64,000 nt of DNA. It comes from Selaginella moellendorffii (lineage: Eukaryota > Plantae > Lycopodiophyta). Within the stretch, counting starts at the first letter, position 1. The number at the start of each line of letters is the position of its first letter. This document shows, one piece after another, positions 1 through 64,000 of this stretch. Both the position numbers and the translations under genes were made by a program. The notes under the pieces were generated by a model, which saw only the letters and a program-made list of their open reading frames with translations, made no database searches and was not told the origin of the DNA. Location: the NCBI RefSeq assembly GCF_000143415.4, contig NW_003314277.1, positions 741,878 through 805,877 of the forward strand, given 5' to 3'.

Positions 1-769
1 CACAAGAATCGAACTAAGTGTTAAAATCCCATCCCTTACACCCTAAATCAACTAACTAAAAGGATGATCATTTTATTGCAAAGCCCTTTCTTTATTTTAT
101 TATCCTAACCTAGTAATTCCTTAATATTGTTATATAATAGTTTATTATGTCTATCAAACACCCTTGTTATCATGTCCCATTGTTTTTGAAACTCAAAACA
201 TTTCTTAAACTTTTAAGGTGAAAGGTGGATAAAAAAAGTAAAGTTTTCAAAAGGAAAAAAGAAGGTGCTGTTGGAGTGGGGGAAATTTGAGATTATAGTG
301 TCAAGAAATTGCTAGTGACTTCTATTTAGCATGGAAGAGTGCTGCTCATTGTAGAATGGAAGTAAGTTGGAAATGTGTTACTACTTGAGTTATAGGATGC
401 ATATAATGTGGGTTGTAAAGGGTGTTAAACAGAACCTTTCAAAAGAAGTGGCATAGTCAATACTTGCCACGAGAACAGAAAGTGCTGACGTGGCAATAGG
501 TCGATCTTCTTTTGTTTTTTTGCATGATATCATCCTCTGATTGAGATCTTGTGACGAGCCGGGTCATCCCTTTCTCGCAATCTAGGGTTCTTGTCGTGCC
601 ATTTACAAGCTCTTCTAGGTTTTGGTAGCACGCCAGAAGGATCTTGCAAGAAATTGGTCTAGAGGGATTCTTTTTTTTTTTTTTTGCGAGGAATGCTTTT
701 TTTCTTTGAGAAACTTACTACAGCTTGTTTTTTCTTAGACCGCTACACCGTGCTAGGGTTTTGGGCGAG

Positions 770-2377
770 ATGGAGATGAGCGAGGAGCTCGGTATGATCT
801 AGGCGTCACGAATTATCTATAACAGTTTCTGTGTGTCAGATCCTTTTCTCGCTGCCTACGGCCGGGAGGTAAAGCATGCCAGGCTCCAGGACCGCTGCCT
901 CTACATCCCGTCTGGCTTCTTGGGCCGTTACAACCTGTCCAAGCTCTGGGTCCATCCAAACTACCTTTTCATGGATCAGTTCATTGCGGAGAAGTGGAGC
1001 AGGGTCGTGAATGAGAGGAAAGGGTTGAAGAACTTCCACATCGTCTCAACGCCAGGTATCGGCAAGACGTTCTATGGCCACTACTTCTTTCACAGTAGAG
1101 CTCAGGAAGGACAGAAAGTAGTGTGGAGGACCGAAGATCCAGAGTACTTCTTCTTCGACTTCTCGCTGGACGATCCTCTGGTGCTGCAATCGAACTGGTA
1201 TACTCGACCGCGGGGGTGGGACATGACGAGCGTCTGGCTCATCGTCGACGGGGGCTCGAGGGGAATAAGTCACCTGGGGCCTCTCATCCAGTGCGTCTCG
1301 CCAGATCGCACTGGCTACTACGAGTTCTCCAAGGACCATGGCTATATATGCCGCCTGGGAGCGTGGTCTCTCGAGGAGGCGCAGCAGTGCAACGAGGAGC
1401 TTGAGCTGGGAATGACAGACGAGGAAATCGGTGTCCGCTTTTACTACTGTGGCGGGCTACCAAGGCTTCTCTTCAACACGGAGAAGTTCTCGGTGGCCGC
1501 GCTCCAAGGGTTGGTGCACGAGGCAGCTGCCAGGGTGGAGAGCTGGAGAAATGTGCTCCACTGCACACTCAACTCGGACAAGGACCCCGCTGTTTCTGAT
1601 ATTCTGCTCCACTACCGTCTTACGACTGACAGATTCGACTCGAACATACACCTGGTGTTTGGCTCGGACTGCATTCAGAAGCTTGCTTTTGAAAGGTTTG
1701 AGGAGCAGGGGTTTCAGGCTTTCCGTGACTTTTTCGACTTATGCCGGGGATATCCGGTTGCAAACACCTTGGCGGGCAAAATATACCAGCAGCACGTCCA
1801 CAAGGTACTTGCCACTGGAGGTGACGAGTTTGATCTTCGATCCTTGGAAGAGGAAGGTGACGGCGTCGAACTCTTCCGTCGGAGGCCGACGTCAGTGAAG
1901 CGGCTGCGCGAGTGGAAAGTGTTCGTAAAGAAGCGGTGCGTGGGGTCTGGTTTCAACGTTTACTCCAAGGACGTGAGTCCTGCGGACGCTTATCGTGCAG
2001 GGGCGGAGGAATCACGGGGCCTTGCAGGCTTGCCTGACAATTGCTTCGTGGAGCCTTACGCGTCAAACGAGAAATCTTTCGACTCGTTGGTCACTCCGGA
2101 CGTAATTCTCCAGGTTACAACGTCAGCCACGCATCCGGTCTATTGGTCCAAGATCCACGAGCTCGTTCACGGGTTGGATGAGTTGCATGACAAGCTCAAG
2201 CTGGTGCGTCCCAAGCAGTACAAACTCATCTACGTCGTTCCCGAGCCTAGCTTTGAGGGATACACGTACCAGGGCTTCAAGAAAGACGATGGATCCATGT
2301 ATCAGAGAGATGTTGCCGGGATGGACAGGGTTCATCAGTATGTGATGACTGTTCCATGGAGTGCTCTTCAAAAGTGA
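770..2377 (+). CDS. Crinkler/RHS-like (CR) P-loop NTPase + PD-(D/E)xK restriction-endonuclease-fold protein, copy 1. Micro-exon 770-791, intron 792-839, exon 840-2377
   Basis: Walker A STPGIGKT, Walker B WLIVDG, VSPD, W-SLEE, GGLPRLLF, then PYASNEKSFDS..LQVT...H, IYVVP, QYV, which is the typical CR NTPase+REase layout. The ORF-track GTG start lies in a gtatga...tgtcag intron; splicing gives MEMSEELD-PFL in frame. Confidence 0.8.
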
Positions 2378-2605
2378 CTAAAACAGAAATCCGGTGGCTC
2401 TTGTTACAAACGAATCAAAGTTTAGTCTGCTCGCGTTATCTTTGCTAAGAACTTCATACTAAAGATCTGCAGGAGTGAGCCAGAAGTTACCACTTACAAG
2501 GCCATTGGACTGGCTCTCAACAAAACGAAACTGCGATTCATCTGTGAGCCAACACAACAATCGAACAATGATCTAAAAACCTCTTTTTTCTTCCAATGCC
2601 GCGCG

Positions 2606-3731
2606 ATGTTGTTGCGATTGAATCCAGAGCTCAAGGAGCCACCACCAGTAGCAGCGAGAAAGACCCACGCGCTGGATCCCAAGCGCGTCCACTTCTTCAA
2701 GTCCATGCTCAAGCTCCACGGTGACGCCAAGAACCTGGACGCCGGGCGAGCGGTCCACCTCCAGATGATCACCAGCGGCTACCACCGCGACCGCTACCTC
2801 TGCAACCTCCTCATCCAGATGTATGGCCGCTGCCGCAGCGTCCACGACGCCATCGCCGTCTTCCACACCGTGAGCCGCAAGAACGTCTTCACCTGGACCA
2901 TCCTCATCGTCGCTCACACCCACAACGGCCTCTTCTTCGAGGCCGTGGAGCTCTTCCGCGAGATGGACGTCCACGGCGTCCAGTCCGACGAGTTCACCTT
3001 CTCCGCCATCCTGGAAGCCTGCTCCAACCTCGGCCTCGCCTTCCTCTCGCTCGGCAAGACCATCCACTCGAGAATCCACCAGCAGGGCCTCAAACTCACG
3101 TCCGTCCTGGCGACTTCGCTCATCAGCATGTATGGCCGGTGTGGCTGCGTCAACCCGGCCGTGAAGATCTTCCACAGCCTCGAGAACCCGACGGTGATAT
3201 GCTCCACTGCCATGATCGACGCGTATGCCCAGAACGGGCATATCGAACAGGCTGCGGAGATCTTCGAGAGAATGCAGCTCCAAGGCCTGGATCCCGACTT
3301 GATCGCCTGGACTGCGATGATGACGGCGTATAACCAGCTCGGGCATGCCAGAGAGGCGCTGCTTCTCTTCCGGAAGATGGACCTCCAAGGTCTCGAGCCG
3401 GACAGGTTTGCATTCGTCGCTGCTATTGATGCTTGCTCTAGCATCCCGTCACTGGAGCAAGGCACTGTCCTCCACTCTCGCTTGCTAGCCTCGTGGGTGG
3501 AATGCGATGGTGTCGTCGGGAACGCGCTGCTAAACTTCTACGCCAAGGCGGGGCTTGTTCACGAGTCGAGGAGCCTCTTCTCGAGCATGAAAGTGAAGAA
3601 CGTCGTTGTCCTTGGAACTAGCCTCGTCAACATGTACAGCAAATGTGGAAGAAGCGGAAGAAGTCTTCAAGAGGATGCCCACGAAAGATAAAATCTCGTG
3701 GACTGCCATGGTGACTGCCTACGCTCAAAAC
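2606..3731 (+). pseudogene. Chimeric truncated PLS-class PPR gene (5' part of PPR-A fused to an internal piece of PPR-B)
   Basis: Nearly identical to 43044-44044, then jumps at cgt (3604-3606) to sequence matching 45584-45718, with a further 8-nt deletion; lacks E domain. Confidence 0.85.
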
Positions 3732-6399
3732 CATGGGAGAAGCGACGGCTCCCGGTGTGAGCTTGCTGCTACTGCCAGCACTTGTTAATCGTTGAGATGT
3801 TTCACAATGGCTTTCTGTATCATAGGCCTCCCGCAACGCTGTTGTAAAGTGATGGTGCTCGCCGTCCTTCTACACGTGAATGTGATAAGCCGATTTCTGT
3901 TGTCCAGAAAATGCCAATTAGATCTAAATTGAAAGGAGAGAAAACTGCATACCTGCAGATAATAACCATAGCTTATAGTGGAGGAAATGCCATTGATGTC
4001 GACAGTTATGTCACAGCCAGAACTAGCAACTCTTTTAGCTGTGTTTGACACAAGATGAATCTTCCGCAAACTGCACAATATGACTCCACTTGGGGAATAG
4101 GCAAAAGGGAAAACAATGCGTCTACCTTTACTAAGAACTCGCTGTCACTTGAATAAGTGACATCTAAGCTCATCGGTTCGCATGAGAGACTCTCGGACTC
4201 AGGCATCCAGTCTAACGAGATCTTCCTGGTATAAGGATTGTTGACTCGAAAACCAGAAGTTGTATGCCATGGGCCTCCAGTTCTCGATTCTGCACTGGAA
4301 ATCGTAAATGCTGGCTATCTAAAAACTGCGAGTCGATCTTACCTGGTCGTCGAAAACTCTCCCTTACACATACGCCCACGGCCGCTAAAGCAGCGAAAGA
4401 TTTTACATCTCGCTTGGCTCTTTCGGAAAAATCTAGTGGCTGTGTTTCCAGGTCCCCAGCCCTGAAAGCCGGATGTTTTGCAAGCTTTTTTAAAAAGTGG
4501 ATGTTAGTTGGAAGTCCAGCAACCTGGCGAATGCAATGTTAGTACTCAACAATAATTACAAAAAAAAAGAGCAAACCAACTTGCCTGAAAATTCGAGAGG
4601 CAATTATGCAGCTTCGCCAACGCCATATCGCGATCACTACCCCATACGACCAGCTTGGCTATCATAGGATCGTAGTGGACGCTTACAGCATCACTTTGCT
4701 CTACACCCGTCTCAATTCTCACTGCATTGACAAGATAAACTGCTTAGTATTCTTCAAGTTTGACACGAGTTACCAGTGGATGAAGCGGGAGGTGGATTAT
4801 AATGGTAAAGAACTCCAGCAGCAGGTAGAAAACCTCTTGGAACGTTTTCAGCATAGACCCGAGCCTCAAACGCATGACCTGCTTAGCTGCGATAATCTTC
4901 GGGAATAAGCGGTATACTCTTTTGCTCAAGTGGAAGGCTTTCGCCATTTGCGACACGAATTTGCCATTCCACCAAGTCTTGACGCGTCACCATTTCGGTG
5001 ACAGGGTGCTCAACCTGACCACAAGTTTAATTCAGCATATACAGAAACTAGTGGAAGTCCGTCCTTACTTGCAAACGTGTGTTCATCTCCATAAAGAAAA
5101 AATCTCCTGTTGCAGTGTCGACAATAAACTCGACAGGTAATTCACAGCCTTCGATAGAAAAGAAATTTAGATTTGATAGCAGCAAATCACAAAAGAGGAT
5201 ACCTTAGCCGCATTGACTGCTGCTTGTCCTATTGAGTTGCGAAAGTCGTCTGACATGAGCGGCTGGAATATTAAAAAAAAAAACATGGTGAAACAGCAAA
5301 CAGCCTGAAATATTGTCCTACCGCTGGTGCTTCCTCTATAATTTTCTGGTGGCGCCTCTGAACGCTACAGTCCCGTTCAAACAAATGAACAACGTTTCCA
5401 AAGCGGTCGCCAAAGATCTGTCAGCAAGTCTGTGATAAATTTCCAGATTGCAGAAAATCTCCCACCTGGACTTCTATGTGTCGAGGCTGTGCGATATACT
5501 TCTCAATCAAGACCCTGGTGTCGCCAAACGCAGCAGCAGACTCACGTAGAGCGCTTCTCAAACTGTCCAGAAACTCGTCTCTGCTGTGGACAATCCTCAT
5601 GCCCTGAACCAAAACTTTACAAGAGAAATTAGTAGTGTCGCCAACATGAAACAAAATACCAAAAAGAAAGCAAAAAACCAACCTTTCCTCCGCCACCAAG
5701 AACAGGCTTGATCAGAACGGGATAGCCAATCCGATCAGCCTCAGATTGCAGCAGCTCGTGGCTCTGATCATCCCCGTGGTATCCAGGAACAACAGGAACA
5801 TTAGCACCGCTCATAAGCTTTTTGGAGGCACTAAGGAGTTCCAAGATAGTTCTTATGGCTGGTTCTTTGAAGAAAAATGGAGATGGCGTACCTTTTGTCT
5901 CCCATCAAGCTAATCGCAGCTGCCGAAGGGCCAATGAATGTGATCCCAGACTCGTGGCAAGCCTGCGCAAACTTCGAATTTTCTGATAGAAATCCATACC
6001 CGGGATGGATTGCCTGAGAAGAAGTTGGATATGTATGGGTTGAGAAGAAAAGAAATGAAAGCTTACATCGGCTCCAGTGCGACGAGCAGCGTCGAGGATG
6101 GAAGTAGTGGACAAGTAGCTGAGCTGCGCAGAGGCGGGGCCGATAAACACTGCTTCATCGGCTCGACGGACGTGTAGCGAGTTTCGATCGGCATCACTGT
6201 AAACCGCCACCGTTTTTAATCCCAAGCTACGCGCGGTCTTGATGATCCGGCACGCAATCTCGCCCCTGTTCGCGATCAGGATCTTCTCGATCGGCTGCTG
6301 GGCCGGAGATTTCTCCACGGGAGGCGCTTGAGAGAAGGGATTGGCGAGCGAGCTCCAACATCGCTTGCTCCTCCTCGCAATGGATGCGGAATTTCCCAT
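3732..6399 (-). pseudogene. MCCA: 3-methylcrotonyl-CoA carboxylase alpha (biotin carboxylase) subunit pseudogene, copy 1
   Basis: Spliced exons give [62 protein letters not shown]. Frameshift at ~5135 (GCT GTG AAT TAC CT GTC GAG; the xNAGT codons are missing). Broken at GAVASPM before the biotinyl domain. Confidence 0.85.
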
Positions 6400-6899
6400 G
6401 GACGATCGGCAGCGCTAAAGATGAGCTAGAGAATGCGTGTCACCTGATCGAATCGAGGAGCCAGGACCTCCGCTGGAGAAAACCCTAGCCTTGAGATACC
6501 TTGTCGTGCTTATCCCGTGAAATAGTCTAATCACTTGAGAAGGAGACCTCTGGAGAAATGAGTGGAGGCTCCACGAATCCATTGCAAGGAGTGACAATAT
6601 CGACAGCTATCTTGCTAGTTGGTAGTGCGATAGAGAAAATTCACCTTCGACTCAATGGGGAGATATTTCTTCTTGGACAGTGATGTGCACTGCATATGCC
6701 CTCAAAGGGCATTTTCTGGAACTACTGGATCATGGCTTATAAACTCGTGAAATACTAACACTGATTTTTATATGACATGGCAGGACTGTGAATCTGAATC
6801 CGTCCTTGCTTTCTGAGTTTGATTAAGTTAGAATGGGGATTATGCAAGCTATGTGCGATAATCCCTATGAATCTGAGTGATCCTTGCGAGTGGAGGCTC

Positions 6900-7310
6900 C
6901 GATTTTGCTCTTGGGTCCCTGGAGGTGAAAGGTGGCGGCGTCCAGTGATCGGTGAAGCGGCTGCGCTCGTGGAAGGTGTACTGAAGCGGATGAATCTCGC
7001 GGACTCGCATGCTTGCCGGACTATTGCTTCGTGGAGCGCTACTCGTCGAGTGGGAAGGCTTTCAGCTCGTGGACATGATTCTGCGGGTGACCACGACGAG
7101 AAGTTGCTGGCCCGAGATCGAAGAAGTTGTTCGAGCGCTGGATGATTTGCATGACAAGCGGAAGCTGGCGCGCCCCGAGCAGTACAAGCTCGTTACGTTG
7201 TTCCCGAGTCAATGCTTGAGGGATTCACGTACCAGTTCTTTGAGGAAGACAATGGAGCTGTGTCTGAGCGACGAGTTGCAGGGACGGATACATGATGACG
7301 GTTCCATCGT
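6900..7310 (+). pseudogene. Decayed fragment of a CR nuclease domain
   Basis: ILRVTTT..W.EI.EVVRALDDLHDKRKLARPEQYKL matches VILQVTTS..WSKIHELVHGLDELHDKLKLVRPKQYKL of the CR gene; frameshifted. Confidence 0.8.
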
Positions 7311-7401
7311 AGTTCGTCTTGAGTTTCAGCATGAATGAGTGAAAATCCAGATGTAAACTATGAACTTTACCTTGCAAATCATGAAGTTTGTTCTTCTCGT
7401 A

Positions 7402-7530
7402 CAAGAATCCAACAATGGGATAGAAGTAATCAAGAATCCAACAATGAAAAAGATGTTTCAGCACGTCCCACAGGTATGCTTCAGAGCTGTAGCAAAAATG
7501 ATAGAAGTAATCAAGAATCCAACAATGAGA
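7402..7530. repeat. Short degenerate repeat (aagaatccaacaatg / gatagaagtaatc)
   Basis: Three aagaatccaacaatg copies; related array at ~24232-24440. Confidence 0.7.
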
Positions 7531-7543
7531 AGGAAGGGACAAG

Positions 7544-7705
7544 CAGAAAAACAAGCTCACTCAGAGGCCCAGGACTTGAGCAACGAGTCCATACCTCTCT
7601 CGTAGATGGCCTTGGCAACGAAAGCGTCCTCCTGCTTCCCAAACCTCACCTCCCACTCCATCTCCATGGCCCTCTTTGCCGCTTCCTTGTCCCGTGCGTA
7701 GTCTG
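7544..7705 (-). pseudogene. Inverted 3' fragment of the TPR-SET gene
   Basis: Reverse complement of 25949-26109. Confidence 0.85.
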
Positions 7706-9667
7706 ACGTAGATTTTTCTCTAATTTGAAGTAGATGAGGATGGCTAGTGCAACCACTGCTAATCCAATAAACACAGTGAACACTTGGAAGACTATCCAGT
7801 TTGGAGTAACTTCAACTGTGGATGTCGTTGTCACTAGGAATGCTGTGTCATTATTGAGCTGGAGAATTGTCTCAGCAGTGGCAAGGGAAGGTTCCTTTTG
7901 GAGGTCATTTATGCTGAAGTAGAGACCTGGCAAGCTTCCTGCCACTGAACCAGCAATGAACACTGTCCGCCCCAAAGTTCTGATTAGTGGACGGTAGCCT
8001 GGCTTACCGGCCAACTTAAGTTGATGGAGTTGGCGAAACAATGAATCTTCCCACTCTAAGAGTGTCCTGCTCAAGGAGCCAGCACAAATTCCCAGGAATG
8101 CAATGACAAATGTCAGAAAAGACGCATAAACTTGTGTTCGACGAGAAGATCCATCTTTCCAATACTGCTTTCCAAAATGATGAACGTTGCTCACTTTCAA
8201 CAAGTCATTGAGAACTTCTTGGACGTTCATGTTGTCATATGCGGACAATTTTTTGAAACACGGTGGTGAATCAACCTTAACCAAGAAAATAAAACATCAG
8301 CCTCCAGAAAAAAAAAGTCATAGTATGGAACTCACCTTGAATTCTTCGTTCCCGCAGGTGATGTTCCCTCCTGGTTTCTTCGTCAACAGAAACTCTTTGA
8401 TGACAGTGCCGCACACCTTGTCGGTTTGCATACGAGAATACTTGTACTTAATGCCGGTGATGAGCATAACTTGGGAACCCGTCACGTTTTTTATACAAGC
8501 ATCGAATAGAACTGTGGGATTTGGCTCTTGGTCTCCTTCTAATGTTGTCTCAATGCATGTTGTCATCTGCTCCATCCCACTCAGCACACCTTCTGTGAGG
8601 CTGGCAAGGCTGGCGCCAATGGGAAGAGAGTCATTAAAACTAATTAGGACTGTCACCGGGAGGTTAAATTTGATGCTGTAAGATCCAAGATAGATGATAT
8701 GTTCATCTATAATATGATCCCAGTCCCAAAATGATCGAGATGTCTCACACTGAGAAGTGTTGAAGGCGAAGGAAACATCTTGGCCTTGCGTCAAGTCGTA
8801 TCCAATTATGCAAACTTGGCGACGGCAGGCGCACTCTAAGAATGGATAAGACAAGTAAGAAATAACATCCGGGATGTAGTTGATGGGAACTGATGGGCTG
8901 CATTCTCTAATATCATTGCTGTAGTAAGACCATGTCGAGTCGTTGGAGGGAATTTTCTCCTGGCTAATCCCTGTGGATATGTTGGACCTCGCACTGCTAG
9001 CAAAGTTGCTGAAATAAAATCCAGACTTGGTGAGAACTGGATGCGTGAATTTGGAAGATGGCATTGCGAAAGGTACTTTACTGAGAAGTAAGCCAAGATC
9101 CGGCGTACCGCTGGTTTTGTTCACTGAGACTATAGGTGCAGTGATCTTGCAGCGTTCGACAGCAGACGCCCCCATATCACTCATATCATTGATGCACAGG
9201 CGTAAGCTTATCCCCCAGTGAATCGCCATTTTCCAGATCAGACTAGTACCATGCTGGCGAATGACTCCTCCATACAAGTGTGGATCAGGCGAGTTGAAAA
9301 GATCAGCTTCTACAGTTTTGTTGTTGCTTCTCCAAACCCGCCATGCACTGAGCTTTTGATAAGCAGCAGCAACCTCCGTCATGCTAACACTGCTCGAATT
9401 TTTAGTTTCACCCCACACGAGTGCTGACGCAATGGAGGTGCTTGTGGCCCATTTGTAGAAGGGGTCGTTTGTTGTCGCAAACACGTTGGTTTCCCAACAA
9501 GTTGTACCTGTCTGTTTGATGAGATCAGAATAGAACTCACCTTCTGGCTTCTTTTTGTTCACACATAACGAGAAGACTAGCAGCACAGCTGTTGCAATTA
9601 CAATGGCAAATATGAATACTGCAATGGCAACAATGCTCGACGTCTTCCATGGCTTCCTTTCCGCCAT
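7646..9667 (-). CDS. Unknown multipass membrane glycoprotein, copy 1 (~653 aa; exons 9667-8336 and 8275-7646)
   Basis: Two long ORFs joined in phase by a 60-nt gtgagt...taag intron. N-terminal hydrophobic helix, Cys-containing ~450-aa domain with many N-x-S/T sequons, three C-terminal hydrophobic segments. Confidence 0.75.
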
Positions 9668-10519
9668 AAGTTCGCTAAACGAAAAAACAAAAAATGAAAG
9701 CTGTATCCTTCAAGGCTGTTAACAAGTCGAACCTATTGGCAAATTAAAGGAACATGGTAGTGGAGAATCTATTCAGTGCAACATGTCCTTCATCCCCAAC
9801 CGTAGCAGCAATAATGCAAATGATTCTTTCCACTGCCAGTAATTTGAAAAACAGTAATGCGTATGTGATTTGGAGGGACAACTTTTCCTCGATCTTGGAT
9901 TTGTCGCTCTAATGCATTTTTCCTATATTCTCCGGCACCTCCCAGAGGTGTCTCATTTGTGTCCATGGCTTCGTCCCCCATAAGTTCGCTCAAATTAAAC
10001 ATGGGCTCAGAAGCGGGACTTGGTTTCTTGTTAATACGGAAAGTGAAAAGTGAACTTGAAAGTGAAGGTTCACATGAATTTATTCATTATCAAGCATTTC
10101 TGACTTCCACTCAATGAAAGTTATTCTACTGCCACGTCGGCCTCTATCAGTGTTTAGAAAAAGGTAAATGTAGAAGACGAAAATTGCCTTAAGGATTTGG
10201 CTTGAATTAGAGCTTATTCCTGGACGTAGTCTCAGAGATGGAAACAAGAACCTTTCGTACTCGGCTTTACCAGTGTGAGATAGGACGCACTCCTGTCTAG
10301 ACTATATAAGACTCTCCAATGCACACCATGGCATCGTCCATGAAGCTGCCAACCTTGCCAAAGGCTAAGATTGCATCGACTACATTGGAGACTACATGAC
10401 AAAGGGGTTGTATGTAGGGAGCAACTCTCCAATCTACTAAGTTTGCAAGGTTATTTCCCACTAACCCTGGCACTTGGATCTTCCAAGTCGACCAGACACC
10501 ATTGTCCAATGTCCCTGTC

Positions 10520-12017
10520 CAATGGCATTTGCTGGAGGCGCTGGATCTCTTCCGCCGGATGGATCTCGAGGGCGTGAAGCCGGACGACGTGACCTTCCTC
10601 GCGATCCTGGGCGCGTGCTCCTCCGCCAGAGATCTCGCCACTGGGAGCGATCTCCACGCCCGGATCGTGGCGAGTGGAATCGCGATCGATGTCGTCGTTG
10701 GCAGCGCGCTCGTCCACTTCTACTGCAAATGCGAGCGAGATCCCCGACCCCAATGTTGTCACATGGCGTCGATCATCGCGGCGCACGCCGAGATGGGATT
10801 GCATCGCGAGGGGATGGATCTCTTCCGGAGGATGCAGCTCTCCGGCGTTAGCGCGGACAGGCTCGTGATCGCCAGCGTGCTCGAGTCGGATCCATCCATC
10901 CGGAGCGCCGCGGCGCCGATTCCCGAGTGGATCTTCCTCTCCGGGCTGGAGCGCGATCCCTACCTGCGAACTGGATTGATCGCTATGTATGGGAAGTGGG
11001 GGCTCCTCCACGAATCCATGGCGATCTTCTTCCGCGAGAGCTCGCTGGATTCCAATGTGGTGGCCTGGACAGCGATGATTTCTTCGTGCTCCCAGCATGG
11101 CCGCGTCGATCTCGCCGTGGCGCTCTTCCATCTCGAGGGCGTGCGGCAGGACTGCGTCTCGATGATGACGATCATGGACGCGCTCGCCAGCGACCCCTCG
11201 TATTGCCCGCGCAACCTCGCGGGGATCGGCGAGGTGATCGCGTCTTGCGGCCTGGAATCCAGCTCCGCGATTGGGAACTCGCTCATCAATCTCCAACGCC
11301 AGGAGCGGCCGGATCGAGCGAGCGCTGGAGATCTTCCACGGGATGATCCATACGCTTGCCCAGAGCGGCAACGCCGCTAGCGTTCTAGTGATGCTCCGCG
11401 AGATGGATATCGAGGGCATCAAGCCCGACGCCGTGGTGTTCGTCAGCGCGATCGATGCTTGCAAATCCAGCTCGCGCCTTGCCGACGGCCGGATCCTCCA
11501 CGCCAGGGCGATCGCCAGCGGCGTCGACGACCGCATCCAGGTCGCGAATTCCCTGCTCGACATGTACAGCAAGTGAGGGCGCCTGGATCTCGCCATGGCC
11601 GTGTTCCCAGCACGACACCATCGCCTGGAACTCGATCGTCATCTCCTTCGCGCAGCATGGGCGATTGGATCCGCGCGAGGGAGCTCTTTGCATCTCGAGG
11701 GAATGGAGCCCAGCCGCGTGACGATCGTGAGCATCCTCTCGGCGTGCCGCCACGCCGGGCTCTTGGAGGAGGCGCGGCGCTACTTCGTGTGCATGGCGGA
11801 CGACCACGGCATCGATCCAGCGCTGCTCCATGATCGATCTCTTCGGCCGCGCGGGGTGGCTGGATCACGCCGAGGTGCTGGTGCGCGAGATGCCCATCCA
11901 GCCCGCGATCACGAGCGTGACGGCGCTCCTGGGATCTTGCCGGATCCACGGCGGCGGACGTCCGGGGCGGCGGAGCAAGCGATCGATCTAGACCCGAGAG
12001 CGCGGCTGGGGGATTAG
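10520..12017 (+). pseudogene. Frameshifted PLS-class PPR pseudogene
   Basis: EALDLFRRMDLEGVKPDDVTFLAILGAC, VVAWTAMIS, VTIVSILSACRHAGLLEEARRYF are spread over several frames with stops. Confidence 0.85.
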
Positions 12018-12221
12018 CGTTGCTAGGAAAGAATAGTGGAATGCGAAGAGCCCTAAAAACATATTCTTTTTTTATACCTTTTTACAGAATTGAAGAATCT
12101 AGTTTGGAGATAAAAGGCATATTTAGTTCACGGGATAAAGGCATATTCCTTTCATTAAGAATCTTTTCGAATCTTTTCTATTATACCTTTTTAAAAGTAG
12201 AAAAGAATCTAGTTTGGGTTT

Positions 12222-13160
12222 GATTGATCTTGCTGCTGGAGCGCGTCTTCGAGCAGATCTTCGCCAAACTCGAGAGCTGCGCATCGAAACATCTGGCTGT
12301 CCACCAGCTTACCTTCGCTGGCCACTCCCCACACTGCGTGCTCGAACACTTCCACCTCGATCGTCGCCACGAATGACTCTCGGCACGCGGGCTGCCACTC
12401 GAGCTTTCCAATCGGAGCAAGGATTTGCTCCGAGAAGGACACCGGCGAAGCATAGCATAGAATCTAATCGCCAAGGAGGAGAGAACCGAAAGCCATACCA
12501 TGATAGTGTGTGAAGGACCAACTCCGGTTAACGCGAACTTCTCTTCCAGGAGAGAGAGCTGCACGTCCTTGAAAATGGTCTCAAGGTCGTTGGTGCGCAG
12601 ATCCAATTTGCAGTTGGCCGATCGGTATCCGAGTGAGAAGACATAAGTGGTCTCCAGGAGTTTGCCGAGCTTGAACCGAGCTCCCGAGCAGACAATCTGG
12701 GAAGAATTATCCCGCGACATCCCCTGGGGCCACACATGACCGGCAAGGAAAGTTTCTCCCCAGTTCTTCTCCTGGTGCGCAAACCCGTCACCGTGAACCA
12801 CCATGTTCTTGTCGCTGCTGAAAAATGTGTACTTTGCTCGGAAGCCCAGGCTGTGCACGTACCAATGGCACGGGAACAGTGGAACTTTCCCTGCCCAGCC
12901 TTCGGGGCCCTTTTTACTGTTGCCAGAATCCCATGGGACCTGGAAAAAACACCGGGATGTGAGACTTTGTTTTGGTTTTGGAATGAAGAACATTACCGTG
13001 TCACTCGTCTCAACTCTGAGGTCGTAGCCATTTAGCCGGACCTCCACGGCTTCATCACGATTTTTCCTATGCCTGCAGCCTCCCACTGAAATCCCTTGGG
13101 CTCGTCGTCATTGTCAGTTCCAGACAAATCTCCTATCGTGCTGAACTTCGCGTCCTGCAA
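12222..13160 (-). pseudogene. Tocopherol-cyclase-like gene fragment (3' part)
   Basis: [22 protein letters not shown] and HQEKNWGETF..GHVW.QG resemble the EKNWG motif of tocopherol-cyclase-type proteins; disrupted and no 5' exons seen. Confidence 0.55.
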
Positions 13161-13269
13161 GAAGAAAACAGCTGGGGAAACTAAGAAACTTCCAATGAAG
13201 AAATGCAGGCCAACAACACAGAAAAACACCAGGAAGGATTGTAAAACAAGGTATTAGAAGGGAAAACAA

Positions 13270-13452
13270 TAGACCATAGTCGATGAAAAAACGAAAAAGA
13301 ACAGTGGGTGGACGACATGGAGACTAGAAACCTAGTAAACTATGATCGATAAAAAAAGGAAAAGAATAGTGTAGCGAACTATGATCGATGAAAAAAAGGA
13401 AAAGACCAGTGAAGTGGACGACATGGAGACTAGAAAGCTAGTAAACTATGAT
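13270..13452. repeat. Local direct repeats (gtggacgacatggagactagaaa.ctagtaaactatgat x2; actatgatcgat x2)
   Basis: Visible duplicated ~40-bp words. Confidence 0.65.
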
Positions 13453-13610
13453 AAAACTCACACCCGAGATACTCGTAGACTTAAAACAAAACGAATGCTA
13501 GCAATCTAGGAGTGCGTGAACTATATAAAAAAATAGAACAAGAAAAAAAACGATTTATTGTCGGAAGCCTGTACATATGCTTGGCGTATTTGAATCCACC
13601 ATATACGAGC

Positions 13611-13712
13611 TTATGGATAATGGATCACATCAGCTGCGTCCCTGACTGTCTCGGCACCCTGCTGCTCCACTTGGATCTTGAACTTCTCTTCCAGTGCCAT
13701 GACAATCTTGAC
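13611..13712 (-). pseudogene. Isolated last exon of an acyl carrier protein gene
   Basis: After a cag acceptor: VKIVMALEEKFKIQVEQQGAETVRDAADVIH, matching the ACP helix II-IV consensus VEIVMALEE.F.I. Confidence 0.75.
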
Positions 13713-14309
13713 CTGTATTTACAATATCATATTCATCTTAGAAGGACGTAATTACGTCTTTCTATCCAACATATATGCCTCAAAGTCAACATATATTGCT
13801 CCTTTGTACAGTTTAGATAATGATGGTTGTTGAGACACAGAAGTGGACAAAGTCTTCCACCCCTATCGTTTATCTACCGGTGCCAGAAGCTCTTGCGTAT
13901 GAACGCAAAATATATTGCTTTTCAGAATATATCGCCAACTTCAAACATCATTCATCACATTCATCGTCGTATGTGAGCTCCTTCAACTCGCAGCCCTGTG
14001 CTTCCAGAATTGGAAAACTTTACGGACAAAGTTGTGCTTCCTGAATGCCTCGCAAGTGTTTTATACTTGTTCGATGCACGGAAAAAAGGAGCAGCACGAA
14101 GCATTGGGCCGGAGACAGCTTAGCACCGATTCAACACCAGACACCAGAATGGTGCAAGACTGTCACACAAGAATAGACTAGACTAAACCAAAGAACTATC
14201 TGAATAGAGAGAAAAAAGGAGAGAAAAGAAACTTGAGAAACTCGAGGTTCGAGACGCAGGAAGTTAAGTCTGGAAAAAATCTTGAAGATGGCAGTAAGTT
14301 TCGAAAGGA

Positions 14310-14594
14310 CTGGAGCTCGACCAACCGGACGCTCTCGACCAGGCTCGAGAGCTCCACACAAGATTTTTCCCTGGAGCTGCTGCAGCTGGAGATGTTGCTG
14401 AAGCTACTGCTCTCGTCAACATGTATGGGAGATGTGGGGAGCGTGAGCGATGCCAAGATCGTCTTGATGAGATGGAGCACAGGAAAATCACCCTGGTTAC
14501 GTACTCGTTGAACCAGTAGTGCCTGGAAGCTCTTCGTTTCTTTCGGACCATGCTACTCGAAGGCGATAGCTTCATGTTCCTCAAATCGCTGGAG
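14310..14594 (+). pseudogene. Older decayed internal fragment of PPR-B
   Basis: Matches ~44890-45190 with many small deletions. Confidence 0.8.
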
Positions 14595-14653
14595 AAGAAG
14601 TTGGCTAAGTATCAGTCGAGAAGAAGAGAAAGAAAGAAAAAACCAATGGAAGA

Positions 14654-14892
14654 CTTACATCGGCTCCAGTGCGATGAGCAGCATCGAGAATTGAAGTAGT
14701 GGAGTAGGCTGGACCGATAAACACTGCTTCATTGGCTCGACGGACGTGTAGCGAATTTCGAGCAGCAATACCGCCACCTTTTTTAATCCCAGGCTATGTG
14801 CAGTCTTGATGATCTGGCACGCAATCTTGCCCCTGTTCGCGATCAGGATCTTCTCGATCGGAGATTTCTCCGTGGGAGGCACTTGAGAGAAA
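14654..14892 (-). pseudogene. MCCA: Decayed MCCA exon-1 relic
   Basis: [32 protein letters not shown] plus the exon-1 donor. Confidence 0.8.
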
Positions 14893-15419
14893 GGATACCT
14901 TGCCTGTTGGATACTTATCTTCCTATCTGAGTTAAGTTCCTCGCTGAGTAGTAAAAACATGCTCAACACTCAGCTGTTCATATCAGTCACAGAAAGATCT
15001 TTTGCAATGTGGAATGACTAAGGTTCAAATGATATAATGCCTCCCCTCCTTGTTGCTTTGGCCAAGAAAAACTTGCCATGAACCCCTAAACTTCTGTAAA
15101 GGTTTGGTAGTCTCACTCTTTGCAGTTGGAAATGCCGAAGAGCTTACATTTCTCACTAATAGAAACAAACAAAATAAAAAAAGTCATATGACTAACACAT
15201 GAATGGAAACAAATAATAAGCTGTATAGCAAGGTGATTTTTTCCCTCTATGTAAAGCTGCTAGAAAAATAAAAACAAACAAACAAGAAATGGAGCAATCC
15301 ATAAAAAACTGAAAGCCCATGTTTTGTCTAACAGCAAAAAAAACACTTAATAAATTTTTTGGAGTTAAATCTAGTATTCTGAAATTATAAAGTTCTTTCT
15401 GATTTGGCTAGGACAATTG

Positions 15420-15830
15420 TTTAGATTTATTGACACAATGTGAGTAGATTTATAATTTCACGGTGATACATACAAATATGTGAAAAATGAACATACTTAG
15501 AATATGCATATTTTAGAATATTCTACTATCTAACAGTTGATATTTATTTGAATTAATTTTTTATTTACAATTTAATTTTTCCTAAACACTTCATAATATA
15601 TTCTAGTAAGGATATTATGTAGCCCTGATCAAACCTTGGGTGTTCAACTTTACACTCTTTGTTGAACTTTTAGTTTATATGTGAATTATTAACTTTTGCC
15701 TTATATGCATTATAATAAATTTGGATTTGAGCTTCATCTCAAACTCGAATTTTAGTTTGGATATGGATATATAAAGTGAAAGTCTAAAATAGTTGTTTTA
15801 TTAAGGTGTGGTAGGTTGCAAATACCAAAA
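15420..15830 (-). mobile_element. Heavily mutated retrotransposon relic (copy of 31740-32110)
   Basis: 15721-15821 aligns without gaps to 32010-32110, which is contiguous with recognisable integrase motifs. Confidence 0.55.
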
Positions 15831-17440
15831 AGATAATAAAGGATAAATTATTCTACCATATGAAAGAAAATTAATCTTGTATTTCTAAATTATAAAATAT
15901 TATAAAATTTTGATTGAAAACATTACTATTAAGAAAACTAAGTATGCAACATGCAATAAATTATTTGTTATTACTTTGATAAATATATTTGAGTTTATAA
16001 TTAATTTAAATGTGTATTTTATAATTACTTTTTACAAACTCCATCACACACATAATAATCATAGTTCATGCTAATATCAATCTTTTGTGTAAATGCATTA
16101 AAAATAATTCAAAATAATCAAATGAAATAAAATAAATATACACAATTTATATGTTAAATATATTTTTAATGTAAAATTAATTTGATATAAATGAGTTAAA
16201 GGTTTTGGAGGATAATGAATTTATTTTAGAGATTGTTATTATCTAAAAGTTAAAAGTTTAACTAAATGTAATTATAAACTATTAAGATTTTTTTAAAATT
16301 ATATAGTCATTATTTTATTTATTAATGCAATAGAAAGATATATTCTAATTCCCTTTTTATGTTTAAACATTTGTTTATTCTGGAATGTAAACTTAACAAA
16401 AATTTATAATAAATTCAATTACAAGTGGTGGAAATAACAGTGATACGTTAAAAGTTATTAAAATTCATCTATTTAGAAAAATAATTTTGTGACTATTATA
16501 AAAAATTAAAAAATAAATTTAGAAAATACCATCACCAAAATACACTATCATTGATAAAAAGAATGTAAATTATAAAGTCATTAGTAGTATAGTGGCATAA
16601 ACACTCAATAATATTTAACTTACAAATAATCTATTTCACATTACTTTCAAAATTAAATTAATAAATAAAACAAAAAAAATATTTAAAGAAAATTATTTTA
16701 AAATTTTATGTATCTCATAAGACATTAAAATTATTTCTAGATTTTAGCATTGCAATTTTGTGATTGAGCTTCCTACATAGCATTTTTGCTTGCCTTTAAC
16801 TTGTATTTCATAGCGATAGTTGCTTAAAATTTTATGTGTAATTAAAGACTATATTAAATTAATCTCTTTCTCAAAAACTATTATTTAAATTGTATAATAT
16901 ACTAATTTGTATTTAATTATTTTAATATAGTATGTAACTTTATGTATTACACTCATATATTATTTATATATTACATATTAGAATTTATATATTATGTATA
17001 CAACATGAAGTTTGGTTTATACTATATTTCTTTAGTTTGTGCACTTGTTGCATATCACATTTTAGAAAGTATAAATAATATATAGAAATATCATTAAATT
17101 TCTTTAAATTTAATATAAATTATATATATATATATTATATTATATATTTAAAAAAATTTATTTCAATGAAATTTTTTTAAAGGTTTTTTTTATATTTTTA
17201 AAATTAAATTGAAAAGCTTTTTCTTCTATATTATTGTTTATGGGAAATCCAAATTACTCTGTTTATTACGAGTTTAGTTTACATAAGTTTGTTGAATAAC
17301 AACACAAAAAATGTTATAAAAACAATTATTCAAAATTAAATATACTATTACTAACATTCTTCTAGATTTTTAGAGAAATAATTTTCATATTATCATCCCT
17401 AATTAATGACTAACATTATATAACAGGTGTTAGGGTTAAG
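15830..17440. other. Extremely AT-rich non-coding tract; 3' part shared with 40700-41200
   Basis: No ORFs in the track; almost only A/T; tatactatatttct.tagtttgtgcacttgttgcatatcacatttt recurs at ~40750. Confidence 0.7.
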
Positions 17441-17461
17441 AAACTACATTGTTTCGGGGAG

Positions 17462-19151
17462 ATGAGCTCGGAGCTCGGTATGATCTAGGCGTCACCAATT
17501 ATCTCTAACAAGTTTCTGTGTGTCAGATCCTTTTCTCGCTGCCTACGGCCGGGAGGTAAAGCATGCCAGGCTCCAGGACCGCTGCCTCCACATCCCGTCT
17601 GGCTTCTTGGGCCGTTACAACCTGTCCAAGCTCTGGGTCCATCCAAACTACCTTTTCATGGATCAGTTCATTGTGGAGAAGTGGAGCAGGGTCGTGAAGG
17701 AGAGGAAAGGGTTGAAGAACTTCCACATCGTCTCAACGCCAGGTATCGGCAAGACGTTCTATGGCCACTACTTCTTTCACAGTAGAGCTCAGGAAGGACA
17801 GAAAGTAGTGTGGAGGACCGAAGATGACGTTCCAGAGTACTTGTTCTTCGACTTCTCGCTGGACGATCCTCTGGTGCTGCAATCGAAATGGTATACTCGA
17901 CCGCGGGGGTGGGACATGACGAGTGTCTGGCTCATCGTCGACGGGGGCTCGAGGGGAATAAGCCACCTGGGGCCTCTCATCCAGTGCGTCGGATCGCCGG
18001 ATCGCACTGGCTACTACGAGTTCTCCAAGGACCATGGCTATATATGCCGCCTGGGAGCCTGGTCTCTCGAGGAACTGCAGCAGTGCAGCCAGGAGCTTGA
18101 GCTGGGAATGACAGACGAGGAAATCGGTGTCCGCTTTTACTACTGTGGCGGGCTACCAAGGCTTCTCTTCAACACGGAGAAGTTCTCGGTGGCCGCGCTC
18201 CAAGGGTTGGTGCACGAGGCAGCTGCCAGGGTGGAGAGCTGGAGAAATGTGCTCCACTGCACACTCAACTCGGACAAGGACCCCGCTGTTTCTGATATTC
18301 TGCTCCACTACCGTCTTACGACTGACAGATTCGACTCGAACATACCTGCGTGTTACCGGGTGCTGCACCCTCACTTGGTGTTTGGCTCGGACTGCATTCA
18401 GAAGCTTGCTTTTGAAAGGTTTGAGAAGCAGGGGCTTCAGGCTTTCCGTGACTTTTTCGACTTATGCCGGGGATATCCGGTTGCAAACACCATGGCGGGC
18501 AAAATATACCAGCAGCACGTCCACAAGGTACTTGCCACTGGAGGTTACCAGTTTGATCTTCGGTCCCTGGAAGAGGAAGGTGACGGCGTCGAACTCTTCC
18601 ATCGGAGGCCAACGTCAGTGAAGCGGCTGCGCGAGTGGAAAGTGTTCGTAAAGAAGCGCTGCGTGGGGTCTGGTTTCAACGTTTACTCCAGGGACGTGAG
18701 TCCTGTGGACGCTTATCGTGCGGGGGCGGAGGAATCACGGGGCCTTGCAGGCTTGCCTGACAATTGCTTCGTGGAGCCTTACGCGTCAAACGAGAAATCT
18801 TTCGACTCGTTGGTCACTCCGGACGTAATTCTCCAGGTTACAACGTCAGCCACGCATCCGGTCTATTGGTCCAAGATCCACGAGCTCGTTCAGGGGTTGG
18901 ATGAGTTGCATGACAAGCTCAAGCTGGTGCGTCCCAAGCAGTACAAACTCATCTACGTCGTTCCCGAGCCTATACACGTACCAGGGCTTCAAGAAAGACG
19001 ATGGATCCATGTATCAGAGAGATGTTGCCGGGATGGACAGGGTTCATCAGTATGTGATGACTGTTCCATGGAGTTTGCATTAAGCTCTTCAAAAGTGACT
19101 GAAACAGAAATCCCGTGGCTCTTGTTACAAAAGAATCAAAGTTTAAACTAA
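17462..19151 (+). pseudogene. CR NTPase+nuclease copy 2; 11-nt deletion at ~18971 frameshifts the last ~40 aa (ancestral stop 19083)
   Basis: Micro-exon MSSEL 17462-17477, intron 17478-17526; cccgagcct|atacacg versus cccgagcctagctttgagggatacacg in copy 1. Confidence 0.8.
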
Positions 19152-19285
19152 AACTTCTGCTCGCGTTACCTTTGCTAAGAACTTCATACTAAAGATCTCC
19201 AGAGGTTACCACTTACATCATCTGTGAGCCAACACAACAATCGAACGATGATCTAAAAACCTCTTTTTTCTTCCAATGCCGCGCG

Positions 19286-20397
19286 ATGTTGTTGCGATTG
19301 AATCCAGAGCTCAAGGAGCCACCACCAGTAGCAGCGAGAAAGACCCACGCGCTGGATCCCAAGCGCGTCCACTTCTTCAAGTCCATGCTCAAGCTCCACG
19401 GTGACGCCAAGAACCTGGACGCCGGGCGAGCGGTCCACCTCCAGATGATCACCAGCGGCTACCACCGCGACCGCTACCTCTGCAACCTCCTCATCCAGAT
19501 GTATGGCCGCTGCCGCAGCGTCCACGACGCCATCGCCGTCTTCCACACCGTGAGCCGCAAGAACGTCTTCACCTGGACCATCCTCATCGTCGCTCACACC
19601 CACAACGGCCTCTTCTTCGAGGCCGTGGAGCTCTTCCGCGAGATGGACGTCCACGGCGTCCAGTCCGACGAGTTCACCTTCTCCGCCATCCTGGAAGCCT
19701 GCTCCAACCTCGGCCTCGCCTTCCTCTCGCTCGGCAAGACCATCCACTCGAGAATCCACCAGCAGGGCCTCAAACTCACGTCCGTCCTGGCGACTTCGCT
19801 CATCAGCATGTATGGCCGGTGTGGCTGCGTCAACCCGGCCGTGAAGATCTTCCACAGCCTCGAGAACCCGACGGTGATATGCTCCACCGTATGCCCAGAA
19901 CGGGCATATCGAACAGGCTGCGGAGATCTTCGAGAGAATGCAGCTCCAAGGCCTGGATCCCGACTTGATCGCCTGGACTGCGATGATGACGGCGTATAAC
20001 CAGCTCGGGCATGCCAGAGAGGCGCTGCTTCTCTTCCGGAAGATGGACCTCCAAGGTCTCGAGCCGGACAGGTTTGCATTCGTCGCTGCTATTGATGCTT
20101 GCTCTAGCATCCCGTCACTGGAGCAAGGCACTGTCCTCCACTCTCGCTTGCTAGCCTCGTGGGTGGAATGCGATGGTGTCGTCGGGAACGCGCTGCTAAA
20201 CTTCTACGCCAAGGCGGGGCTTGTTCACGAGTCGAGGAGCCTCTTCTCGAGCATGAAAGTGAAGAACGTCGTTGTCCTTGGAACTAGCCTCGTCAACATG
20301 TACAGCAAATGTGGAAGAAGCGGAAGAAGTCTTCAAGAGGATGCCCACGAAAGATAAAATCTCGTGGACTGCCATGGTGACTGCCTACGCTCAAAAC
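19286..20397 (+). pseudogene. Chimeric PPR-A/PPR-B pseudogene copy 2 with extra 14-nt deletion at ~19887
   Basis: Same as 2606-3731 except loss of tgccatgatcgacg. Confidence 0.85.
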
Positions 20398-23065
20398 CAT
20401 GGGAGAAGCGACGGCTCCCGGTGTGAGCTTGCTGCTACTGCCAGCACTTGTTAATCGTTGAGATGTTTCACAATGGCTTTCTGTATCATAGGCCTCCCGC
20501 AACGCTGTTGTAAAGTGATGGTGCTCGCCGTCCTTCTACACGTGAATGTGATAAGCCGATTTCTGTTGTCCAGAAAATGCCAATTAGATCTAAATTGAAA
20601 GGAGAGAAAACTGCATACCTGCAGATAATAACCATAGCTTATAGTGGAGGAAATGCCATTGATGTCGACAGTTATGTCACAGCCAGAACTAGCAACTCTT
20701 TTAGCTGTGTTTGACACAAGATGAATCTTCCGCAAACTGCACAATATGACTCCACTTGGGGAATAGGCAAAAGGGAAAACAATGCGTCTACCTTTACTAA
20801 GAACTCGCTGTCACTTGAATAAGTGACATCTAAGCTCATCGGTTCGCATGAGAGACTCTCGGACTCAGGCATCCAGTCTAACGAGATCTTCCTGGTATAA
20901 GGATTGTTGACTCGAAAACCAGAAGTTGTATGCCATGGGCCTCCAGTTCTCGATTCTGCACTGGAAATCGTAAATGCTGGCTATCTAAAAACTGCGAGTC
21001 GATCTTACCTGGTCGTCGAAAACTCTCCCTTACACATACGCCCACGGCCGCTAAAGCAGCGAAAGATTTTACATCTCGCTTGGCTCTTTCGGAAAAATCT
21101 AGTGGCTGTGTTTCCAGGTCCCCAGCCCTGAAAGCCGGATGTTTTGCAAGCTTTTTTAAAAAGTGGATGTTAGTTGGAAGTCCAGCAACCTGGCGAATGC
21201 AATGTTAGTACTCAACAATAATTACAAAAAAAAAGAGCAAACCAACTTGCCTGAAAATTCGAGAGGCAATTATGCAGCTTCGCCAACGCCATATCGCGAT
21301 CACTACCCCATACGACCAGCTTGGCTATCATAGGATCGTAGTGGACGCTTACAGCATCACTTTGCTCTACACCCGTCTCAATTCTCACTGCATTGACAAG
21401 ATAAACTGCTTAGTATTCTTCAAGTTTGACACGAGTTACCAGTGGATGAAGCGGGAGGTGGATTATAATGGTAAAGAACTCCAGCAGCAGGTAGAAAACC
21501 TCTTGGAACGTTTTCAGCATAGACCCGAGCCTCAAACGCATGACCTGCTTAGCTGCGATAATCTTCGGGAATAAGCGGTATACTCTTTTGCTCAAGTGGA
21601 AGGCTTTCGCCATTTGCGACACGAATTTGCCATTCCACCAAGTCTTGACGCGTCACCATTTCGGTGACAGGGTGCTCAACCTGACCACAAGTTTAATTCA
21701 GCATATACAGAAACTAGTGGAAGTCCGTCCTTACTTGCAAACGTGTGTTCATCTCCATAAAGAAAAAATCTCCTGTTGCAGTGTCGACAATAAACTCGAC
21801 AGGTAATTCACAGCCTTCGATAGAAAAGAAATTTAGATTTGATAGCAGCAAATCACAAAAGAGGATACCTTAGCCGCATTGACTGCTGCTTGTCCTATTG
21901 AGTTGCGAAAGTCGTCTGACATGAGCGGCTGGAATATTAAAAAAAAAAACATGGTGAAACAGCAAACAGCCTGAAATATTGTCCTACCGCTGGTGCTTCC
22001 TCTATAATTTTCTGGTGGCGCCTCTGAACGCTACAGTCCCGTTCAAACAAATGAACAACGTTTCCAAAGCGGTCGCCAAAGATCTGTCAGCAAGTCTGTG
22101 ATAAATTTCCAGATTGCAGAAAATCTCCCACCTGGACTTCTATGTGTCGAGGCTGTGCGATATACTTCTCAATCAAGACCCTGGTGTCGCCAAACGCAGC
22201 AGCAGACTCACGTAGAGCGCTTCTCAAACTGTCCAGAAACTCGTCTCTGCTGTGGACAATCCTCATGCCCTGAACCAAAACTTTACAAGAGAAATTAGTA
22301 GTGTCGCCAACATGAAACAAAATACCAAAAAGAAAGCAAAAAACCAACCTTTCCTCCGCCACCAAGAACAGGCTTGATCAGAACGGGATAGCCAATCCGA
22401 TCAGCCTCAGATTGCAGCAGCTCGTGGCTCTGATCATCCCCGTGGTATCCAGGAACAACAGGAACATTAGCACCGCTCATAAGCTTTTTGGAGGCACTAA
22501 GGAGTTCCAAGATAGTTCTTATGGCTGGTTCTTTGAAGAAAAATGGAGATGGCGTACCTTTTGTCTCCCATCAAGCTAATCGCAGCTGCCGAAGGGCCAA
22601 TGAATGTGATCCCAGACTCGTGGCAAGCCTGCGCAAACTTCGAATTTTCTGATAGAAATCCATACCCGGGATGGATTGCCTGAGAAGAAGTTGGATATGT
22701 ATGGGTTGAGAAGAAAAGAAATGAAAGCTTACATCGGCTCCAGTGCGACGAGCAGCGTCGAGGATGGAAGTAGTGGACAAGTAGCTGAGCTGCGCAGAGG
22801 CGGGGCCGATAAACACTGCTTCATCGGCTCGACGGACGTGTAGCGAGTTTCGATCGGCATCACTGTAAACCGCCACCGTTTTTAATCCCAAGCTACGCGC
22901 GGTCTTGATGATCCGGCACGCAATCTCGCCCCTGTTCGCGATCAGGATCTTCTCGATCGGCTGCTGGGCCGGAGATTTCTCCACGGGAGGCGCTTGAGAG
23001 AAGGGATTGGCGAGCGAGCTCCAACATCGCTTGCTCCTCCTCGCAATGGATGCGGAATTTCCCAT
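20398..23065 (-). pseudogene. MCCA: MCCA pseudogene copy 2
   Basis: Apparently identical to 3732-6399, including the frameshift and truncation. Confidence 0.85.
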
Positions 23066-23579
23066 GGACGATCGGCAGCGCTAAAGATGAGCTAGAGAAT
23101 GCGTGTCACCTGATCGAATCGAGGAGCCAGGACCTCCGCTGGAGAAAACCCTAGCCTTGAGATACCTTGTCGTGCTTATCCCGTGAAATAGTCTAATCAC
23201 TTGAGAAGGAGACCTCTGGAGAAATGAGTGGAGGCTCCACGAATCCATTGCAAGGAGTGACAATATCGACAGCTATCTTGCTAGTTGGTAGTGCGATAGA
23301 GAAAATTCACCTTCGACTCAATGGGGAGATATTTCTTCTTGGACAGTGATGTGCACTGCATATGCCCTCAAAGGGCATTTTCTGGAAGTACTGGATCATG
23401 GCTTATAAACTCGTGAAATACTAACACTGATTTTTATATGACATGGCAGGAGGGTATCCCTGTGAATCTGAATCCGTCCTTGCTTTCTGAGTTAAGCAAG
23501 ATAGAAAATGTTGATTAAGTTAGAATGGGGATTATGCAAGCTACGTGCGATTAAATGGGGGATTCTGGGAAAAAAATTA

Positions 23580-24150
23580 TGGCCTGGGAACTTGGTCTCT
23601 CTGAGAAACTGCAGCAATGCAAGTTCCTGGCTCGTGATTCGCAAGAGCAAAGCTCTGGGCGGAGTCCAATCCAAACACCAAGCTTGCACTCACCACCGAG
23701 TTGAACGATCCATCTGATCCTTGCGAGTGGAGGCTCCGATTTTGCTCTTGGGTCCCTGGAGGTGAAAGGTGGCGGCGTCCAGTGATCGGTGAAGCGGCTG
23801 CGCTAGTGGAAGGTGTACTCAAGCGAATGAATCTCGCGGACTCGCATGCTTGCCGGACTATTGCTTCGTGGAGTGCTACTCGTCGAGTGGGAAGGCTTTC
23901 AGCTCGCGGACATGATTCTGCGGGTGACCACGACGAGAAGTTGCTGGTCCGAGATCGACCAAGTTGTTCGAGAGCTGGATGATTTGCATGACAAGCGGAA
24001 GCTGCCGCACCTCGAGCAGTACAAGCTCGTTACGTCGTTCCCGAGTCAATGCTTGAGGGATTCACGTACCAGTTCTTTGAGGAAGACGATGGAGCTGTGT
24101 CTGAGCGACGAGTTGCAGGGATGAATACCGGTTCCATCGTAGTTCGTCTT
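23580..24150 (+). pseudogene. Decayed CR gene relic (NTPase piece plus nuclease domain)
   Basis: gcctgggaacttggtctctctgagaaactgcagcaatgcaa matches the LGAWSLEELQQC codons; LDDLHDKRKL..EQYKL downstream. Confidence 0.8.
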
Positions 24151-24605
24151 GAGTTTCAGCATGAATGAGTGAAAATCCAAATGAAAACTATGAACTTTAC
24201 CTTGCAAATAATGAATTGTGTTCTTCTCGTACAAGAATCCAACAATGGGATAGAAGTAATCAAGAATCCAACAATGAAAAAGAAGTTTTAGCATGTCTTC
24301 AGAGCTGTAGCAAAAATGATAGAAGTAATCAACAATCCAACAATGAGAAGGAAGTTTCAGCATGTCCCACACGTATGATTTAGGAGCTCTGCTTTGTAAT
24401 ATTCTCGTCCTGCCAAGCACAAGAATCCAACAATGAGAAAGAAGTAATTAAACCAACCATAAGCATAATGCCGCCTTTAATACTCTAATTTTTAAATTTT
24501 GATATAGAGACGATCTGTGGTTAATCTAAAGCAAACAATCTTAACGTAAACAAAGGTATATTCGTTCTTTTAATGGAGGAAGCTTAAGCCCTATTTCTTT
24601 CAAGC

Positions 24606-26097
24606 TTGCGAGCGACGGCGATGGGGGCTGATACTCCTCTCCCTCTCGGCCGCGGCTTTCCCCGAGTTCATTCAGCACACCGATCCGGAGACGATGTGGT
24701 TGTCAAGCTGGGACGATTTGAGCAGTGTGTGGATGCCGCAAGTGCTTCTCTCTCCGTGGATCCCTGCCATCTCAAGAGTATATACTGGAAAGCTTTGGCG
24801 TTGCTCAAGTTCCATCTCTACAGCTGGTCATGCCAAGCTTTTGGGCGACGTTTTTAGGGTGGACGAGGCAATTGATCGATTTCACCAAAAATGCAACAAG
24901 CTTACCATCCAGAGCTACAACAGCAACAGTATCATGGCAGAGATTTGTGACTTTCTCCGGGCCTGGAGTGAAGGAGAGGAACTTCCATTTTTACCAGAGG
25001 TTGCAGACAACTTTTGCAAAGTGGAAGTAAGAAAATGCGAAGATCAGAGCAAGGGACGAGGCTTGGGACTCTTTACAACGACAAGCATCAAGAAGGCGAG
25101 TTCGTTCTTGTCAGCAACTCGGCAGCCTTTGAGCGAGGTGGTTACAGATCCATTTGCGATAGAAACACTGCAGTCCAGCTGCTCGACATGGCCATGAAGT
25201 CTCCGCGAGCATACAAGCTGATCCACAGCCTTGCAGGACCAGCGTGAAGTTCCCGCAATGGAGATCTTTCAGCTAAACTGGGCCACGCCGGAGAACTGGT
25301 CGATTGTCAGCACTGACAGTAGCAGGGAAGGTCTCCAAGGGATTACGGTGGAGAGAATTTTCGAAATCGTCAGCAAAGCTTCCTTCAACCCTAAGGTGCA
25401 GCTGCCTAGCCAGAACGAGTCGACGAACGAGCACGCTTCGCTACTTGGTTCGTCCCCGGTTTCATCAACCACTGCTGTGTTGGGAACGTTTCCCAGAGGA
25501 TGTTTGGCACCACTTTGCCACCCGAGACATCCAGGCCGGGGAGGAACTCGGGTTCTGCTACATCATCGGCGGCCATCCTTACAGCTCTCCTTCGAGTGTG
25601 CTTGCAAGAAGTGCGAGCTGGAGCGGCGGCTGGACGAGGATCTCGCGCAGGTGACGGGCTTCTACAGGGACTTGGCCGAGGCAAACCTTGAGTTTCGGTT
25701 CAAGGGAGGGATCAGTCCGGCCCGGATGGTGGTGAAGCTGGAGCAAGTGTTGGCGACAAAGCTCCAGGATGAGGAGGAGAGGCAGTGCGTGAGAGCGATC
25801 CACTGGTCGCTCTACCTGTGTTACTACCAGCAGGTGGAGGTTGGAAACGTGGTGGCGCTGCCGGAGGGGATTGCTCCAGCGATTATGGAGGCGATGCACA
25901 AGCTCACGGCTGGCAGCAATGGCAACGAGAGTTACGTGGAGACGATGGCAGACTACGCACGGGACAAGGAAGCGGCAAAGAGGGTGATGAAGATGGAGTG
26001 GGAGGTGAGGTTTGGGAAGCAGGAAGACGCTTGCGTTGCCAAGGCCATCCACGAGAGAGGTATGGACTCGTTGCTCAAGTCCAGGGCCTCTGAGTGA
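24606..26097 (+). pseudogene. TPR + SET-domain (SMYD-like methyltransferase) pseudogene
   Basis: TPR-like KLGRFEQCVDAASASLSVDPCHLKSIYWKALAL; SET motifs KGRGLGLFTT, FINHCC, FATRDIQAGEEL..CY; post-SET FECACKKC; several frameshifts. Confidence 0.8.
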
Positions 26098-26748
26098 GCT
26101 TGTTTTTCTGGAGTGTTTTTGTCCTATTTCTTCTTTTTCTACTACTACTCACTACTTCTCTTTCTTCTCTTCTGCTGTCCTACTACTACCTTAACCACTC
26201 GGCCAAAGCGACACTTCCATGAAACCGCTCTTTTCACAAAGTAATCCACGAAAGAAGGGATTGGTGAGCGAGCGCCATGATTTATTACACCGAGCAATCT
26301 AGTCAAGTATGCTTGAATTATACTGTTATACTACTGATTTCTAGAATTATATTTCATCAAACTAATCTAACAGCATTCAAATTAGACACTTCGAAGAAAT
26401 ACGCCCATAATACAACAAGAAAAAAGCTTGTGTTATAACAAAAGAATGAAGAGAAAATAGAAAATTAAATTTTGAAGCAATCTATTTCATGTCAATTATA
26501 CCTTACGAATGTATGCTCACATTATTTCCGCACTATATAATTTAACCTTTGCCCTTCATACTTATCGCATAATAAAACCCTAATTTGTCATACTTGGTTT
26601 TTTAATTAACATATTTCTTACATAAAAGAAGTTAAAGAATGCACGGAAAAGCTGGCTGGCCCCTGGGACAGCTAGACTAGAAAATCAAAGCGGAAACACG
26701 AAGCGAGCTATGCTTTTTTGTCTGTCAGAAAAATTAACATATGTTAGC

Positions 26749-28755
26749 TCAAAACAGAAGTAATGAAGATTTACCTGGAGAATCCCCTTGTTGCTGAACA
26801 TCTTTCTCATCATGTTGCTGACGTATTTTCTCTAATTTGAAGTAGATGAGGATGGCTAGTGCAACCACTGCTAATCCAATAAACACAGTGAACTCTTGGA
26901 AGACTATCCAGTTTGGAGTAACTTCAACTGTGGATGTCGTTGTCACTAGGAATGCTGTGTCATTATTGAGCTGGAATATTGTCTCAGCAGTGGCAAGGGA
27001 AGGTTCCTTCTCGAGGTCATTTATGCTGAAGTAGAGACCTGGCAAGCTTCCTGCCACTGAACCAGCAATGAACACTGTCCGCCCCAAAGTTCTGATTAGT
27101 GGACGGTAGGCTGGCTTACCGGCCAACTTAAGTTGATGGAGTTGGCGAAACAATGAATCTTCCCACTCTAAGAGTGTCCTGCTCAAGGAGCCAGCACAAA
27201 TTCCCAGGAATGCAATGACAAATGTCATAAAAGACGCATAAACTTGTGTTCGACGAGAAGATCCATCTTTCCAATACCGCTCTCCAAAACGATGAAGGTT
27301 GCTCACTTTCAACAAGTCATTGAGAACTTCTTGGACTTTGTTGTTGTCGTCTAGAAACAATTTTTTGAAACACGGTGGTGAATCCACCTTAACCAAGAAA
27401 ATAAAACATCAGCCTTCAGAAAAAAAAAGTCATAGTATCGAACTCACCTTGAATTCTTCATTCCCGCAGGTGATGTCCCTTCCTTGTTTCTTCTTCAACA
27501 GAAAATCTTTGATGACAGTGCTACCCACCTTGTCATCTTCCATACCAGAAGACTTGCCGGTGACATCCACAACTTGGCAACCCGTCACGTTTTTTGTACA
27601 AGCATTCATTAGAATTGTGGCATTTGGCTTTTGGTCTCCTTCTAACGTTGTCTCAATGCATGTTGTCATCTGCTCCATCCTACTCAGCACACCTTCTGTG
27701 AGGTTGGCAAGGCTGGCGCCACTGGGAAGAGAGTCATTAAATTGAATTTTGAATGTCACCGGGAGGTTAAATTTGATGCTGTAAGATCCAAGAAAGATGG
27801 TATGTTCATCTTGGATAACATCCCAGTCCCAAAATGATCGAGATGTCTCACACTGAGAAGTGTTGAAGGTGAAGGAAACATTTTGGCCTTGCGTCAAGTT
27901 GTATCCAATTATGCAAACTTGGTGACGGCAGGCACACTGTAAGAATGGATAAGACAAGTAAGAAATAACATCCGTCATGTAATTGATGGGAACAGATGGG
28001 CTGCATTCTCTAATATCATTGCTGTAGTAAGACCATGTCGAGTCGTTATAGGGAATTTTTTCCTGGCTAATCCCCGTGGATATGTTGGACCTCGCACTGC
28101 TAGCAAAGTTGCTGAAATAAAATCCAGTCTTGGTGAAAACTGGATGCGTGAGGTTGGAAGATGGCATTGCGAAAGGTACTTTACTGAGAAGTAAGCCAAG
28201 ATCCGGCTTACCGCTGGTTTTGTTCACTGCGACTATAGGTGCAGTGACCTTGCAGCGTTTGACAGCAGACAGATGTCCTGGATTGATGCACAGCCGTAAA
28301 CTTATCCCCCAGTGAATCGCCATTTTCCAGATCAGATTAGTACCATGCTGGCAAATGACTCCTCCATACACGTGTGGATCAGGCGAGTTGAAAAGATCAG
28401 CTTCTACAGTTTTGTTGTTGCTTCTCCAAACCCGCCATGCACTGAGCTTTTGATAAGCAGCAGCAACCTCCGTCATGCTAATACCGGTAGAATTTTTAGC
28501 TCCATCCAACACGAGTGCCGATGCAATGGAGGTGCTTGTGGCCCATTTGTAGAAGGGGTCGTTTGTTGTCGCAAACACGTTGGTTTCCCAACAACATGTA
28601 CCTGTCTGTCTGATGAGATCAGAATAGAACTCACCTTCTGGCTTCTTTTTGTTCACACATAACGAGAAGACTACAGCTGTTGCAATTACAATGGCAAATA
28701 TGAATACTGCAATGGCAACAATGCTCGACGTCTTCCATGGCTTCCTTTCCGCCAT
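26749..28755 (-). CDS. Unknown multipass membrane glycoprotein, copy 2 (~648 aa; exons 28755-27448 and 27387-26749)
   Basis: Paralog of 7646-9667; open frame kept and all indels in frame. Confidence 0.75.
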
Positions 28756-29756
28756 AAGTTCGCTAAACGAAAAAACAAAAAATGAAAGCTGTATCCTTCA
28801 AGGCTGTTAACAAGTCGAACGTATTGGCAAATTAAAGGAACATGGTAGTGGAGAATCTATTCAGTGCAACATGTCTTTCATCCTTACAATCATTTTGACC
28901 AACCGTGGCAGCAATAATGCAAATGATTCTTTCCACTGCCAGTGCCATCAGTTTTGGGTAATTTGAAAAGACAGTAATGCCTATGTGATTTGGAGGGACA
29001 ACTTTTCCTCGATCTTGGATTAATGCATTTCTCCGGTACCTCCCAGAGGTGTCTGGCTTCGTCCCCATAAGTTCGCTCAAATAAAACATGGGCTCAGAAT
29101 CAGGACTTGATTTCTTGTTAATACGGTAAATGAAGAGTGCTCGCGTGTCGAGGCGCTGGGAGCGGAAGATTGGGGCTTGACAATGGAGGAATTGGATCGC
29201 TTGGAGCATAACGCTGCTCAGCAAGTTGCGGCCAGGCGCAGCGCGGCTGCATTTGGTTTGCCACACGCCCAGAGCTGCTGGCCAGAAGCATGGATGGAAG
29301 AGCACCTCCACATCATGTTCCATCGCCAAAGAGAAGCTATTTCTCAAGGTGTCCAAGCAGCCCGATGAGAAAATCGGGTTATGATGAGGTGAGTGTTGTT
29401 TTTCTCTTTTTTTTTCCAGGCTTACAACATTGCTGTTATTCTGTTATACAGAGCTTGGTCGCGGCTTACAAAACTGTGGTTGGTCAAGAATGGGTGACAA
29501 ACTTGCGGTTGTTTTGTTTTTTTTCCCGCTGAATGTATTTTTCGCAGTTTATGGACTTATCCAGAGCATCGACTGCCCGAAACTGACAAGAATTCCAGGT
29601 GTTGAAATTGATGTTAGCTTTCGTTTGTGTTTACGACCGTTTTTGTGTGTTAGGCAGATACAACTAGTTTACAAAGGAGCAATATATGTTGACTTTGAGG
29701 CATATATGTTGGATAGAAAGACGTAATTACATCCTTCTAAGTTGAATATGATACAG

Positions 29757-29858
29757 GTCGAGATTGTCATGGCACTGGAAGAGAAGTTCAAGATCCAAGT
29801 GGAGCAGGAGGGTGCTGAGACAGTCAAGGACGCAGCTGATGTGATCCATTATCCATAA
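29757..29858 (+). pseudogene. Isolated acyl carrier protein exon (inverted relative to unit 1)
   Basis: tacag|VEIVMALEEKFKIQVEQEGAETVKDAADVIH. Confidence 0.75.
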
Positions 29859-30633
29859 GCTCATTTGTGAATAAAAATGTAAATTGTAATAGATACCAGT
29901 GTGGATCTGCAAATTGAGGTTCACATCCCATCAAAATAATGAGCTCAGCAAGCCACCTGCTCCAAATGAGCTGCAGGGGGGAGAGATGCTTTATCTTCTT
30001 CCCCCATTTCTTACCGAGAGCATTCGTATGAACGCAAAATATATCCAGAATATATCACCAAGTTCACACAACATTCATCACATTCATCGTCGCTATCATC
30101 GTCGTATATGAGCTCCTTCAACTCGCAGCCCTGTGCTTCCAGAATTGGAGCAGCACGAAGCGAGACAGCTTAGCACCGATTCAACAGCCACCCATGGCTG
30201 CGGCAAGTCGGCCTGTAAGCTCTTCCGGAAATCCCTATCTCGAACACCAACAGTCCCGTTTGCGATTGTTCTCAAAGTCCTTCCTACCCAAAAAAAACAA
30301 AACGTTGTTAGAGAATAAACAAAGAAAAAAAAAAAGGGAACAGACTAGACTAAACCAAAGAACTCTCTGAATAGAGAGAAAAAAGAAGAGAAAAGAAACT
30401 TGAGATCGAGACGCAGGATTGAAGATGGCAGTAAGTTTCGAAAGGAAAGATGATGCTATCAGACAGTGCTAGAATCGTGCAAAAGACTGTCACTCACTAG
30501 ACTAAGCCGGAACGAAAGACGCAACGAACGGCACGCGCTCGCTTGGTGTTTGGATCGGACTCGACAGGAACTTCGTGAGCTTCTCAGCCTGTACTCGAAA
30601 GGTGGCAGCGGCGTTCTGCACTTGAGCGTGATG

Positions 30634-30937
30634 ATACCCGCAATGGGTACTCCACGCCGACTCTGGAGCTCGACCAACCGGACGCTCTCGACCAGGCTCG
30701 AGAGCTCCACACAAGATTTTTCATTGGAGCTGCTGCAGCTGGAGAAGCTACTGCTCTCGTCAACATGTATGGGAGATGTGGGGAGCGTGAGCGATGCCAA
30801 GATCGTCTTGATGAGATGGAGCACAGGAAAATCACCCACTCGTTGAACCAGCAGTGCCTGGAAGCTCTTCGTTTCTTTCGCACCATGCTACTCGAAGGCG
30901 TCAGGCCCGATAGCTTTACGTTCCTCAAATCGCTGGA
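30634..30937 (+). pseudogene. Older decayed PPR-B fragment
   Basis: Matches ~44784-45190 with deletions. Confidence 0.8.
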
Positions 30938-30993
30938 GAAGAAGTTGGCTATCAGTCGAGAAGAAGAGAAAGAAAGAAAAAACCAATGGAAAA

Positions 30994-31203
30994 TTTACAT
31001 CGGCTCCAGTGCGATGAGGAGCGTCGAAAATTGAAGTAGTGGAGTAGGCCGGACCGATAAACACTGCTTCATTGGCTCGATGGACGTGTAATACCGCCAC
31101 CATTTTTAATCCCAGGCTATGCGCAGTCTTGATGATCCGGCACGCAATCTCGCCCCTGTTCGCGATGAGGATCAGATTTCTCCGCGGGAGGCGCTTGAGA
31201 GAA
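30994..31203 (-). pseudogene. MCCA: Decayed MCCA exon-1 relic
   Basis: [17 protein letters not shown] / EAVFIGP codons. Confidence 0.75.
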
Positions 31204-31739
31204 AGGATACCTTGCCTGTTGGATACTTATCTTGCTATCTGAATTAAGTTCCTCGCCGAGTAGTAAAAACATTCCCATTCGGCTCAACACTCAGCTGTTC
31301 ATATCAGTCACAGAAAAATCTTTTTGCAATGTAGGTTGGGATGACTAAGGTTCGAATGATATAATGCCTCCCCTCCTTGTTGCTTTGGCCAAGAAAAACT
31401 CGCCATGAACCACCAAACTTTTGTGAAGGTTTGGTAGTCTCACTCTTTGCAGTTGGAAATGCCGAAGAGCTTACATTTCTCACTAATAAAAACGAACAAA
31501 ATAAAAAAATTTCATATGAATGCGTGAACAACAAAATAGCAACAAATAACAAGATGTATAGTAAGGTGATTTTTTTCCCTCTATGTAAAGCTGCTAGAAA
31601 AATAAAAACAAACAAACAAGAAATGGAGTAATCCATAAAAAACTGAAAGCCCATGTTTTGTCTAACAGCAAACAAAAAACACTTGGCTCACAATCAATAA
31701 CTTTTTGGAGTTAAATATAGTATTTTGATAGGATATTTG

Positions 31740-32581
31740 TTTAGATTTATTGACACAATGTGATTACCCATATGTGAAAAAAGCAGTGGTGATGAACATA
31801 TTTAGAATATGTTTGGATATTTTACCATCTAACAGTTGTTATTTATTTGGATTAATCTTTTAAACATGTTTAGAATGCATAAACTTTCCTCAACACTTCC
31901 TAGTATATTTAGCTTGGTCAAACTTTGGGTGGTCAACTCCACACTCCTTATTAGACTTTTAGTTCATATATAGATTGTTAGCCTTTATTTTATATCCATT
32001 ATGTTAGATTTGGACTTGAGCTCCATTTTAAACTCGAGTTCTGGCTCAAACATGGACACATGGGGTGAAAGCCCAAAATACTTGTTTCATTGAGGTGTGA
32101 GAGGTTGTGAAGGATAATGGGGGATGGGAGTGTAAGGTAATCATTCTATCATTTAAAAGTTGATATAAAATGGTTCATTGCTAATAGTAGATCATGGAAA
32201 AGGTCCCATAAGATCAAATGCCACAAACACAAACGGATGGGAAATTACAATTTACTTCAACTGTCCTTTCGTAGTACGAGGGAGAGTTTTACGAGCTTGA
32301 CACCAAACATAGCTATGCACATATTAGATAATATCATATCGCATTTCTGGCCAATAGAAATACTTGTGCAGCTTCTTGGTCACACGACAATGTCCCATAT
32401 GCCTATCTAGAGTAGGAGAATTATGGTAAACATGAAGAAACTGTAGAATAAATATTGAAGGCATCACTAGCCATAAATGATCATTAGGATTTGTTCTTAC
32501 AAAATAAAGAGGGCCGTCTTCAAAGCGATATTGACAATGTAAATGCCGGAATGGCAAGTCATTAGCAAGTGATGCAAGATT
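31740..32581 (-). mobile_element. Ty3/Gypsy pol (integrase) relic interrupted by the LTR element; probably continues at ~40010-40200
   Basis: YHNSPTLDRHMGHCRVTKKLHKYFYWPEMRYDI..C (H2C2 zinc finger) and HPFVFVAFDLMGPFP (integrase core start), with stops. Confidence 0.75.
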
Positions 32582-33081
32582 TGTGAGACACAAAATCCCT
32601 AGGCCCCAAAGTGGAGCCGGAAAGGGTGCCACGTGGTAGTGGCTAAAGCGAGAGCCAAACGAGCGTAACACGTTTGGACCAAAAGCTCCGACTTGAAAAG
32701 TCAAGAGCGGGAGTGGAACTCCCAACGAAGTGCTCGAGGAACGAGCACGAAGCGAGCAAAAAGCGAGGCTCCAAAAAGGGACCCAAAAGGACCAACACAT
32801 GACACGTGGAAGTGTCCGAGATGGACTCGAGTTGGAGTCCGAAGTGGAGTCCGAGATGGATTCGAGTTGGAGTCCGAAGTGGAGTCCGAGATGGACCCAA
32901 GATGGAGTCCGAGATGGAGTCCGAGATGGAGTCCGAGGTGGACCCGAGATGGACCCGAAATGGAGTCCGAGATGGAGTCCGAGATGGACCCGAGATGGAG
33001 TCCGAGATGGACCCGAAATGGAGTCCGAGATGGACCCGAGATGGAGTCCCAGACGGAGTCCGAAGTCGAGACCGAGACCGG

Positions 33082-33113
<32 letters not shown>

Positions 33114-34223
33114 TCGGGACCGAGACCGAGACCGAGGCCGAGGCCGAGACCGAGGCCGAGCCCGAGCCCGAGTCCGAGTCCGAGTCCGAGTCCGAGTCCG
33201 AGTCCGAGTCCGAGTCCGAAGCCTGAGAGGGTGAAAGCCCAAAGCGTTCGTCTCCCAGACCCTGGGGGGTTTGGTGAGCTCCAAAAGTATAGTAGGGGGG
33301 AGGACTGCAGTGGAGCCAGTTTGGCCAGGAAAGGCCAGTTTGGCCCAGGAAGGCCGGACCCAGTGTTGGGTGATGAGATGCCCACTGTGAAGTCCAAGAC
33401 TGGAGTGAACACGGACCGACAAGCGGGGTAGCTTGGTGAAGTGTTCAAGAGCTGGCTCTAGTTCCCCCGGGAGATCGACTGGCCGATGCTCCCAGTCCAA
33501 GTGTGGGTGGCACTAGCTACTTGGATACCTGTCGTGGCTCAATGGAACCTCGCTCTAAGCCCATGGCTAGAGCACCTAAAGGCGGAAGGCGGGGAGAGTA
33601 CCCAGGTGGCTCGCGTAAGGCCACGGTGTTCCGAAATGTTGTCCCAAAGGCCCAAACTGTAGAAAGGAAGAGGAGTAGTCCTCTGGGGTAGTGACCAGGG
33701 ACACAGTTGTGTGGTGAGGAAGTCCCAGAGGACTGTGGGACTTAGTGGTCGGGCCTGTGGGTCTCGATCCAGTGGCAGTGTGGGCAAGCACGGCCAGGGG
33801 CAGAAAGGGACTTAGTGGGGACTGACAAAGGGATATTGGGGAAGGCTATTCCCCTTGTCGGTGGGCATCCTAAGGATGCTAAGGAGTGGATCTGAGATGA
33901 CCACTCACGGATGGTTTGCCTAGTCTTGGAGAGCCAAGACTGTGATGCAAGTGGTATTGGACTACCAGTGTGGCAAAGGTGATTGGGCATGGCCTTAGCG
34001 TAACGGGTTGCTATGTCGGTGGTACCTTTGAGTGTCGGTCATGGGATCGGACACGTGGAGCACTTGGACCAAGTGCAAATGTTGAGTGGCATGGATGCCA
34101 TTCTCAGGGCTAGCAAGTCCCAAGTCCTGGATTGGACTTATGGAGGTTGTGAATGAGACTCCTCCAAGTGGTCGGAGGTGGGGTTAAGTGACTAAAGTAG
34201 AATGGAAAATTTAGTCGCTTACA
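32582..34223 (+). repeat. 5' LTR with internal 12-mer (ggagtccgagat) and 6-mer (ccgagN) arrays at ~32810-33220
   Basis: Direct repeat of 38347-40004. Confidence 0.95.
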
Positions 34224-37200
34224 ACTTGGTATCGGAGCTGTTCCTTAGTCCGACTTTTATTGGTGCTCAAGTATATCACCACTAGTGTTGGCATCGGAAG
34301 GTCCGAGGAGTGGGCCTATCCTTGAGGAGTAGCAAGTCGGCAAGACATGGCTCTCCATTACAGTTCATGTGTGAACTTGTAGACGAGGTGGTGGATAGAA
34401 AAGGGCCAATAATGGAACGACTTTGGGATCTTGGGAACAGTGCAAGGTTTTCCTCATTGAGTTGAGGAGGTGATCCAGATGAGCGTTTGACTCAGCAAAC
34501 GGGTTAATGTAGTTGGGGTAAACAACTATAGTTGGGATCACGGGGAAGATAGAGACTCCAAAAACAATAAAGGAGTCACAAGTTTATCCTCACATGGTTG
34601 AGGCTGGTGCTCATGAAGGTGAAACCGGAATGGATGACCGTGAGAGGTCAAGTATGGATGAGGACACGAGTCCTCGAAATGGTAGTCGGGGCTACCTCTA
34701 ATAAATGCTGGAACAACCCAAGGAGTTGGGGGTGTATTAAGTGGATGAGTTGGTATTCTCATCACATGGACAAGTAGTCCTAAGGGGCAAAGGTTGCCCC
34801 CAGAGAACAAAATCAAGTGTCGGAGTAACACTTATGAAAATAGTCCTTTTGAGTAGGACAGGAATGCAAGAAGTGTATTCCAGTGAGCTAGTGCCTCACA
34901 AGTAGGACCTTACGGGTCTGTGGATTAACCAAGTCCAAAACTGCTAGATGACTCAAGTAGAGTCAAGGGATGGTCCTAAAAGGACTGATGGAAGCATTTG
35001 GACTGAGGTGTGTTGTACCCCACAAAGGATGGGGGGGGGGGGGGATCATAGGATCCAAGAATGAGAACAGAGGGTATCTCATCGATGGCAAAATGTGCCA
35101 TGCTAAAGTCGTGGGAAAGGTGTTCCCAAAAAGAAAACAACTTTGACACAAAGTTGTGTGTGACCTCCATGGTGTAGTGCTAACGGATGGTTGGCATGAG
35201 AAAGAGTGGCATTGGTCTTGGCAAAGACTTAGACACAAAGAAGAAGTGTCATAAAGGTAGGCTCGTGGAGCCGATGGTGTGGAGACACCAAATGTGTCAA
35301 GGTGTGATACCTTGAGGCTATGTTGGTGGGTTCATGAGAACCCTTTGCCAAAGGAATCCCAACGGAAATGGGAATGGCATAGCCTAAGCTGCAAAGCATG
35401 CAGTTGGAGTGCGGTGACCCAGATAATGATGGAGGTGTGAAAGCACCAAGCAATGAGTTGTAGGACTTGACAACTATGAGGCAACTAAGCAAGAGGTGCA
35501 AAATAACTAGTTAAACGGGTAGAAGGTAGCTACCCAAGACTTCTAGCATAGGGAAGTAAGATATACCCTTGCGGGGGATAAGTTGCTTATGTTGCGATAT
35601 AGTAAGTCAATGTCATAAAAGGAAATACTCATTATCAAGAAAGCCATCATTGGGACACCCGAACACTCTAGAACACCAGAAGGTGGTGTTTGATGTCGCG
35701 AGGGCAATGGATAAAGCCCAAGGGACTAAGTCCCTGGCGAATGATGGATAGAAGGTGCTATCCAAATGTCTAAGGTTGCGGAGACAGGAGAGGACTGTCT
35801 ACCCAAGTTGGACAAAACCAAAAATGGAATTTTGGCAAGGCTAGTGATGGGCATGTAAAGGCCCATAAGCAACAATGTAATCCCAGTGTGTGGGATTATA
35901 AGGTGAGTATACCCGGATTGAGGAACCACTCCCTGGGCTATTGGGTAGGTTCATCCTTAAGAATACTTGCTAAGGCATGATAGAAAGTGCAAAGCTATCC
36001 TCCTGATCTGGAGGAGAATGACCGAAGAAAAGGTGTGAAGCCAATTGGGATGGAATTGAACCATAGAAATCGAAGGGCATAACCAAGGTTGGTTATGCCA
36101 GCTGGGAGTGGAGAATCAAGTGGGGGCTCGAGGGTGTTGCCGCTAGCAACCGTGATGCCATGAAGAGTCTAAGTTATGGAATTGTCCATGTTAGACTATG
36201 TGGTATTTGGAAGGCTTGCAAAAGGGAGGCCTTAGCAGGCTGAGGGACAGAGTTCCTTCAAGGTTCCCAAAGACGATTCTAGGTAGCTTAGTACCTAGAA
36301 AGGCCAAGTGTAAATGGTTCATGGAACGCGTGAAATCAGAGTGGCGCAGCAGAAGCGTGGTCTTGAAGCTTGCCATGAGGCAAGGCTATCAAGGTTAGGG
36401 AAGTAGTTCCCGAGTGTTCAAAGAGAGGGCTTTGAACGAAAGTCGATGGTCAAGGACTTTCACGCTTATGCAGGAACCATGTTACAGTGGTCGGAGAACT
36501 TGCCAAGCGAGATTGGCACGTCGGGGGAACAAATACCTTAGTTGAAGGTGATAACTTCAAAAAGGGTGGGCCATGGGGCCGAGCATGGAGGAGTCCATGC
36601 ATGATCACAGACATGTCAAGTGAGAGGACTTGGCAGTGTGGAGGAATTAGGTTCCTAAACTGTGATCTGTAGCGCGCTTTAAAAATAGGTTGGTGCACCG
36701 GCGTGGGGAGTCACGCCAGGCATCTTGTGTGATGCCATCCGTAGATGCATATACGGAGGTTGGGTTCGAGTCCCGACCCTCTAGTGCTTGGGTTCGAGTC
36801 CCAAATCACTAGGGCGTGGTGATGGTTTGGAATATGAGGACACTCATATTTCGGTGGTCATGGACTCTCAGTGGGGAGACTGGTTTGGGCACACTGCCAA
36901 GCGAGGGATGCCTCGGAGTCGTGATGCACGGTTAAATTGTTTAGAGTGAAAGCTCGGCATATCTAACTTGAACGCTTTGGTGCAGGTGGCACCAAGGTCG
37001 TGGTGAGTGAGATGGGGACACCTAATCTCAGTTGTTATGAACCCTTGGCCGTAAGGGCTAGCTTGGGTGCACCGCCAAGTGTGGGGGATGCCCCCAGGGT
37101 TATAGTCAACAACTTGGAGGTCTAGAAGACCAAGTACCTCTTGGCAACTCTGTTAAGGTGCCAAGGTGAGATCACTAGGTGATCTTATGGCCAGATAAGG

Positions 37201-38111
37201 ACAAGGTCCTTGGTTGGCTAAGGAATGAAGTTCCTGGTTCAAAATGTTGAAATTGAACTGTTTAAGGTGGTGTGGCTTGGTCGTGATGACCAAGTGGGAA
37301 GAGCACCTAAGGGAAATAAACTATGTCCGTCCGATGGCATAATGAGTCCGAGGAAAGTAGTCTCTATAAAAGACCCATGGGAGGGTCATGAAGTTGGGCC
37401 ATGGATAGAGCCCATAGCAGAAGATGCTAAAGAGACATACCAGGGGCGAACATCCTCTGGACTAGGCAAAGAAGAGTCTTTGCTATGGAACCGAAAGGAT
37501 ACCTCAAAAATGGAGGTAGCGATCTGATGTTGCTGGGTGCAACAATCAAGGATAGGAGCAAAAGACTAGTGGCCAAGTTTGGGCCATGGAATTTAATGGA
37601 AGGGATCCAAATGGCAAAGTTAGCCAAGGAACACTAATGTGTTCGGTGCTAACAGCTTGTGGGAAAGGAAGTGGACTTCCAAGGATGGATTCCTAAGTGC
37701 TCCAATTTGGCGAAGTAAAAGCTCCAAGTGAGGGAGCGGTAAGGTAGCCAAATGATAGGGCCATGGACAGCCCTAACACAAAGTATGATAATTGGAACTT
37801 AGTGCCCAAGGTGGCACGAAATAGAAGAAAGGATGATGGTGCCCTCAAGTAATGAACTTCCTAGGATGGGGAAGTGGAGTTGCACAATCTGTGCAATGCA
37901 AGGTGTTGGAGACACCTAGGAAATTGACTTCCAAAAGTCAAAAGAGTAAAAGTTCCAAGGTGCAAACGTTCAATATATGGAAATTGAGACTACTTGAGAA
38001 GGAGTAGTGGGATTGACTTAGAGAAGGGTCTCTAAGAGGCTTAGCAAGAACCACTACATGTGGTCCAATCAGTCTCTAAGTTGGGGAGACTACCCTCCTT
38101 AGGGGATAGGC

Positions 38112-38243
38112 AAGGCATGGTGAGCCTTTGGTGTCAAACCATTGAGGAATATGCAAAAGGCATGGTGAGCCTTCAATGTCAAACCATTGACAAGTATGGA
38201 GAAGGCATGGTGAGCCTTCAATGTCAAACCATTGACAAATATT
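38112..38243. repeat. Three 45-bp tandem repeats inside the LTR element
   Basis: aggcatggtgagcctt...tgtcaaaccattga at 38113, 38158, 38203. Confidence 0.85.
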
Positions 38244-38346
38244 GGCTAGGTGCCAAGGATGGAAATGGTAACACATGCGGGTGTTACTTTATAAAGTGGT
38301 TTACCGTTCGATGAGGACATCGAACTTCGTCTATGGGTGGTGGAGT

Positions 38347-38858
38347 TGTGAGACACAAAATCCCTAGGCCCCAAAGTGGAGCCGGAAAGGGTGCCACGTG
38401 GTAGTGGCTAAAGCGAGAGCCAAACGAGCGTAACACGTTTGGACCAAAAGCTCCGACTTGAAAAGTCAAGAGCGGGAGTGGAACTCCCAACGAAGTGCTC
38501 GAGGAACGAGCACGAAGCGAGCAAAAAACGAGGCTCCAAAAAGGGACCCAAAAGGACCAACACATGACACGTGGAAGTGTCCGAGATGGACTCGAGTTGG
38601 AGTCCGAAGTGGAGTCCGAGATGGACTCGAGTTGGAGTCCGAAGTGGAGTCCGAGATGGACTCGAGTTGGAGTCCGAAGTGGAGTCCGAGATGGACCCGA
38701 GTTGGAGTCCGAGATGGAGTCCGAGATGGACCCAAGATGGAGTCCGAGATGGAGTCCGAGGTGGACCCGAAATGGACACGAAATGGAGTCCGAGATGGAG
38801 TCCGAGATGGACCCGAGATGGAGTCCGAGATGGAGTCCGAAGTCGAGACCGAGACCGG

Positions 38859-38890
<32 letters not shown>

Positions 38891-40004
38891 TCGGGACCGA
38901 GACCGAGACCGAGGCCGAGGCCGAGACCGAGCCCGAGCCCGAGCCCGAGCCCGAGTCCGAGTCCGAGTCCGAGTCCGAGTCCGAGTCTGAAGCCTGAGAG
39001 GGTGAAAGCCCAAAGCGTTCGTCTCCCAGACCCTGGGGGGTTTGGTGAGCTCCAAAAGTATAGTAGGGGGGAGGACTACAGTGGAGCCAGTTTGGCCAGG
39101 AAAGGCCAGTTTGGCCCAAAACTGGCCAGGAAGGCCGGACCCAGTGTTGGGTGATGAGATGCCCACTATGAAGTCCAAGACTGGAGTGAACACGGACCGA
39201 CAAGTGGGGTAGCTTGGTGAAGTGTTCAAGAGCCGGCTCCAGTTCCCCCGGGAGATCGATTGGCCGATGCTTCCAGTCCAAGTGTGGGTGGCACTACCTA
39301 CTTGGATACATGTCGTGGCTCAATGGAACCTCGCTCTAAGCCCATGGCTAGAGCACCTAAAGGCGGAAGGCGGGGAGAGTACCCAGGTGGCTCGCGTAAG
39401 GCCACGGTGTTCCGAAATGTTGTCCCAAAGGCCCAGACTGTGGAAAGGAAGAGGAGCAGTCCTCTGGGGTAGTGACCAAAGACACAGTTGTGTGGTGATG
39501 AAGTCCCAAAGGACTGTGGGACTTAGTGGTCGGGCCTGTGGGTCTTGATCCAGTGGCAGTGTGGGCAAGCACGGCCAGGGGCAGAAAGGGACTTAGTGGG
39601 GACTGACAGAGGGATATTGGGGAAGGCTATTCCCCTTGTCGGTGGGCATCCTAAGGATGCTAAGGAGTGGATCTGAGATGACCACTCACGGATGGTTTGC
39701 CTAGTCTTGGAGAGCCAAGATTGTGATGCAAGTGGTATTGGACTACCAGTGTGGCAAAGGTGATTGGGCATGGCCTTAGCGTAACGGGTTGCTATGTTGG
39801 TGGTACCTTTGAGTGTCGGTCATGGGATCGGACACGTGGAGCACTTGGACCAAGTGCAAATGTTGAGTGGCATGGATGCCATTCTCAGGGCTAGCAAGTC
39901 CCAAGTCCTGGATTGGACTTATGGAGGTTGTGAATGAGACTCCTCCAAGTGGTCGGAGGTGGGGTTAAGTGACTAAAGTAGAATGGAAAATTTAGTCGCT
40001 TACA
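38347..40004 (+). repeat. 3' LTR
   Basis: tgtgagaca...cgcttaca followed by the TSD. Confidence 0.95.
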
Positions 40005-41210
40005 AGATTCTCAAACCCTTCTCGAAGCCTTCGAATCCATAGCTCAATCTCTTGAGCCTCATAAACCTCATCAAGAAAAGGTAGGTCCTGATCAAACCAA
40101 TGGTACACATCATCCCCAAGATTCCTACGAAAGAACTTTAGCCAAACACGAGGATTGCCATCAAGAGCAAGAGGAATTAAGCCGTGAATGTCGTTATCAA
40201 CTGAGTTTGGTTGTTCAATTGCAATTGCATAGCATCAAACAATTGCACCAATTGCTTCTTTAGAGTCAAAGGAGGAAGAGACTACTACTCCACCATGAAA
40301 ATGAATGAAAAGGAAAGAGCAAAAGAAGATAAATAAGAAAAAACCTAGAAAGAAAGGAAGATCTAAACAATAGAAAAGTTAAATTTAAACCAAAATCTTG
40401 AAAGGAAAGAGATCTAGATTTTGCACTGTTTAAATTTAGCTTTTCCATTTCCTTTCTTTTGTTAAATCAAAATCTCAAATCTAAGCATTCTTCAAGAATA
40501 ATAAAAGATGCCTTTCACCTTCACCAATGTGAACGCATGGAATATGAAAAGTGAATATAGAAAATGTGTATATCAATTAGCCCAAAAACCTTAGCTTATA
40601 TATAGAAGAGAGTGCTCCAGATTAAAACTAATCTGATAGTTACCAAAATCCCACTACACTAATATTAGTATATGGCATTGTAGCCATACACTTGGACCGC
40701 ACAATATTAAAATTTATATATTATATATACAATATAAAGTTGTTGTATACTATATTTCTATAGTTTGTGCACTTGTTGCATATCACATTTTGGAATTGAT
40801 AAGTAATATATATCTCAAAATTATTTTAAATTTAATTTTAATATATATTTAAAAACTTTTGTAGCAATAAAAATTTAATAAATTTTTTATTTATGATATT
40901 TTTAAATTTAAATTGAAAAGTTTTTCCTTCTGTTTATGGAAAATCCAGAATACTATGTTTATTATGAATTTGAATAACAACACAAAAAATGTTATAAAAA
41001 AAATTATTCAAAATTAAAGATACTTTTAGTAACATAGATTTTTATCAAATATATAATCTGAGTTAACTGTTGAAATGACTAAACTAATTGAAGTTAACTT
41101 GTTTTTTCATCTTTTCTAAAAATATTTCTGAGAGTTTCATATTACCAACCCTAATTAATAACCAGGTTTTAGGGTTAAGAAACTACGTGGTTTTGCCTTG
41201 TTTCGGGGAG

Positions 41211-42840
41211 ATGAGCTCGGAGCTCGGTATGATCTAGGCGTCACCAATTATCTCTAACAAGTTTCTGTGTGTCAGATCCTTTTCTCGCTGCCTACGGCCG
41301 GGAGGTAAAGCATGCCAGGCTCCAGGACCGCTGCCTCCACATCCCGTCTGGCTTCTTGGGCCGTTATAACCTGTCCAAGCTCTGGGTCCATCCAAACTAC
41401 CTTTTCATGGATCAGTTCATTGTGGAGAAGTGGAGCAGGGTCGTGAAGGAGAGGAAAGGGTTGAAGAACTTCCACATCGTCTCAACGCCAGGTATCGGCA
41501 AGACGTTCTACGGCCACTACTTCTTTCACAGTAGAGCTCAGGAAGGACAGAAAGTAGTGTGGAGGACCGAAGATGACGTTCCAGAGTACTTGTTCTTCGA
41601 CTTCTTGCTGGACGATCCTCTGGTGCTGCAATCGAAATGGTATACTCGACCGCGGGGGTGGGACATGACGAGTGCCTGGCTCATCGTCGACGGGGGCTCG
41701 AGGGGAATAAGTCACCTGGGGCCTCTCATCCAGTGCGTCTCGCCGGATCGCACTGGCTACTACGAGTTCTCCAAGGACCATGGCTATATATGCCGCCTGG
41801 GAGCCTGGTCTCTCGAGGAACTGCAGCAGTGCAACCAGGAGCTTGAGCTGGGAATGACAGACGAGGAAATCGGTGTCCGCTTTTACTACTGTGGCGGGCT
41901 ACCAAGGCTTCTCTTCAACACGGAAAAGTTCTCGGTGGCCGCGCTCCAAGGGTTGGTGCACGAGGCAGCTGCCAGGGTGGAGAGCTGGAGAAATGTGCTC
42001 CACTGCACACTCAACTCGGACAAGGACCCCGCTGTTTCTGATATTCTGCTCCACTACCGTCTTACGACTGACAGATTCGACTCGAACATACCTGCGTGTT
42101 ACCGGGTGCTGCACCCTCACTTGGTGTTTGGCTCGGACTGCATTCAGAAGCTTGCTTTTGAAAGGTTTGAGGAGCAGGGGTTTCAGGCTTTCCGTGACTT
42201 TTTCGACTTATGCCGGGGATATCCGGTTGCAAACACCATGGCGGGCAAAATATACCAGCAGCACGTCCACAAGGTACTTGCCACTGGAGGTTACCAGTTT
42301 GATCTTCGGTCCCTGGAAGAGGAAGGTGACGGCGTCGACCTCTTCCGTCGGAGGCCAACGTCAGTGAAGCGGCTGCGCGAGTGGAAAGTGTTCGTAAAGA
42401 AGCGCTGCGTGGGGTCTGGTTTCAACGTTTACTCCAGGGACGTGATTCCTGTGGACGCTTATCGTGCGGGGGCGGAGGAATCACGGGGCCTTGCAGGCTT
42501 GCCTGACAATTGCTTCGTGGAGCCTTACGCGTCAAACGAGAAATCTTTCGACTCGTTGGTCACTCCGGACGTAATTCTCCAGGTTACAACATCAGCCACG
42601 CATCCAGTCTATTGGTCCAAGATCCACGAGCTCGTTCAGGGGTTGGATGAGTTGCATGACAAGCTCAAGCTGGTGCGTCCCAAGCAGTACAAACTCATCT
42701 ACGTCGTTCCCAAGCCTAGCTTTCAGGAATACACGTACCAGGGCTTCAAGAAAGACGATGGATCCATCTATCAGAGAGATGTTGCCGGGATGGACAGGGT
42801 TCATCAGTATGTGATGACTGTTCCATGGAGTTTGTATTAA
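41211..42840 (+). CDS. CR NTPase+nuclease copy 3 (intact; micro-exon 41211-41226, intron 41227-41275)
   Basis: Same motifs as copy 1; uninterrupted ORF. Confidence 0.8.
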
Positions 42841-43043
42841 GCTCTTCAAAAGTGACTAAAACAGAAATCCGGTGGCTCTTGTTGCAAACGAATCAAAGTT
42901 TAAACTAAAACTTCCGCTCGCGTTACCTTTGCTAAGAACTTCATACTAAAGATCTCCAGGAGTGAGCCAGAGGTTACCACTTACATCATCTGTAACAATC
43001 GAACGATGATCTAAAAACCTCTTTTTTCTTCCAATGCCGCGCG

Positions 43044-44519
43044 ATGTTGTTGCGATTGAATCCAGAGCTCAAGGAGCCACCACCAGTAGCAGCGAGAAAG
43101 ACCCACGCGCTGGATCCCAAGCGCGTCCACTTCTTCAAGTCCATGCTCAAGCTCCACGGTGACGCCAAGAACCTGGACGCCGGGCGAGCGGTCCACCTCC
43201 AGATGATCACCAGCGGCTACCACCGCGACCGCTACCTCTGCAACCTCCTTATCCAGATGTATGGCCGCTGCCGCAGCGTCCACGACGCCATCGCCGTCTT
43301 CCACACCGTGAGCCGCAAGAACGTCTTCACCTGGACCATCCTCATCGTCGCTCACACCCACAACGGCCTCTTCTTCGAGGCCGTGGAGCTCTTCCGCGAG
43401 ATGGACGTCCACGGCGTCCAGTCCGACGAGTTCACCTTCTCCGCCATCCTGGAAGCCTGCTCCAACCTCGGCCTCGCCTTTCTCTCGCTCGGCAAGACCA
43501 TCCACTCGAGAATCCACCAGCAGGGCCTCAAACTCACGTCCGTCCTGGCGACTTCGCTCATCAGCATGTATGGCCGGTGTGGCTGCGTCAACCCGGCCGT
43601 GAAGATCTTCCACAGCCTCGAGAACCCGACGGTGATATGCTCCACTGCCATGATCGACGCGTATGCCCAGAACGGGCATATCGAACAGGCTGCGGAGATC
43701 TTCGAGAGAATGCAGCTCCAAGGCCTGGATCCCGACTTGATAGCCTGGACTGCGATGATGACGGCGTATAACCAGCTCGGGCATGCCAGAGAGGCGCTGC
43801 TTCTCTTCCGGAAGATGGACCTCCAAGGTCTCGAGCCGGACAGGTTTGCATTCGTCGCTGCTATTGATGCTTGCTCTAGCATCCCGTCACTGGAGCAAGG
43901 CACTGTCCTCCACTCTCGCTTGCTAGCCTCGTCGGTGGAATGCGATGGTGTCGTCGGGAACGCGCTGCTAAACTTCTACGCCAAGGCCGGGCTTGTTCAC
44001 GAGTCGAGGAGCCTCTTCTCGAGCATGAAAGTGAAGAACGTCGTCACCTGGAGTGCCATCGTCGCGGCCTATGCGCAGAACGGCCACCACGAGCCGGCAG
44101 TGGAGCTCTTCCGGGAGATGTTGCTCGATGGCATTGCCCCCAACAAAGTCACGTTTGTTAGCCTTCTCTTCTCGTGCAGCCATGCTGGGCTCGTCGACGA
44201 GTCGCTCTACTGGCTGAGCTCGATGCTGCCGGACTACTCCGTCAAGCCCCTGGAGCAGCATTGCGTGTGCGTGATCGACATCCTGGGACGGGCTGGAAGG
44301 CTGGACGAAGCCCAGAAACTCTTGTCCGCTCGAAGTGACTTCGACTCGGAGCTCATCCAGCTCGTCTCGGCCACGCTGCTCGGCTTTTGTAACGTTCATG
44401 GGGAGTTTAGTCGCGGCGCTGGCATCGCGGAGCAAGTCCTAGAGCTGGAGTCCGAGAAGGGACAGGCGTACATCTCAGTGTCGAACTTCTACGCGACAAC
44501 GAAAAATCCAGGTGAGTGA
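43044..44519 (+). CDS. PLS-class PPR protein with E domain (PPR-A), organellar RNA-editing-factor type
   Basis: P/L/S motifs, HCVCVIDILGRAGRLDEA, LLGFCNVHG, AYISVSNFY. Confidence 0.9.
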   Translation: MLLRLNPELKEPPPVAARKTHALDPKRVHFFKSMLKLHGDAKNLDAGRAVHLQMITSGYHRDRYLCNLLIQMYGRCRSVHDAIAVFHTVSRKNVFTWTILIVAHTHNGLFFEAVELFREMDVHGVQSDEFTFSAILEACSNLGLAFLSLGKTIHSRIHQQGLKLTSVLATSLISMYGRCGCVNPAVKIFHSLENPTVICSTAMIDAYAQNGHIEQAAEIFERMQLQGLDPDLIAWTAMMTAYNQLGHAREALLLFRKMDLQGLEPDRFAFVAAIDACSSIPSLEQGTVLHSRLLASSVECDGVVGNALLNFYAKAGLVHESRSLFSSMKVKNVVTWSAIVAAYAQNGHHEPAVELFREMLLDGIAPNKVTFVSLLFSCSHAGLVDESLYWLSSMLPDYSVKPLEQHCVCVIDILGRAGRLDEAQKLLSARSDFDSELIQLVSATLLGFCNVHGEFSRGAGIAEQVLELESEKGQAYISVSNFYATTKNPGE

Positions 44520-44540
44520 AACCACCATTTTGCTTACCTC

Positions 44541-47189
44541 ATGCAAGTGGAAACTTGCGAGATCTTTGCAACTTCGCTGCAATCCTGCGGAGAGATCAAA
44601 GACTTAGCACGAGGCAGAAAGATCCACGCAGAGATACTGAAAAGCAGACACGGGGGAGATAGGTACCTGGCAAATCGTCTCGTTGAGATGTATGGCAAGT
44701 GCCGGAGCGTCGAGGAAGCAAGAGCTGTTTTCGATGGCATCCTGCGAAAGAACGTCTTCTCCTGGACACTGATGGTCACAGCATATACCCGCAATGGGTA
44801 CTCCACGCCGGCTCTCGAGCTCGTCAAGCAGATGGTCTCTGAGTCCGTCAAGCTGGACAGAATTGCGCTCCTGCGAATCGTCGAAGCTTGCGACCAACCA
44901 GACGCTCTCGACCAAGCTCGAGAGCTCCACACAAGATTTTTCCCTGGAGCTGCTGCAGCTGGAGATGTTGTTGTAGCTACTGCTCTCGTCAACATGTATG
45001 GGAGATGCGGGAGCGTGAGCGATGCCAAGACCGTGTTTGACGAGATGCAGCACAGGAACATCACCTCCTGGAACGCGATGCTGGTTACGTACTCGTTGAA
45101 CCAGCGGAGTCTGGAAGCTCTTCGTTTCTTTCGCACCATGCTGCTCGAAGGCGTCAGGCCGGATAGCTTCACGTTCCTCAAATCGCTGGATGTGTGTTCT
45201 AAGTTAGGAGAGCCCGCTCTAGTTCACGGGGAGCTGCTCCATGCCTGTAGTGTCCAAAGCCAGGACAAGCCGGACGTCCTCGTTAGCACTTCCACCATCA
45301 ACATGTTTGCAAAGTGCGGTACCTTTCAAGACGCGTATCGTGTTTTCGAAGAGATGGAGGAGAAAAGTCCGGCTTCCTGGAGCACGATTATATCCGCTTC
45401 TGTCACTCATGGCTTCGACCGCGACGCTCTTCAGCTGTTTTTCCAGATGCAGCAGCAAGGAACAAAGCCGGACAGCTTTACTGCGGTCGCGCTGCTTATA
45501 TCCTGTTCCAACCTCTTAGCTCTGGAACATCGCAGGGTCCTCCACTTGATCAGTAGTGAGGAAGGATGGATCGAGTCGGACGTTGTCCTTGGAACCAGCC
45601 TCGTCAACATGTACAGCAAATGTGGAAGCTTGTACGAAGCGGAAGAAGTCTTCAAGAGGATGCCCACGAAAGATAAAATCTCGTGGACTGCCATGGTGAC
45701 TGCCTACGCTCAAAACGGCCGTAGCGAACAAGCCTCAAAACTCTTGCAGGAAATGCAGCAGCAGGAGCATCTTGATCCAGAGAAGTTCGCTTGGACTGCA
45801 GTTATCTCGGGACATGTCCAAGAAGGAAAAGCTGGCGAAGCTCTCGAGTTTTTCAGACGAATGGAGCAGGAAGGAGTGAAGCCCGATGCAATCACCTTCG
45901 TAAGCGCCGCGGATGCTTGCGGAATGATGGGAGACCTCTCAAGAGCCGTGGAGATCCATTCCAGGATCAGCCAGTCCTGGCCTTCAAACCAAACCGACGT
46001 TGTTCTTGGGTCTGCTCTGATCAAAATGTATGGAAACTGTCGAAGCCTGGCGGGTGCTGCTCAAGTTCTCGATGAAATGCCCCGTACCAACGTAATATCC
46101 TGGACGTCGATGATCCTCGCTTGCGAGCAGAACGAAGACAACGAAGCAGCCATCCATGTCTACCGAGCCATGCAGCTCCACGGCCACAAACCGGATCCTG
46201 TTACCATGGTCACTGTCATCAAAGCCGCTGCCAATCTCCACGACTTGAAACGAGGGATAGAGTTCCACGCACAAGCAGCTGCCTTCGGTTTTGCAACCTC
46301 CACCGTTGTTGGAAATGCTCTGGTCACACTGTATGGGACGTCCGGGGACTTGCAAGCAGCCGAGAACGTCTTCAAAGAGCTACTCCAACAAAGCGTCGAG
46401 GACGTTGTCACTTGGAACTCCATGCTCTCCGCCTGGAATCAAAATGGTCTGCCAAACCAAGCCTTGCGTACCTTCCAGAGAATGCTCCACCACGGTCGCC
46501 ATCCCGACAAGACCACCTTCGTCAATATCCTGAACGCGTGTGCCGGAGATCCTTCTAAGTTGCTCCAGGCGGTGAAGATCCACGCACTGGCTGCCGCTTG
46601 CGGCCTGGACTCCGACACTGACGTTGCTAACACTCTGCTACATATGTACAGTCGTTGCGGGAACTTGTCTCGAGCTCGAAAAGTTTTCCATGCTATCACC
46701 CAGAAGAACGTCGTTTCCTGGAGTGCCATGGCCGCAGCCTGTGCTCACAACGGTGACGCTGACGGAGCTCTACAAGCCTTTCGAGGAATGCTTCACGGAG
46801 GTATCCAGCCCAACGCCGTCACCTTCATCAGCATTCTGTCTGGATGCAGCCACACTGGTTTGATGGACGAAGCTGTCAGCTATCTGTACGCCATGAGCAG
46901 TGACCACAACCTCAAGCCCACTGTCCAGCACTATGCCTGTCTACTAGACCTGCTTGCCCGAGCTGGGAAGTTCCACAGAGCCGAAGAACTTGCTACTCAT
47001 CTGCCAAATCCTGTGGCCTGGAATTCCCTGCTCGGCGCTTGCTTGGTGCATGGTGACGCCGAAACAGCAGCTCGAGCAGCTGATACTGCCGCCAAGCTGC
47101 AGCCTCTCGACTGTGCACCGTACGTATCACTCTCGAACGCTATGTCCACTGGAAAGAATCTGAAAACAAAACTCAATTATTTCCAGTAG
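44541..47189 (+). CDS. PLS-class PPR protein with E domain (PPR-B), 882 aa
   Basis: Many PLS triplets, HYACLLDLLARAG, WNSLLGACLVHGD, PYVSLSN; no DYW domain. Confidence 0.92.
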   Translation: MQVETCEIFATSLQSCGEIKDLARGRKIHAEILKSRHGGDRYLANRLVEMYGKCRSVEEARAVFDGILRKNVFSWTLMVTAYTRNGYSTPALELVKQMVSESVKLDRIALLRIVEACDQPDALDQARELHTRFFPGAAAAGDVVVATALVNMYGRCGSVSDAKTVFDEMQHRNITSWNAMLVTYSLNQRSLEALRFFRTMLLEGVRPDSFTFLKSLDVCSKLGEPALVHGELLHACSVQSQDKPDVLVSTSTINMFAKCGTFQDAYRVFEEMEEKSPASWSTIISASVTHGFDRDALQLFFQMQQQGTKPDSFTAVALLISCSNLLALEHRRVLHLISSEEGWIESDVVLGTSLVNMYSKCGSLYEAEEVFKRMPTKDKISWTAMVTAYAQNGRSEQASKLLQEMQQQEHLDPEKFAWTAVISGHVQEGKAGEALEFFRRMEQEGVKPDAITFVSAADACGMMGDLSRAVEIHSRISQSWPSNQTDVVLGSALIKMYGNCRSLAGAAQVLDEMPRTNVISWTSMILACEQNEDNEAAIHVYRAMQLHGHKPDPVTMVTVIKAAANLHDLKRGIEFHAQAAAFGFATSTVVGNALVTLYGTSGDLQAAENVFKELLQQSVEDVVTWNSMLSAWNQNGLPNQALRTFQRMLHHGRHPDKTTFVNILNACAGDPSKLLQAVKIHALAAACGLDSDTDVANTLLHMYSRCGNLSRARKVFHAITQKNVVSWSAMAAACAHNGDADGALQAFRGMLHGGIQPNAVTFISILSGCSHTGLMDEAVSYLYAMSSDHNLKPTVQHYACLLDLLARAGKFHRAEELATHLPNPVAWNSLLGACLVHGDAETAARAADTAAKLQPLDCAPYVSLSNAMSTGKNLKTKLNYFQ

Positions 47190-47226
47190 AACTGGAGTCA
47201 GTACAAAAAGTTGTGTTTATGAACCA

Positions 47227-50200
47227 CTACTTGATGGAGCCGCTTGCGAGGGATGCCACCTTGCAAACTCCACCAGTGGTTGAGAATGGTGCTCCCTTGT
47301 ACACTGCAATCAGCTCACTGCTTGTCTGCAAATCAGGCTGTACGACTGCCCAGTCTTTAGGCTTGAGCACAGCGTCAGCGTCGCCTTCATACCCCGGACA
47401 GGTTACTCTCTCGCCGATAACAGCACCTTCAGGAGGCTCTACCAATTCCACCTGCAGTGCAAAATGATCGGTTTAGTATTGACGCTGCCTAAAACCGGCA
47501 AGTGTTACCTTTGTCTCCTCCTTGTTTGAAGCTGCGAGAACCATCGCTTGAGACAGCACTCCTCGCATCTTCGCAGGCTTGAGATTACAGATGACGCAAA
47601 CTCGCCGATTCTGTAGAAAAAGAAGCCATTAAGAAGAAACGAATCTCAGTAGATTTACCTCCATCTCCTCTAGTGGTATGAACTTCACCAGACCGCTAAC
47701 AACCGTCCTCGGAGTGTCTTCACCGACGTCAATTTCTTCAACGTACAAAGAATCTGCATTCGGGTGCTTTGCAACTTTGACGATCCTGCCTACTCTGATA
47801 TCAGCCAGTCTAATGTCCACAGGTGTCTTAACATCAGCGGCGTTAACAGTGGCGTTCTTTTTCTTCGGTTTGGCATCAGCCTTAGTCTTGATATCTGCTT
47901 TTGCTTTGACGTCCGCTTTCTTTGCTGCTTCTTCCGAGGAAGCACGCTCAGCCTGAGACCCAGCAAACCTTTTACGGTACGCCTGAACTTCCTCGTCACT
48001 CTGAAAAAAGAGAAAATCAAATTGACGAAGGAAACAAAAAACAAAACCAAATTTTGAAGTACCATCTCAAAGAATATTGTATCGGGTTGTCCAATGACAT
48101 GACCATCTCGGAGGAGAACCCAGGGAGTCCTGAAAGCCTCCACATCCGCATCAATGAGCGAAAGATCGGATAAGTCTAATCCTAATTGTGATGCGACCTG
48201 TAAAGAAGTCAAGAGAAGCTCTCAACTGAAACAGTTTGTTCTACCTTCTTTGAAAAGGATGGCATGAACGGCTCGAGAATGGTCGCCAAAATCTTAACAA
48301 GACCAATTGCTGTCCTTACAACTATATTGCAAGACGGGCGGTCTTCTTTATAGAGGCGCCAGAATTCCGACTCCTACGGGATCAGCCCATTAAATTTGAA
48401 CGAGATACAGTCACGTAAAAACTTACTTGCAAGTAAGAATTGCCAAGGCTTGAAATGCTCATCGCTACCTTCAGTCCGTTTTTGAGTTTCGTCTGGAATG
48501 CAGAAAGTCAGACGAACACTAAGAAACAAAACACTCAGTAACCTTCTCCATCGAGTCTACGTATTGCTGAAGAAGCTCTGACACTTCTTCTGCAAGTTTC
48601 ACGGTCAGCGCATGCTCCTCTGCACCCGGAGCATCAGGTATCTTTGAACTGTATCCTTGGCCTGGATAAAAGATCATAAGCATAGAGGCGCATTCATTCT
48701 TTCCCACCTTCAGGTTTTGCTAAGAAGCTCAGACACCTGTGAACGAAATTCCCAAGGTTTTTTAACAGCTCATTGTTTTGTTTAGCCTGCAAGTCGGCCC
48801 AGCTGAAGAACGTATCGGCAGCCTGAAATAAAAATATTGGTCGTTTCTTTTGCGGAACTGGATAAAAGTTATAAAACTCACCTCTGGACGAATGGAGAGA
48901 AGATAGTATCTCCAGACCTCAACAGGAACATTCGTATCTTGTGCATCGTTGCCAAAAACTCCAATGCCCGCACTCTTTGAAAACTTAGCTGTTTAAACTT
49001 CACCAGTTAATACACGCATACAACAACTGAGATGACATACCTCCTTCATAATTCAGATACTCTGTGGCACTCAATGTTTTCATCATCGTCCAGCGCTCGC
49101 CCGTTCCCAACAAGGTGCAAGGAAAAATCACCTAAAATGGATGTCAGAAACCAGACGACTACACTGAATACAACAATGTCTCACCGTGTGAAACGTCACA
49201 TTGTCTTTCCCCATGAACTGAAAAAGCTCAACATCTTCCGACTTCCACCATTTCTCCCATTCGGGAGTGTAGTTTGCAGTGATCGAAATGTAGCCAATAG
49301 GAGCATCAAACCAGACGTAGAACACCTAAAGGAGGCTCTCGTCAGTTTAGAAAACATCAGGCTCAAAAATACCTTGTCCTCGAATCTGGGTAAGGGAACC
49401 GGAACTCCCCACTTGAGATCGCGCGTTATACATCTGCCCTTCAAGCCATCTCGGATCCATGCATTCGTGATCGTAATAGAGTTTGAACTCCAACCACCAG
49501 CTATAGATGTTTTCTCGACGTAATCCACCAGCTCGTTCTTTATCTTGGGCAGATCAAGGAACAGATGCGTTGTTTCTCTTAAATGAGGACTACTGTTGCA
49601 AATCTGCATGAAGCCGAAGAAATATAACGTACAAGTGATTGACAATCTTACCTTGCACTTTGGTTCGACAAGCTCCCCCGGGTTTAGAACGTGCGTACAC
49701 TTCTCGCATTGGTCACCTCTGGCCGTCATTCCACACTTGGGACAAGTGCCAATGACGAATCTATCAGCAAGAAACCGCTGGCAAGACTCGCAGTAAAGCT
49801 GAAACAAATACCCGTCAGAGAGACAGAGAAAGAAAGAAAAACTCTACATGCCTGATTAATCTTGTCTTCATAAAGCCTATCTTGCGCAAGCAGCTTCTTG
49901 AAAATCGACTGGCAGATCACAGTTTGCTCGGGGCTAGACGTTCTCCCAAACTTATCGAATCGGATATCAAACCAGTCATAGACTTTCTTGTGCACGTCGT
50001 GGTACCTTGGACAAAAGTCGAAGATTTTAGCTCTCGTACTAGGAAGAACAAGGGTAAAGAGCAACTCTTACTTGTCACAAATCTCCTTTGGGCTCGTCTT
50101 CTCTTCCAGGGCCTTAGTCTCAGTCGCTGTGCCGTATTCATCCGTCCCACACATGTAGATGATATTGTAGCCCCGCAGTCGGCCATATCTCGCGAAGACG

Positions 50201-50430
50201 TCGGCGCTCAGCACAGCTGCAACAGTCGCAAACTAGACTAAGAAAGATTTCGACAGAAATTCGATCGCGAAGGAAGAAATCCTCGAAATATTTCGCTGGA
50301 AAGAATCAGGCAAATCGCGAGATCAACACTTACATCCGATGATATTTCCGAGATGCGGCACGTTGTTCACGTATGGCAGCGCCGATGTGACGAGGATGTT
50401 CCTCCGCCCCGCGCACGGCAGCTTCGCCAT
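47227..50430 (-). CDS. MetRS: Cytosolic methionyl-tRNA synthetase with C-terminal tRNA-binding (EMAP II-like) domain, multi-exon
   Basis: [82 protein letters not shown]. Confidence 0.95.
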
Positions 50431-50544
50431 GGCTAGAACCCTAATCCCCAAAACCCTAAAACAAAGTGGCTCTAAAACTCTCTACTTCGGAATAAAACCA
50501 TGGCAAAGAAGAATACAATGGGATGGATGGAAATGCTTGGTTTT

Positions 50545-51523
50545 TTACAGGGCCATTTCCGCCTGTAAGGCCGCTAGTTCATCGTCCTCGGCTACGTTGG
50601 TGGCAGGGACCCGTTGTTGAGGAACTTGAGCTTGAGGAGCTCGGCTTGGAACACGATTTGGAGCTGGGATTGGAGTCGGAGCTGCTGTCGCTGGCTTGAG
50701 CAATTGTTCTTCCAACTCCGCTCCTTCCAAATCCTCGAGCTCGGCCTCCAAATCATCCTGGAACAGATAAGAAAGATCAAACAAAGCTTAGAGTGTCTCT
50801 TTTTCTCGGATCTCTTACGTCGTCAAATTCGCCGGCAGCACCGAATGGAGCCGAGAGAGCTTCCTGGATTTGCTTGATGTTCTCGGTCTGCTCGTTCACC
50901 TCATCCATAGTTTTGTCTACGTCGTCGATGTTCCTGAGAGATGACCAACGAGCTGATGAATGGAGAAAACAGAAAAACCTTGAAGAGAACTTACGTAGCT
51001 TTTTGGATTGCTTTCATGGCTGCAGCTCCACTTCTCAGAGCGTCGACTGTTTCCGTGGTTGCCTTGGCGCCCTCAAGCAAAATCATCTAGCAAAAGCACA
51101 CAAAACCATAAACCCAATCACCACCAATCTTTTGAAGTCAAAAGAAGAGAAGACTCTTACTTGATCATGAATTCGCAGCTGAAAGTTTCCTAGTTGCTCG
51201 ATGTGAGTCTCGTAGATCTTCTTTTTCTTGAGGCAAGCAATAGCAGCTGCACTAGATCACCATCTCTGAGCTTCATGAAAACAATCTCTATGCTCACCTT
51301 TCTTGTTCTTAACACGCGTGTACTCTCTGGCCTTCTCGATCTCCGCCGCGATCTTCTTCTGGAGCACCCTCTCCTTCTTCTCTAGCATCTCCAAAGTCTA
51401 CAAAAAAATTCGATCTCCAAAGCTAAAGAAGCAAGAGATCCAAAAACACACCTCATTTAGCTTGTCGAGCGTAGTCAAAGTCGATGGCTCAACCTTGGGC
51501 TTGCCAAACATCCGACTAAACAT
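50545..51523 (-). CDS. SNF7: ESCRT-III subunit SNF7/VPS32, multi-exon
   Basis: MFSRMFGKPK..TLDKLNE, LEGAKATTET, VDKTMDEVNEQTENIKQIQEAL, DDELAALQAEMAL*. Confidence 0.93.
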
Positions 51524-53027
51524 GGCTGCTGCCTCAGGAGTCCGATCAGATCGCCCAGGAATTCCACTCGCCTAGCACTACGATCTATCGATCGCTAAAG
51601 AAACTCCCATCCACAGCCCCAGGGCAGCGCATTGACCGATCGCAGCACCGTGTGGAGCACCCAGTCCAAGCCTAGGGCGCCCGAAAAGCCTACCTTCGCT
51701 TTCTCTGCGCTCCAGTCGCCTTCGTTACCCTATTTCCTCTGAGAAAATGCGCAGGGAATATGCGCTTTAATACCGCCGGGAATCGAACCGTTAAAAAACA
51801 AAAGTTTAAGAAGATGCAGGGTTCGATTCCATTGACGGACAAAGTCCACGTTGACTGAAACTCTGACCATTAGAGTTTACTGTAACTTTGACCATTTCAT
51901 TCAAGAACCCTAAATGAAACATCGTTTGGATGATGTGACTTTGGATTAAATTAAAGTTCCCAGACTGAGGGAACAAGCTCGTCCACGATGGACAATCCCT
52001 CCCCAACCACAGAATCTCAAGACCTAAAAGCTGGGAGGCGTCGAAAGCGCCACCTCGATCGAGCCGCTGGCGCCCCACCAGTCTAGATCATCCACCGTCA
52101 CTCTGCAAACGTCCTAGAGCATCTTTCCTGCAGTGGACACGAATCCTCCACGATTCTTGGTGCCAGCATACGTTTTCAGAAGGGGGTCTGGACAAAAGAG
52201 ACACACTGAAAATAACAAGGACAATAATGATACAATATACTATAGCAAATGTTTGATGGGGGAGTGATCAATTAGATTTTGATTTCGATGATCCATCAAT
52301 CGGTCACTCACATTTTTTGACGGGTTCGATCCCATGCGTCTGATTGGGCACAAAAACATTAATGGATTTAAAATATGTAATAATAATAATGATATTTTGA
52401 TCGTTCTCTCACATTTTTAATTTGGGTGATCAATCAATTGCTCTCTCACAGATAGTCGAGTCTATAACGAGCTAGGTTTTCACGAGCTAACTAGGAGGAT
52501 ATAAAAGCCTCGTCGTCTCGAGGTGTGAAATTTTTGAGGGAGCCAAGAACACGCGACAAAAGAACAAAGGGTGTCACAGTTTGAGCGGTGGAGCTCCAAC
52601 GGTGAGTGGGTGTGACGCTGATCCCACAACGAAAAAAAATACTCAAAATATTCCTCTTTTATATACAATTCTCCCTCATTTTTTCTATCCATTTTTTAAC
52701 AAAAAACAATCTGGAAAGAGACCATTTCTCCACAAAATTTGCACTCGCCAAGTGTTGCGCGTCACACACCGCCGCGCTAAACGCATGAAGGTTAGGTTAG
52801 AATAAGTTCTGGAATATTCTCCGGGCCTAGACAGGTTTGGTGTAGGTTTGGAGGCGCTTTACGAATATTTAGGGCTGCCGAGGCCCCGGCATTTCCTCTC
52901 AGCTGGTTTCGCTCGATCGATCGATCGCATCGGGCGCTCTCTCCCACCTCGCAGCTCAGTTCTCGATCGGCTCCTCTAGATTAGCTCCTTCTATTCCTTT
53001 GATTGCTCGCGTCTTGCTTGCTCGAAT

Positions 53028-55161
<2,134 letters not shown>

Positions 55162-55738
55162 GAGGATGAATGGTAGATGGAAGGAAGCAAAGGATGATCC
55201 AAGCAAAGCAACCAAAGTTGTGTGAAGAAAAAAGAAAACAATCCAGAAAACAATCCATTGTTGTTGGAGATGGAGGGGATCGGTAGTCTTCGTGATGTTC
55301 TCGTCCATCATTGTAATGCCGCTGTGGCCGCAGATTTTTTCGATCAAGCAAGATCTTGTCTTTTATCTTCTAAGTTCCTTTTTTTTCTTTTTCCTGGGTT
55401 TTAAAGTCCCGGCATTTCGCCATGATTTTAGAGAAAGAAGGTTTTCACTTGATCGAAACAGAAAACTTCTCGGTGATCTCTCTCTCACAAGTTGCATGAG
55501 CTTGGATCTTGGTAATAAGTTATACAGTTTAGTAAGAGCTCTCTCTCTCTTTCTCTCTGTTTTTTTTGTTCTCTTAGGTAGTGTGTGCTCTTCGCGGGTA
55601 CGAGCCATCATGGATTGAACCAACAAAGAAGAGAGAGAGAGAGAGAGGGGAGGGGAGCGTCTAGGAGTTTAGTTTCTAGCGCAAAGGAAGGATTTTGCGG
55701 GATCTAGGAGGAGAGACGAAGAAGAAGAAGAGAGAATC

Positions 55739-56813
55739 ATGAACTTCAAGGATCGGGGGAGCGATATGTGGCGAGTATGGCCGACGCTGATGAGGAGGGC
55801 GCTGCCAATCTTTGGAGCCGAGGAGCCGCAAGCCGTAAGTTTTGGCTGGATTTCTTTGCTTGGATGGATCGCAGGGAAAAAAAACGACTTGGGGGTTTTT
55901 GGTTTTGCTTGCTTGCTTGGTCTTGGTCGGTGAACGAGCATTTGGATCACTGGTGGGAATGATCCATGCATTGGGTGCTTGGAATGCGGGCTTGCGGCTG
56001 ATATTCTGCCGTGCTTGCAGACGATTCCAGCCCGAAGATCAAACGTACCGGCGTCCGTACGGATGGATCCCGACAAGTAAGTTGTATCATCTTTGTCTTA
56101 GCAAGAACAAAGTTTCGCGATGGTTAATTCCTACTTTCTTTGTTCTTTTGCTTGCCCAGGCCTCGTCCTTGGCGATATGTTCGATGGCAGAAAGCCAACG
56201 AGAAACAAAATCTGATGCCCAAGCCAAAAGGTAAGAACACTTTGTTTTTTCCTGTTCTTCTCTTCGTTTTTCTTTTCTTCTTCTTGGGTGATGTTTCGAT
56301 CTCTCTACTTGGTTGTGTAGTGAGCAGACCCAAAGGAAACTACGTGTACAAGGTTCTACCCGGCGAGGACTTGGGAGACATCTCCTCCAAGCACGAAACT
56401 TTCACCGAAGTTGTCATGGAGGTCTGGCCAAAGTTCTATCATCCCTGTGGTTTGATCCTTTCGTTTCTTCTTGCATTACTTTGCACAGGCAAACAAGATC
56501 TTAAACCCGGCAAATGTTGCTACCGGCCAGCTCCTCTGGATCCCTCGGACTCATCACATACAAAAGGTTGTTCTCTTGGGCTTCATCGCTAGAAAACTTT
56601 GAGCGTGACATGATACATCTCCAGGGAAACACGCTCTGGTCTCTCTCTCGCAAGTTCAAAGTGTCCATCTCCACAATCCAGACTGCGAACGGGATTGAGA
56701 ATCCGGATCTTATATTCGCGGGTGAGTGCCAACCTCGTATAAGTTTATAGCACCCAATCTTCACCCTCGCATTTCCAGGTGATATTCTAGTGATCCCGAA
56801 TGAACAAAAATGA
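55739..56813 (+). CDS. Small protein with two C-terminal LysM domains (5' end uncertain)
   Basis: YKVLPGEDLGDISSKH..ANKILNPANVATGQLLWIP and GNTLWSLSRKFKVSISTIQTANGIENPDLIFAGDILVIP across spliced exons. Confidence 0.75.
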
Positions 56814-57013
56814 CTTGGATGGTTTTCGCCACCAAATTTTCTGGGTATTGTATCACATAAAAGATACTCCAAGCAAAAAAAAAGTAAAAAGTAAAAACCA
56901 AACTTGTAAATTCTTAAGTTGTAGAAATATTTGAGTTTTGTAAAAAAAAATATAATTTTGTGGTAATATCGGGTAAAAACTTCTAAATTATCATTGGACG
57001 TTCTATAGTTTAG

Positions 57014-59287
57014 TCAATCGCAGTGTTTGTAGATGTTAGAGAGCTCCACATATGCTGCCGAGCTACTGGGTTCAAGCTCTGAGATCTTCCAAGAAGCCTG
57101 CATTCCACAATCCACATCATGGTAAACTTTGGACGCAGAGAGCAAGCTCCCCCAAGCAGCACCATCCGCGCAGAAAGGCATCACGTCTATAAGCTCTTGG
57201 GCTTGGCCGATCCATCCAGCTCGCCCCAGAAGATCGATCAAACACCCATAGTGATCTCTCGTTGCTTGCAAGCCGTAATCCTGCGAGATCGAGACGAATG
57301 CCCGCCACCCGGAATCCAGTGATCCAAGCCGGCTGCAAGTCGCCAGGACTTTAAGAAGCGTGGACTCGTTCACCTCGACGCCGTTGACGTTCATGAGCTC
57401 GAAGAGCTTTACCGCTCCCTCGGTATGCCCGTTTTGGGCATATGCCGAGATGATCGAGTTCCAGCAAACTGTGTCATGGGTCGGCAGTGAATCGAAAATC
57501 TCTCGTGCCTGAGCGATGAAACCGTGCTGGGAGTAAATGCTGATCATTGTCGTGTAAGTGATTGTATCACGATCTTCCATTGCATCAAAGATGGCTTTGA
57601 CTTGCGCGAGATCACTGGCTTGAGCATAAGCAGCCATGAGCGCGTTATAAGAAACGACGCTGGGATCTGGGATCATGTCAAACATCTTTTGTGCTTCGCG
57701 AAGATCACCACACTGGCCGTAGAGCGTCACCATGTTCGTCCACGAGATCGTGTTTGGCTCCGGTATCTGGTCGAAGACGCACCTTGCGTGATCGACGTTT
57801 CTCGCCGTGACGAAGACAGTGATCATCATGTTCCAACACAGGACGTCCCTGTGCGGCATCCGATCAAAGACCATCTTCGCCTTGTCCACGAATCCGGTTC
57901 GAGCGTACGCCTGAAAGAGCAAATGCCACGCCGCATTGCAGTGCTCGGGCATCTCATCGAAACATCTCTGTGTCTCATTGACAAGATCACGCTGGGAATA
58001 AGCAGCAAGCATCGTCACCCAAGAGACCACATTTCTCTGCGGCATTTCATCAAAGAGATCGCGAGCTCTACACAAATACCCTGCATCAGCATACACTGCA
58101 ACCAGCGCTGTCCACGACACAACGTCCCACTCAGGCATCCGATCAAAAATCTCTTTCGCCCCCTCAAAACACTGGCTCTCTACGTAAGCCTGAAGCATCG
58201 CATTCCACGATACAACATTTTTTTCGGGCGATCGATCAAACAATCTCTTCGCCTCGGACAGATTCCCGTGCCGACCATACCCCGCGATCATGGTCGTCCA
58301 CGTCACCACGGTACGCTCCTCCATCGCATCGAACGCCTTGCACGCCTCATCCATGCGGCCGTATTGTACGTAGGCGGCAATCAAAGTGTTCCACGCCACC
58401 GTATCCCTCTCGGGCATGGCGTCGAAGACCGACTTTGCATCGTCCATTTGACCGGCGTCAACGTAAGCCCTGAACATTATGTTCCACGTCACAGTGTTTC
58501 GGACATCCATGCAGTCAAACATTCTCTTGGCTTCTAAAATTTGCCCAGTCTCGGCATATGCTCCGACCATTGCTGTCCAGGAGACCACATCCCTGTCTGG
58601 CATGCTGTCGAAGATTCTCTTTGCCTCCTTGAATCTTCCGGCACCAGCGTAGGCGTGGAAAATAAGATTCCACGACACTACGTTTTTCTCCGGCATGGAA
58701 TCAAACACACCTCTGGCCTTTGATAAATACCCGCTTTTGGCATATACCGAAATCATGTTGTTCCAGGATATCACGGTCTTTGAAGGAGTTTGATCGAATA
58801 TATCTTTAGCCTTGTCAATGCAACCTCTTTGGGAGTACGCGCCTATCATGATGTTGCAAGCGACGGAATCTTTCCTGGGAAGGGAGTGAAAGATTCGCTC
58901 TGCGTCTTTTAGATGCCCGGCTTGGGCATATGCCTTGATTAGCGCGGAGGATGATACCAGATCCTTGACCGGCATCTTGTTGAAGAGATCCTTTGCCTCG
59001 CCGAGATTCTTGCTGGCCGCGTAGGCATGGAGGATGCTGCTCCACGAGAAGAGGTTAGGGCGAGGGATCTCGTCGAAGACTTGGCGGGCATCGCGCAAGC
59101 TCCCGCATTTGCCATACTTCTGGACGAGCAGATTGGCGAGGAAGATGTTGTGGGAATGGCTGCTCTCGCGGACGCGCCCATGGATTCGCTTGCATTCTTC
59201 CAAATCTCTGGCTCTTCTGATCGATCGAGCAAGATCTTCGACTGGATCAACCGCGCCTTGCTCGAGACAACTAGCCCTTTGCAGCAT
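57014..59287 (-). CDS. PLS-class PPR-E protein dominated by tandem 31-aa S/SS motifs (~757 aa; start MLQRASC)
   Basis: Repeated FDxMPEkdVVSW units; HYGCLIDLLGRAG; AYVELSNIY. The longer 5' part of the ORF is antisense to the SHIPPO gene. Confidence 0.9.
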   Translation of the reverse strand: MLQRASCLEQGAVDPVEDLARSIRRARDLEECKRIHGRVRESSHSHNIFLANLLVQKYGKCGSLRDARQVFDEIPRPNLFSWSSILHAYAASKNLGEAKDLFNKMPVKDLVSSSALIKAYAQAGHLKDAERIFHSLPRKDSVACNIMIGAYSQRGCIDKAKDIFDQTPSKTVISWNNMISVYAKSGYLSKARGVFDSMPEKNVVSWNLIFHAYAGAGRFKEAKRIFDSMPDRDVVSWTAMVGAYAETGQILEAKRMFDCMDVRNTVTWNIMFRAYVDAGQMDDAKSVFDAMPERDTVAWNTLIAAYVQYGRMDEACKAFDAMEERTVVTWTTMIAGYGRHGNLSEAKRLFDRSPEKNVVSWNAMLQAYVESQCFEGAKEIFDRMPEWDVVSWTALVAVYADAGYLCRARDLFDEMPQRNVVSWVTMLAAYSQRDLVNETQRCFDEMPEHCNAAWHLLFQAYARTGFVDKAKMVFDRMPHRDVLCWNMMITVFVTARNVDHARCVFDQIPEPNTISWTNMVTLYGQCGDLREAQKMFDMIPDPSVVSYNALMAAYAQASDLAQVKAIFDAMEDRDTITYTTMISIYSQHGFIAQAREIFDSLPTHDTVCWNSIISAYAQNGHTEGAVKLFELMNVNGVEVNESTLLKVLATCSRLGSLDSGWRAFVSISQDYGLQATRDHYGCLIDLLGRAGWIGQAQELIDVMPFCADGAAWGSLLSASKVYHDVDCGMQASWKISELEPSSSAAYVELSNIYKHCD

Positions 59288-59515
59288 ACGAATGTTTACC
59301 CGCCAAATTTTAAAAAGATACCAAGAATATGCCAATCTGATTTTAGGGTTCTTCGGCAGGGATTTTGCGGGTCGCGGCTGCCGACCGAAGAGCCGCCATG
59401 GCCTGGCACCCCATCGCCGTCGCTCCGTGGCTAGGGTTCTCACTGGCGCCGCCGCCGCTCCGCAATATCCTATGCGGCACCGGATCCATCGCTCGGCGAG
59501 GCAGAGGCATCCTCG

Positions 59516-61333
59516 ATGAGCACGGGAGGCAGCAGGTCCGCGACACCGATGCCCAGCATCGGCGGGAGCTCCTCCCCGCCGCGGCGGCGGCGGCGGCGGA
59601 CGAACACCCCGGGGCCAGGTGCATACTCTCCACTCATCCCTACATCGGCTCCAAAGTACAGCCTTGCGAGCCGATTGACGTCGCGAGGTGAGTCTGACAA
59701 TCCGGGGCCGGGCACTTACAAGCTCGGTTCCATGCTCGGTGGCCCATCCTACACGATCAAGGGAAGAACCGAGCTTCACCAACGAGAGCAGACCCCCGGG
59801 CCCGGCGCCTATAACCAGCTCTCGAGGCCGAGCTCTCCGGCATTTTCTCTCTCGGGTAGGCTTCGCCGACAAGTGGGCGAGAACGTCCCTGGTCCCGGAT
59901 CTTACGAGCTGGGCAGCACGCTCGACACGCAGGGGATTCGAATCCATGGCAAGCTCAAGACTCTGGGCAGGCCAGAGTCTCCCGGCCCGGGGGCGTATGA
60001 TCCAAACTCGAGAACTGGAAGTCCATCGCCACCTTCTTACTCCCTCGGCCCAAGGACTTTCTACGAGCACACAGAGGACACCCCAGGGCCGGGAGCTTAT
60101 GGTCGGGGAAAGGCATCCAGTGGGCCTGCTTACAGCCTTTCTGGGAGGCTTGGAGACGGCGGTGCCAGGAACCAAAACCCGGGACCAGGAACCTACGAGC
60201 CCAACATCAACTCGAGAAGCCCGTCACCTCCATCCTACTCGCTCGGATCCAGAGTGTTCTACGAGCATTCCTCCGAGACTCCTGGGCCGGGAACTTACAG
60301 CCGGTCTCGGAGTCCCACTGGCCCCGCTTACAGCCTTTCTGGGAGGCTGTCCGAGACGAAGAGCGCGCAGAATCCAGGCCCCGGCGCTTACGACCCGACT
60401 GGCAAGGTGGTGTACCGGGCACCACCGGCTTACTCGATGGGAGGTCAGCTCCACTACGCTTACAACGAGAACACTCCAGGACCCGGGAGCTACAACATCA
60501 AGTCCGGGGCGACGGGGCCATCCTACTCTCTCTCGGGAGTTCTTGCCAAGCGGAGGCCCGAGCAGAGTCCCGGCCCGGGAGCCTACAGCGTCGCAGTTAT
60601 CTCCCTCGCGCCAGCTTACTCGCTCTCCGGGAGGCTTGAGCGCAAGTTGCGAGAGGACACTCCAGGCCCCGGCGCGTACTCGCTGGGGAGCTCCATGGAG
60701 GGGCCGTCTTTCAGCTTGTATGGACGACTCACGCCGCTCCAGAGGACTTTCTATCCCGGCCCGGGTGCTTACACCGTCATTGGCAAGTCGGAGACTCCAG
60801 CTTTCAGCATAGGACGCAGGCTCATGCACGCATCCGGAGAGACGACTCCGGGGCCCGGGCAGTATGGCCGGCCGATGATCAAGTCGGGGGCGCCGAAGTA
60901 TAGCATGGGAGAGAGGCTGGCGAACAGCAAGAGAGAACCGGGACCCGGCCCTGGAGCTTATCATATGGATCTCAAGAGCGAGCTTCCTTCGTTTAGCCTC
61001 GCTGGTCGGCTTCCACTTCTAACGGCGGCTGTGACTCCAGGCCCGGGAGCTTACAACATCAAGGGCGCTCTGGAGGGTCCTGCCTATAGCTTGACGAGCC
61101 GGGGGCACGATTTAACTCGGAGTGTAAGTCCAGGTCCAGGAGCTTACGATCCCAGAGCCGCGATGGTGCTGAACAAGCCGCCAGCGTTTAGCTTGAGTGG
61201 CCGGCTCAAGCACCTCGGGCGCGAGGAGACTCCCGGGCCGGGTGCTTACAACGTCCGGATCAAACCAGACGGGCCGGCTTACACGATGAGACCGCGGCTG
61301 GATTTCGATTACGAGGACGGGGAGGACGAGTGA
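59516..61333 (+). CDS. SHIPPO-repeat (sperm-tail PG-rich repeat, ODF3/STPG-like) axonemal protein
   Basis: 18 PGPGxY repeats, most followed by P.(Y/F)S(L/M).GR, at ~32-aa spacing. Confidence 0.85.
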   Translation: MSTGGSRSATPMPSIGGSSSPPRRRRRRTNTPGPGAYSPLIPTSAPKYSLASRLTSRGESDNPGPGTYKLGSMLGGPSYTIKGRTELHQREQTPGPGAYNQLSRPSSPAFSLSGRLRRQVGENVPGPGSYELGSTLDTQGIRIHGKLKTLGRPESPGPGAYDPNSRTGSPSPPSYSLGPRTFYEHTEDTPGPGAYGRGKASSGPAYSLSGRLGDGGARNQNPGPGTYEPNINSRSPSPPSYSLGSRVFYEHSSETPGPGTYSRSRSPTGPAYSLSGRLSETKSAQNPGPGAYDPTGKVVYRAPPAYSMGGQLHYAYNENTPGPGSYNIKSGATGPSYSLSGVLAKRRPEQSPGPGAYSVAVISLAPAYSLSGRLERKLREDTPGPGAYSLGSSMEGPSFSLYGRLTPLQRTFYPGPGAYTVIGKSETPAFSIGRRLMHASGETTPGPGQYGRPMIKSGAPKYSMGERLANSKREPGPGPGAYHMDLKSELPSFSLAGRLPLLTAAVTPGPGAYNIKGALEGPAYSLTSRGHDLTRSVSPGPGAYDPRAAMVLNKPPAFSLSGRLKHLGREETPGPGAYNVRIKPDGPAYTMRPRLDFDYEDGEDE

Positions 61334-61988
61334 CAAGAGAAGACGGGCCTCTCAGGAACTTGGAAGAAAGGTTTGTCAAGGTTGGTCACAAGGGACTTGG
61401 AAGATTGACATCGAGGATGGTCACAGGGACTTGGAGAAAGAGTTTGGGATCGAGGTGGAAGCAAAAGCTTACAGGGGCATCGAGAACGGAAATGTTTGAG
61501 CAGCAGCAGCTGGCCCCGAGTTTGGATCGAGCAAAATGGTGGTGGTGGCTGGTTTTCTCCTGCTTTACTCCAGAACTTCGATGATACATACTTCTCCAAG
61601 GACTTTGATGATAAGCACTTAAAAATGCTCCTGGGTGCTTTGCTTTAGTATCTCAGCATTAAACTGGATGGTCAAACGTTCAAACGTATGACGTGGAATG
61701 ACATGCTGGCGGTCAGCCCCAAGAAAGTAGCAGTTGCCTTGCGGACTTTGATCACTCTTGGCGAACTCTACAAGGCTGACATAAAATGCATATGTTTCAA
61801 ACTCGAAGAACCTGGAGTGAGCATCAAGGGATTCTCATGGACTAAGCACCAAGAGTTTTGAAACAATGCCTTGACACACTGCAAATAAGTTGCTGAAGCT
61901 AAAAGAACTTCAGCAAGCTGAAGGATGACCACCTAGGCAAAATGCCTTCATCCGGCATTTGCTGAAACACACCATCCTCGTAGATACC

Positions 61989-62696
61989 TTATTTATCTTT
62001 AGCTACAGGATCCATCAACCCCGAAGAACCTCGACGTCCAAGACTCTTGGGATCGCTGCTGGGAGGCACGCTGAGCTTGTAAAACGTTGTGCATGGCCGA
62101 ATCGTTGTTGTGGAGACACGAACGTGGCAATCACGGGTGGCGCTCCAGCTGACGAACGCTTGAGAAGTTTTTGTGCTACGCTGTGAGCTGCCAGAAGAAC
62201 ATTCCACTTCCCAGGAGTGATTTTGTGTCGAGAAAACTCCGGGAGCATCATCGTCCGGGCTCACAGCATCGCACGGGCTCGCAACCATCTTGTTGCGATC
62301 CACGGCAAGGGCCATATGCAAAAACTGTCGAACTAGTGTCCAGTGATGGCGATGAGGGAAGAGGATCTCATCGATCCTGAACCGGATTGTATACCCTTGG
62401 TGTCGGTCCCTCCCCATTCCAGTTGCCACCGACAACGTATGGCCGACCCTCCGTAGCCGTGGCGTTCCATTGATTCGTAAGACGCTCACTGCTTTGCTGT
62501 AGAGCTTGCTGCCGAGAGCCTTGCACACGAATCCCTTGCCGTGGGTTTCCGGCGCAGGAGGCAGAATCATCCACGCTTTCTTGGCGCTACTGGGATTGAA
62601 CGCCATGATCAAAAACTTTTCCCTGAGCAACACCGTCGCCTCGTCCAAGCCCTGAGCGGAGCGATCATCGTATAGCTGGAGACGAGCTTTCTCCAC
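61989..62696 (-). pseudogene. Possible degenerate Kelch/beta-propeller gene fragment
   Basis: AFNPSSAKKAWMILPP..VCKALGSKLY resembles Kelch blades; frame appears broken. Confidence 0.3.
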
Positions 62697-63326
62697 GCTC
62701 GACTCACCTTGCTCATTTTCAGTTCTTCACCAATCTACTGAAAGAGATTGAATTTTTTAAGACGCTCGACAGTCCAGACTCCAGATCTCCTAGAAAAAGG
62801 TAAGCAAGCGCATCCATCGCATTTGGACGAGGAACGTTTTCTCATCGGCGCTCGTGATGACCGCCGCACATATCCAGAAGAATGGGCGTATGGAGCTGGG
62901 ACGGCAACCATCATCCAGCTCGAACCCACGGGTCTCATACTTGATGTAAACATGAATAACGTTGTTGAACTTGGATAAGCAATTACCATTGCATTCCACG
63001 ACACCATAGCTTTTTGCCTTCGCAAACTCGCCGAGGAGACGGGTCCGACAAGCATTCTTTGCTTGATAAGGGAATCGCCACTTCATAAGCTTGTTTATGT
63101 GGAAGCAGATCATCCTTCCAGCCTTTCAGACCATTCGTGAACAGCTCGAGCAGCTCCAAGTCATCTCGGTTGCATTCTGGATGAGCAGCACCGTCTCCTC
63201 GCTACACGCTTGAAAACCAATAAGTATGCTCAGAAGCTCGCCAGACAGTGGGTTTTCAGCTTATTTCGTTTCACAGATCTATATGGTTATATATCGTTCT
63301 CTACATATCGATATTGTTCTGTTTCT

Positions 63327-64000
63327 TCAACTTTCTTGAAAGCGTCCTACAGTCTCGAGGACAAGCGGCACCCCATGGATTGGCTTCAAACCAAACTTCA
63401 TTGCAGGATTATGGCGGTAGTTCGGTGAAAGCCGGAATGAGAACCGCTGCAGTATCATAGCCAGTATGACTTTGGCTTCAATCATCGCAAACGACTGGCC
63501 TACGCACACTCGAGGGCCAAGCGAGAAGGGTATGAAAGCATTTGGATGCTTGCATGCGTTTGAAATCCCATCTTTGAACCGATCCGGATTGAACTCAGTT
63601 GCATCTTCCCCCCAGAGCTCCTTGTCGTGATGCATACCAATAACCTGGAAGGCCAAAGTCACTCCTTTTGGTACATGCAAATCCTGTAGCCAAGTCTCCA
63701 CCATGCATTCCCGAGTCATCTCGACTGCGGGTGGATACAGCCGCAGAGTCTCGTAAAGGATCGCTCCTATCTGTTGAATCGAAGTTGTCAAAGTTTTGAA
63801 CCATGAACTTATAAACATGGATGGACTTACCAGCTTGAGCTTGCTAACATTCTCGCCATCAGGTGTCTCGGTACCACAGACTTCATGTACCTCTGCTCGA
63901 GCACGGTCTTGCCATTCAGGATAGCCTCCCAACAGCATCAACGTCCAAGTTAGTAATGACGCTGTGGTCTCATGCCCCGCAAAGTAAAAGGTCTTGCATT
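63327..64000 (-). CDS. Cytochrome P450, CYP72 clan (3' part; runs off the window)
   Basis: [51 protein letters not shown]; intron ~63772-63830. Confidence 0.93.

Follow-up and report, generated by a model that had tools for sequence, protein, structure and literature searches.

The stretch of DNA analysed here, referred to as the window, comprises 64,000 nucleotides of Selaginella moellendorffii scaffold GL377581.1 (about 741.9-805.9 kb). It contains copies of a CR-type NTPase gene and of a gene for a glycoprotein-like membrane protein with proposed transmembrane segments (4-TM), together with fragments of other genes and a retrotransposon (Table 1).

Repeat units and their contents

The first-pass annotation had described a repeated cassette, and the repeat is real. 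By self-blastn, from which the unit boundaries and the repeat period are taken, unit 1 spans 772-15818 and unit 2 17449-32107, with a unit size of about 16.7 kb, and a terminal, partial unit 3 (41198-44044) runs on into an intact PPR gene. Further copies lie about 150-170 kb upstream of the window. The units are arranged head to tail and have one common junction, between PPR' and MCCA', which is covered by a single HSP in unit 1, in unit 2 and in a parent-like locus, L002, whose gene order (intact 750-aa MCCA, CR fragment, 4-TM gene) is that of the units. The PPR' ORF of unit 1 reads on into the junction. A stretch of 3.5 kb in unit 1 (about 10052-13607), which holds the GC-rich PPR-like pseudogene region, is without counterpart in unit 2, and a segment matching L002 at about 13240-14104 was kept in unit 2 and lost from unit 1.

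The spacers between units are unlike one another. The retrotransposon in the second of them has a target-site duplication of 5 bp and no ORF of at least 150 aa in its interior; it lies inside the span covered by the first-pass annotation and was not mentioned there. The broken passenger genes listed by that annotation were recovered for PPR and MCCA, both truncated, and as extra MCCA, PPR and tocopherol-cyclase fragments, but a non-exhaustive motif search and Pfam scans of 20 ORFs found no SET or ACP fragments.

Table 1. Coordinates of the features in the window
Feature	Position	Strand	Remarks
CR-type NTPase gene, copy 1	776..2377	+	Exon 1 776-791, intron 792-839, main exon 840-2377; open
PPR' (truncated 5' part of PPR gene), unit 1	2556..3691	+	99.4% identical to 42994-44044
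MCCA' (without the parent gene's 3' end), unit 1	3731..6819	-	Biotin_carb_N domain present
Old degenerate CR fragment, unit 1	6880..7317	+	C-terminal third, about 30% amino-acid identity
4-TM glycoprotein-like gene, copy 1	7646..9667	-	Exons 9667-8336 and 8275-7646; LOC9642340, 653 aa
GC-rich PPR-like pseudogene region, unit 1	10418..12081	.
Fragment matching the L002 tocopherol-cyclase gene	12695..13251	-
Extra MCCA N-terminal fragment	14658..14969	-	Biotin_carb_N
AT-rich spacer, units 1/2	15819..17448	.	GC 0.18
CR-type NTPase gene, copy 2	17462..19151	+	One frameshift near 3' end
PPR' and MCCA', unit 2	19218..23493	.	0.05% substitution divergence from unit 1
Old degenerate CR fragment, unit 2	23708..24126	+
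4-TM gene, copy 2	26749..28755	-	Exons 28755-27448 and 27387-26749; corresponds to SELMODRAFT_441369 / LOC9642344
LTR retrotransposon in unit 2/3 spacer	32582..40005	+	LTRs 32582-34224 and 38346-40005
CR-type NTPase gene, copy 3	41211..42840	+	Intact; SELMODRAFT_411787 (P0001)
Parent PPR gene region	43044..47189	+	ORFs of 491 and 882 aa; gave rise to both PPR' copies

The CR NTPase

The CR gene consists of a first exon of 16 nt, an intron of 48-49 nt and a main exon, and the three ORFs lie at 833-2377, 17520-19151 and 41269-42840. Comparison of the ORFs agrees with the earlier reading that copies 1 and 3 are intact, that copy 2 is frameshifted near its end and that indels are in frame (all three that separate the main exons of copies 1 and 3). 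The frameshift of copy 2 swaps the tail, so that the ORF as it stands closes with unrelated sequence. Copy 1 has no annotation in protein collections; all family-conserved columns are present in it.

A profile built from Selaginella proteins found 1085 relatives. The Pfam Crinkler N-terminal header PF20147 occurs in 4 of 44 N-extended relatives and was found on P0045 and P0085, distant relatives with the header being matched at E about 1e-17 to 1e-20, and one Selaginella paralogue carries the UniRef name 'Crinkler (CRN) family protein'. Pfam placed neither a Crinkler nor any other header domain on the CR protein of the window, in which residues 26-47 already hold family-conserved columns, and inspection by eye showed no signal peptide in the N-terminus. 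The AlphaFold model, a confident one (pLDDT 88.8), combines an AAA+/STAND fold with a C-terminal beta-beta-beta-alpha-beta domain, and its best Foldseek matches are RuvB, RFC, Apaf-1, Cdc6, a plant NLR and Avs. Walker A, Walker B and Arg216 are conserved in at least 99% of the family, and D431, Q441, T443 and H448 of the C-terminal domain in at least 92%. Selection on the gene is purifying: dN/dS for copy 1 versus copy 3 is 0.47 (p=0.02), and comparison with P0002 gives 0.33-0.44 (p below 1e-6) and with P0003 0.16, values of 0.16-0.47 rather than the ~1 that the first-pass annotation had named as speaking against its interpretation.

From these data we infer that the gene truly belongs to the Crinkler-RHS (CR) P-loop NTPase family, as a member that is under constraint and has no header. 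Its product is most likely an AAA+/STAND-type nucleotide switch that acts inside the cell and controls a predicted C-terminal nuclease-like domain. The earlier designation as a Crinkler-type NTPase-nuclease is upheld for the NTPase by the profile relatives, the PF20147 headers and the UniRef name, while its nuclease part is a label taken from topology and motif only. The gene appears to be part of an expansion specific to Selaginella, with at least eight annotated proteins, some of which may be allelic pairs.

Effector modules pairing a CR NTPase with an REase are described from oomycetes, chytrids and other eukaryotes, according to the summary of Zhang et al. 2016 in PMC5289972, which also reports such proteins from land plants. 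The Selaginella protein has a homologous P-loop NTPase, with relatives carrying PF20147, and the same layout of NTPase, helical region and small C-terminal alpha/beta domain. It differs from those modules in being plant-encoded, presumably intracellular and without an N-terminal header, and 92% of its relatives have Thr in place of the canonical Lys in the (D/E)xK motif. The nuclease fold is a putative one. Weak P-loop matches of P0003, P0036 and P0047 to the trypanosome retrotransposon hot spot proteins (RHSP, PF07999; E 0.002 to 0.02) fit a CR clade named after trypanosome proteins, although all fall below the Pfam cut-off and the locus has no retrotransposon hot spot link. A likeness to STAND/AAA+ immune switches is seen in the Foldseek matches to Apaf-1, RPP1, Avs3, AVAST5 and NLRP, which stand among RuvB, RFC and Cdc6, and in weak nSTAND3 matches in 11 of 44 relatives. 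However, the TM-scores are low (0.2-0.26, E-values about 1e-3 to 1e-4), the protein has no repeat-type sensor domain (LRR, TPR or WD40), and no PADLOC model matched either the CR or the 4-TM protein.

The 4-TM membrane protein

The 4-TM gene belongs to an orphan family found in Selaginella only, and each of the two copies in the window has a GT-AG intron of 60 nt. As stated previously, both copies are open and differ by in-frame indels, three in a protein-guided alignment. Of the four transmembrane segments proposed, hydropathy supports three as strong and the fourth only as weak; the copies have 9 and 13 N-glycosylation sequons. dN is about equal to dS, each about 0.08 (dN/dS 1.10 and 0.99), which makes the earlier term 'hypervariable' too strong and is the ~1 that had been named beforehand as adverse to a coupled system. 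The copies are nevertheless not simply decaying, since 95 substitutions placed at random would leave the frame free of stop codons with a probability of 0.034, and indels in the coding sequence keep the frame and are about ten times less frequent than those in the adjoining non-coding DNA. In the C-terminal part of the ectodomain dN/dS is 1.7, which is not significant, and patches of the ectodomain diverge more than the flanking non-coding DNA (6.8% vs 3.4%, p=0.012), leaving room for diversifying selection there. Overall, the gene would represent a lineage-restricted membrane-protein family with a conserved TM-rich half and an ectodomain that drifts or diversifies. One region of about 210 kb holds five of the seven known family members as well as several CR copies.

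Probable co-duplication and the linkage of CR and 4-TM genes

The two complete units diverge to very different degrees along their length: substitution divergence is 0.05% over the 4268 nt of PPR'-MCCA', 2.3% in CR, 3.75% in the old CR fragment, 5.4% in the 4-TM region and 9.45% in the unit tail. This mosaic points to later, patchy homogenisation between units, for which gene conversion would be the cause. The near-identical 4.3-kb PPR'-MCCA' segment between flanks of 2-9% divergence is also the main suspect for a haplotype or repeat mis-assembly behind part of the tandem structure, the scaffold coming from an older draft (GCA_000143415.2) that holds two haplotypes. We consider such an artefact extremely unlikely: the 3.5-kb stretch of unit 1 and the L002-like segment of unit 2 distinguish the units by large rearrangements, the 2-9% divergence elsewhere and the differing spacers exceed what haplotypes would be expected to show, and units 1 and 2 each have genes of their own in the RefSeq and JGI annotations.

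Among the loci surveyed, the linkage of CR and 4-TM genes is limited to one duplicated block. In this survey, which leaves out the surroundings of the 4-TM paralogues P0006 and P0007, no 4-TM gene lies within 10 kb of any of five CR loci elsewhere (L001, L003, L006, L007 and L008), CR is missing from L005, the locus of a distant 4-TM paralogue, and in unit 3 the CR gene stands without a 4-TM partner, as noted earlier. Within units, the two genes point towards each other across 5.3 kb of DNA that also contains two gene fragments. A degenerate CR fragment adjoins the 4-TM gene in every unit, the parent-like one included, so CR-family sequence stood beside the 4-TM gene before the amplification. 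At L002 itself CR is reduced to C-terminal pieces and the 4-TM copy can be read only across two frames, with MCCA intact.

These observations are probably best explained by tandem segmental duplication, the adjacency of CR and 4-TM reflecting co-duplication rather than functional coupling. In a duplication-prone, repeat-rich part of the scaffold, a CR-PPR block was joined once to an MCCA / CR-fragment / 4-TM block, with breakpoints inside both PPR and MCCA. The unit that arose, about 16.7 kb long, is present in at least three copies. PPR' and MCCA' were truncated at birth, since the founding junction, common to unit 1, unit 2 and L002, cuts both, and it is the unit boundary through the two genes that leaves their copies broken. 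That CR and 4-TM are complete follows from their position entirely within the unit and from the young age of the copies (dS 0.02-0.08). The locus would then mostly be an ordinary segmental duplication, in which a bona fide plant Crinkler-type NTPase gene was copied together with an orphan gene for a membrane protein.

The first-pass annotation had read the same pattern as selective retention of a two-gene conflict system while its passengers decayed, with a variable surface sensor tied to a nuclease executor in an immune, self/non-self or toxin-antidote locus; we regard this reading as very unlikely. In units 1 and 2 both genes do keep open frames, selection on CR is purifying, the 4-TM frame is maintained beyond chance with its divergent ectodomain patches, the older CR fragment also adjoins the 4-TM gene, and CR relatives are conflict effectors in other lineages (PMC5289972). 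However, the unit breakpoints account for the broken PPR and MCCA genes, retention is not consistent, as L002 shows, the families are not co-located at the other loci surveyed, 4-TM dN/dS is near 1 and shows no significant excess, and the convergent, separated arrangement and the PADLOC result also argue against coupling. Toxin-antidote or killer-protector loci likewise offer an analogy only: a putative nuclease and a membrane-protein gene share one repeated block, but their co-occurrence is not conserved and the genes are neither adjacent nor co-oriented.

Could the CR gene itself be a selfish mobile unit, now or recently, whose nuclease-driven spread or transposition seeded the copies and rearrangements? 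The similarity of a solo copy at L003 to the window copies begins only ~23 nt ahead of the ATG and ends at the stop codon, with unrelated flanks, the upstream context of unit 1 is unlike that of units 2 and 3 from within a few bases of the ATG, many CR copies and fragments occur across the genome, and descent of the family from a transposon has been proposed (PMC5289972, in its summary of Zhang et al. 2016). We nonetheless hold mobility to be highly doubtful, as no terminal inverted repeats flank the gene, the retained intron excludes spread by retroposition, and it is plain that units 1-3 arose by tandem duplication of a far larger block. Furthermore, non-coding DNA at the locus gains indels very rapidly (17 over 352 nt at a divergence of about 5%), and flanks would no longer be alignable at dS about 0.18, which explains the sharp homology edges without mobility. 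The genes differ from those of plant resistance-gene and receptor clusters, being a CR NTPase and an orphan membrane protein of no known receptor family; in its head-to-tail units, single junction, truncated edge genes, identity mosaic and spacer retrotransposon, the locus resembles such segmental duplication arrays with gene conversion.

Tandem duplication and the founding junction

Self-comparison of the window recovered two units and a partial third one, in line with the repeated cassette proposed in the first-pass annotation (see table), and the head-to-tail arrangement of units sharing an identical internal junction identifies the locus as a tandem segmental duplication. Window positions 31211-52840 match S. 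moellendorffii GL377581.1:773088-794717 at 100% identity, which sets the window at about 741.9-805.9 kb on this 2.47-Mb scaffold. The junction between the truncated PPR and MCCA genes (PPR' and MCCA') is crossed by a single HSP in unit 1, in unit 2 and at L002, a parent-like locus upstream on the same scaffold (GL377581.1:574-596 kb). Because one alignment crosses the junction in each of the three, we conclude that a single founding rearrangement severed PPR and MCCA together, its product being amplified later. L002 carries an intact MCCA gene of 750 aa with the full domain set, a tocopherol-cyclase gene, a degenerate CR fragment and a 4-TM gene, in the order and orientation of the window units, followed by another unit that begins with a 5'-truncated CR gene (CR, Crinkler-RHS-type P-loop NTPase; 4-TM, Selaginella membrane glycoprotein-like gene). 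At its downstream side, unit 3 passes into an intact PPR gene, beyond which lie genes for MetRS, Snf7, inositol-phosphate synthase, a second PPR protein, a SHIPPO-repeat protein and a P450.

The first-pass annotation had read almost all passenger genes of units 1 and 2 as broken. This holds for PPR and MCCA, whereas the reported SET and ACP remnants were found neither in a motif search of the window nor in Pfam scans of 20 ORFs. The units also hold additional N-terminal parts of MCCA, a PPR-like stretch confined to unit 1 and part of a tocopherol-cyclase gene; tRNA genes and Rfam matches are absent from the window. The geometry of the junction is enough to account for broken PPR and MCCA genes next to whole, unit-internal CR and 4-TM genes, and the practical lesson is that duplication geometry alone can leave broken passengers around intact genes. 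An origin of the mosaic unit through a gene-capturing transposon (Helitron or Pack-MULE type) was also considered, and we rejected it because the units lie head-to-tail with one common junction and because the order at L002 is contiguous with intact parent genes.

Coordinates of the features discussed and substitution divergence between units 1 and 2 (window positions unless a locus is named)
Feature	Coordinates	Divergence, unit 1 vs 2	Remarks
Unit 1	772-15818		self-comparison
Unit 2	17449-32107		self-comparison
Partial unit 3	41198-44044		self-comparison
PPR'-MCCA' segment	2538-6819 vs 19218-23493	0.05%	4.3 kb
CR gene		2.3%	
Degenerate CR fragments	6880-7317, 23708-24126; L002 15175-15506, 1249-1705	3.75%	
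4-TM region		5.4%	
Unit tail		9.45%	
4-TM exon 1	8336-9667		
Non-coding DNA adjacent to 4-TM exon 1	9668-10052		
Spacer between units 1 and 2	15819-17448		AT-rich, GC 0.18; upstream of CR copy 2
LTR retrotransposon	32582-40005		between units 2 and 3; paired direct LTRs, 5-bp TSD
Spacer before unit 3	40006-41197		AT-rich, GC 0.29; upstream of CR copy 3
Antisense PPR ORF	57014-60175 (-)		
SHIPPO-repeat ORF	59516-61333 (+)		605 aa
PPR genes adjoining CR-family genes	43044-47189; L001 3692-4459; L006 3384-8539; L008 13283-17578		
Two adjoining CR-family genes	L008 10001-11814, 12208-15002		convergent; scaffold GL377591.1
LRR receptor kinase adjoining CR-family gene	L007 6699-9644		Pfam PF22812 (CR_prot_dom_plant) match

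Units 1 and 2 diverge in a mosaic fashion, the nearly identical PPR'-MCCA' segment being flanked by segments differing by 2-9%. Such a pattern suggests gene conversion or layered events, with assembly error as a possible contributor, and the PPR'-MCCA' segment itself would reflect either conversion in the recent past or a fault of the assembly.

The spacers upstream of CR copies 2 and 3 have a 380-nt stretch in common (77% identity), and the region upstream of CR copy 1 is unrelated to both, the difference beginning a few bases from the ATG. The LTR retrotransposon between units 2 and 3 has LTRs of 1.64 kb that are 95.6% identical, end in TG...CA and each hold tandem repeats of 12, 23 and 35 nt; the same 5 bp occur at both ends of the element, a PBS-like stretch lies just after the 5' LTR, and a polypurine tract is present. 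Its 4.1-kb interior is purine-skewed and holds no ORF of at least 150 aa that could supply gag-pol capacity; the element is non-autonomous or decayed. The same LTR family is present at three further loci carrying CR genes (L001, L003 and L006). In the downstream part of the window, the sperm-tail PG-rich (SHIPPO) repeat ORF overlaps a long upstream extension of an antisense PPR ORF; this overlap is likely not real, the true start of the PPR gene probably lying farther downstream.

CR genes as a constrained NTPase family

The CR gene consists of a first exon of 16 nt, an intron of 48-49 nt and a main exon, a structure shared by every copy and by the L003 paralogue. The unit 1 ORF matches SELMODRAFT_411787, the protein of copy 3, at 94% identity. 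Pfam at normal thresholds gave no match for the CR proteins of the window, and a profile built from four sequences and searched against 1.84 billion representatives retrieved 1085 relatives. These include further Selaginella paralogues, one of which (D8RFK7) is labelled 'Crinkler (CRN) family protein' by UniRef, as well as proteins from Capsaspora and Heterococcus and many environmental proteins. The closest relative outside the S. moellendorffii attribution is encoded on an 8.2-kb Logan contig (P0011; 34% identity, E 8e-84).

The assignment to Crinkler-type NTPases made in the first-pass annotation is borne out. Among 144 relatives, conservation of G78, G80, K81, D144 and R216 reaches at least 99%, and all three window copies have these residues, as expected of a P-loop NTPase with its Walker A and B motifs and arginine. 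All matches of the CR profile to PDB sequences are P-loop proteins, Pfam at permissive thresholds likewise added nothing beyond P-loop matches, and CR fits no PADLOC model. Furthermore, the family is homologous in sequence to the NTPase of header-bearing Crinkler proteins: the Crinkler header PF20147 occurs in the relatives P0045 and P0085 and in 4 of 44 N-extended relatives, with E-values down to 4.5e-26. Weak nSTAND3 matches were seen in 11 of the 44, and three proteins, P0003 (a Selaginella CR paralogue), P0036 and P0047, give sub-threshold matches to the RHSP P-loop model. In the window proteins and P0003, Pfam finds no N-terminal header, be it Ubl/Crinkler or other, and residues 26-47 already hold family-conserved columns.

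An AlphaFold model from a 144-sequence alignment reached a pLDDT of 88.8. In a Foldseek search with the whole model, the first ~340 residues align with RuvB, RFC, Cdc6, Apaf-1, plant NLR and Avs proteins; all matches are NTPase matches, and a search against viral structures returned generic AAA+ matches only. Residues 418-483 are modelled as beta-beta-beta-alpha-beta, with D431 opening strand two and strand three carrying Q441-x-T443. This predicted topology, together with the conservation of D431, Q441, T443 and H448, fits a restriction-endonuclease-like core, but the lysine position of the nuclease motif D...(D/E/Q)xK is occupied by threonine, and Pfam on this domain alone gave no match. Of the 'NTPase-nuclease' originally described, the NTPase part stands, and the nuclease part is putative, if plausible from the modelled topology and motif.

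As described in the first-pass annotation, copies 1 and 3 are intact, retaining all conserved columns, and copy 2 has lost the last conserved elements through a single frameshift near its 3' end. For dN/dS, copy 2 entered with its in-frame part only, spliced gene models were analysed one exon at a time and whole-protein comparisons were taken from annotated proteins. We obtained dN/dS values of 0.47 between copies 1 and 3 (p=0.02), 0.33-0.44 against the paralogue P0002 (p <1e-6) and 0.16 against P0003, by which measure the family is under purifying selection. The L003 copy aligns with the window copies only between ~23 nt 5' of the ATG and the stop codon. This loss of flanking homology is explicable at that divergence, because indel turnover in the non-coding DNA around the window genes is very high, and a search for terminal inverted repeats around CR genes yielded only chance-level pairs.

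Oomycete CRN effectors are secreted pathogen proteins with an LxLFLAK-type N-terminus, whereas CR is a plant nuclear gene with a short plant-type intron and no Pfam Crinkler N-terminal domain. If active, the Selaginella genes would be plant-encoded cousins of the pathogen effectors and a useful case for studying the role of the NTPase-nuclease module before pathogens took it up, and the window supplies three young copies whose constraint can be measured.

The 4-TM gene and its linkage to CR

The 4-TM gene has two exons separated by a 60-nt GT-AG intron in each window copy, copy 1 corresponding to RefSeq LOC9642340. Hydropathy supports three strong transmembrane segments of the four implied by its label, the remaining one being weak. 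A profile word search, less exhaustive than the search done for CR, found six clusters, Selaginella in every case, and no relatives beyond this genus. Four members lie on GL377581.1 and one 37%-identical paralogue elsewhere, and Pfam at permissive thresholds, PADLOC and a PDB sequence search returned nothing for the family.

Between copies 1 and 2, dN/dS is 1.10 for exon 1 and 0.99 for the common part of exon 2, with a non-significant 1.7 in the C-terminal part of the ectodomain. Values near 1 for both gene types had been named as grounds for dismissing a functional pair; they apply to 4-TM and not to CR, with its range of 0.16-0.47. Despite these ratios, the 4-TM reading frames appear to be maintained: both copies are open, as noted initially, their three protein-level indels are all in frame, and the probability of zero stops after 95 random substitutions is P=0.034. 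Exon 1 has accumulated more substitutions than the adjacent non-coding DNA (6.8% vs 3.4%, p=0.012) at an indel density ~10x lower. The copies of units 1, 2 and L002 are mutually equidistant, with variable patches in common and a conserved TM-rich half, a pattern that fits a functional protein whose ectodomain may be drifting or diversifying.

The first-pass annotation had taken the joint retention of CR and 4-TM to suggest an immune, self/non-self or toxin-antidote locus with linked sensor and executor. We searched for both families by tblastn at L001, L003, L005, L006, L007 and L008, with 10-kb flanks on each side. Of these loci, L001, L003, L006, L007 and L008 carry CR away from the block, and all five lack a 4-TM sequence within 10 kb of it; at L005, the locus of a distant 4-TM paralogue, the surroundings are housekeeping genes and CR is absent. 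Nor are both partners kept in every copy of the cassette: unit 3 has CR and lacks 4-TM, CR copy 2 is frameshifted, and at L002 the 4-TM copy is split over two frames and CR is reduced to pieces next to an intact MCCA gene. Therefore, among the loci covered, CR/4-TM linkage is limited to one amplified block, and the adjacency of the two genes, which are convergent and 5.3 kb apart within a unit, points to plain co-duplication rather than to the coupled system.

A single observation speaks for an older association, namely the degenerate CR fragment (the C-terminal third, ~30-40% amino-acid identity) that lies between MCCA and 4-TM in every unit and at L002, and which predates the amplification. 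One could picture 4-TM and the headerless CR as an old co-evolving pair, in which a surface recognition protein gates an intracellular nuclease switch, amplified under conflict-type selection and leaving the fragment as a relic of an earlier pairing. We consider this scenario very improbable; if true, it would add a novel kind of conflict system to those of plants.

Other neighbours of CR-family genes were seen as well. PPR genes adjoin them at four loci including the window; the PPR family of Selaginella is very large, and this adjacency may be due to chance. Two CR-family genes adjoin each other at L008, and at L007 the neighbour is an LRR receptor kinase gene.

Follow-up and report, generated by a model that had tools for sequence, protein, structure and literature searches.

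A tandem pair of genes from a Selaginella moellendorffii orphan family with amino-acid divergence concentrated in patches of the predicted ectodomain

In a 64,000-nucleotide stretch of the S. moellendorffii genome (the window; contig NW_003314277.1, positions 741,878 to 805,877), two intact tandem genes encode proteins of an orphan family that the databases hold from this species only. The amino-acid differences between the copies are gathered in patches of the predicted ectodomain, and dN/dS is near 1. We consider it probable, well short of certain, that these genes encode a surface glycoprotein restricted to this lineage, with hypervariable loops, and that they evolve by birth and death.

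Results

Two intact gene copies on the minus strand

The two copies are about 19 kb apart, within a repeated unit that also holds a PPR gene. The first-pass annotation had placed them at 7646-9667 (copy 1) and 26749-28755 (copy 2), and both are found there, intact, in tandem, on the minus strand and with two exons around a 60-nt intron. The gene models in window coordinates are as follows.

8336 to 9667, minus strand: copy 1 exon 1, codons 1-444, with TM1 and most of the ectodomain (open reading frame and splice site reading)
8276 to 8335, minus strand: copy 1 intron, 60 nt, GT..AG, phase 0, with an in-frame TGA inside
7646 to 8275, minus strand: copy 1 exon 2, codons 445-653 and stop, with the ectodomain end, TM2, TM3, TM3-TM4 loop, TM4 and tail
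7544 to 7705, no strand assigned: inverted 162-bp copy of 25949-26110, fused to the copy 1 3' end (self-BLAST, 95.7% identity)
9668 to 9784, minus strand: proximal 5' flank of copy 1, probable 5' UTR or core promoter, near-identical in both copies
27448 to 28755, minus strand: copy 2 exon 1, 436 codons
27388 to 27447, minus strand: copy 2 intron, 60 nt
26775 to 27387, minus strand: copy 2 exon 2, with splicing after 26775 required by the P0002 C-terminus
26708 to 26774, minus strand: copy 2 second intron and last exon, read against P0002

The RefSeq counterpart of copy 1 is the S. moellendorffii 'uncharacterized protein LOC9642340' of 653 aa. The copy 1 product has the length of database protein P0001 (653 aa) and matches it at 100% identity over exon 1. 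The annotated model of copy 2 is P0002, which has a second intron of 53 nt (26774-26722) and a last exon of 14 nt (26721-26708) that ends in ..DKKA and a stop. The location and start of copy 2 therefore hold as first given, while its end at 26749 is a read-through stop and not likely the true one.

Copy 1 lacks this native 3' end. The inverted segment fused to it, which derives from the 3' end of a plus-strand open reading frame at 25231-26097, provides its last 19 codons (635-653) and the stop codon, in place of the tail, second intron and last exon that the family normally has. Homology of copy 1 to copy 2 and to a third array copy stops after CGTCAG at 7703.

The reading frames of copies 1 and 2, both about 650 codons, are maintained: the probability that no stop would arise from 117 random substitutions is 0.019, and the four coding indels between them (6, 9, 9 and 3 nt) all keep frame, as noted at first pass. 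The five peptide pairs quoted there are all present in the copies. The copies are near-identical in TM1 and the proximal 5' flank (0-1 mismatch per 100 nt in 9784-9585), and TM2-TM4 differ by 1-2 mismatches per 100 nt, compared with 8-16 in the variable stretches. The two introns differ at 2 positions. In the 5' flank there is 1 mismatch per 100 nt, and farther upstream 14-32 gap columns per 100. As a block the gene is more diverged (90.9% identity) than the adjoining duplicated DNA (96.8%).

Protein architecture

Four hydrophobic segments were recognized in the copy 1 product.

9566 to 9634, minus strand: TM1, residues 12-34, signal anchor or long signal peptide (Kyte-Doolittle peak 3.2; predicted helix 10-35)
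8069 to 8125, minus strand: TM2, residues 495-513 (hydropathy; predicted helix 487-511)
7910 to 7981, minus strand: TM3, residues 543-566, Gly/Ser-rich (predicted helix 539-567)
7802 to 7897, minus strand: TM3-TM4 loop, residues 571-602, EP.LAT...FLVTTTST.EVTP (predicted beta-hairpin)
7727 to 7798, minus strand: TM4, residues 604-627 (hydropathy and predicted helix)

By hydropathy, TM1 (residues 12-30), TM2 (495-513) and TM4 (609-627) are clear in copy 1. TM3 is weakly hydrophobic there; in P0007 and P0010, which belong to other subfamilies, it exceeds the hydropathy threshold. The protein is predicted to start with a signal anchor or signal peptide. The ectodomain that follows would span about 450 residues; its 12 conserved cysteines probably form six disulfides, and it holds about nine N-glycosylation sequons. 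Next would come a conserved membrane module in which a short loop on the cytoplasmic side joins TM2 to TM3 and an extracellular loop of 32 residues joins TM3 to TM4. We infer a surface location, glycosylation and disulfides. The pair proposed at first pass, coding for a four-segment protein with a Cys- and sequon-rich ectodomain, is real and intact.

The loop between TM3 and TM4 is the most conserved stretch of the family, with near-invariant L591, T594, T595 and W604. Strands are predicted at 571-585 and 588-602 in one AlphaFold2 model and at equivalent places in the other, suggesting at low confidence a beta-hairpin. Both models are poor (mean pLDDT 52.6 and 48.4), so that statements on the fold, and the absence of fold matches, carry little weight. 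Three Foldseek searches of PDB and BFVD with these low-confidence models returned nothing at E<=0.001; the structural comparison suggested at first pass gave no match, but from poor models.

An orphan family found in one species

A HMMER profile was run exhaustively against 1.84 billion representative proteins. Nine matched, all from S. moellendorffii, and family members score profile E-values of 1e-18 to 0. Besides P0001, five paralogues at 37-82% identity were found. The family (P0001-P0019) shares a common full-length architecture with the 12 ectodomain cysteines and the motifs DPFYKW, SPDPH, W.M.I.WG, YLSNFASNART and FLVTTTST.EVTP.W (alignments A1, A2 and A4). It is an orphan family with at least four subfamilies. 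Pattern scans with alignment A4 found no relatives in IMG/VR, GTDB genomes or JGI metagenomes, nor did tblastn against IMG/VR viral contigs. A word search with the family alignment gave the same six proteins only; it missed the distant subfamilies and is uninformative on distribution. The restriction to one species applies to the protein, viral, prokaryotic and metagenome collections searched, and may reflect sampling of other Selaginella and lycophyte genomes.

Pfam searches with each exon, P0001, P0006 and all 18 family members (E<=1) found no domain for the family. Peptidase_C25_C matched weakly in two members. A weak subtilase match in P0011 came from a chimeric gene model and was set aside. 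Sequence profile searches of PDB gave chance-level uS19 matches only (E>=0.06). Consistent with the first-pass view, no known receptor, channel or fusogen family fits by Pfam, PDB sequence or Foldseek, and the relatives all come from the same species. The gene identifiers had no match in literature searches or in the expression-atlas preprint supplements searched, and these searches yielded no evidence of expression.

Spliceosomal introns are at differing positions in different subfamilies. In the paralogues of subfamily C, dN/dS of the ectodomain is 0.27-0.36, indicating purifying selection, and the loci of these paralogues are syntenic across both haplotype scaffolds amid ordinary plant genes. 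The clear purifying selection on this sister subfamily implies that the family is functional.

Divergence between the copies is patchy

Five variable patches lie in the predicted ectodomain of copy 1.

9380 to 9421, minus strand: patch 1, residues 83-96, with indels also in P0003, P0004 and P0005
9149 to 9202, minus strand: patch 2, residues 156-173, loop between conserved Cys158 and Cys173
8690 to 8722, minus strand: patch 3, residues 316-326, with three-state codons at 318-320 and 326
8405 to 8530, minus strand: patch 4, residues 380-421, containing a 9-nt indel
8216 to 8254, minus strand: patch 5, residues 452-464

The concentration of divergence in ectodomain patches noted at first pass exceeds chance. 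The dispersion index of the amino-acid differences is 1.92 in 10-residue bins, versus 0.81 after permutation (p<5e-5), with no clustering of synonymous differences (p=0.36). Windows in which at least 5 of 10 residues differ are 83-96, 156-173, 380-393, 396-421 and 452-464. Residues 316-326, another patch named at first pass, are variable but fall under this threshold. Patch 2 of copy 1 carries a 9-nt tandem duplication. A cysteine is shifted in patch 4, where copy 1 has Ser398 and Cys419 and the other paralogues Cys398 and Gly419. A 100-nt ectodomain stretch, 9384-9285, is without differences between the copies.

The variable positions recur in the rest of the family. Sites variable in other paralogues are enriched for non-synonymous changes (OR 5.7, p=5.6e-13), and variable columns coincide across subfamilies (OR 2.9, p=3e-6). 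In the three array copies, 24 ectodomain codons are three-state where about 13 were expected, the same codons having changed repeatedly on separate branches (p=0.0004). All five paralogues differ from one another in the five patches, and no conversion donor is visible. The patches are located in or beside low-pLDDT segments of the predicted structure.

Substitution rates are close to neutral

The first-pass annotation had read the patches as diversifying selection on a recognition surface. The codon analyses, which for subfamily A comprise three copies only, do not bear this out. Overall dN/dS is near 1 (NG86 1.09-1.12; maximum likelihood 1.39, p=0.16 versus 1). The ectodomain value is 1.12, no different from 1 (Fisher p=0.81), and that of the TM2-4 region is 0.83, from 2 synonymous and 5 nonsynonymous changes; this domain-wise comparison comes close to overturning the claim. 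Non-synonymous to synonymous counts on the branches of the intact copies are 26:7 and 24.5:6.5, in line with the neutral expectation of 3.67:1 and similar to the 22:8 of the broken third copy. As these counts look neutral and pseudogene-like, with dN/dS near 1, the subfamily may simply be drifting.

Comparison of models M2a and M1a gave a likelihood ratio of 44 and an omega of 99 for 3.5% of sites. We do not accept this signal as evidence of selection, as it hangs on 19 multi-hit codons and codons near indels, and the ratio drops to 1.4 without the multi-hit codons. Where three other paralogues independently define a site as variable, dN/dS is 2.49 (p=0.069), versus 0.73, not distinguishable from 1, at the sites invariant in them. 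Positive selection on the loops is plausible, and adaptive diversification is suggested.

Gene conversion and decay in the array

The third array copy (in L001) is broken: it is 5'-truncated without a start, has a 10-nt deletion and contains a premature TAA. Silent divergence is lower in TM2-4 than in the ectodomain (dS 0.019 vs 0.080, p=0.03). Because the TM region is low also at silent sites, its near-identity looks more like homogenisation than protein-level constraint. The paralogues are a gene-conversion mosaic, in which informative sites support mutually incompatible groupings arranged in blocks. At residues 283-301 copy 2 groups with P0003 and copy 1 with copy 3; P0003 groups with P0004 at other blocks, and P0004 with copy 1 at 403, 570 and 609.

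Discussion

The window copies would be young tandem paralogues in a family seen only in S. moellendorffii. In the reading that we favor, their subfamily evolves by birth and death. Copies would arise by tandem duplication, and gene conversion would swap segments among paralogues, leaving the 5' end and TM module near-identical, silent sites included. Some copies decay, such as the truncated and frameshifted third copy and copy 1 with its replaced 3' end. Five ectodomain loops, whose positions are variable in other subfamilies too, concentrate the amino-acid changes, the multi-nucleotide changes and the in-frame indels from slippage. The protein may serve extracellular recognition or binding, with the variable loops contacting a changing partner and the membrane module anchoring or oligomerising it.

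In a rival account, redundant young duplicates drift neutrally to pseudogenes, the patches mark no more than loops that are prone to slippage and under the least constraint, and nothing is adaptive. We regard this relaxed constraint as a real possibility, though not the likely one. It is in keeping with dN/dS values indistinguishable from 1 for the whole gene and the ectodomain, with branch counts alike in intact and broken copies, with an M2a signal wholly from multi-hit codons, with patches in or next to low-pLDDT segments, and with an array in which one member is already broken and copy 1 is without its native end. Neutral drift is harder to reconcile with two long frames still open after so many substitutions, with four indels in frame, and with a sister subfamily under purifying selection; the 2.49 at independently defined variable sites is also above the neutral ceiling, yet its p is 0.069. 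Conversion alone, with a homogenised 5' end and TM module and imported tracts accounting for the contrast, and no site-specific selection, seems unlikely to us. The low silent divergence of TM2-4, the difference-free ectodomain stretch, the blockwise incompatible groupings of copies 1-3, P0003 and P0004, and the gene block being more diverged than the neighbouring duplicated DNA all speak for it. Within the ectodomain, however, only amino-acid differences cluster, the patches match variable columns of other subfamilies, and five mutually different paralogues leave no donor in sight.

Rather more doubtful is a stronger version of the adaptive reading: an unrecognised, Selaginella-confined surface class with a six-disulfide scaffold, five hypervariable loops under positive selection and a conserved 3-TM module. 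Point changes, indels from slippage and gene conversion between paralogues would diversify its loops, it may act in gamete, spore or microbe recognition, and the 3-TM module with the TM3-TM4 loop may oligomerise in a channel-like manner. It is very unlikely that the protein forms channels as a four-TM subunit of connexin/pannexin/LRRC8 architecture, whose giant first extracellular loop would carry the patches as decoration of an extracellular vestibule. The four hydrophobic segments would suit such a subunit, as would the beta-hairpin predicted for the second extracellular loop, and in Foldseek searches of PDB pannexin-2 ranked 2 (model 1) and 1 (model 2), with LRRC8A and connexins also listed. 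All these fold matches are nevertheless non-significant (E 0.07-2, probability <=0.21, TM-scores 0.08-0.25) and were obtained with models of low confidence, and no Connexin, Innexin or Pannexin-like Pfam domain matches. Since no cysteine is conserved in the second extracellular loop, the disulfides that link the loops in connexin-type families cannot exist. We find it barely credible that the genes derive from a viral or transposon envelope or fusogen-type glycoprotein, now domesticated, or from a HAP2-type gamete fusogen. A Cys-rich glycosylated ectodomain, C-terminal membrane segments, rapid evolution and species restriction are features one would expect of these, and giant-virus-like insertions are reportedly present in the S. 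moellendorffii genome. Yet there is no relative in IMG/VR, no BFVD fold match and no HAP2-GCS1 or viral glycoprotein Pfam match; the genes have spliceosomal introns, placed differently per subfamily, and the loci are among ordinary host genes, syntenic between haplotypes. Transposon-like sequence comes no closer than >3 kb within the window, and it is unrelated. A viral or transposon origin was rejected on these grounds.

Among known systems, tandem plant surface-receptor arrays such as LRR receptor-like proteins and DUF26/CRK resemble the Selaginella family in tandem duplication, birth-and-death, paralogue exchange and change focused in few ectodomain patches on a conserved scaffold. By analogy the function is probably recognition. 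Unlike plant RLKs/RLPs, the family has no LRR, DUF26, lectin, LysM, malectin or kinase Pfam domain, and whereas those receptors are single-pass, the Selaginella protein is multi-pass by hydropathy, with dN/dS near 1. Connexins, pannexins, innexins and LRRC8 share the four TM helices (by hydropathy and prediction; TM3 weak in copy 1), the predicted hairpin in the second extracellular loop and recurring weak Foldseek matches in both models. They differ in that the Selaginella first extracellular loop has about 450 residues, sequence and fold similarity is not significant (best E 0.07, probability 0.14), and a cysteine in the TM3-TM4 loop is found in subfamily B only. These families are not known from plants. 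ENaC/ASIC and P2X likewise have a large disulfide-rich glycosylated domain (predicted here) between TM1 and TM2, but only two TM segments; the Selaginella protein has two more, with the TM3-TM4 loop, and no Pfam or PDB similarity. Tetraspanins, whose plant members act in cell-cell recognition, have four TM segments too, and one of their extracellular loops is rich in cysteine. Their large loop is the second, of about 100 residues with a CCG motif; that of the Selaginella family is the first, of about 450, without adjacent cysteines or a Pfam PF00335 match. HAP2/GCS1 and other class II fusogens have Cys-rich ectodomains with many predicted beta strands, as here, and reproductive proteins of this kind are often fast-evolving. 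These fusogens, however, are single-pass type I, whereas three hydrophobic segments follow the ectodomain in the Selaginella protein, and the HAP2-GCS1 Pfam domain is absent from all 18 members at E<=1. Foldseek found no class II beta fold, weak evidence of absence with models at pLDDT 48-53.

The genes are new only as a protein family, since RefSeq and UniProt already list them as uncharacterised proteins, and there is nothing unusual in their evolution by birth and death in tandem with conversion. Should the copies be merely drifting duplicates, they would make up a routine orphan gene cluster. Plant surface recognition is dominated by LRR, lectin and kinase receptors. If the loops are under diversifying selection, a recognition family unrelated to these would have been born within the lycophyte lineage, and it would offer a fresh entry point to lycophyte reproduction or immunity.

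Gene structure and setting of the two copies

In the window, two tandem paralogues (copy 1 and copy 2) code for a predicted four-pass membrane glycoprotein, with a large Cys-rich ectodomain between its first two hydrophobic segments, TM1 and TM2. Searches and scripts were run exon by exon, full-length work used database proteins (P0001, the RefSeq protein of copy 1, and others), and codon-column lists were pooled for statistics.

Exons and introns of the two copies (window positions)
9667-8336, minus strand: copy 1 exon 1, 444 codons
8335-8276, minus strand: copy 1 intron, 60 nt, GT..AG, in-frame stop inside
8275-7646, minus strand: copy 1 exon 2
28755-27448, minus strand: copy 2 exon 1
27447-27388, minus strand: copy 2 intron, 60 nt, 2 mismatches to the copy 1 intron
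from 27387, minus strand: copy 2 exon 2
26721-26708, minus strand: copy 2 third exon, 14 nt, after a 53-nt intron (end of P0002, the annotated product of copy 2)

Translated, copy 1 exon 1 matches P0001 ('uncharacterized protein LOC9642340', Selaginella moellendorffii) at 100% identity, and the 653 aa of P0001 match exons 1 and 2 exactly in length. Older GenBank models of family proteins (P0002-P0005) treat a 33-nt segment as an intron (9540-9508 in copy 1 and the equivalent segment in copy 2). As the segment codes for EFYSDLI.., kept in distant paralogues, it is coding and the older models are misannotated there.

Copy 1 stops matching the other copies at 7703. Positions 7544-7705 are an inverted 162-bp copy of 25949-26110, the 3' end of a plus-strand ORF (25231-26097), and the last 19 codons and stop codon of copy 1 derive from this fragment. 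Copy 1 has thereby lost the family's usual tail, second intron and last exon. The donor ORF codes for 288 aa without a Pfam match, and most of it is absent from unit 1.

The gene blocks (7703-10052 and 26818-29139) are homologous, with 90.9% identity. They lie in a larger repeated unit, in which 772-6859 matches 17458-23551 at 96.8% and recurs in part at 41207-44044. This segment of about 6 kb, present three times at 95-97% identity, bears a PPR gene and an ORF of 514-543 aa without a Pfam match (833-2377, 17520-19151, 41269-42840). It marks out a tandem array whose units measure about 17-24 kb and are most diverged in the 4-TM gene block. Genes near the copies are ordinary plant genes, such as those for PPR proteins. 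An AT-rich stretch (16001-18000, GC 0.28) lies between repeated units.

Other features of the window
32578-34224 and 38343-40005: a pair of 1.65-kb direct repeats (95.6% identity); the region that they flank shows strong GC skew (0.20-0.27) and has internal short tandem repeats and an ORF matching an integrase zinc-binding domain; probably an LTR retrotransposon
53403-54023: ORF fragment matching myo-inositol-1-phosphate synthase (NAD_binding_5, E 2e-44)
59516-61333, plus strand: 605-aa ORF with five SHIPPO (sperm-tail PG-rich) repeats (E 3.5e-69), antisense to and overlapping the 5' part of the next
57014-60175, minus strand: 1053-aa PPR ORF

A family known only from Selaginella moellendorffii

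Pfam gave no family-level match for either exon, P0001, P0006 or across 18 family members, and PDB sequence profiles gave none. We built a HMMER profile from six paralogues and scored it against 1.84 billion representative proteins. Nine matched, all from S. moellendorffii. No relatives turned up when IMG/VR, GTDB genomes and JGI metagenomes were scanned by pattern plus tblastn. Foldseek, with low-confidence AlphaFold2 models as queries, found no match with E<=0.001 in PDB or BFVD. The first-pass annotation, which assigned the protein to no known family, was right.

The family comprises at least four subfamilies with 22-37% identity to copy 1. They share an N-terminal hydrophobic segment, then the ectodomain and three more hydrophobic segments, together with several invariant motifs, a very conserved TM3-TM4 loop and 12 ectodomain cysteines (57, 158, 173, 256, 279, 281, 286, 307, 371, 391, 438 and 450 in P0001). 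In P0001, nine sequons lie in the ectodomain and a tenth in the TM3-TM4 loop, which fits a lumenal or extracellular placement of both. One 764-aa member, P0011 (SELMODRAFT_427541), contains an insertion that matches subtilase (Peptidase_S8) weakly; its gene model is probably chimeric.

The two AlphaFold2 models were poor (mean pLDDT 52.6 for P0001 and 48.4 for P0010). Both have the same order of secondary-structure elements and, at this low confidence, a long beta-hairpin as the TM3-TM4 loop. Foldseek ranked Pannexin-2 second with the first model and first with the second, and also listed LRRC8A and connexins, with probabilities of at most 0.21. The likeness may serve as a lead only. Channels of these types are defined by inter-loop disulfides, which are impossible in the Selaginella protein because the family's second extracellular loop has no conserved cysteine.

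The family is functional at the family level. In subfamily C (L002:10001-12014 and 19972-21986, and L003) ectodomain dN/dS is 0.27-0.36 and the TM part has normal silent divergence. Its loci lie in a region syntenic across two haplotype scaffolds, L002 and L003 being two haplotype versions of one locus. The single intron of subfamily C (55-56 nt) is in phase 1 after codon 565, and that of the window's subfamily is in phase 0 after codon 444, so introns were gained or lost within the family. This difference speaks for a gene family that is old, endogenous and spliced, and against the recent insertion of a virus or transposon.

The array has a third copy, on the scaffold of the other two (L001:10001-12100, GL377581.1, the P0005 locus), that looks like a pseudogene. 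Its 5' end has been replaced and the ATG lost with it, a deletion of 10 nt shifts the frame (masked in the gene model by an artificial intron), and a CAA-to-TAA change makes a premature stop following ..EKNLRQ.

Patchy divergence and tests of selection

Copies 1 and 2 diverge in ectodomain patches, as the first-pass annotation had observed, and all five peptide pairs it quoted were found. Mismatches per 100 nt number 0-3 in the proximal 5' flank, TM1 and TM2-TM4 and 8-16 in the variable stretches. Ectodomain amino-acid differences are clustered (dispersion 1.92 versus 0.81 in permutations, p<5e-5), with hot windows at residues 83-96, 156-173, 380-393, 396-421 and 452-464. Synonymous differences in the ectodomain are not clustered (permutation test, p=0.36). 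The four coding indels (6, 9, 9 and 3 nt) all preserve the frame. That all four are multiples of three and that neither copy has a stop is evidence that both are kept as genes; the chance of zero stop codons given 117 substitutions is 0.019. Literature searches found no expression data.

Nei-Gojobori estimates for copies 1 and 2
Ectodomain (41-485): dS 0.080, dN 0.090, dN/dS 1.12 (Fisher p=0.81 against 1)
TM2-TM4 (486-630): dS 0.019, dN 0.016, dN/dS 0.83 (2 synonymous, 5 non-synonymous changes)
N-terminus and TM1: 0 non-synonymous changes

Diversifying selection on these patches had been proposed but is not established; the pairwise ratios of 1.12 and 0.83 come close to the outcome that speaks against it. 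Silent divergence is also lower in the TM part than in the ectodomain (p=0.03), so TM identity does not speak for tighter constraint on the protein and more probably stems from homogenisation by gene conversion. Codon analyses of the window's subfamily (subfamily A) used three DNA sequences only. Maximum likelihood (GY94, F3x4) gave omega 1.39, which does not differ from 1 (p=0.16). M2a was favored over M1a (LRT 44, p=2.5e-10), but the class behind this is degenerate, at omega about 99 in 3.5% of sites. Without codons within 8 of an indel the LRT drops to 17, and without 19 multi-hit codons to 1.4. The multi-hit codons are in excess (19 observed versus 7 expected, unreached in 50,000 permutations), for which selection, multi-nucleotide mutation or conversion could each account. 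The two copies and the third (reference) copy are about equidistant, with branch N:S counts of 26:7, 24.5:6.5 and, for the broken copy, 22:8, where the neutral expectation is 3.67:1.

Further comparisons set the patches apart. We defined variable sites from P0003, P0004 and P0005 only, leaving aside the two window copies. At these sites dN is 0.286 and dS 0.115 (dN/dS 2.49, p=0.069), and across the other 369 codons dN/dS is 0.73. Non-synonymous changes are enriched at the variable sites (OR 5.7, p=5.6e-13), and no such enrichment is seen for synonymous ones (p=0.36). Tree-wide counts restricted to the sites at which P0003 and P0004 differ gave a ratio of 1.88 (p=0.079). Three states in three copies occur at 24 ectodomain codons versus about 13 expected (p=0.0004). 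Columns variable in the window's subfamily tend to be variable in other subfamilies (OR 2.9, p=3e-6). Parsimony-informative amino-acid sites in five close paralogues support incompatible groupings arranged in blocks, evidence for a mosaic among the paralogues.

The most economical account is a lineage-restricted surface-glycoprotein family under tandem birth-and-death with inter-paralogue conversion, its five hypervariable loops borne on a disulfide scaffold. Their variability may be adaptive or merely tolerated. As to function, we infer, and prefer, a role in extracellular recognition, for which the conserved TM module would be the anchor or oligomerisation unit.
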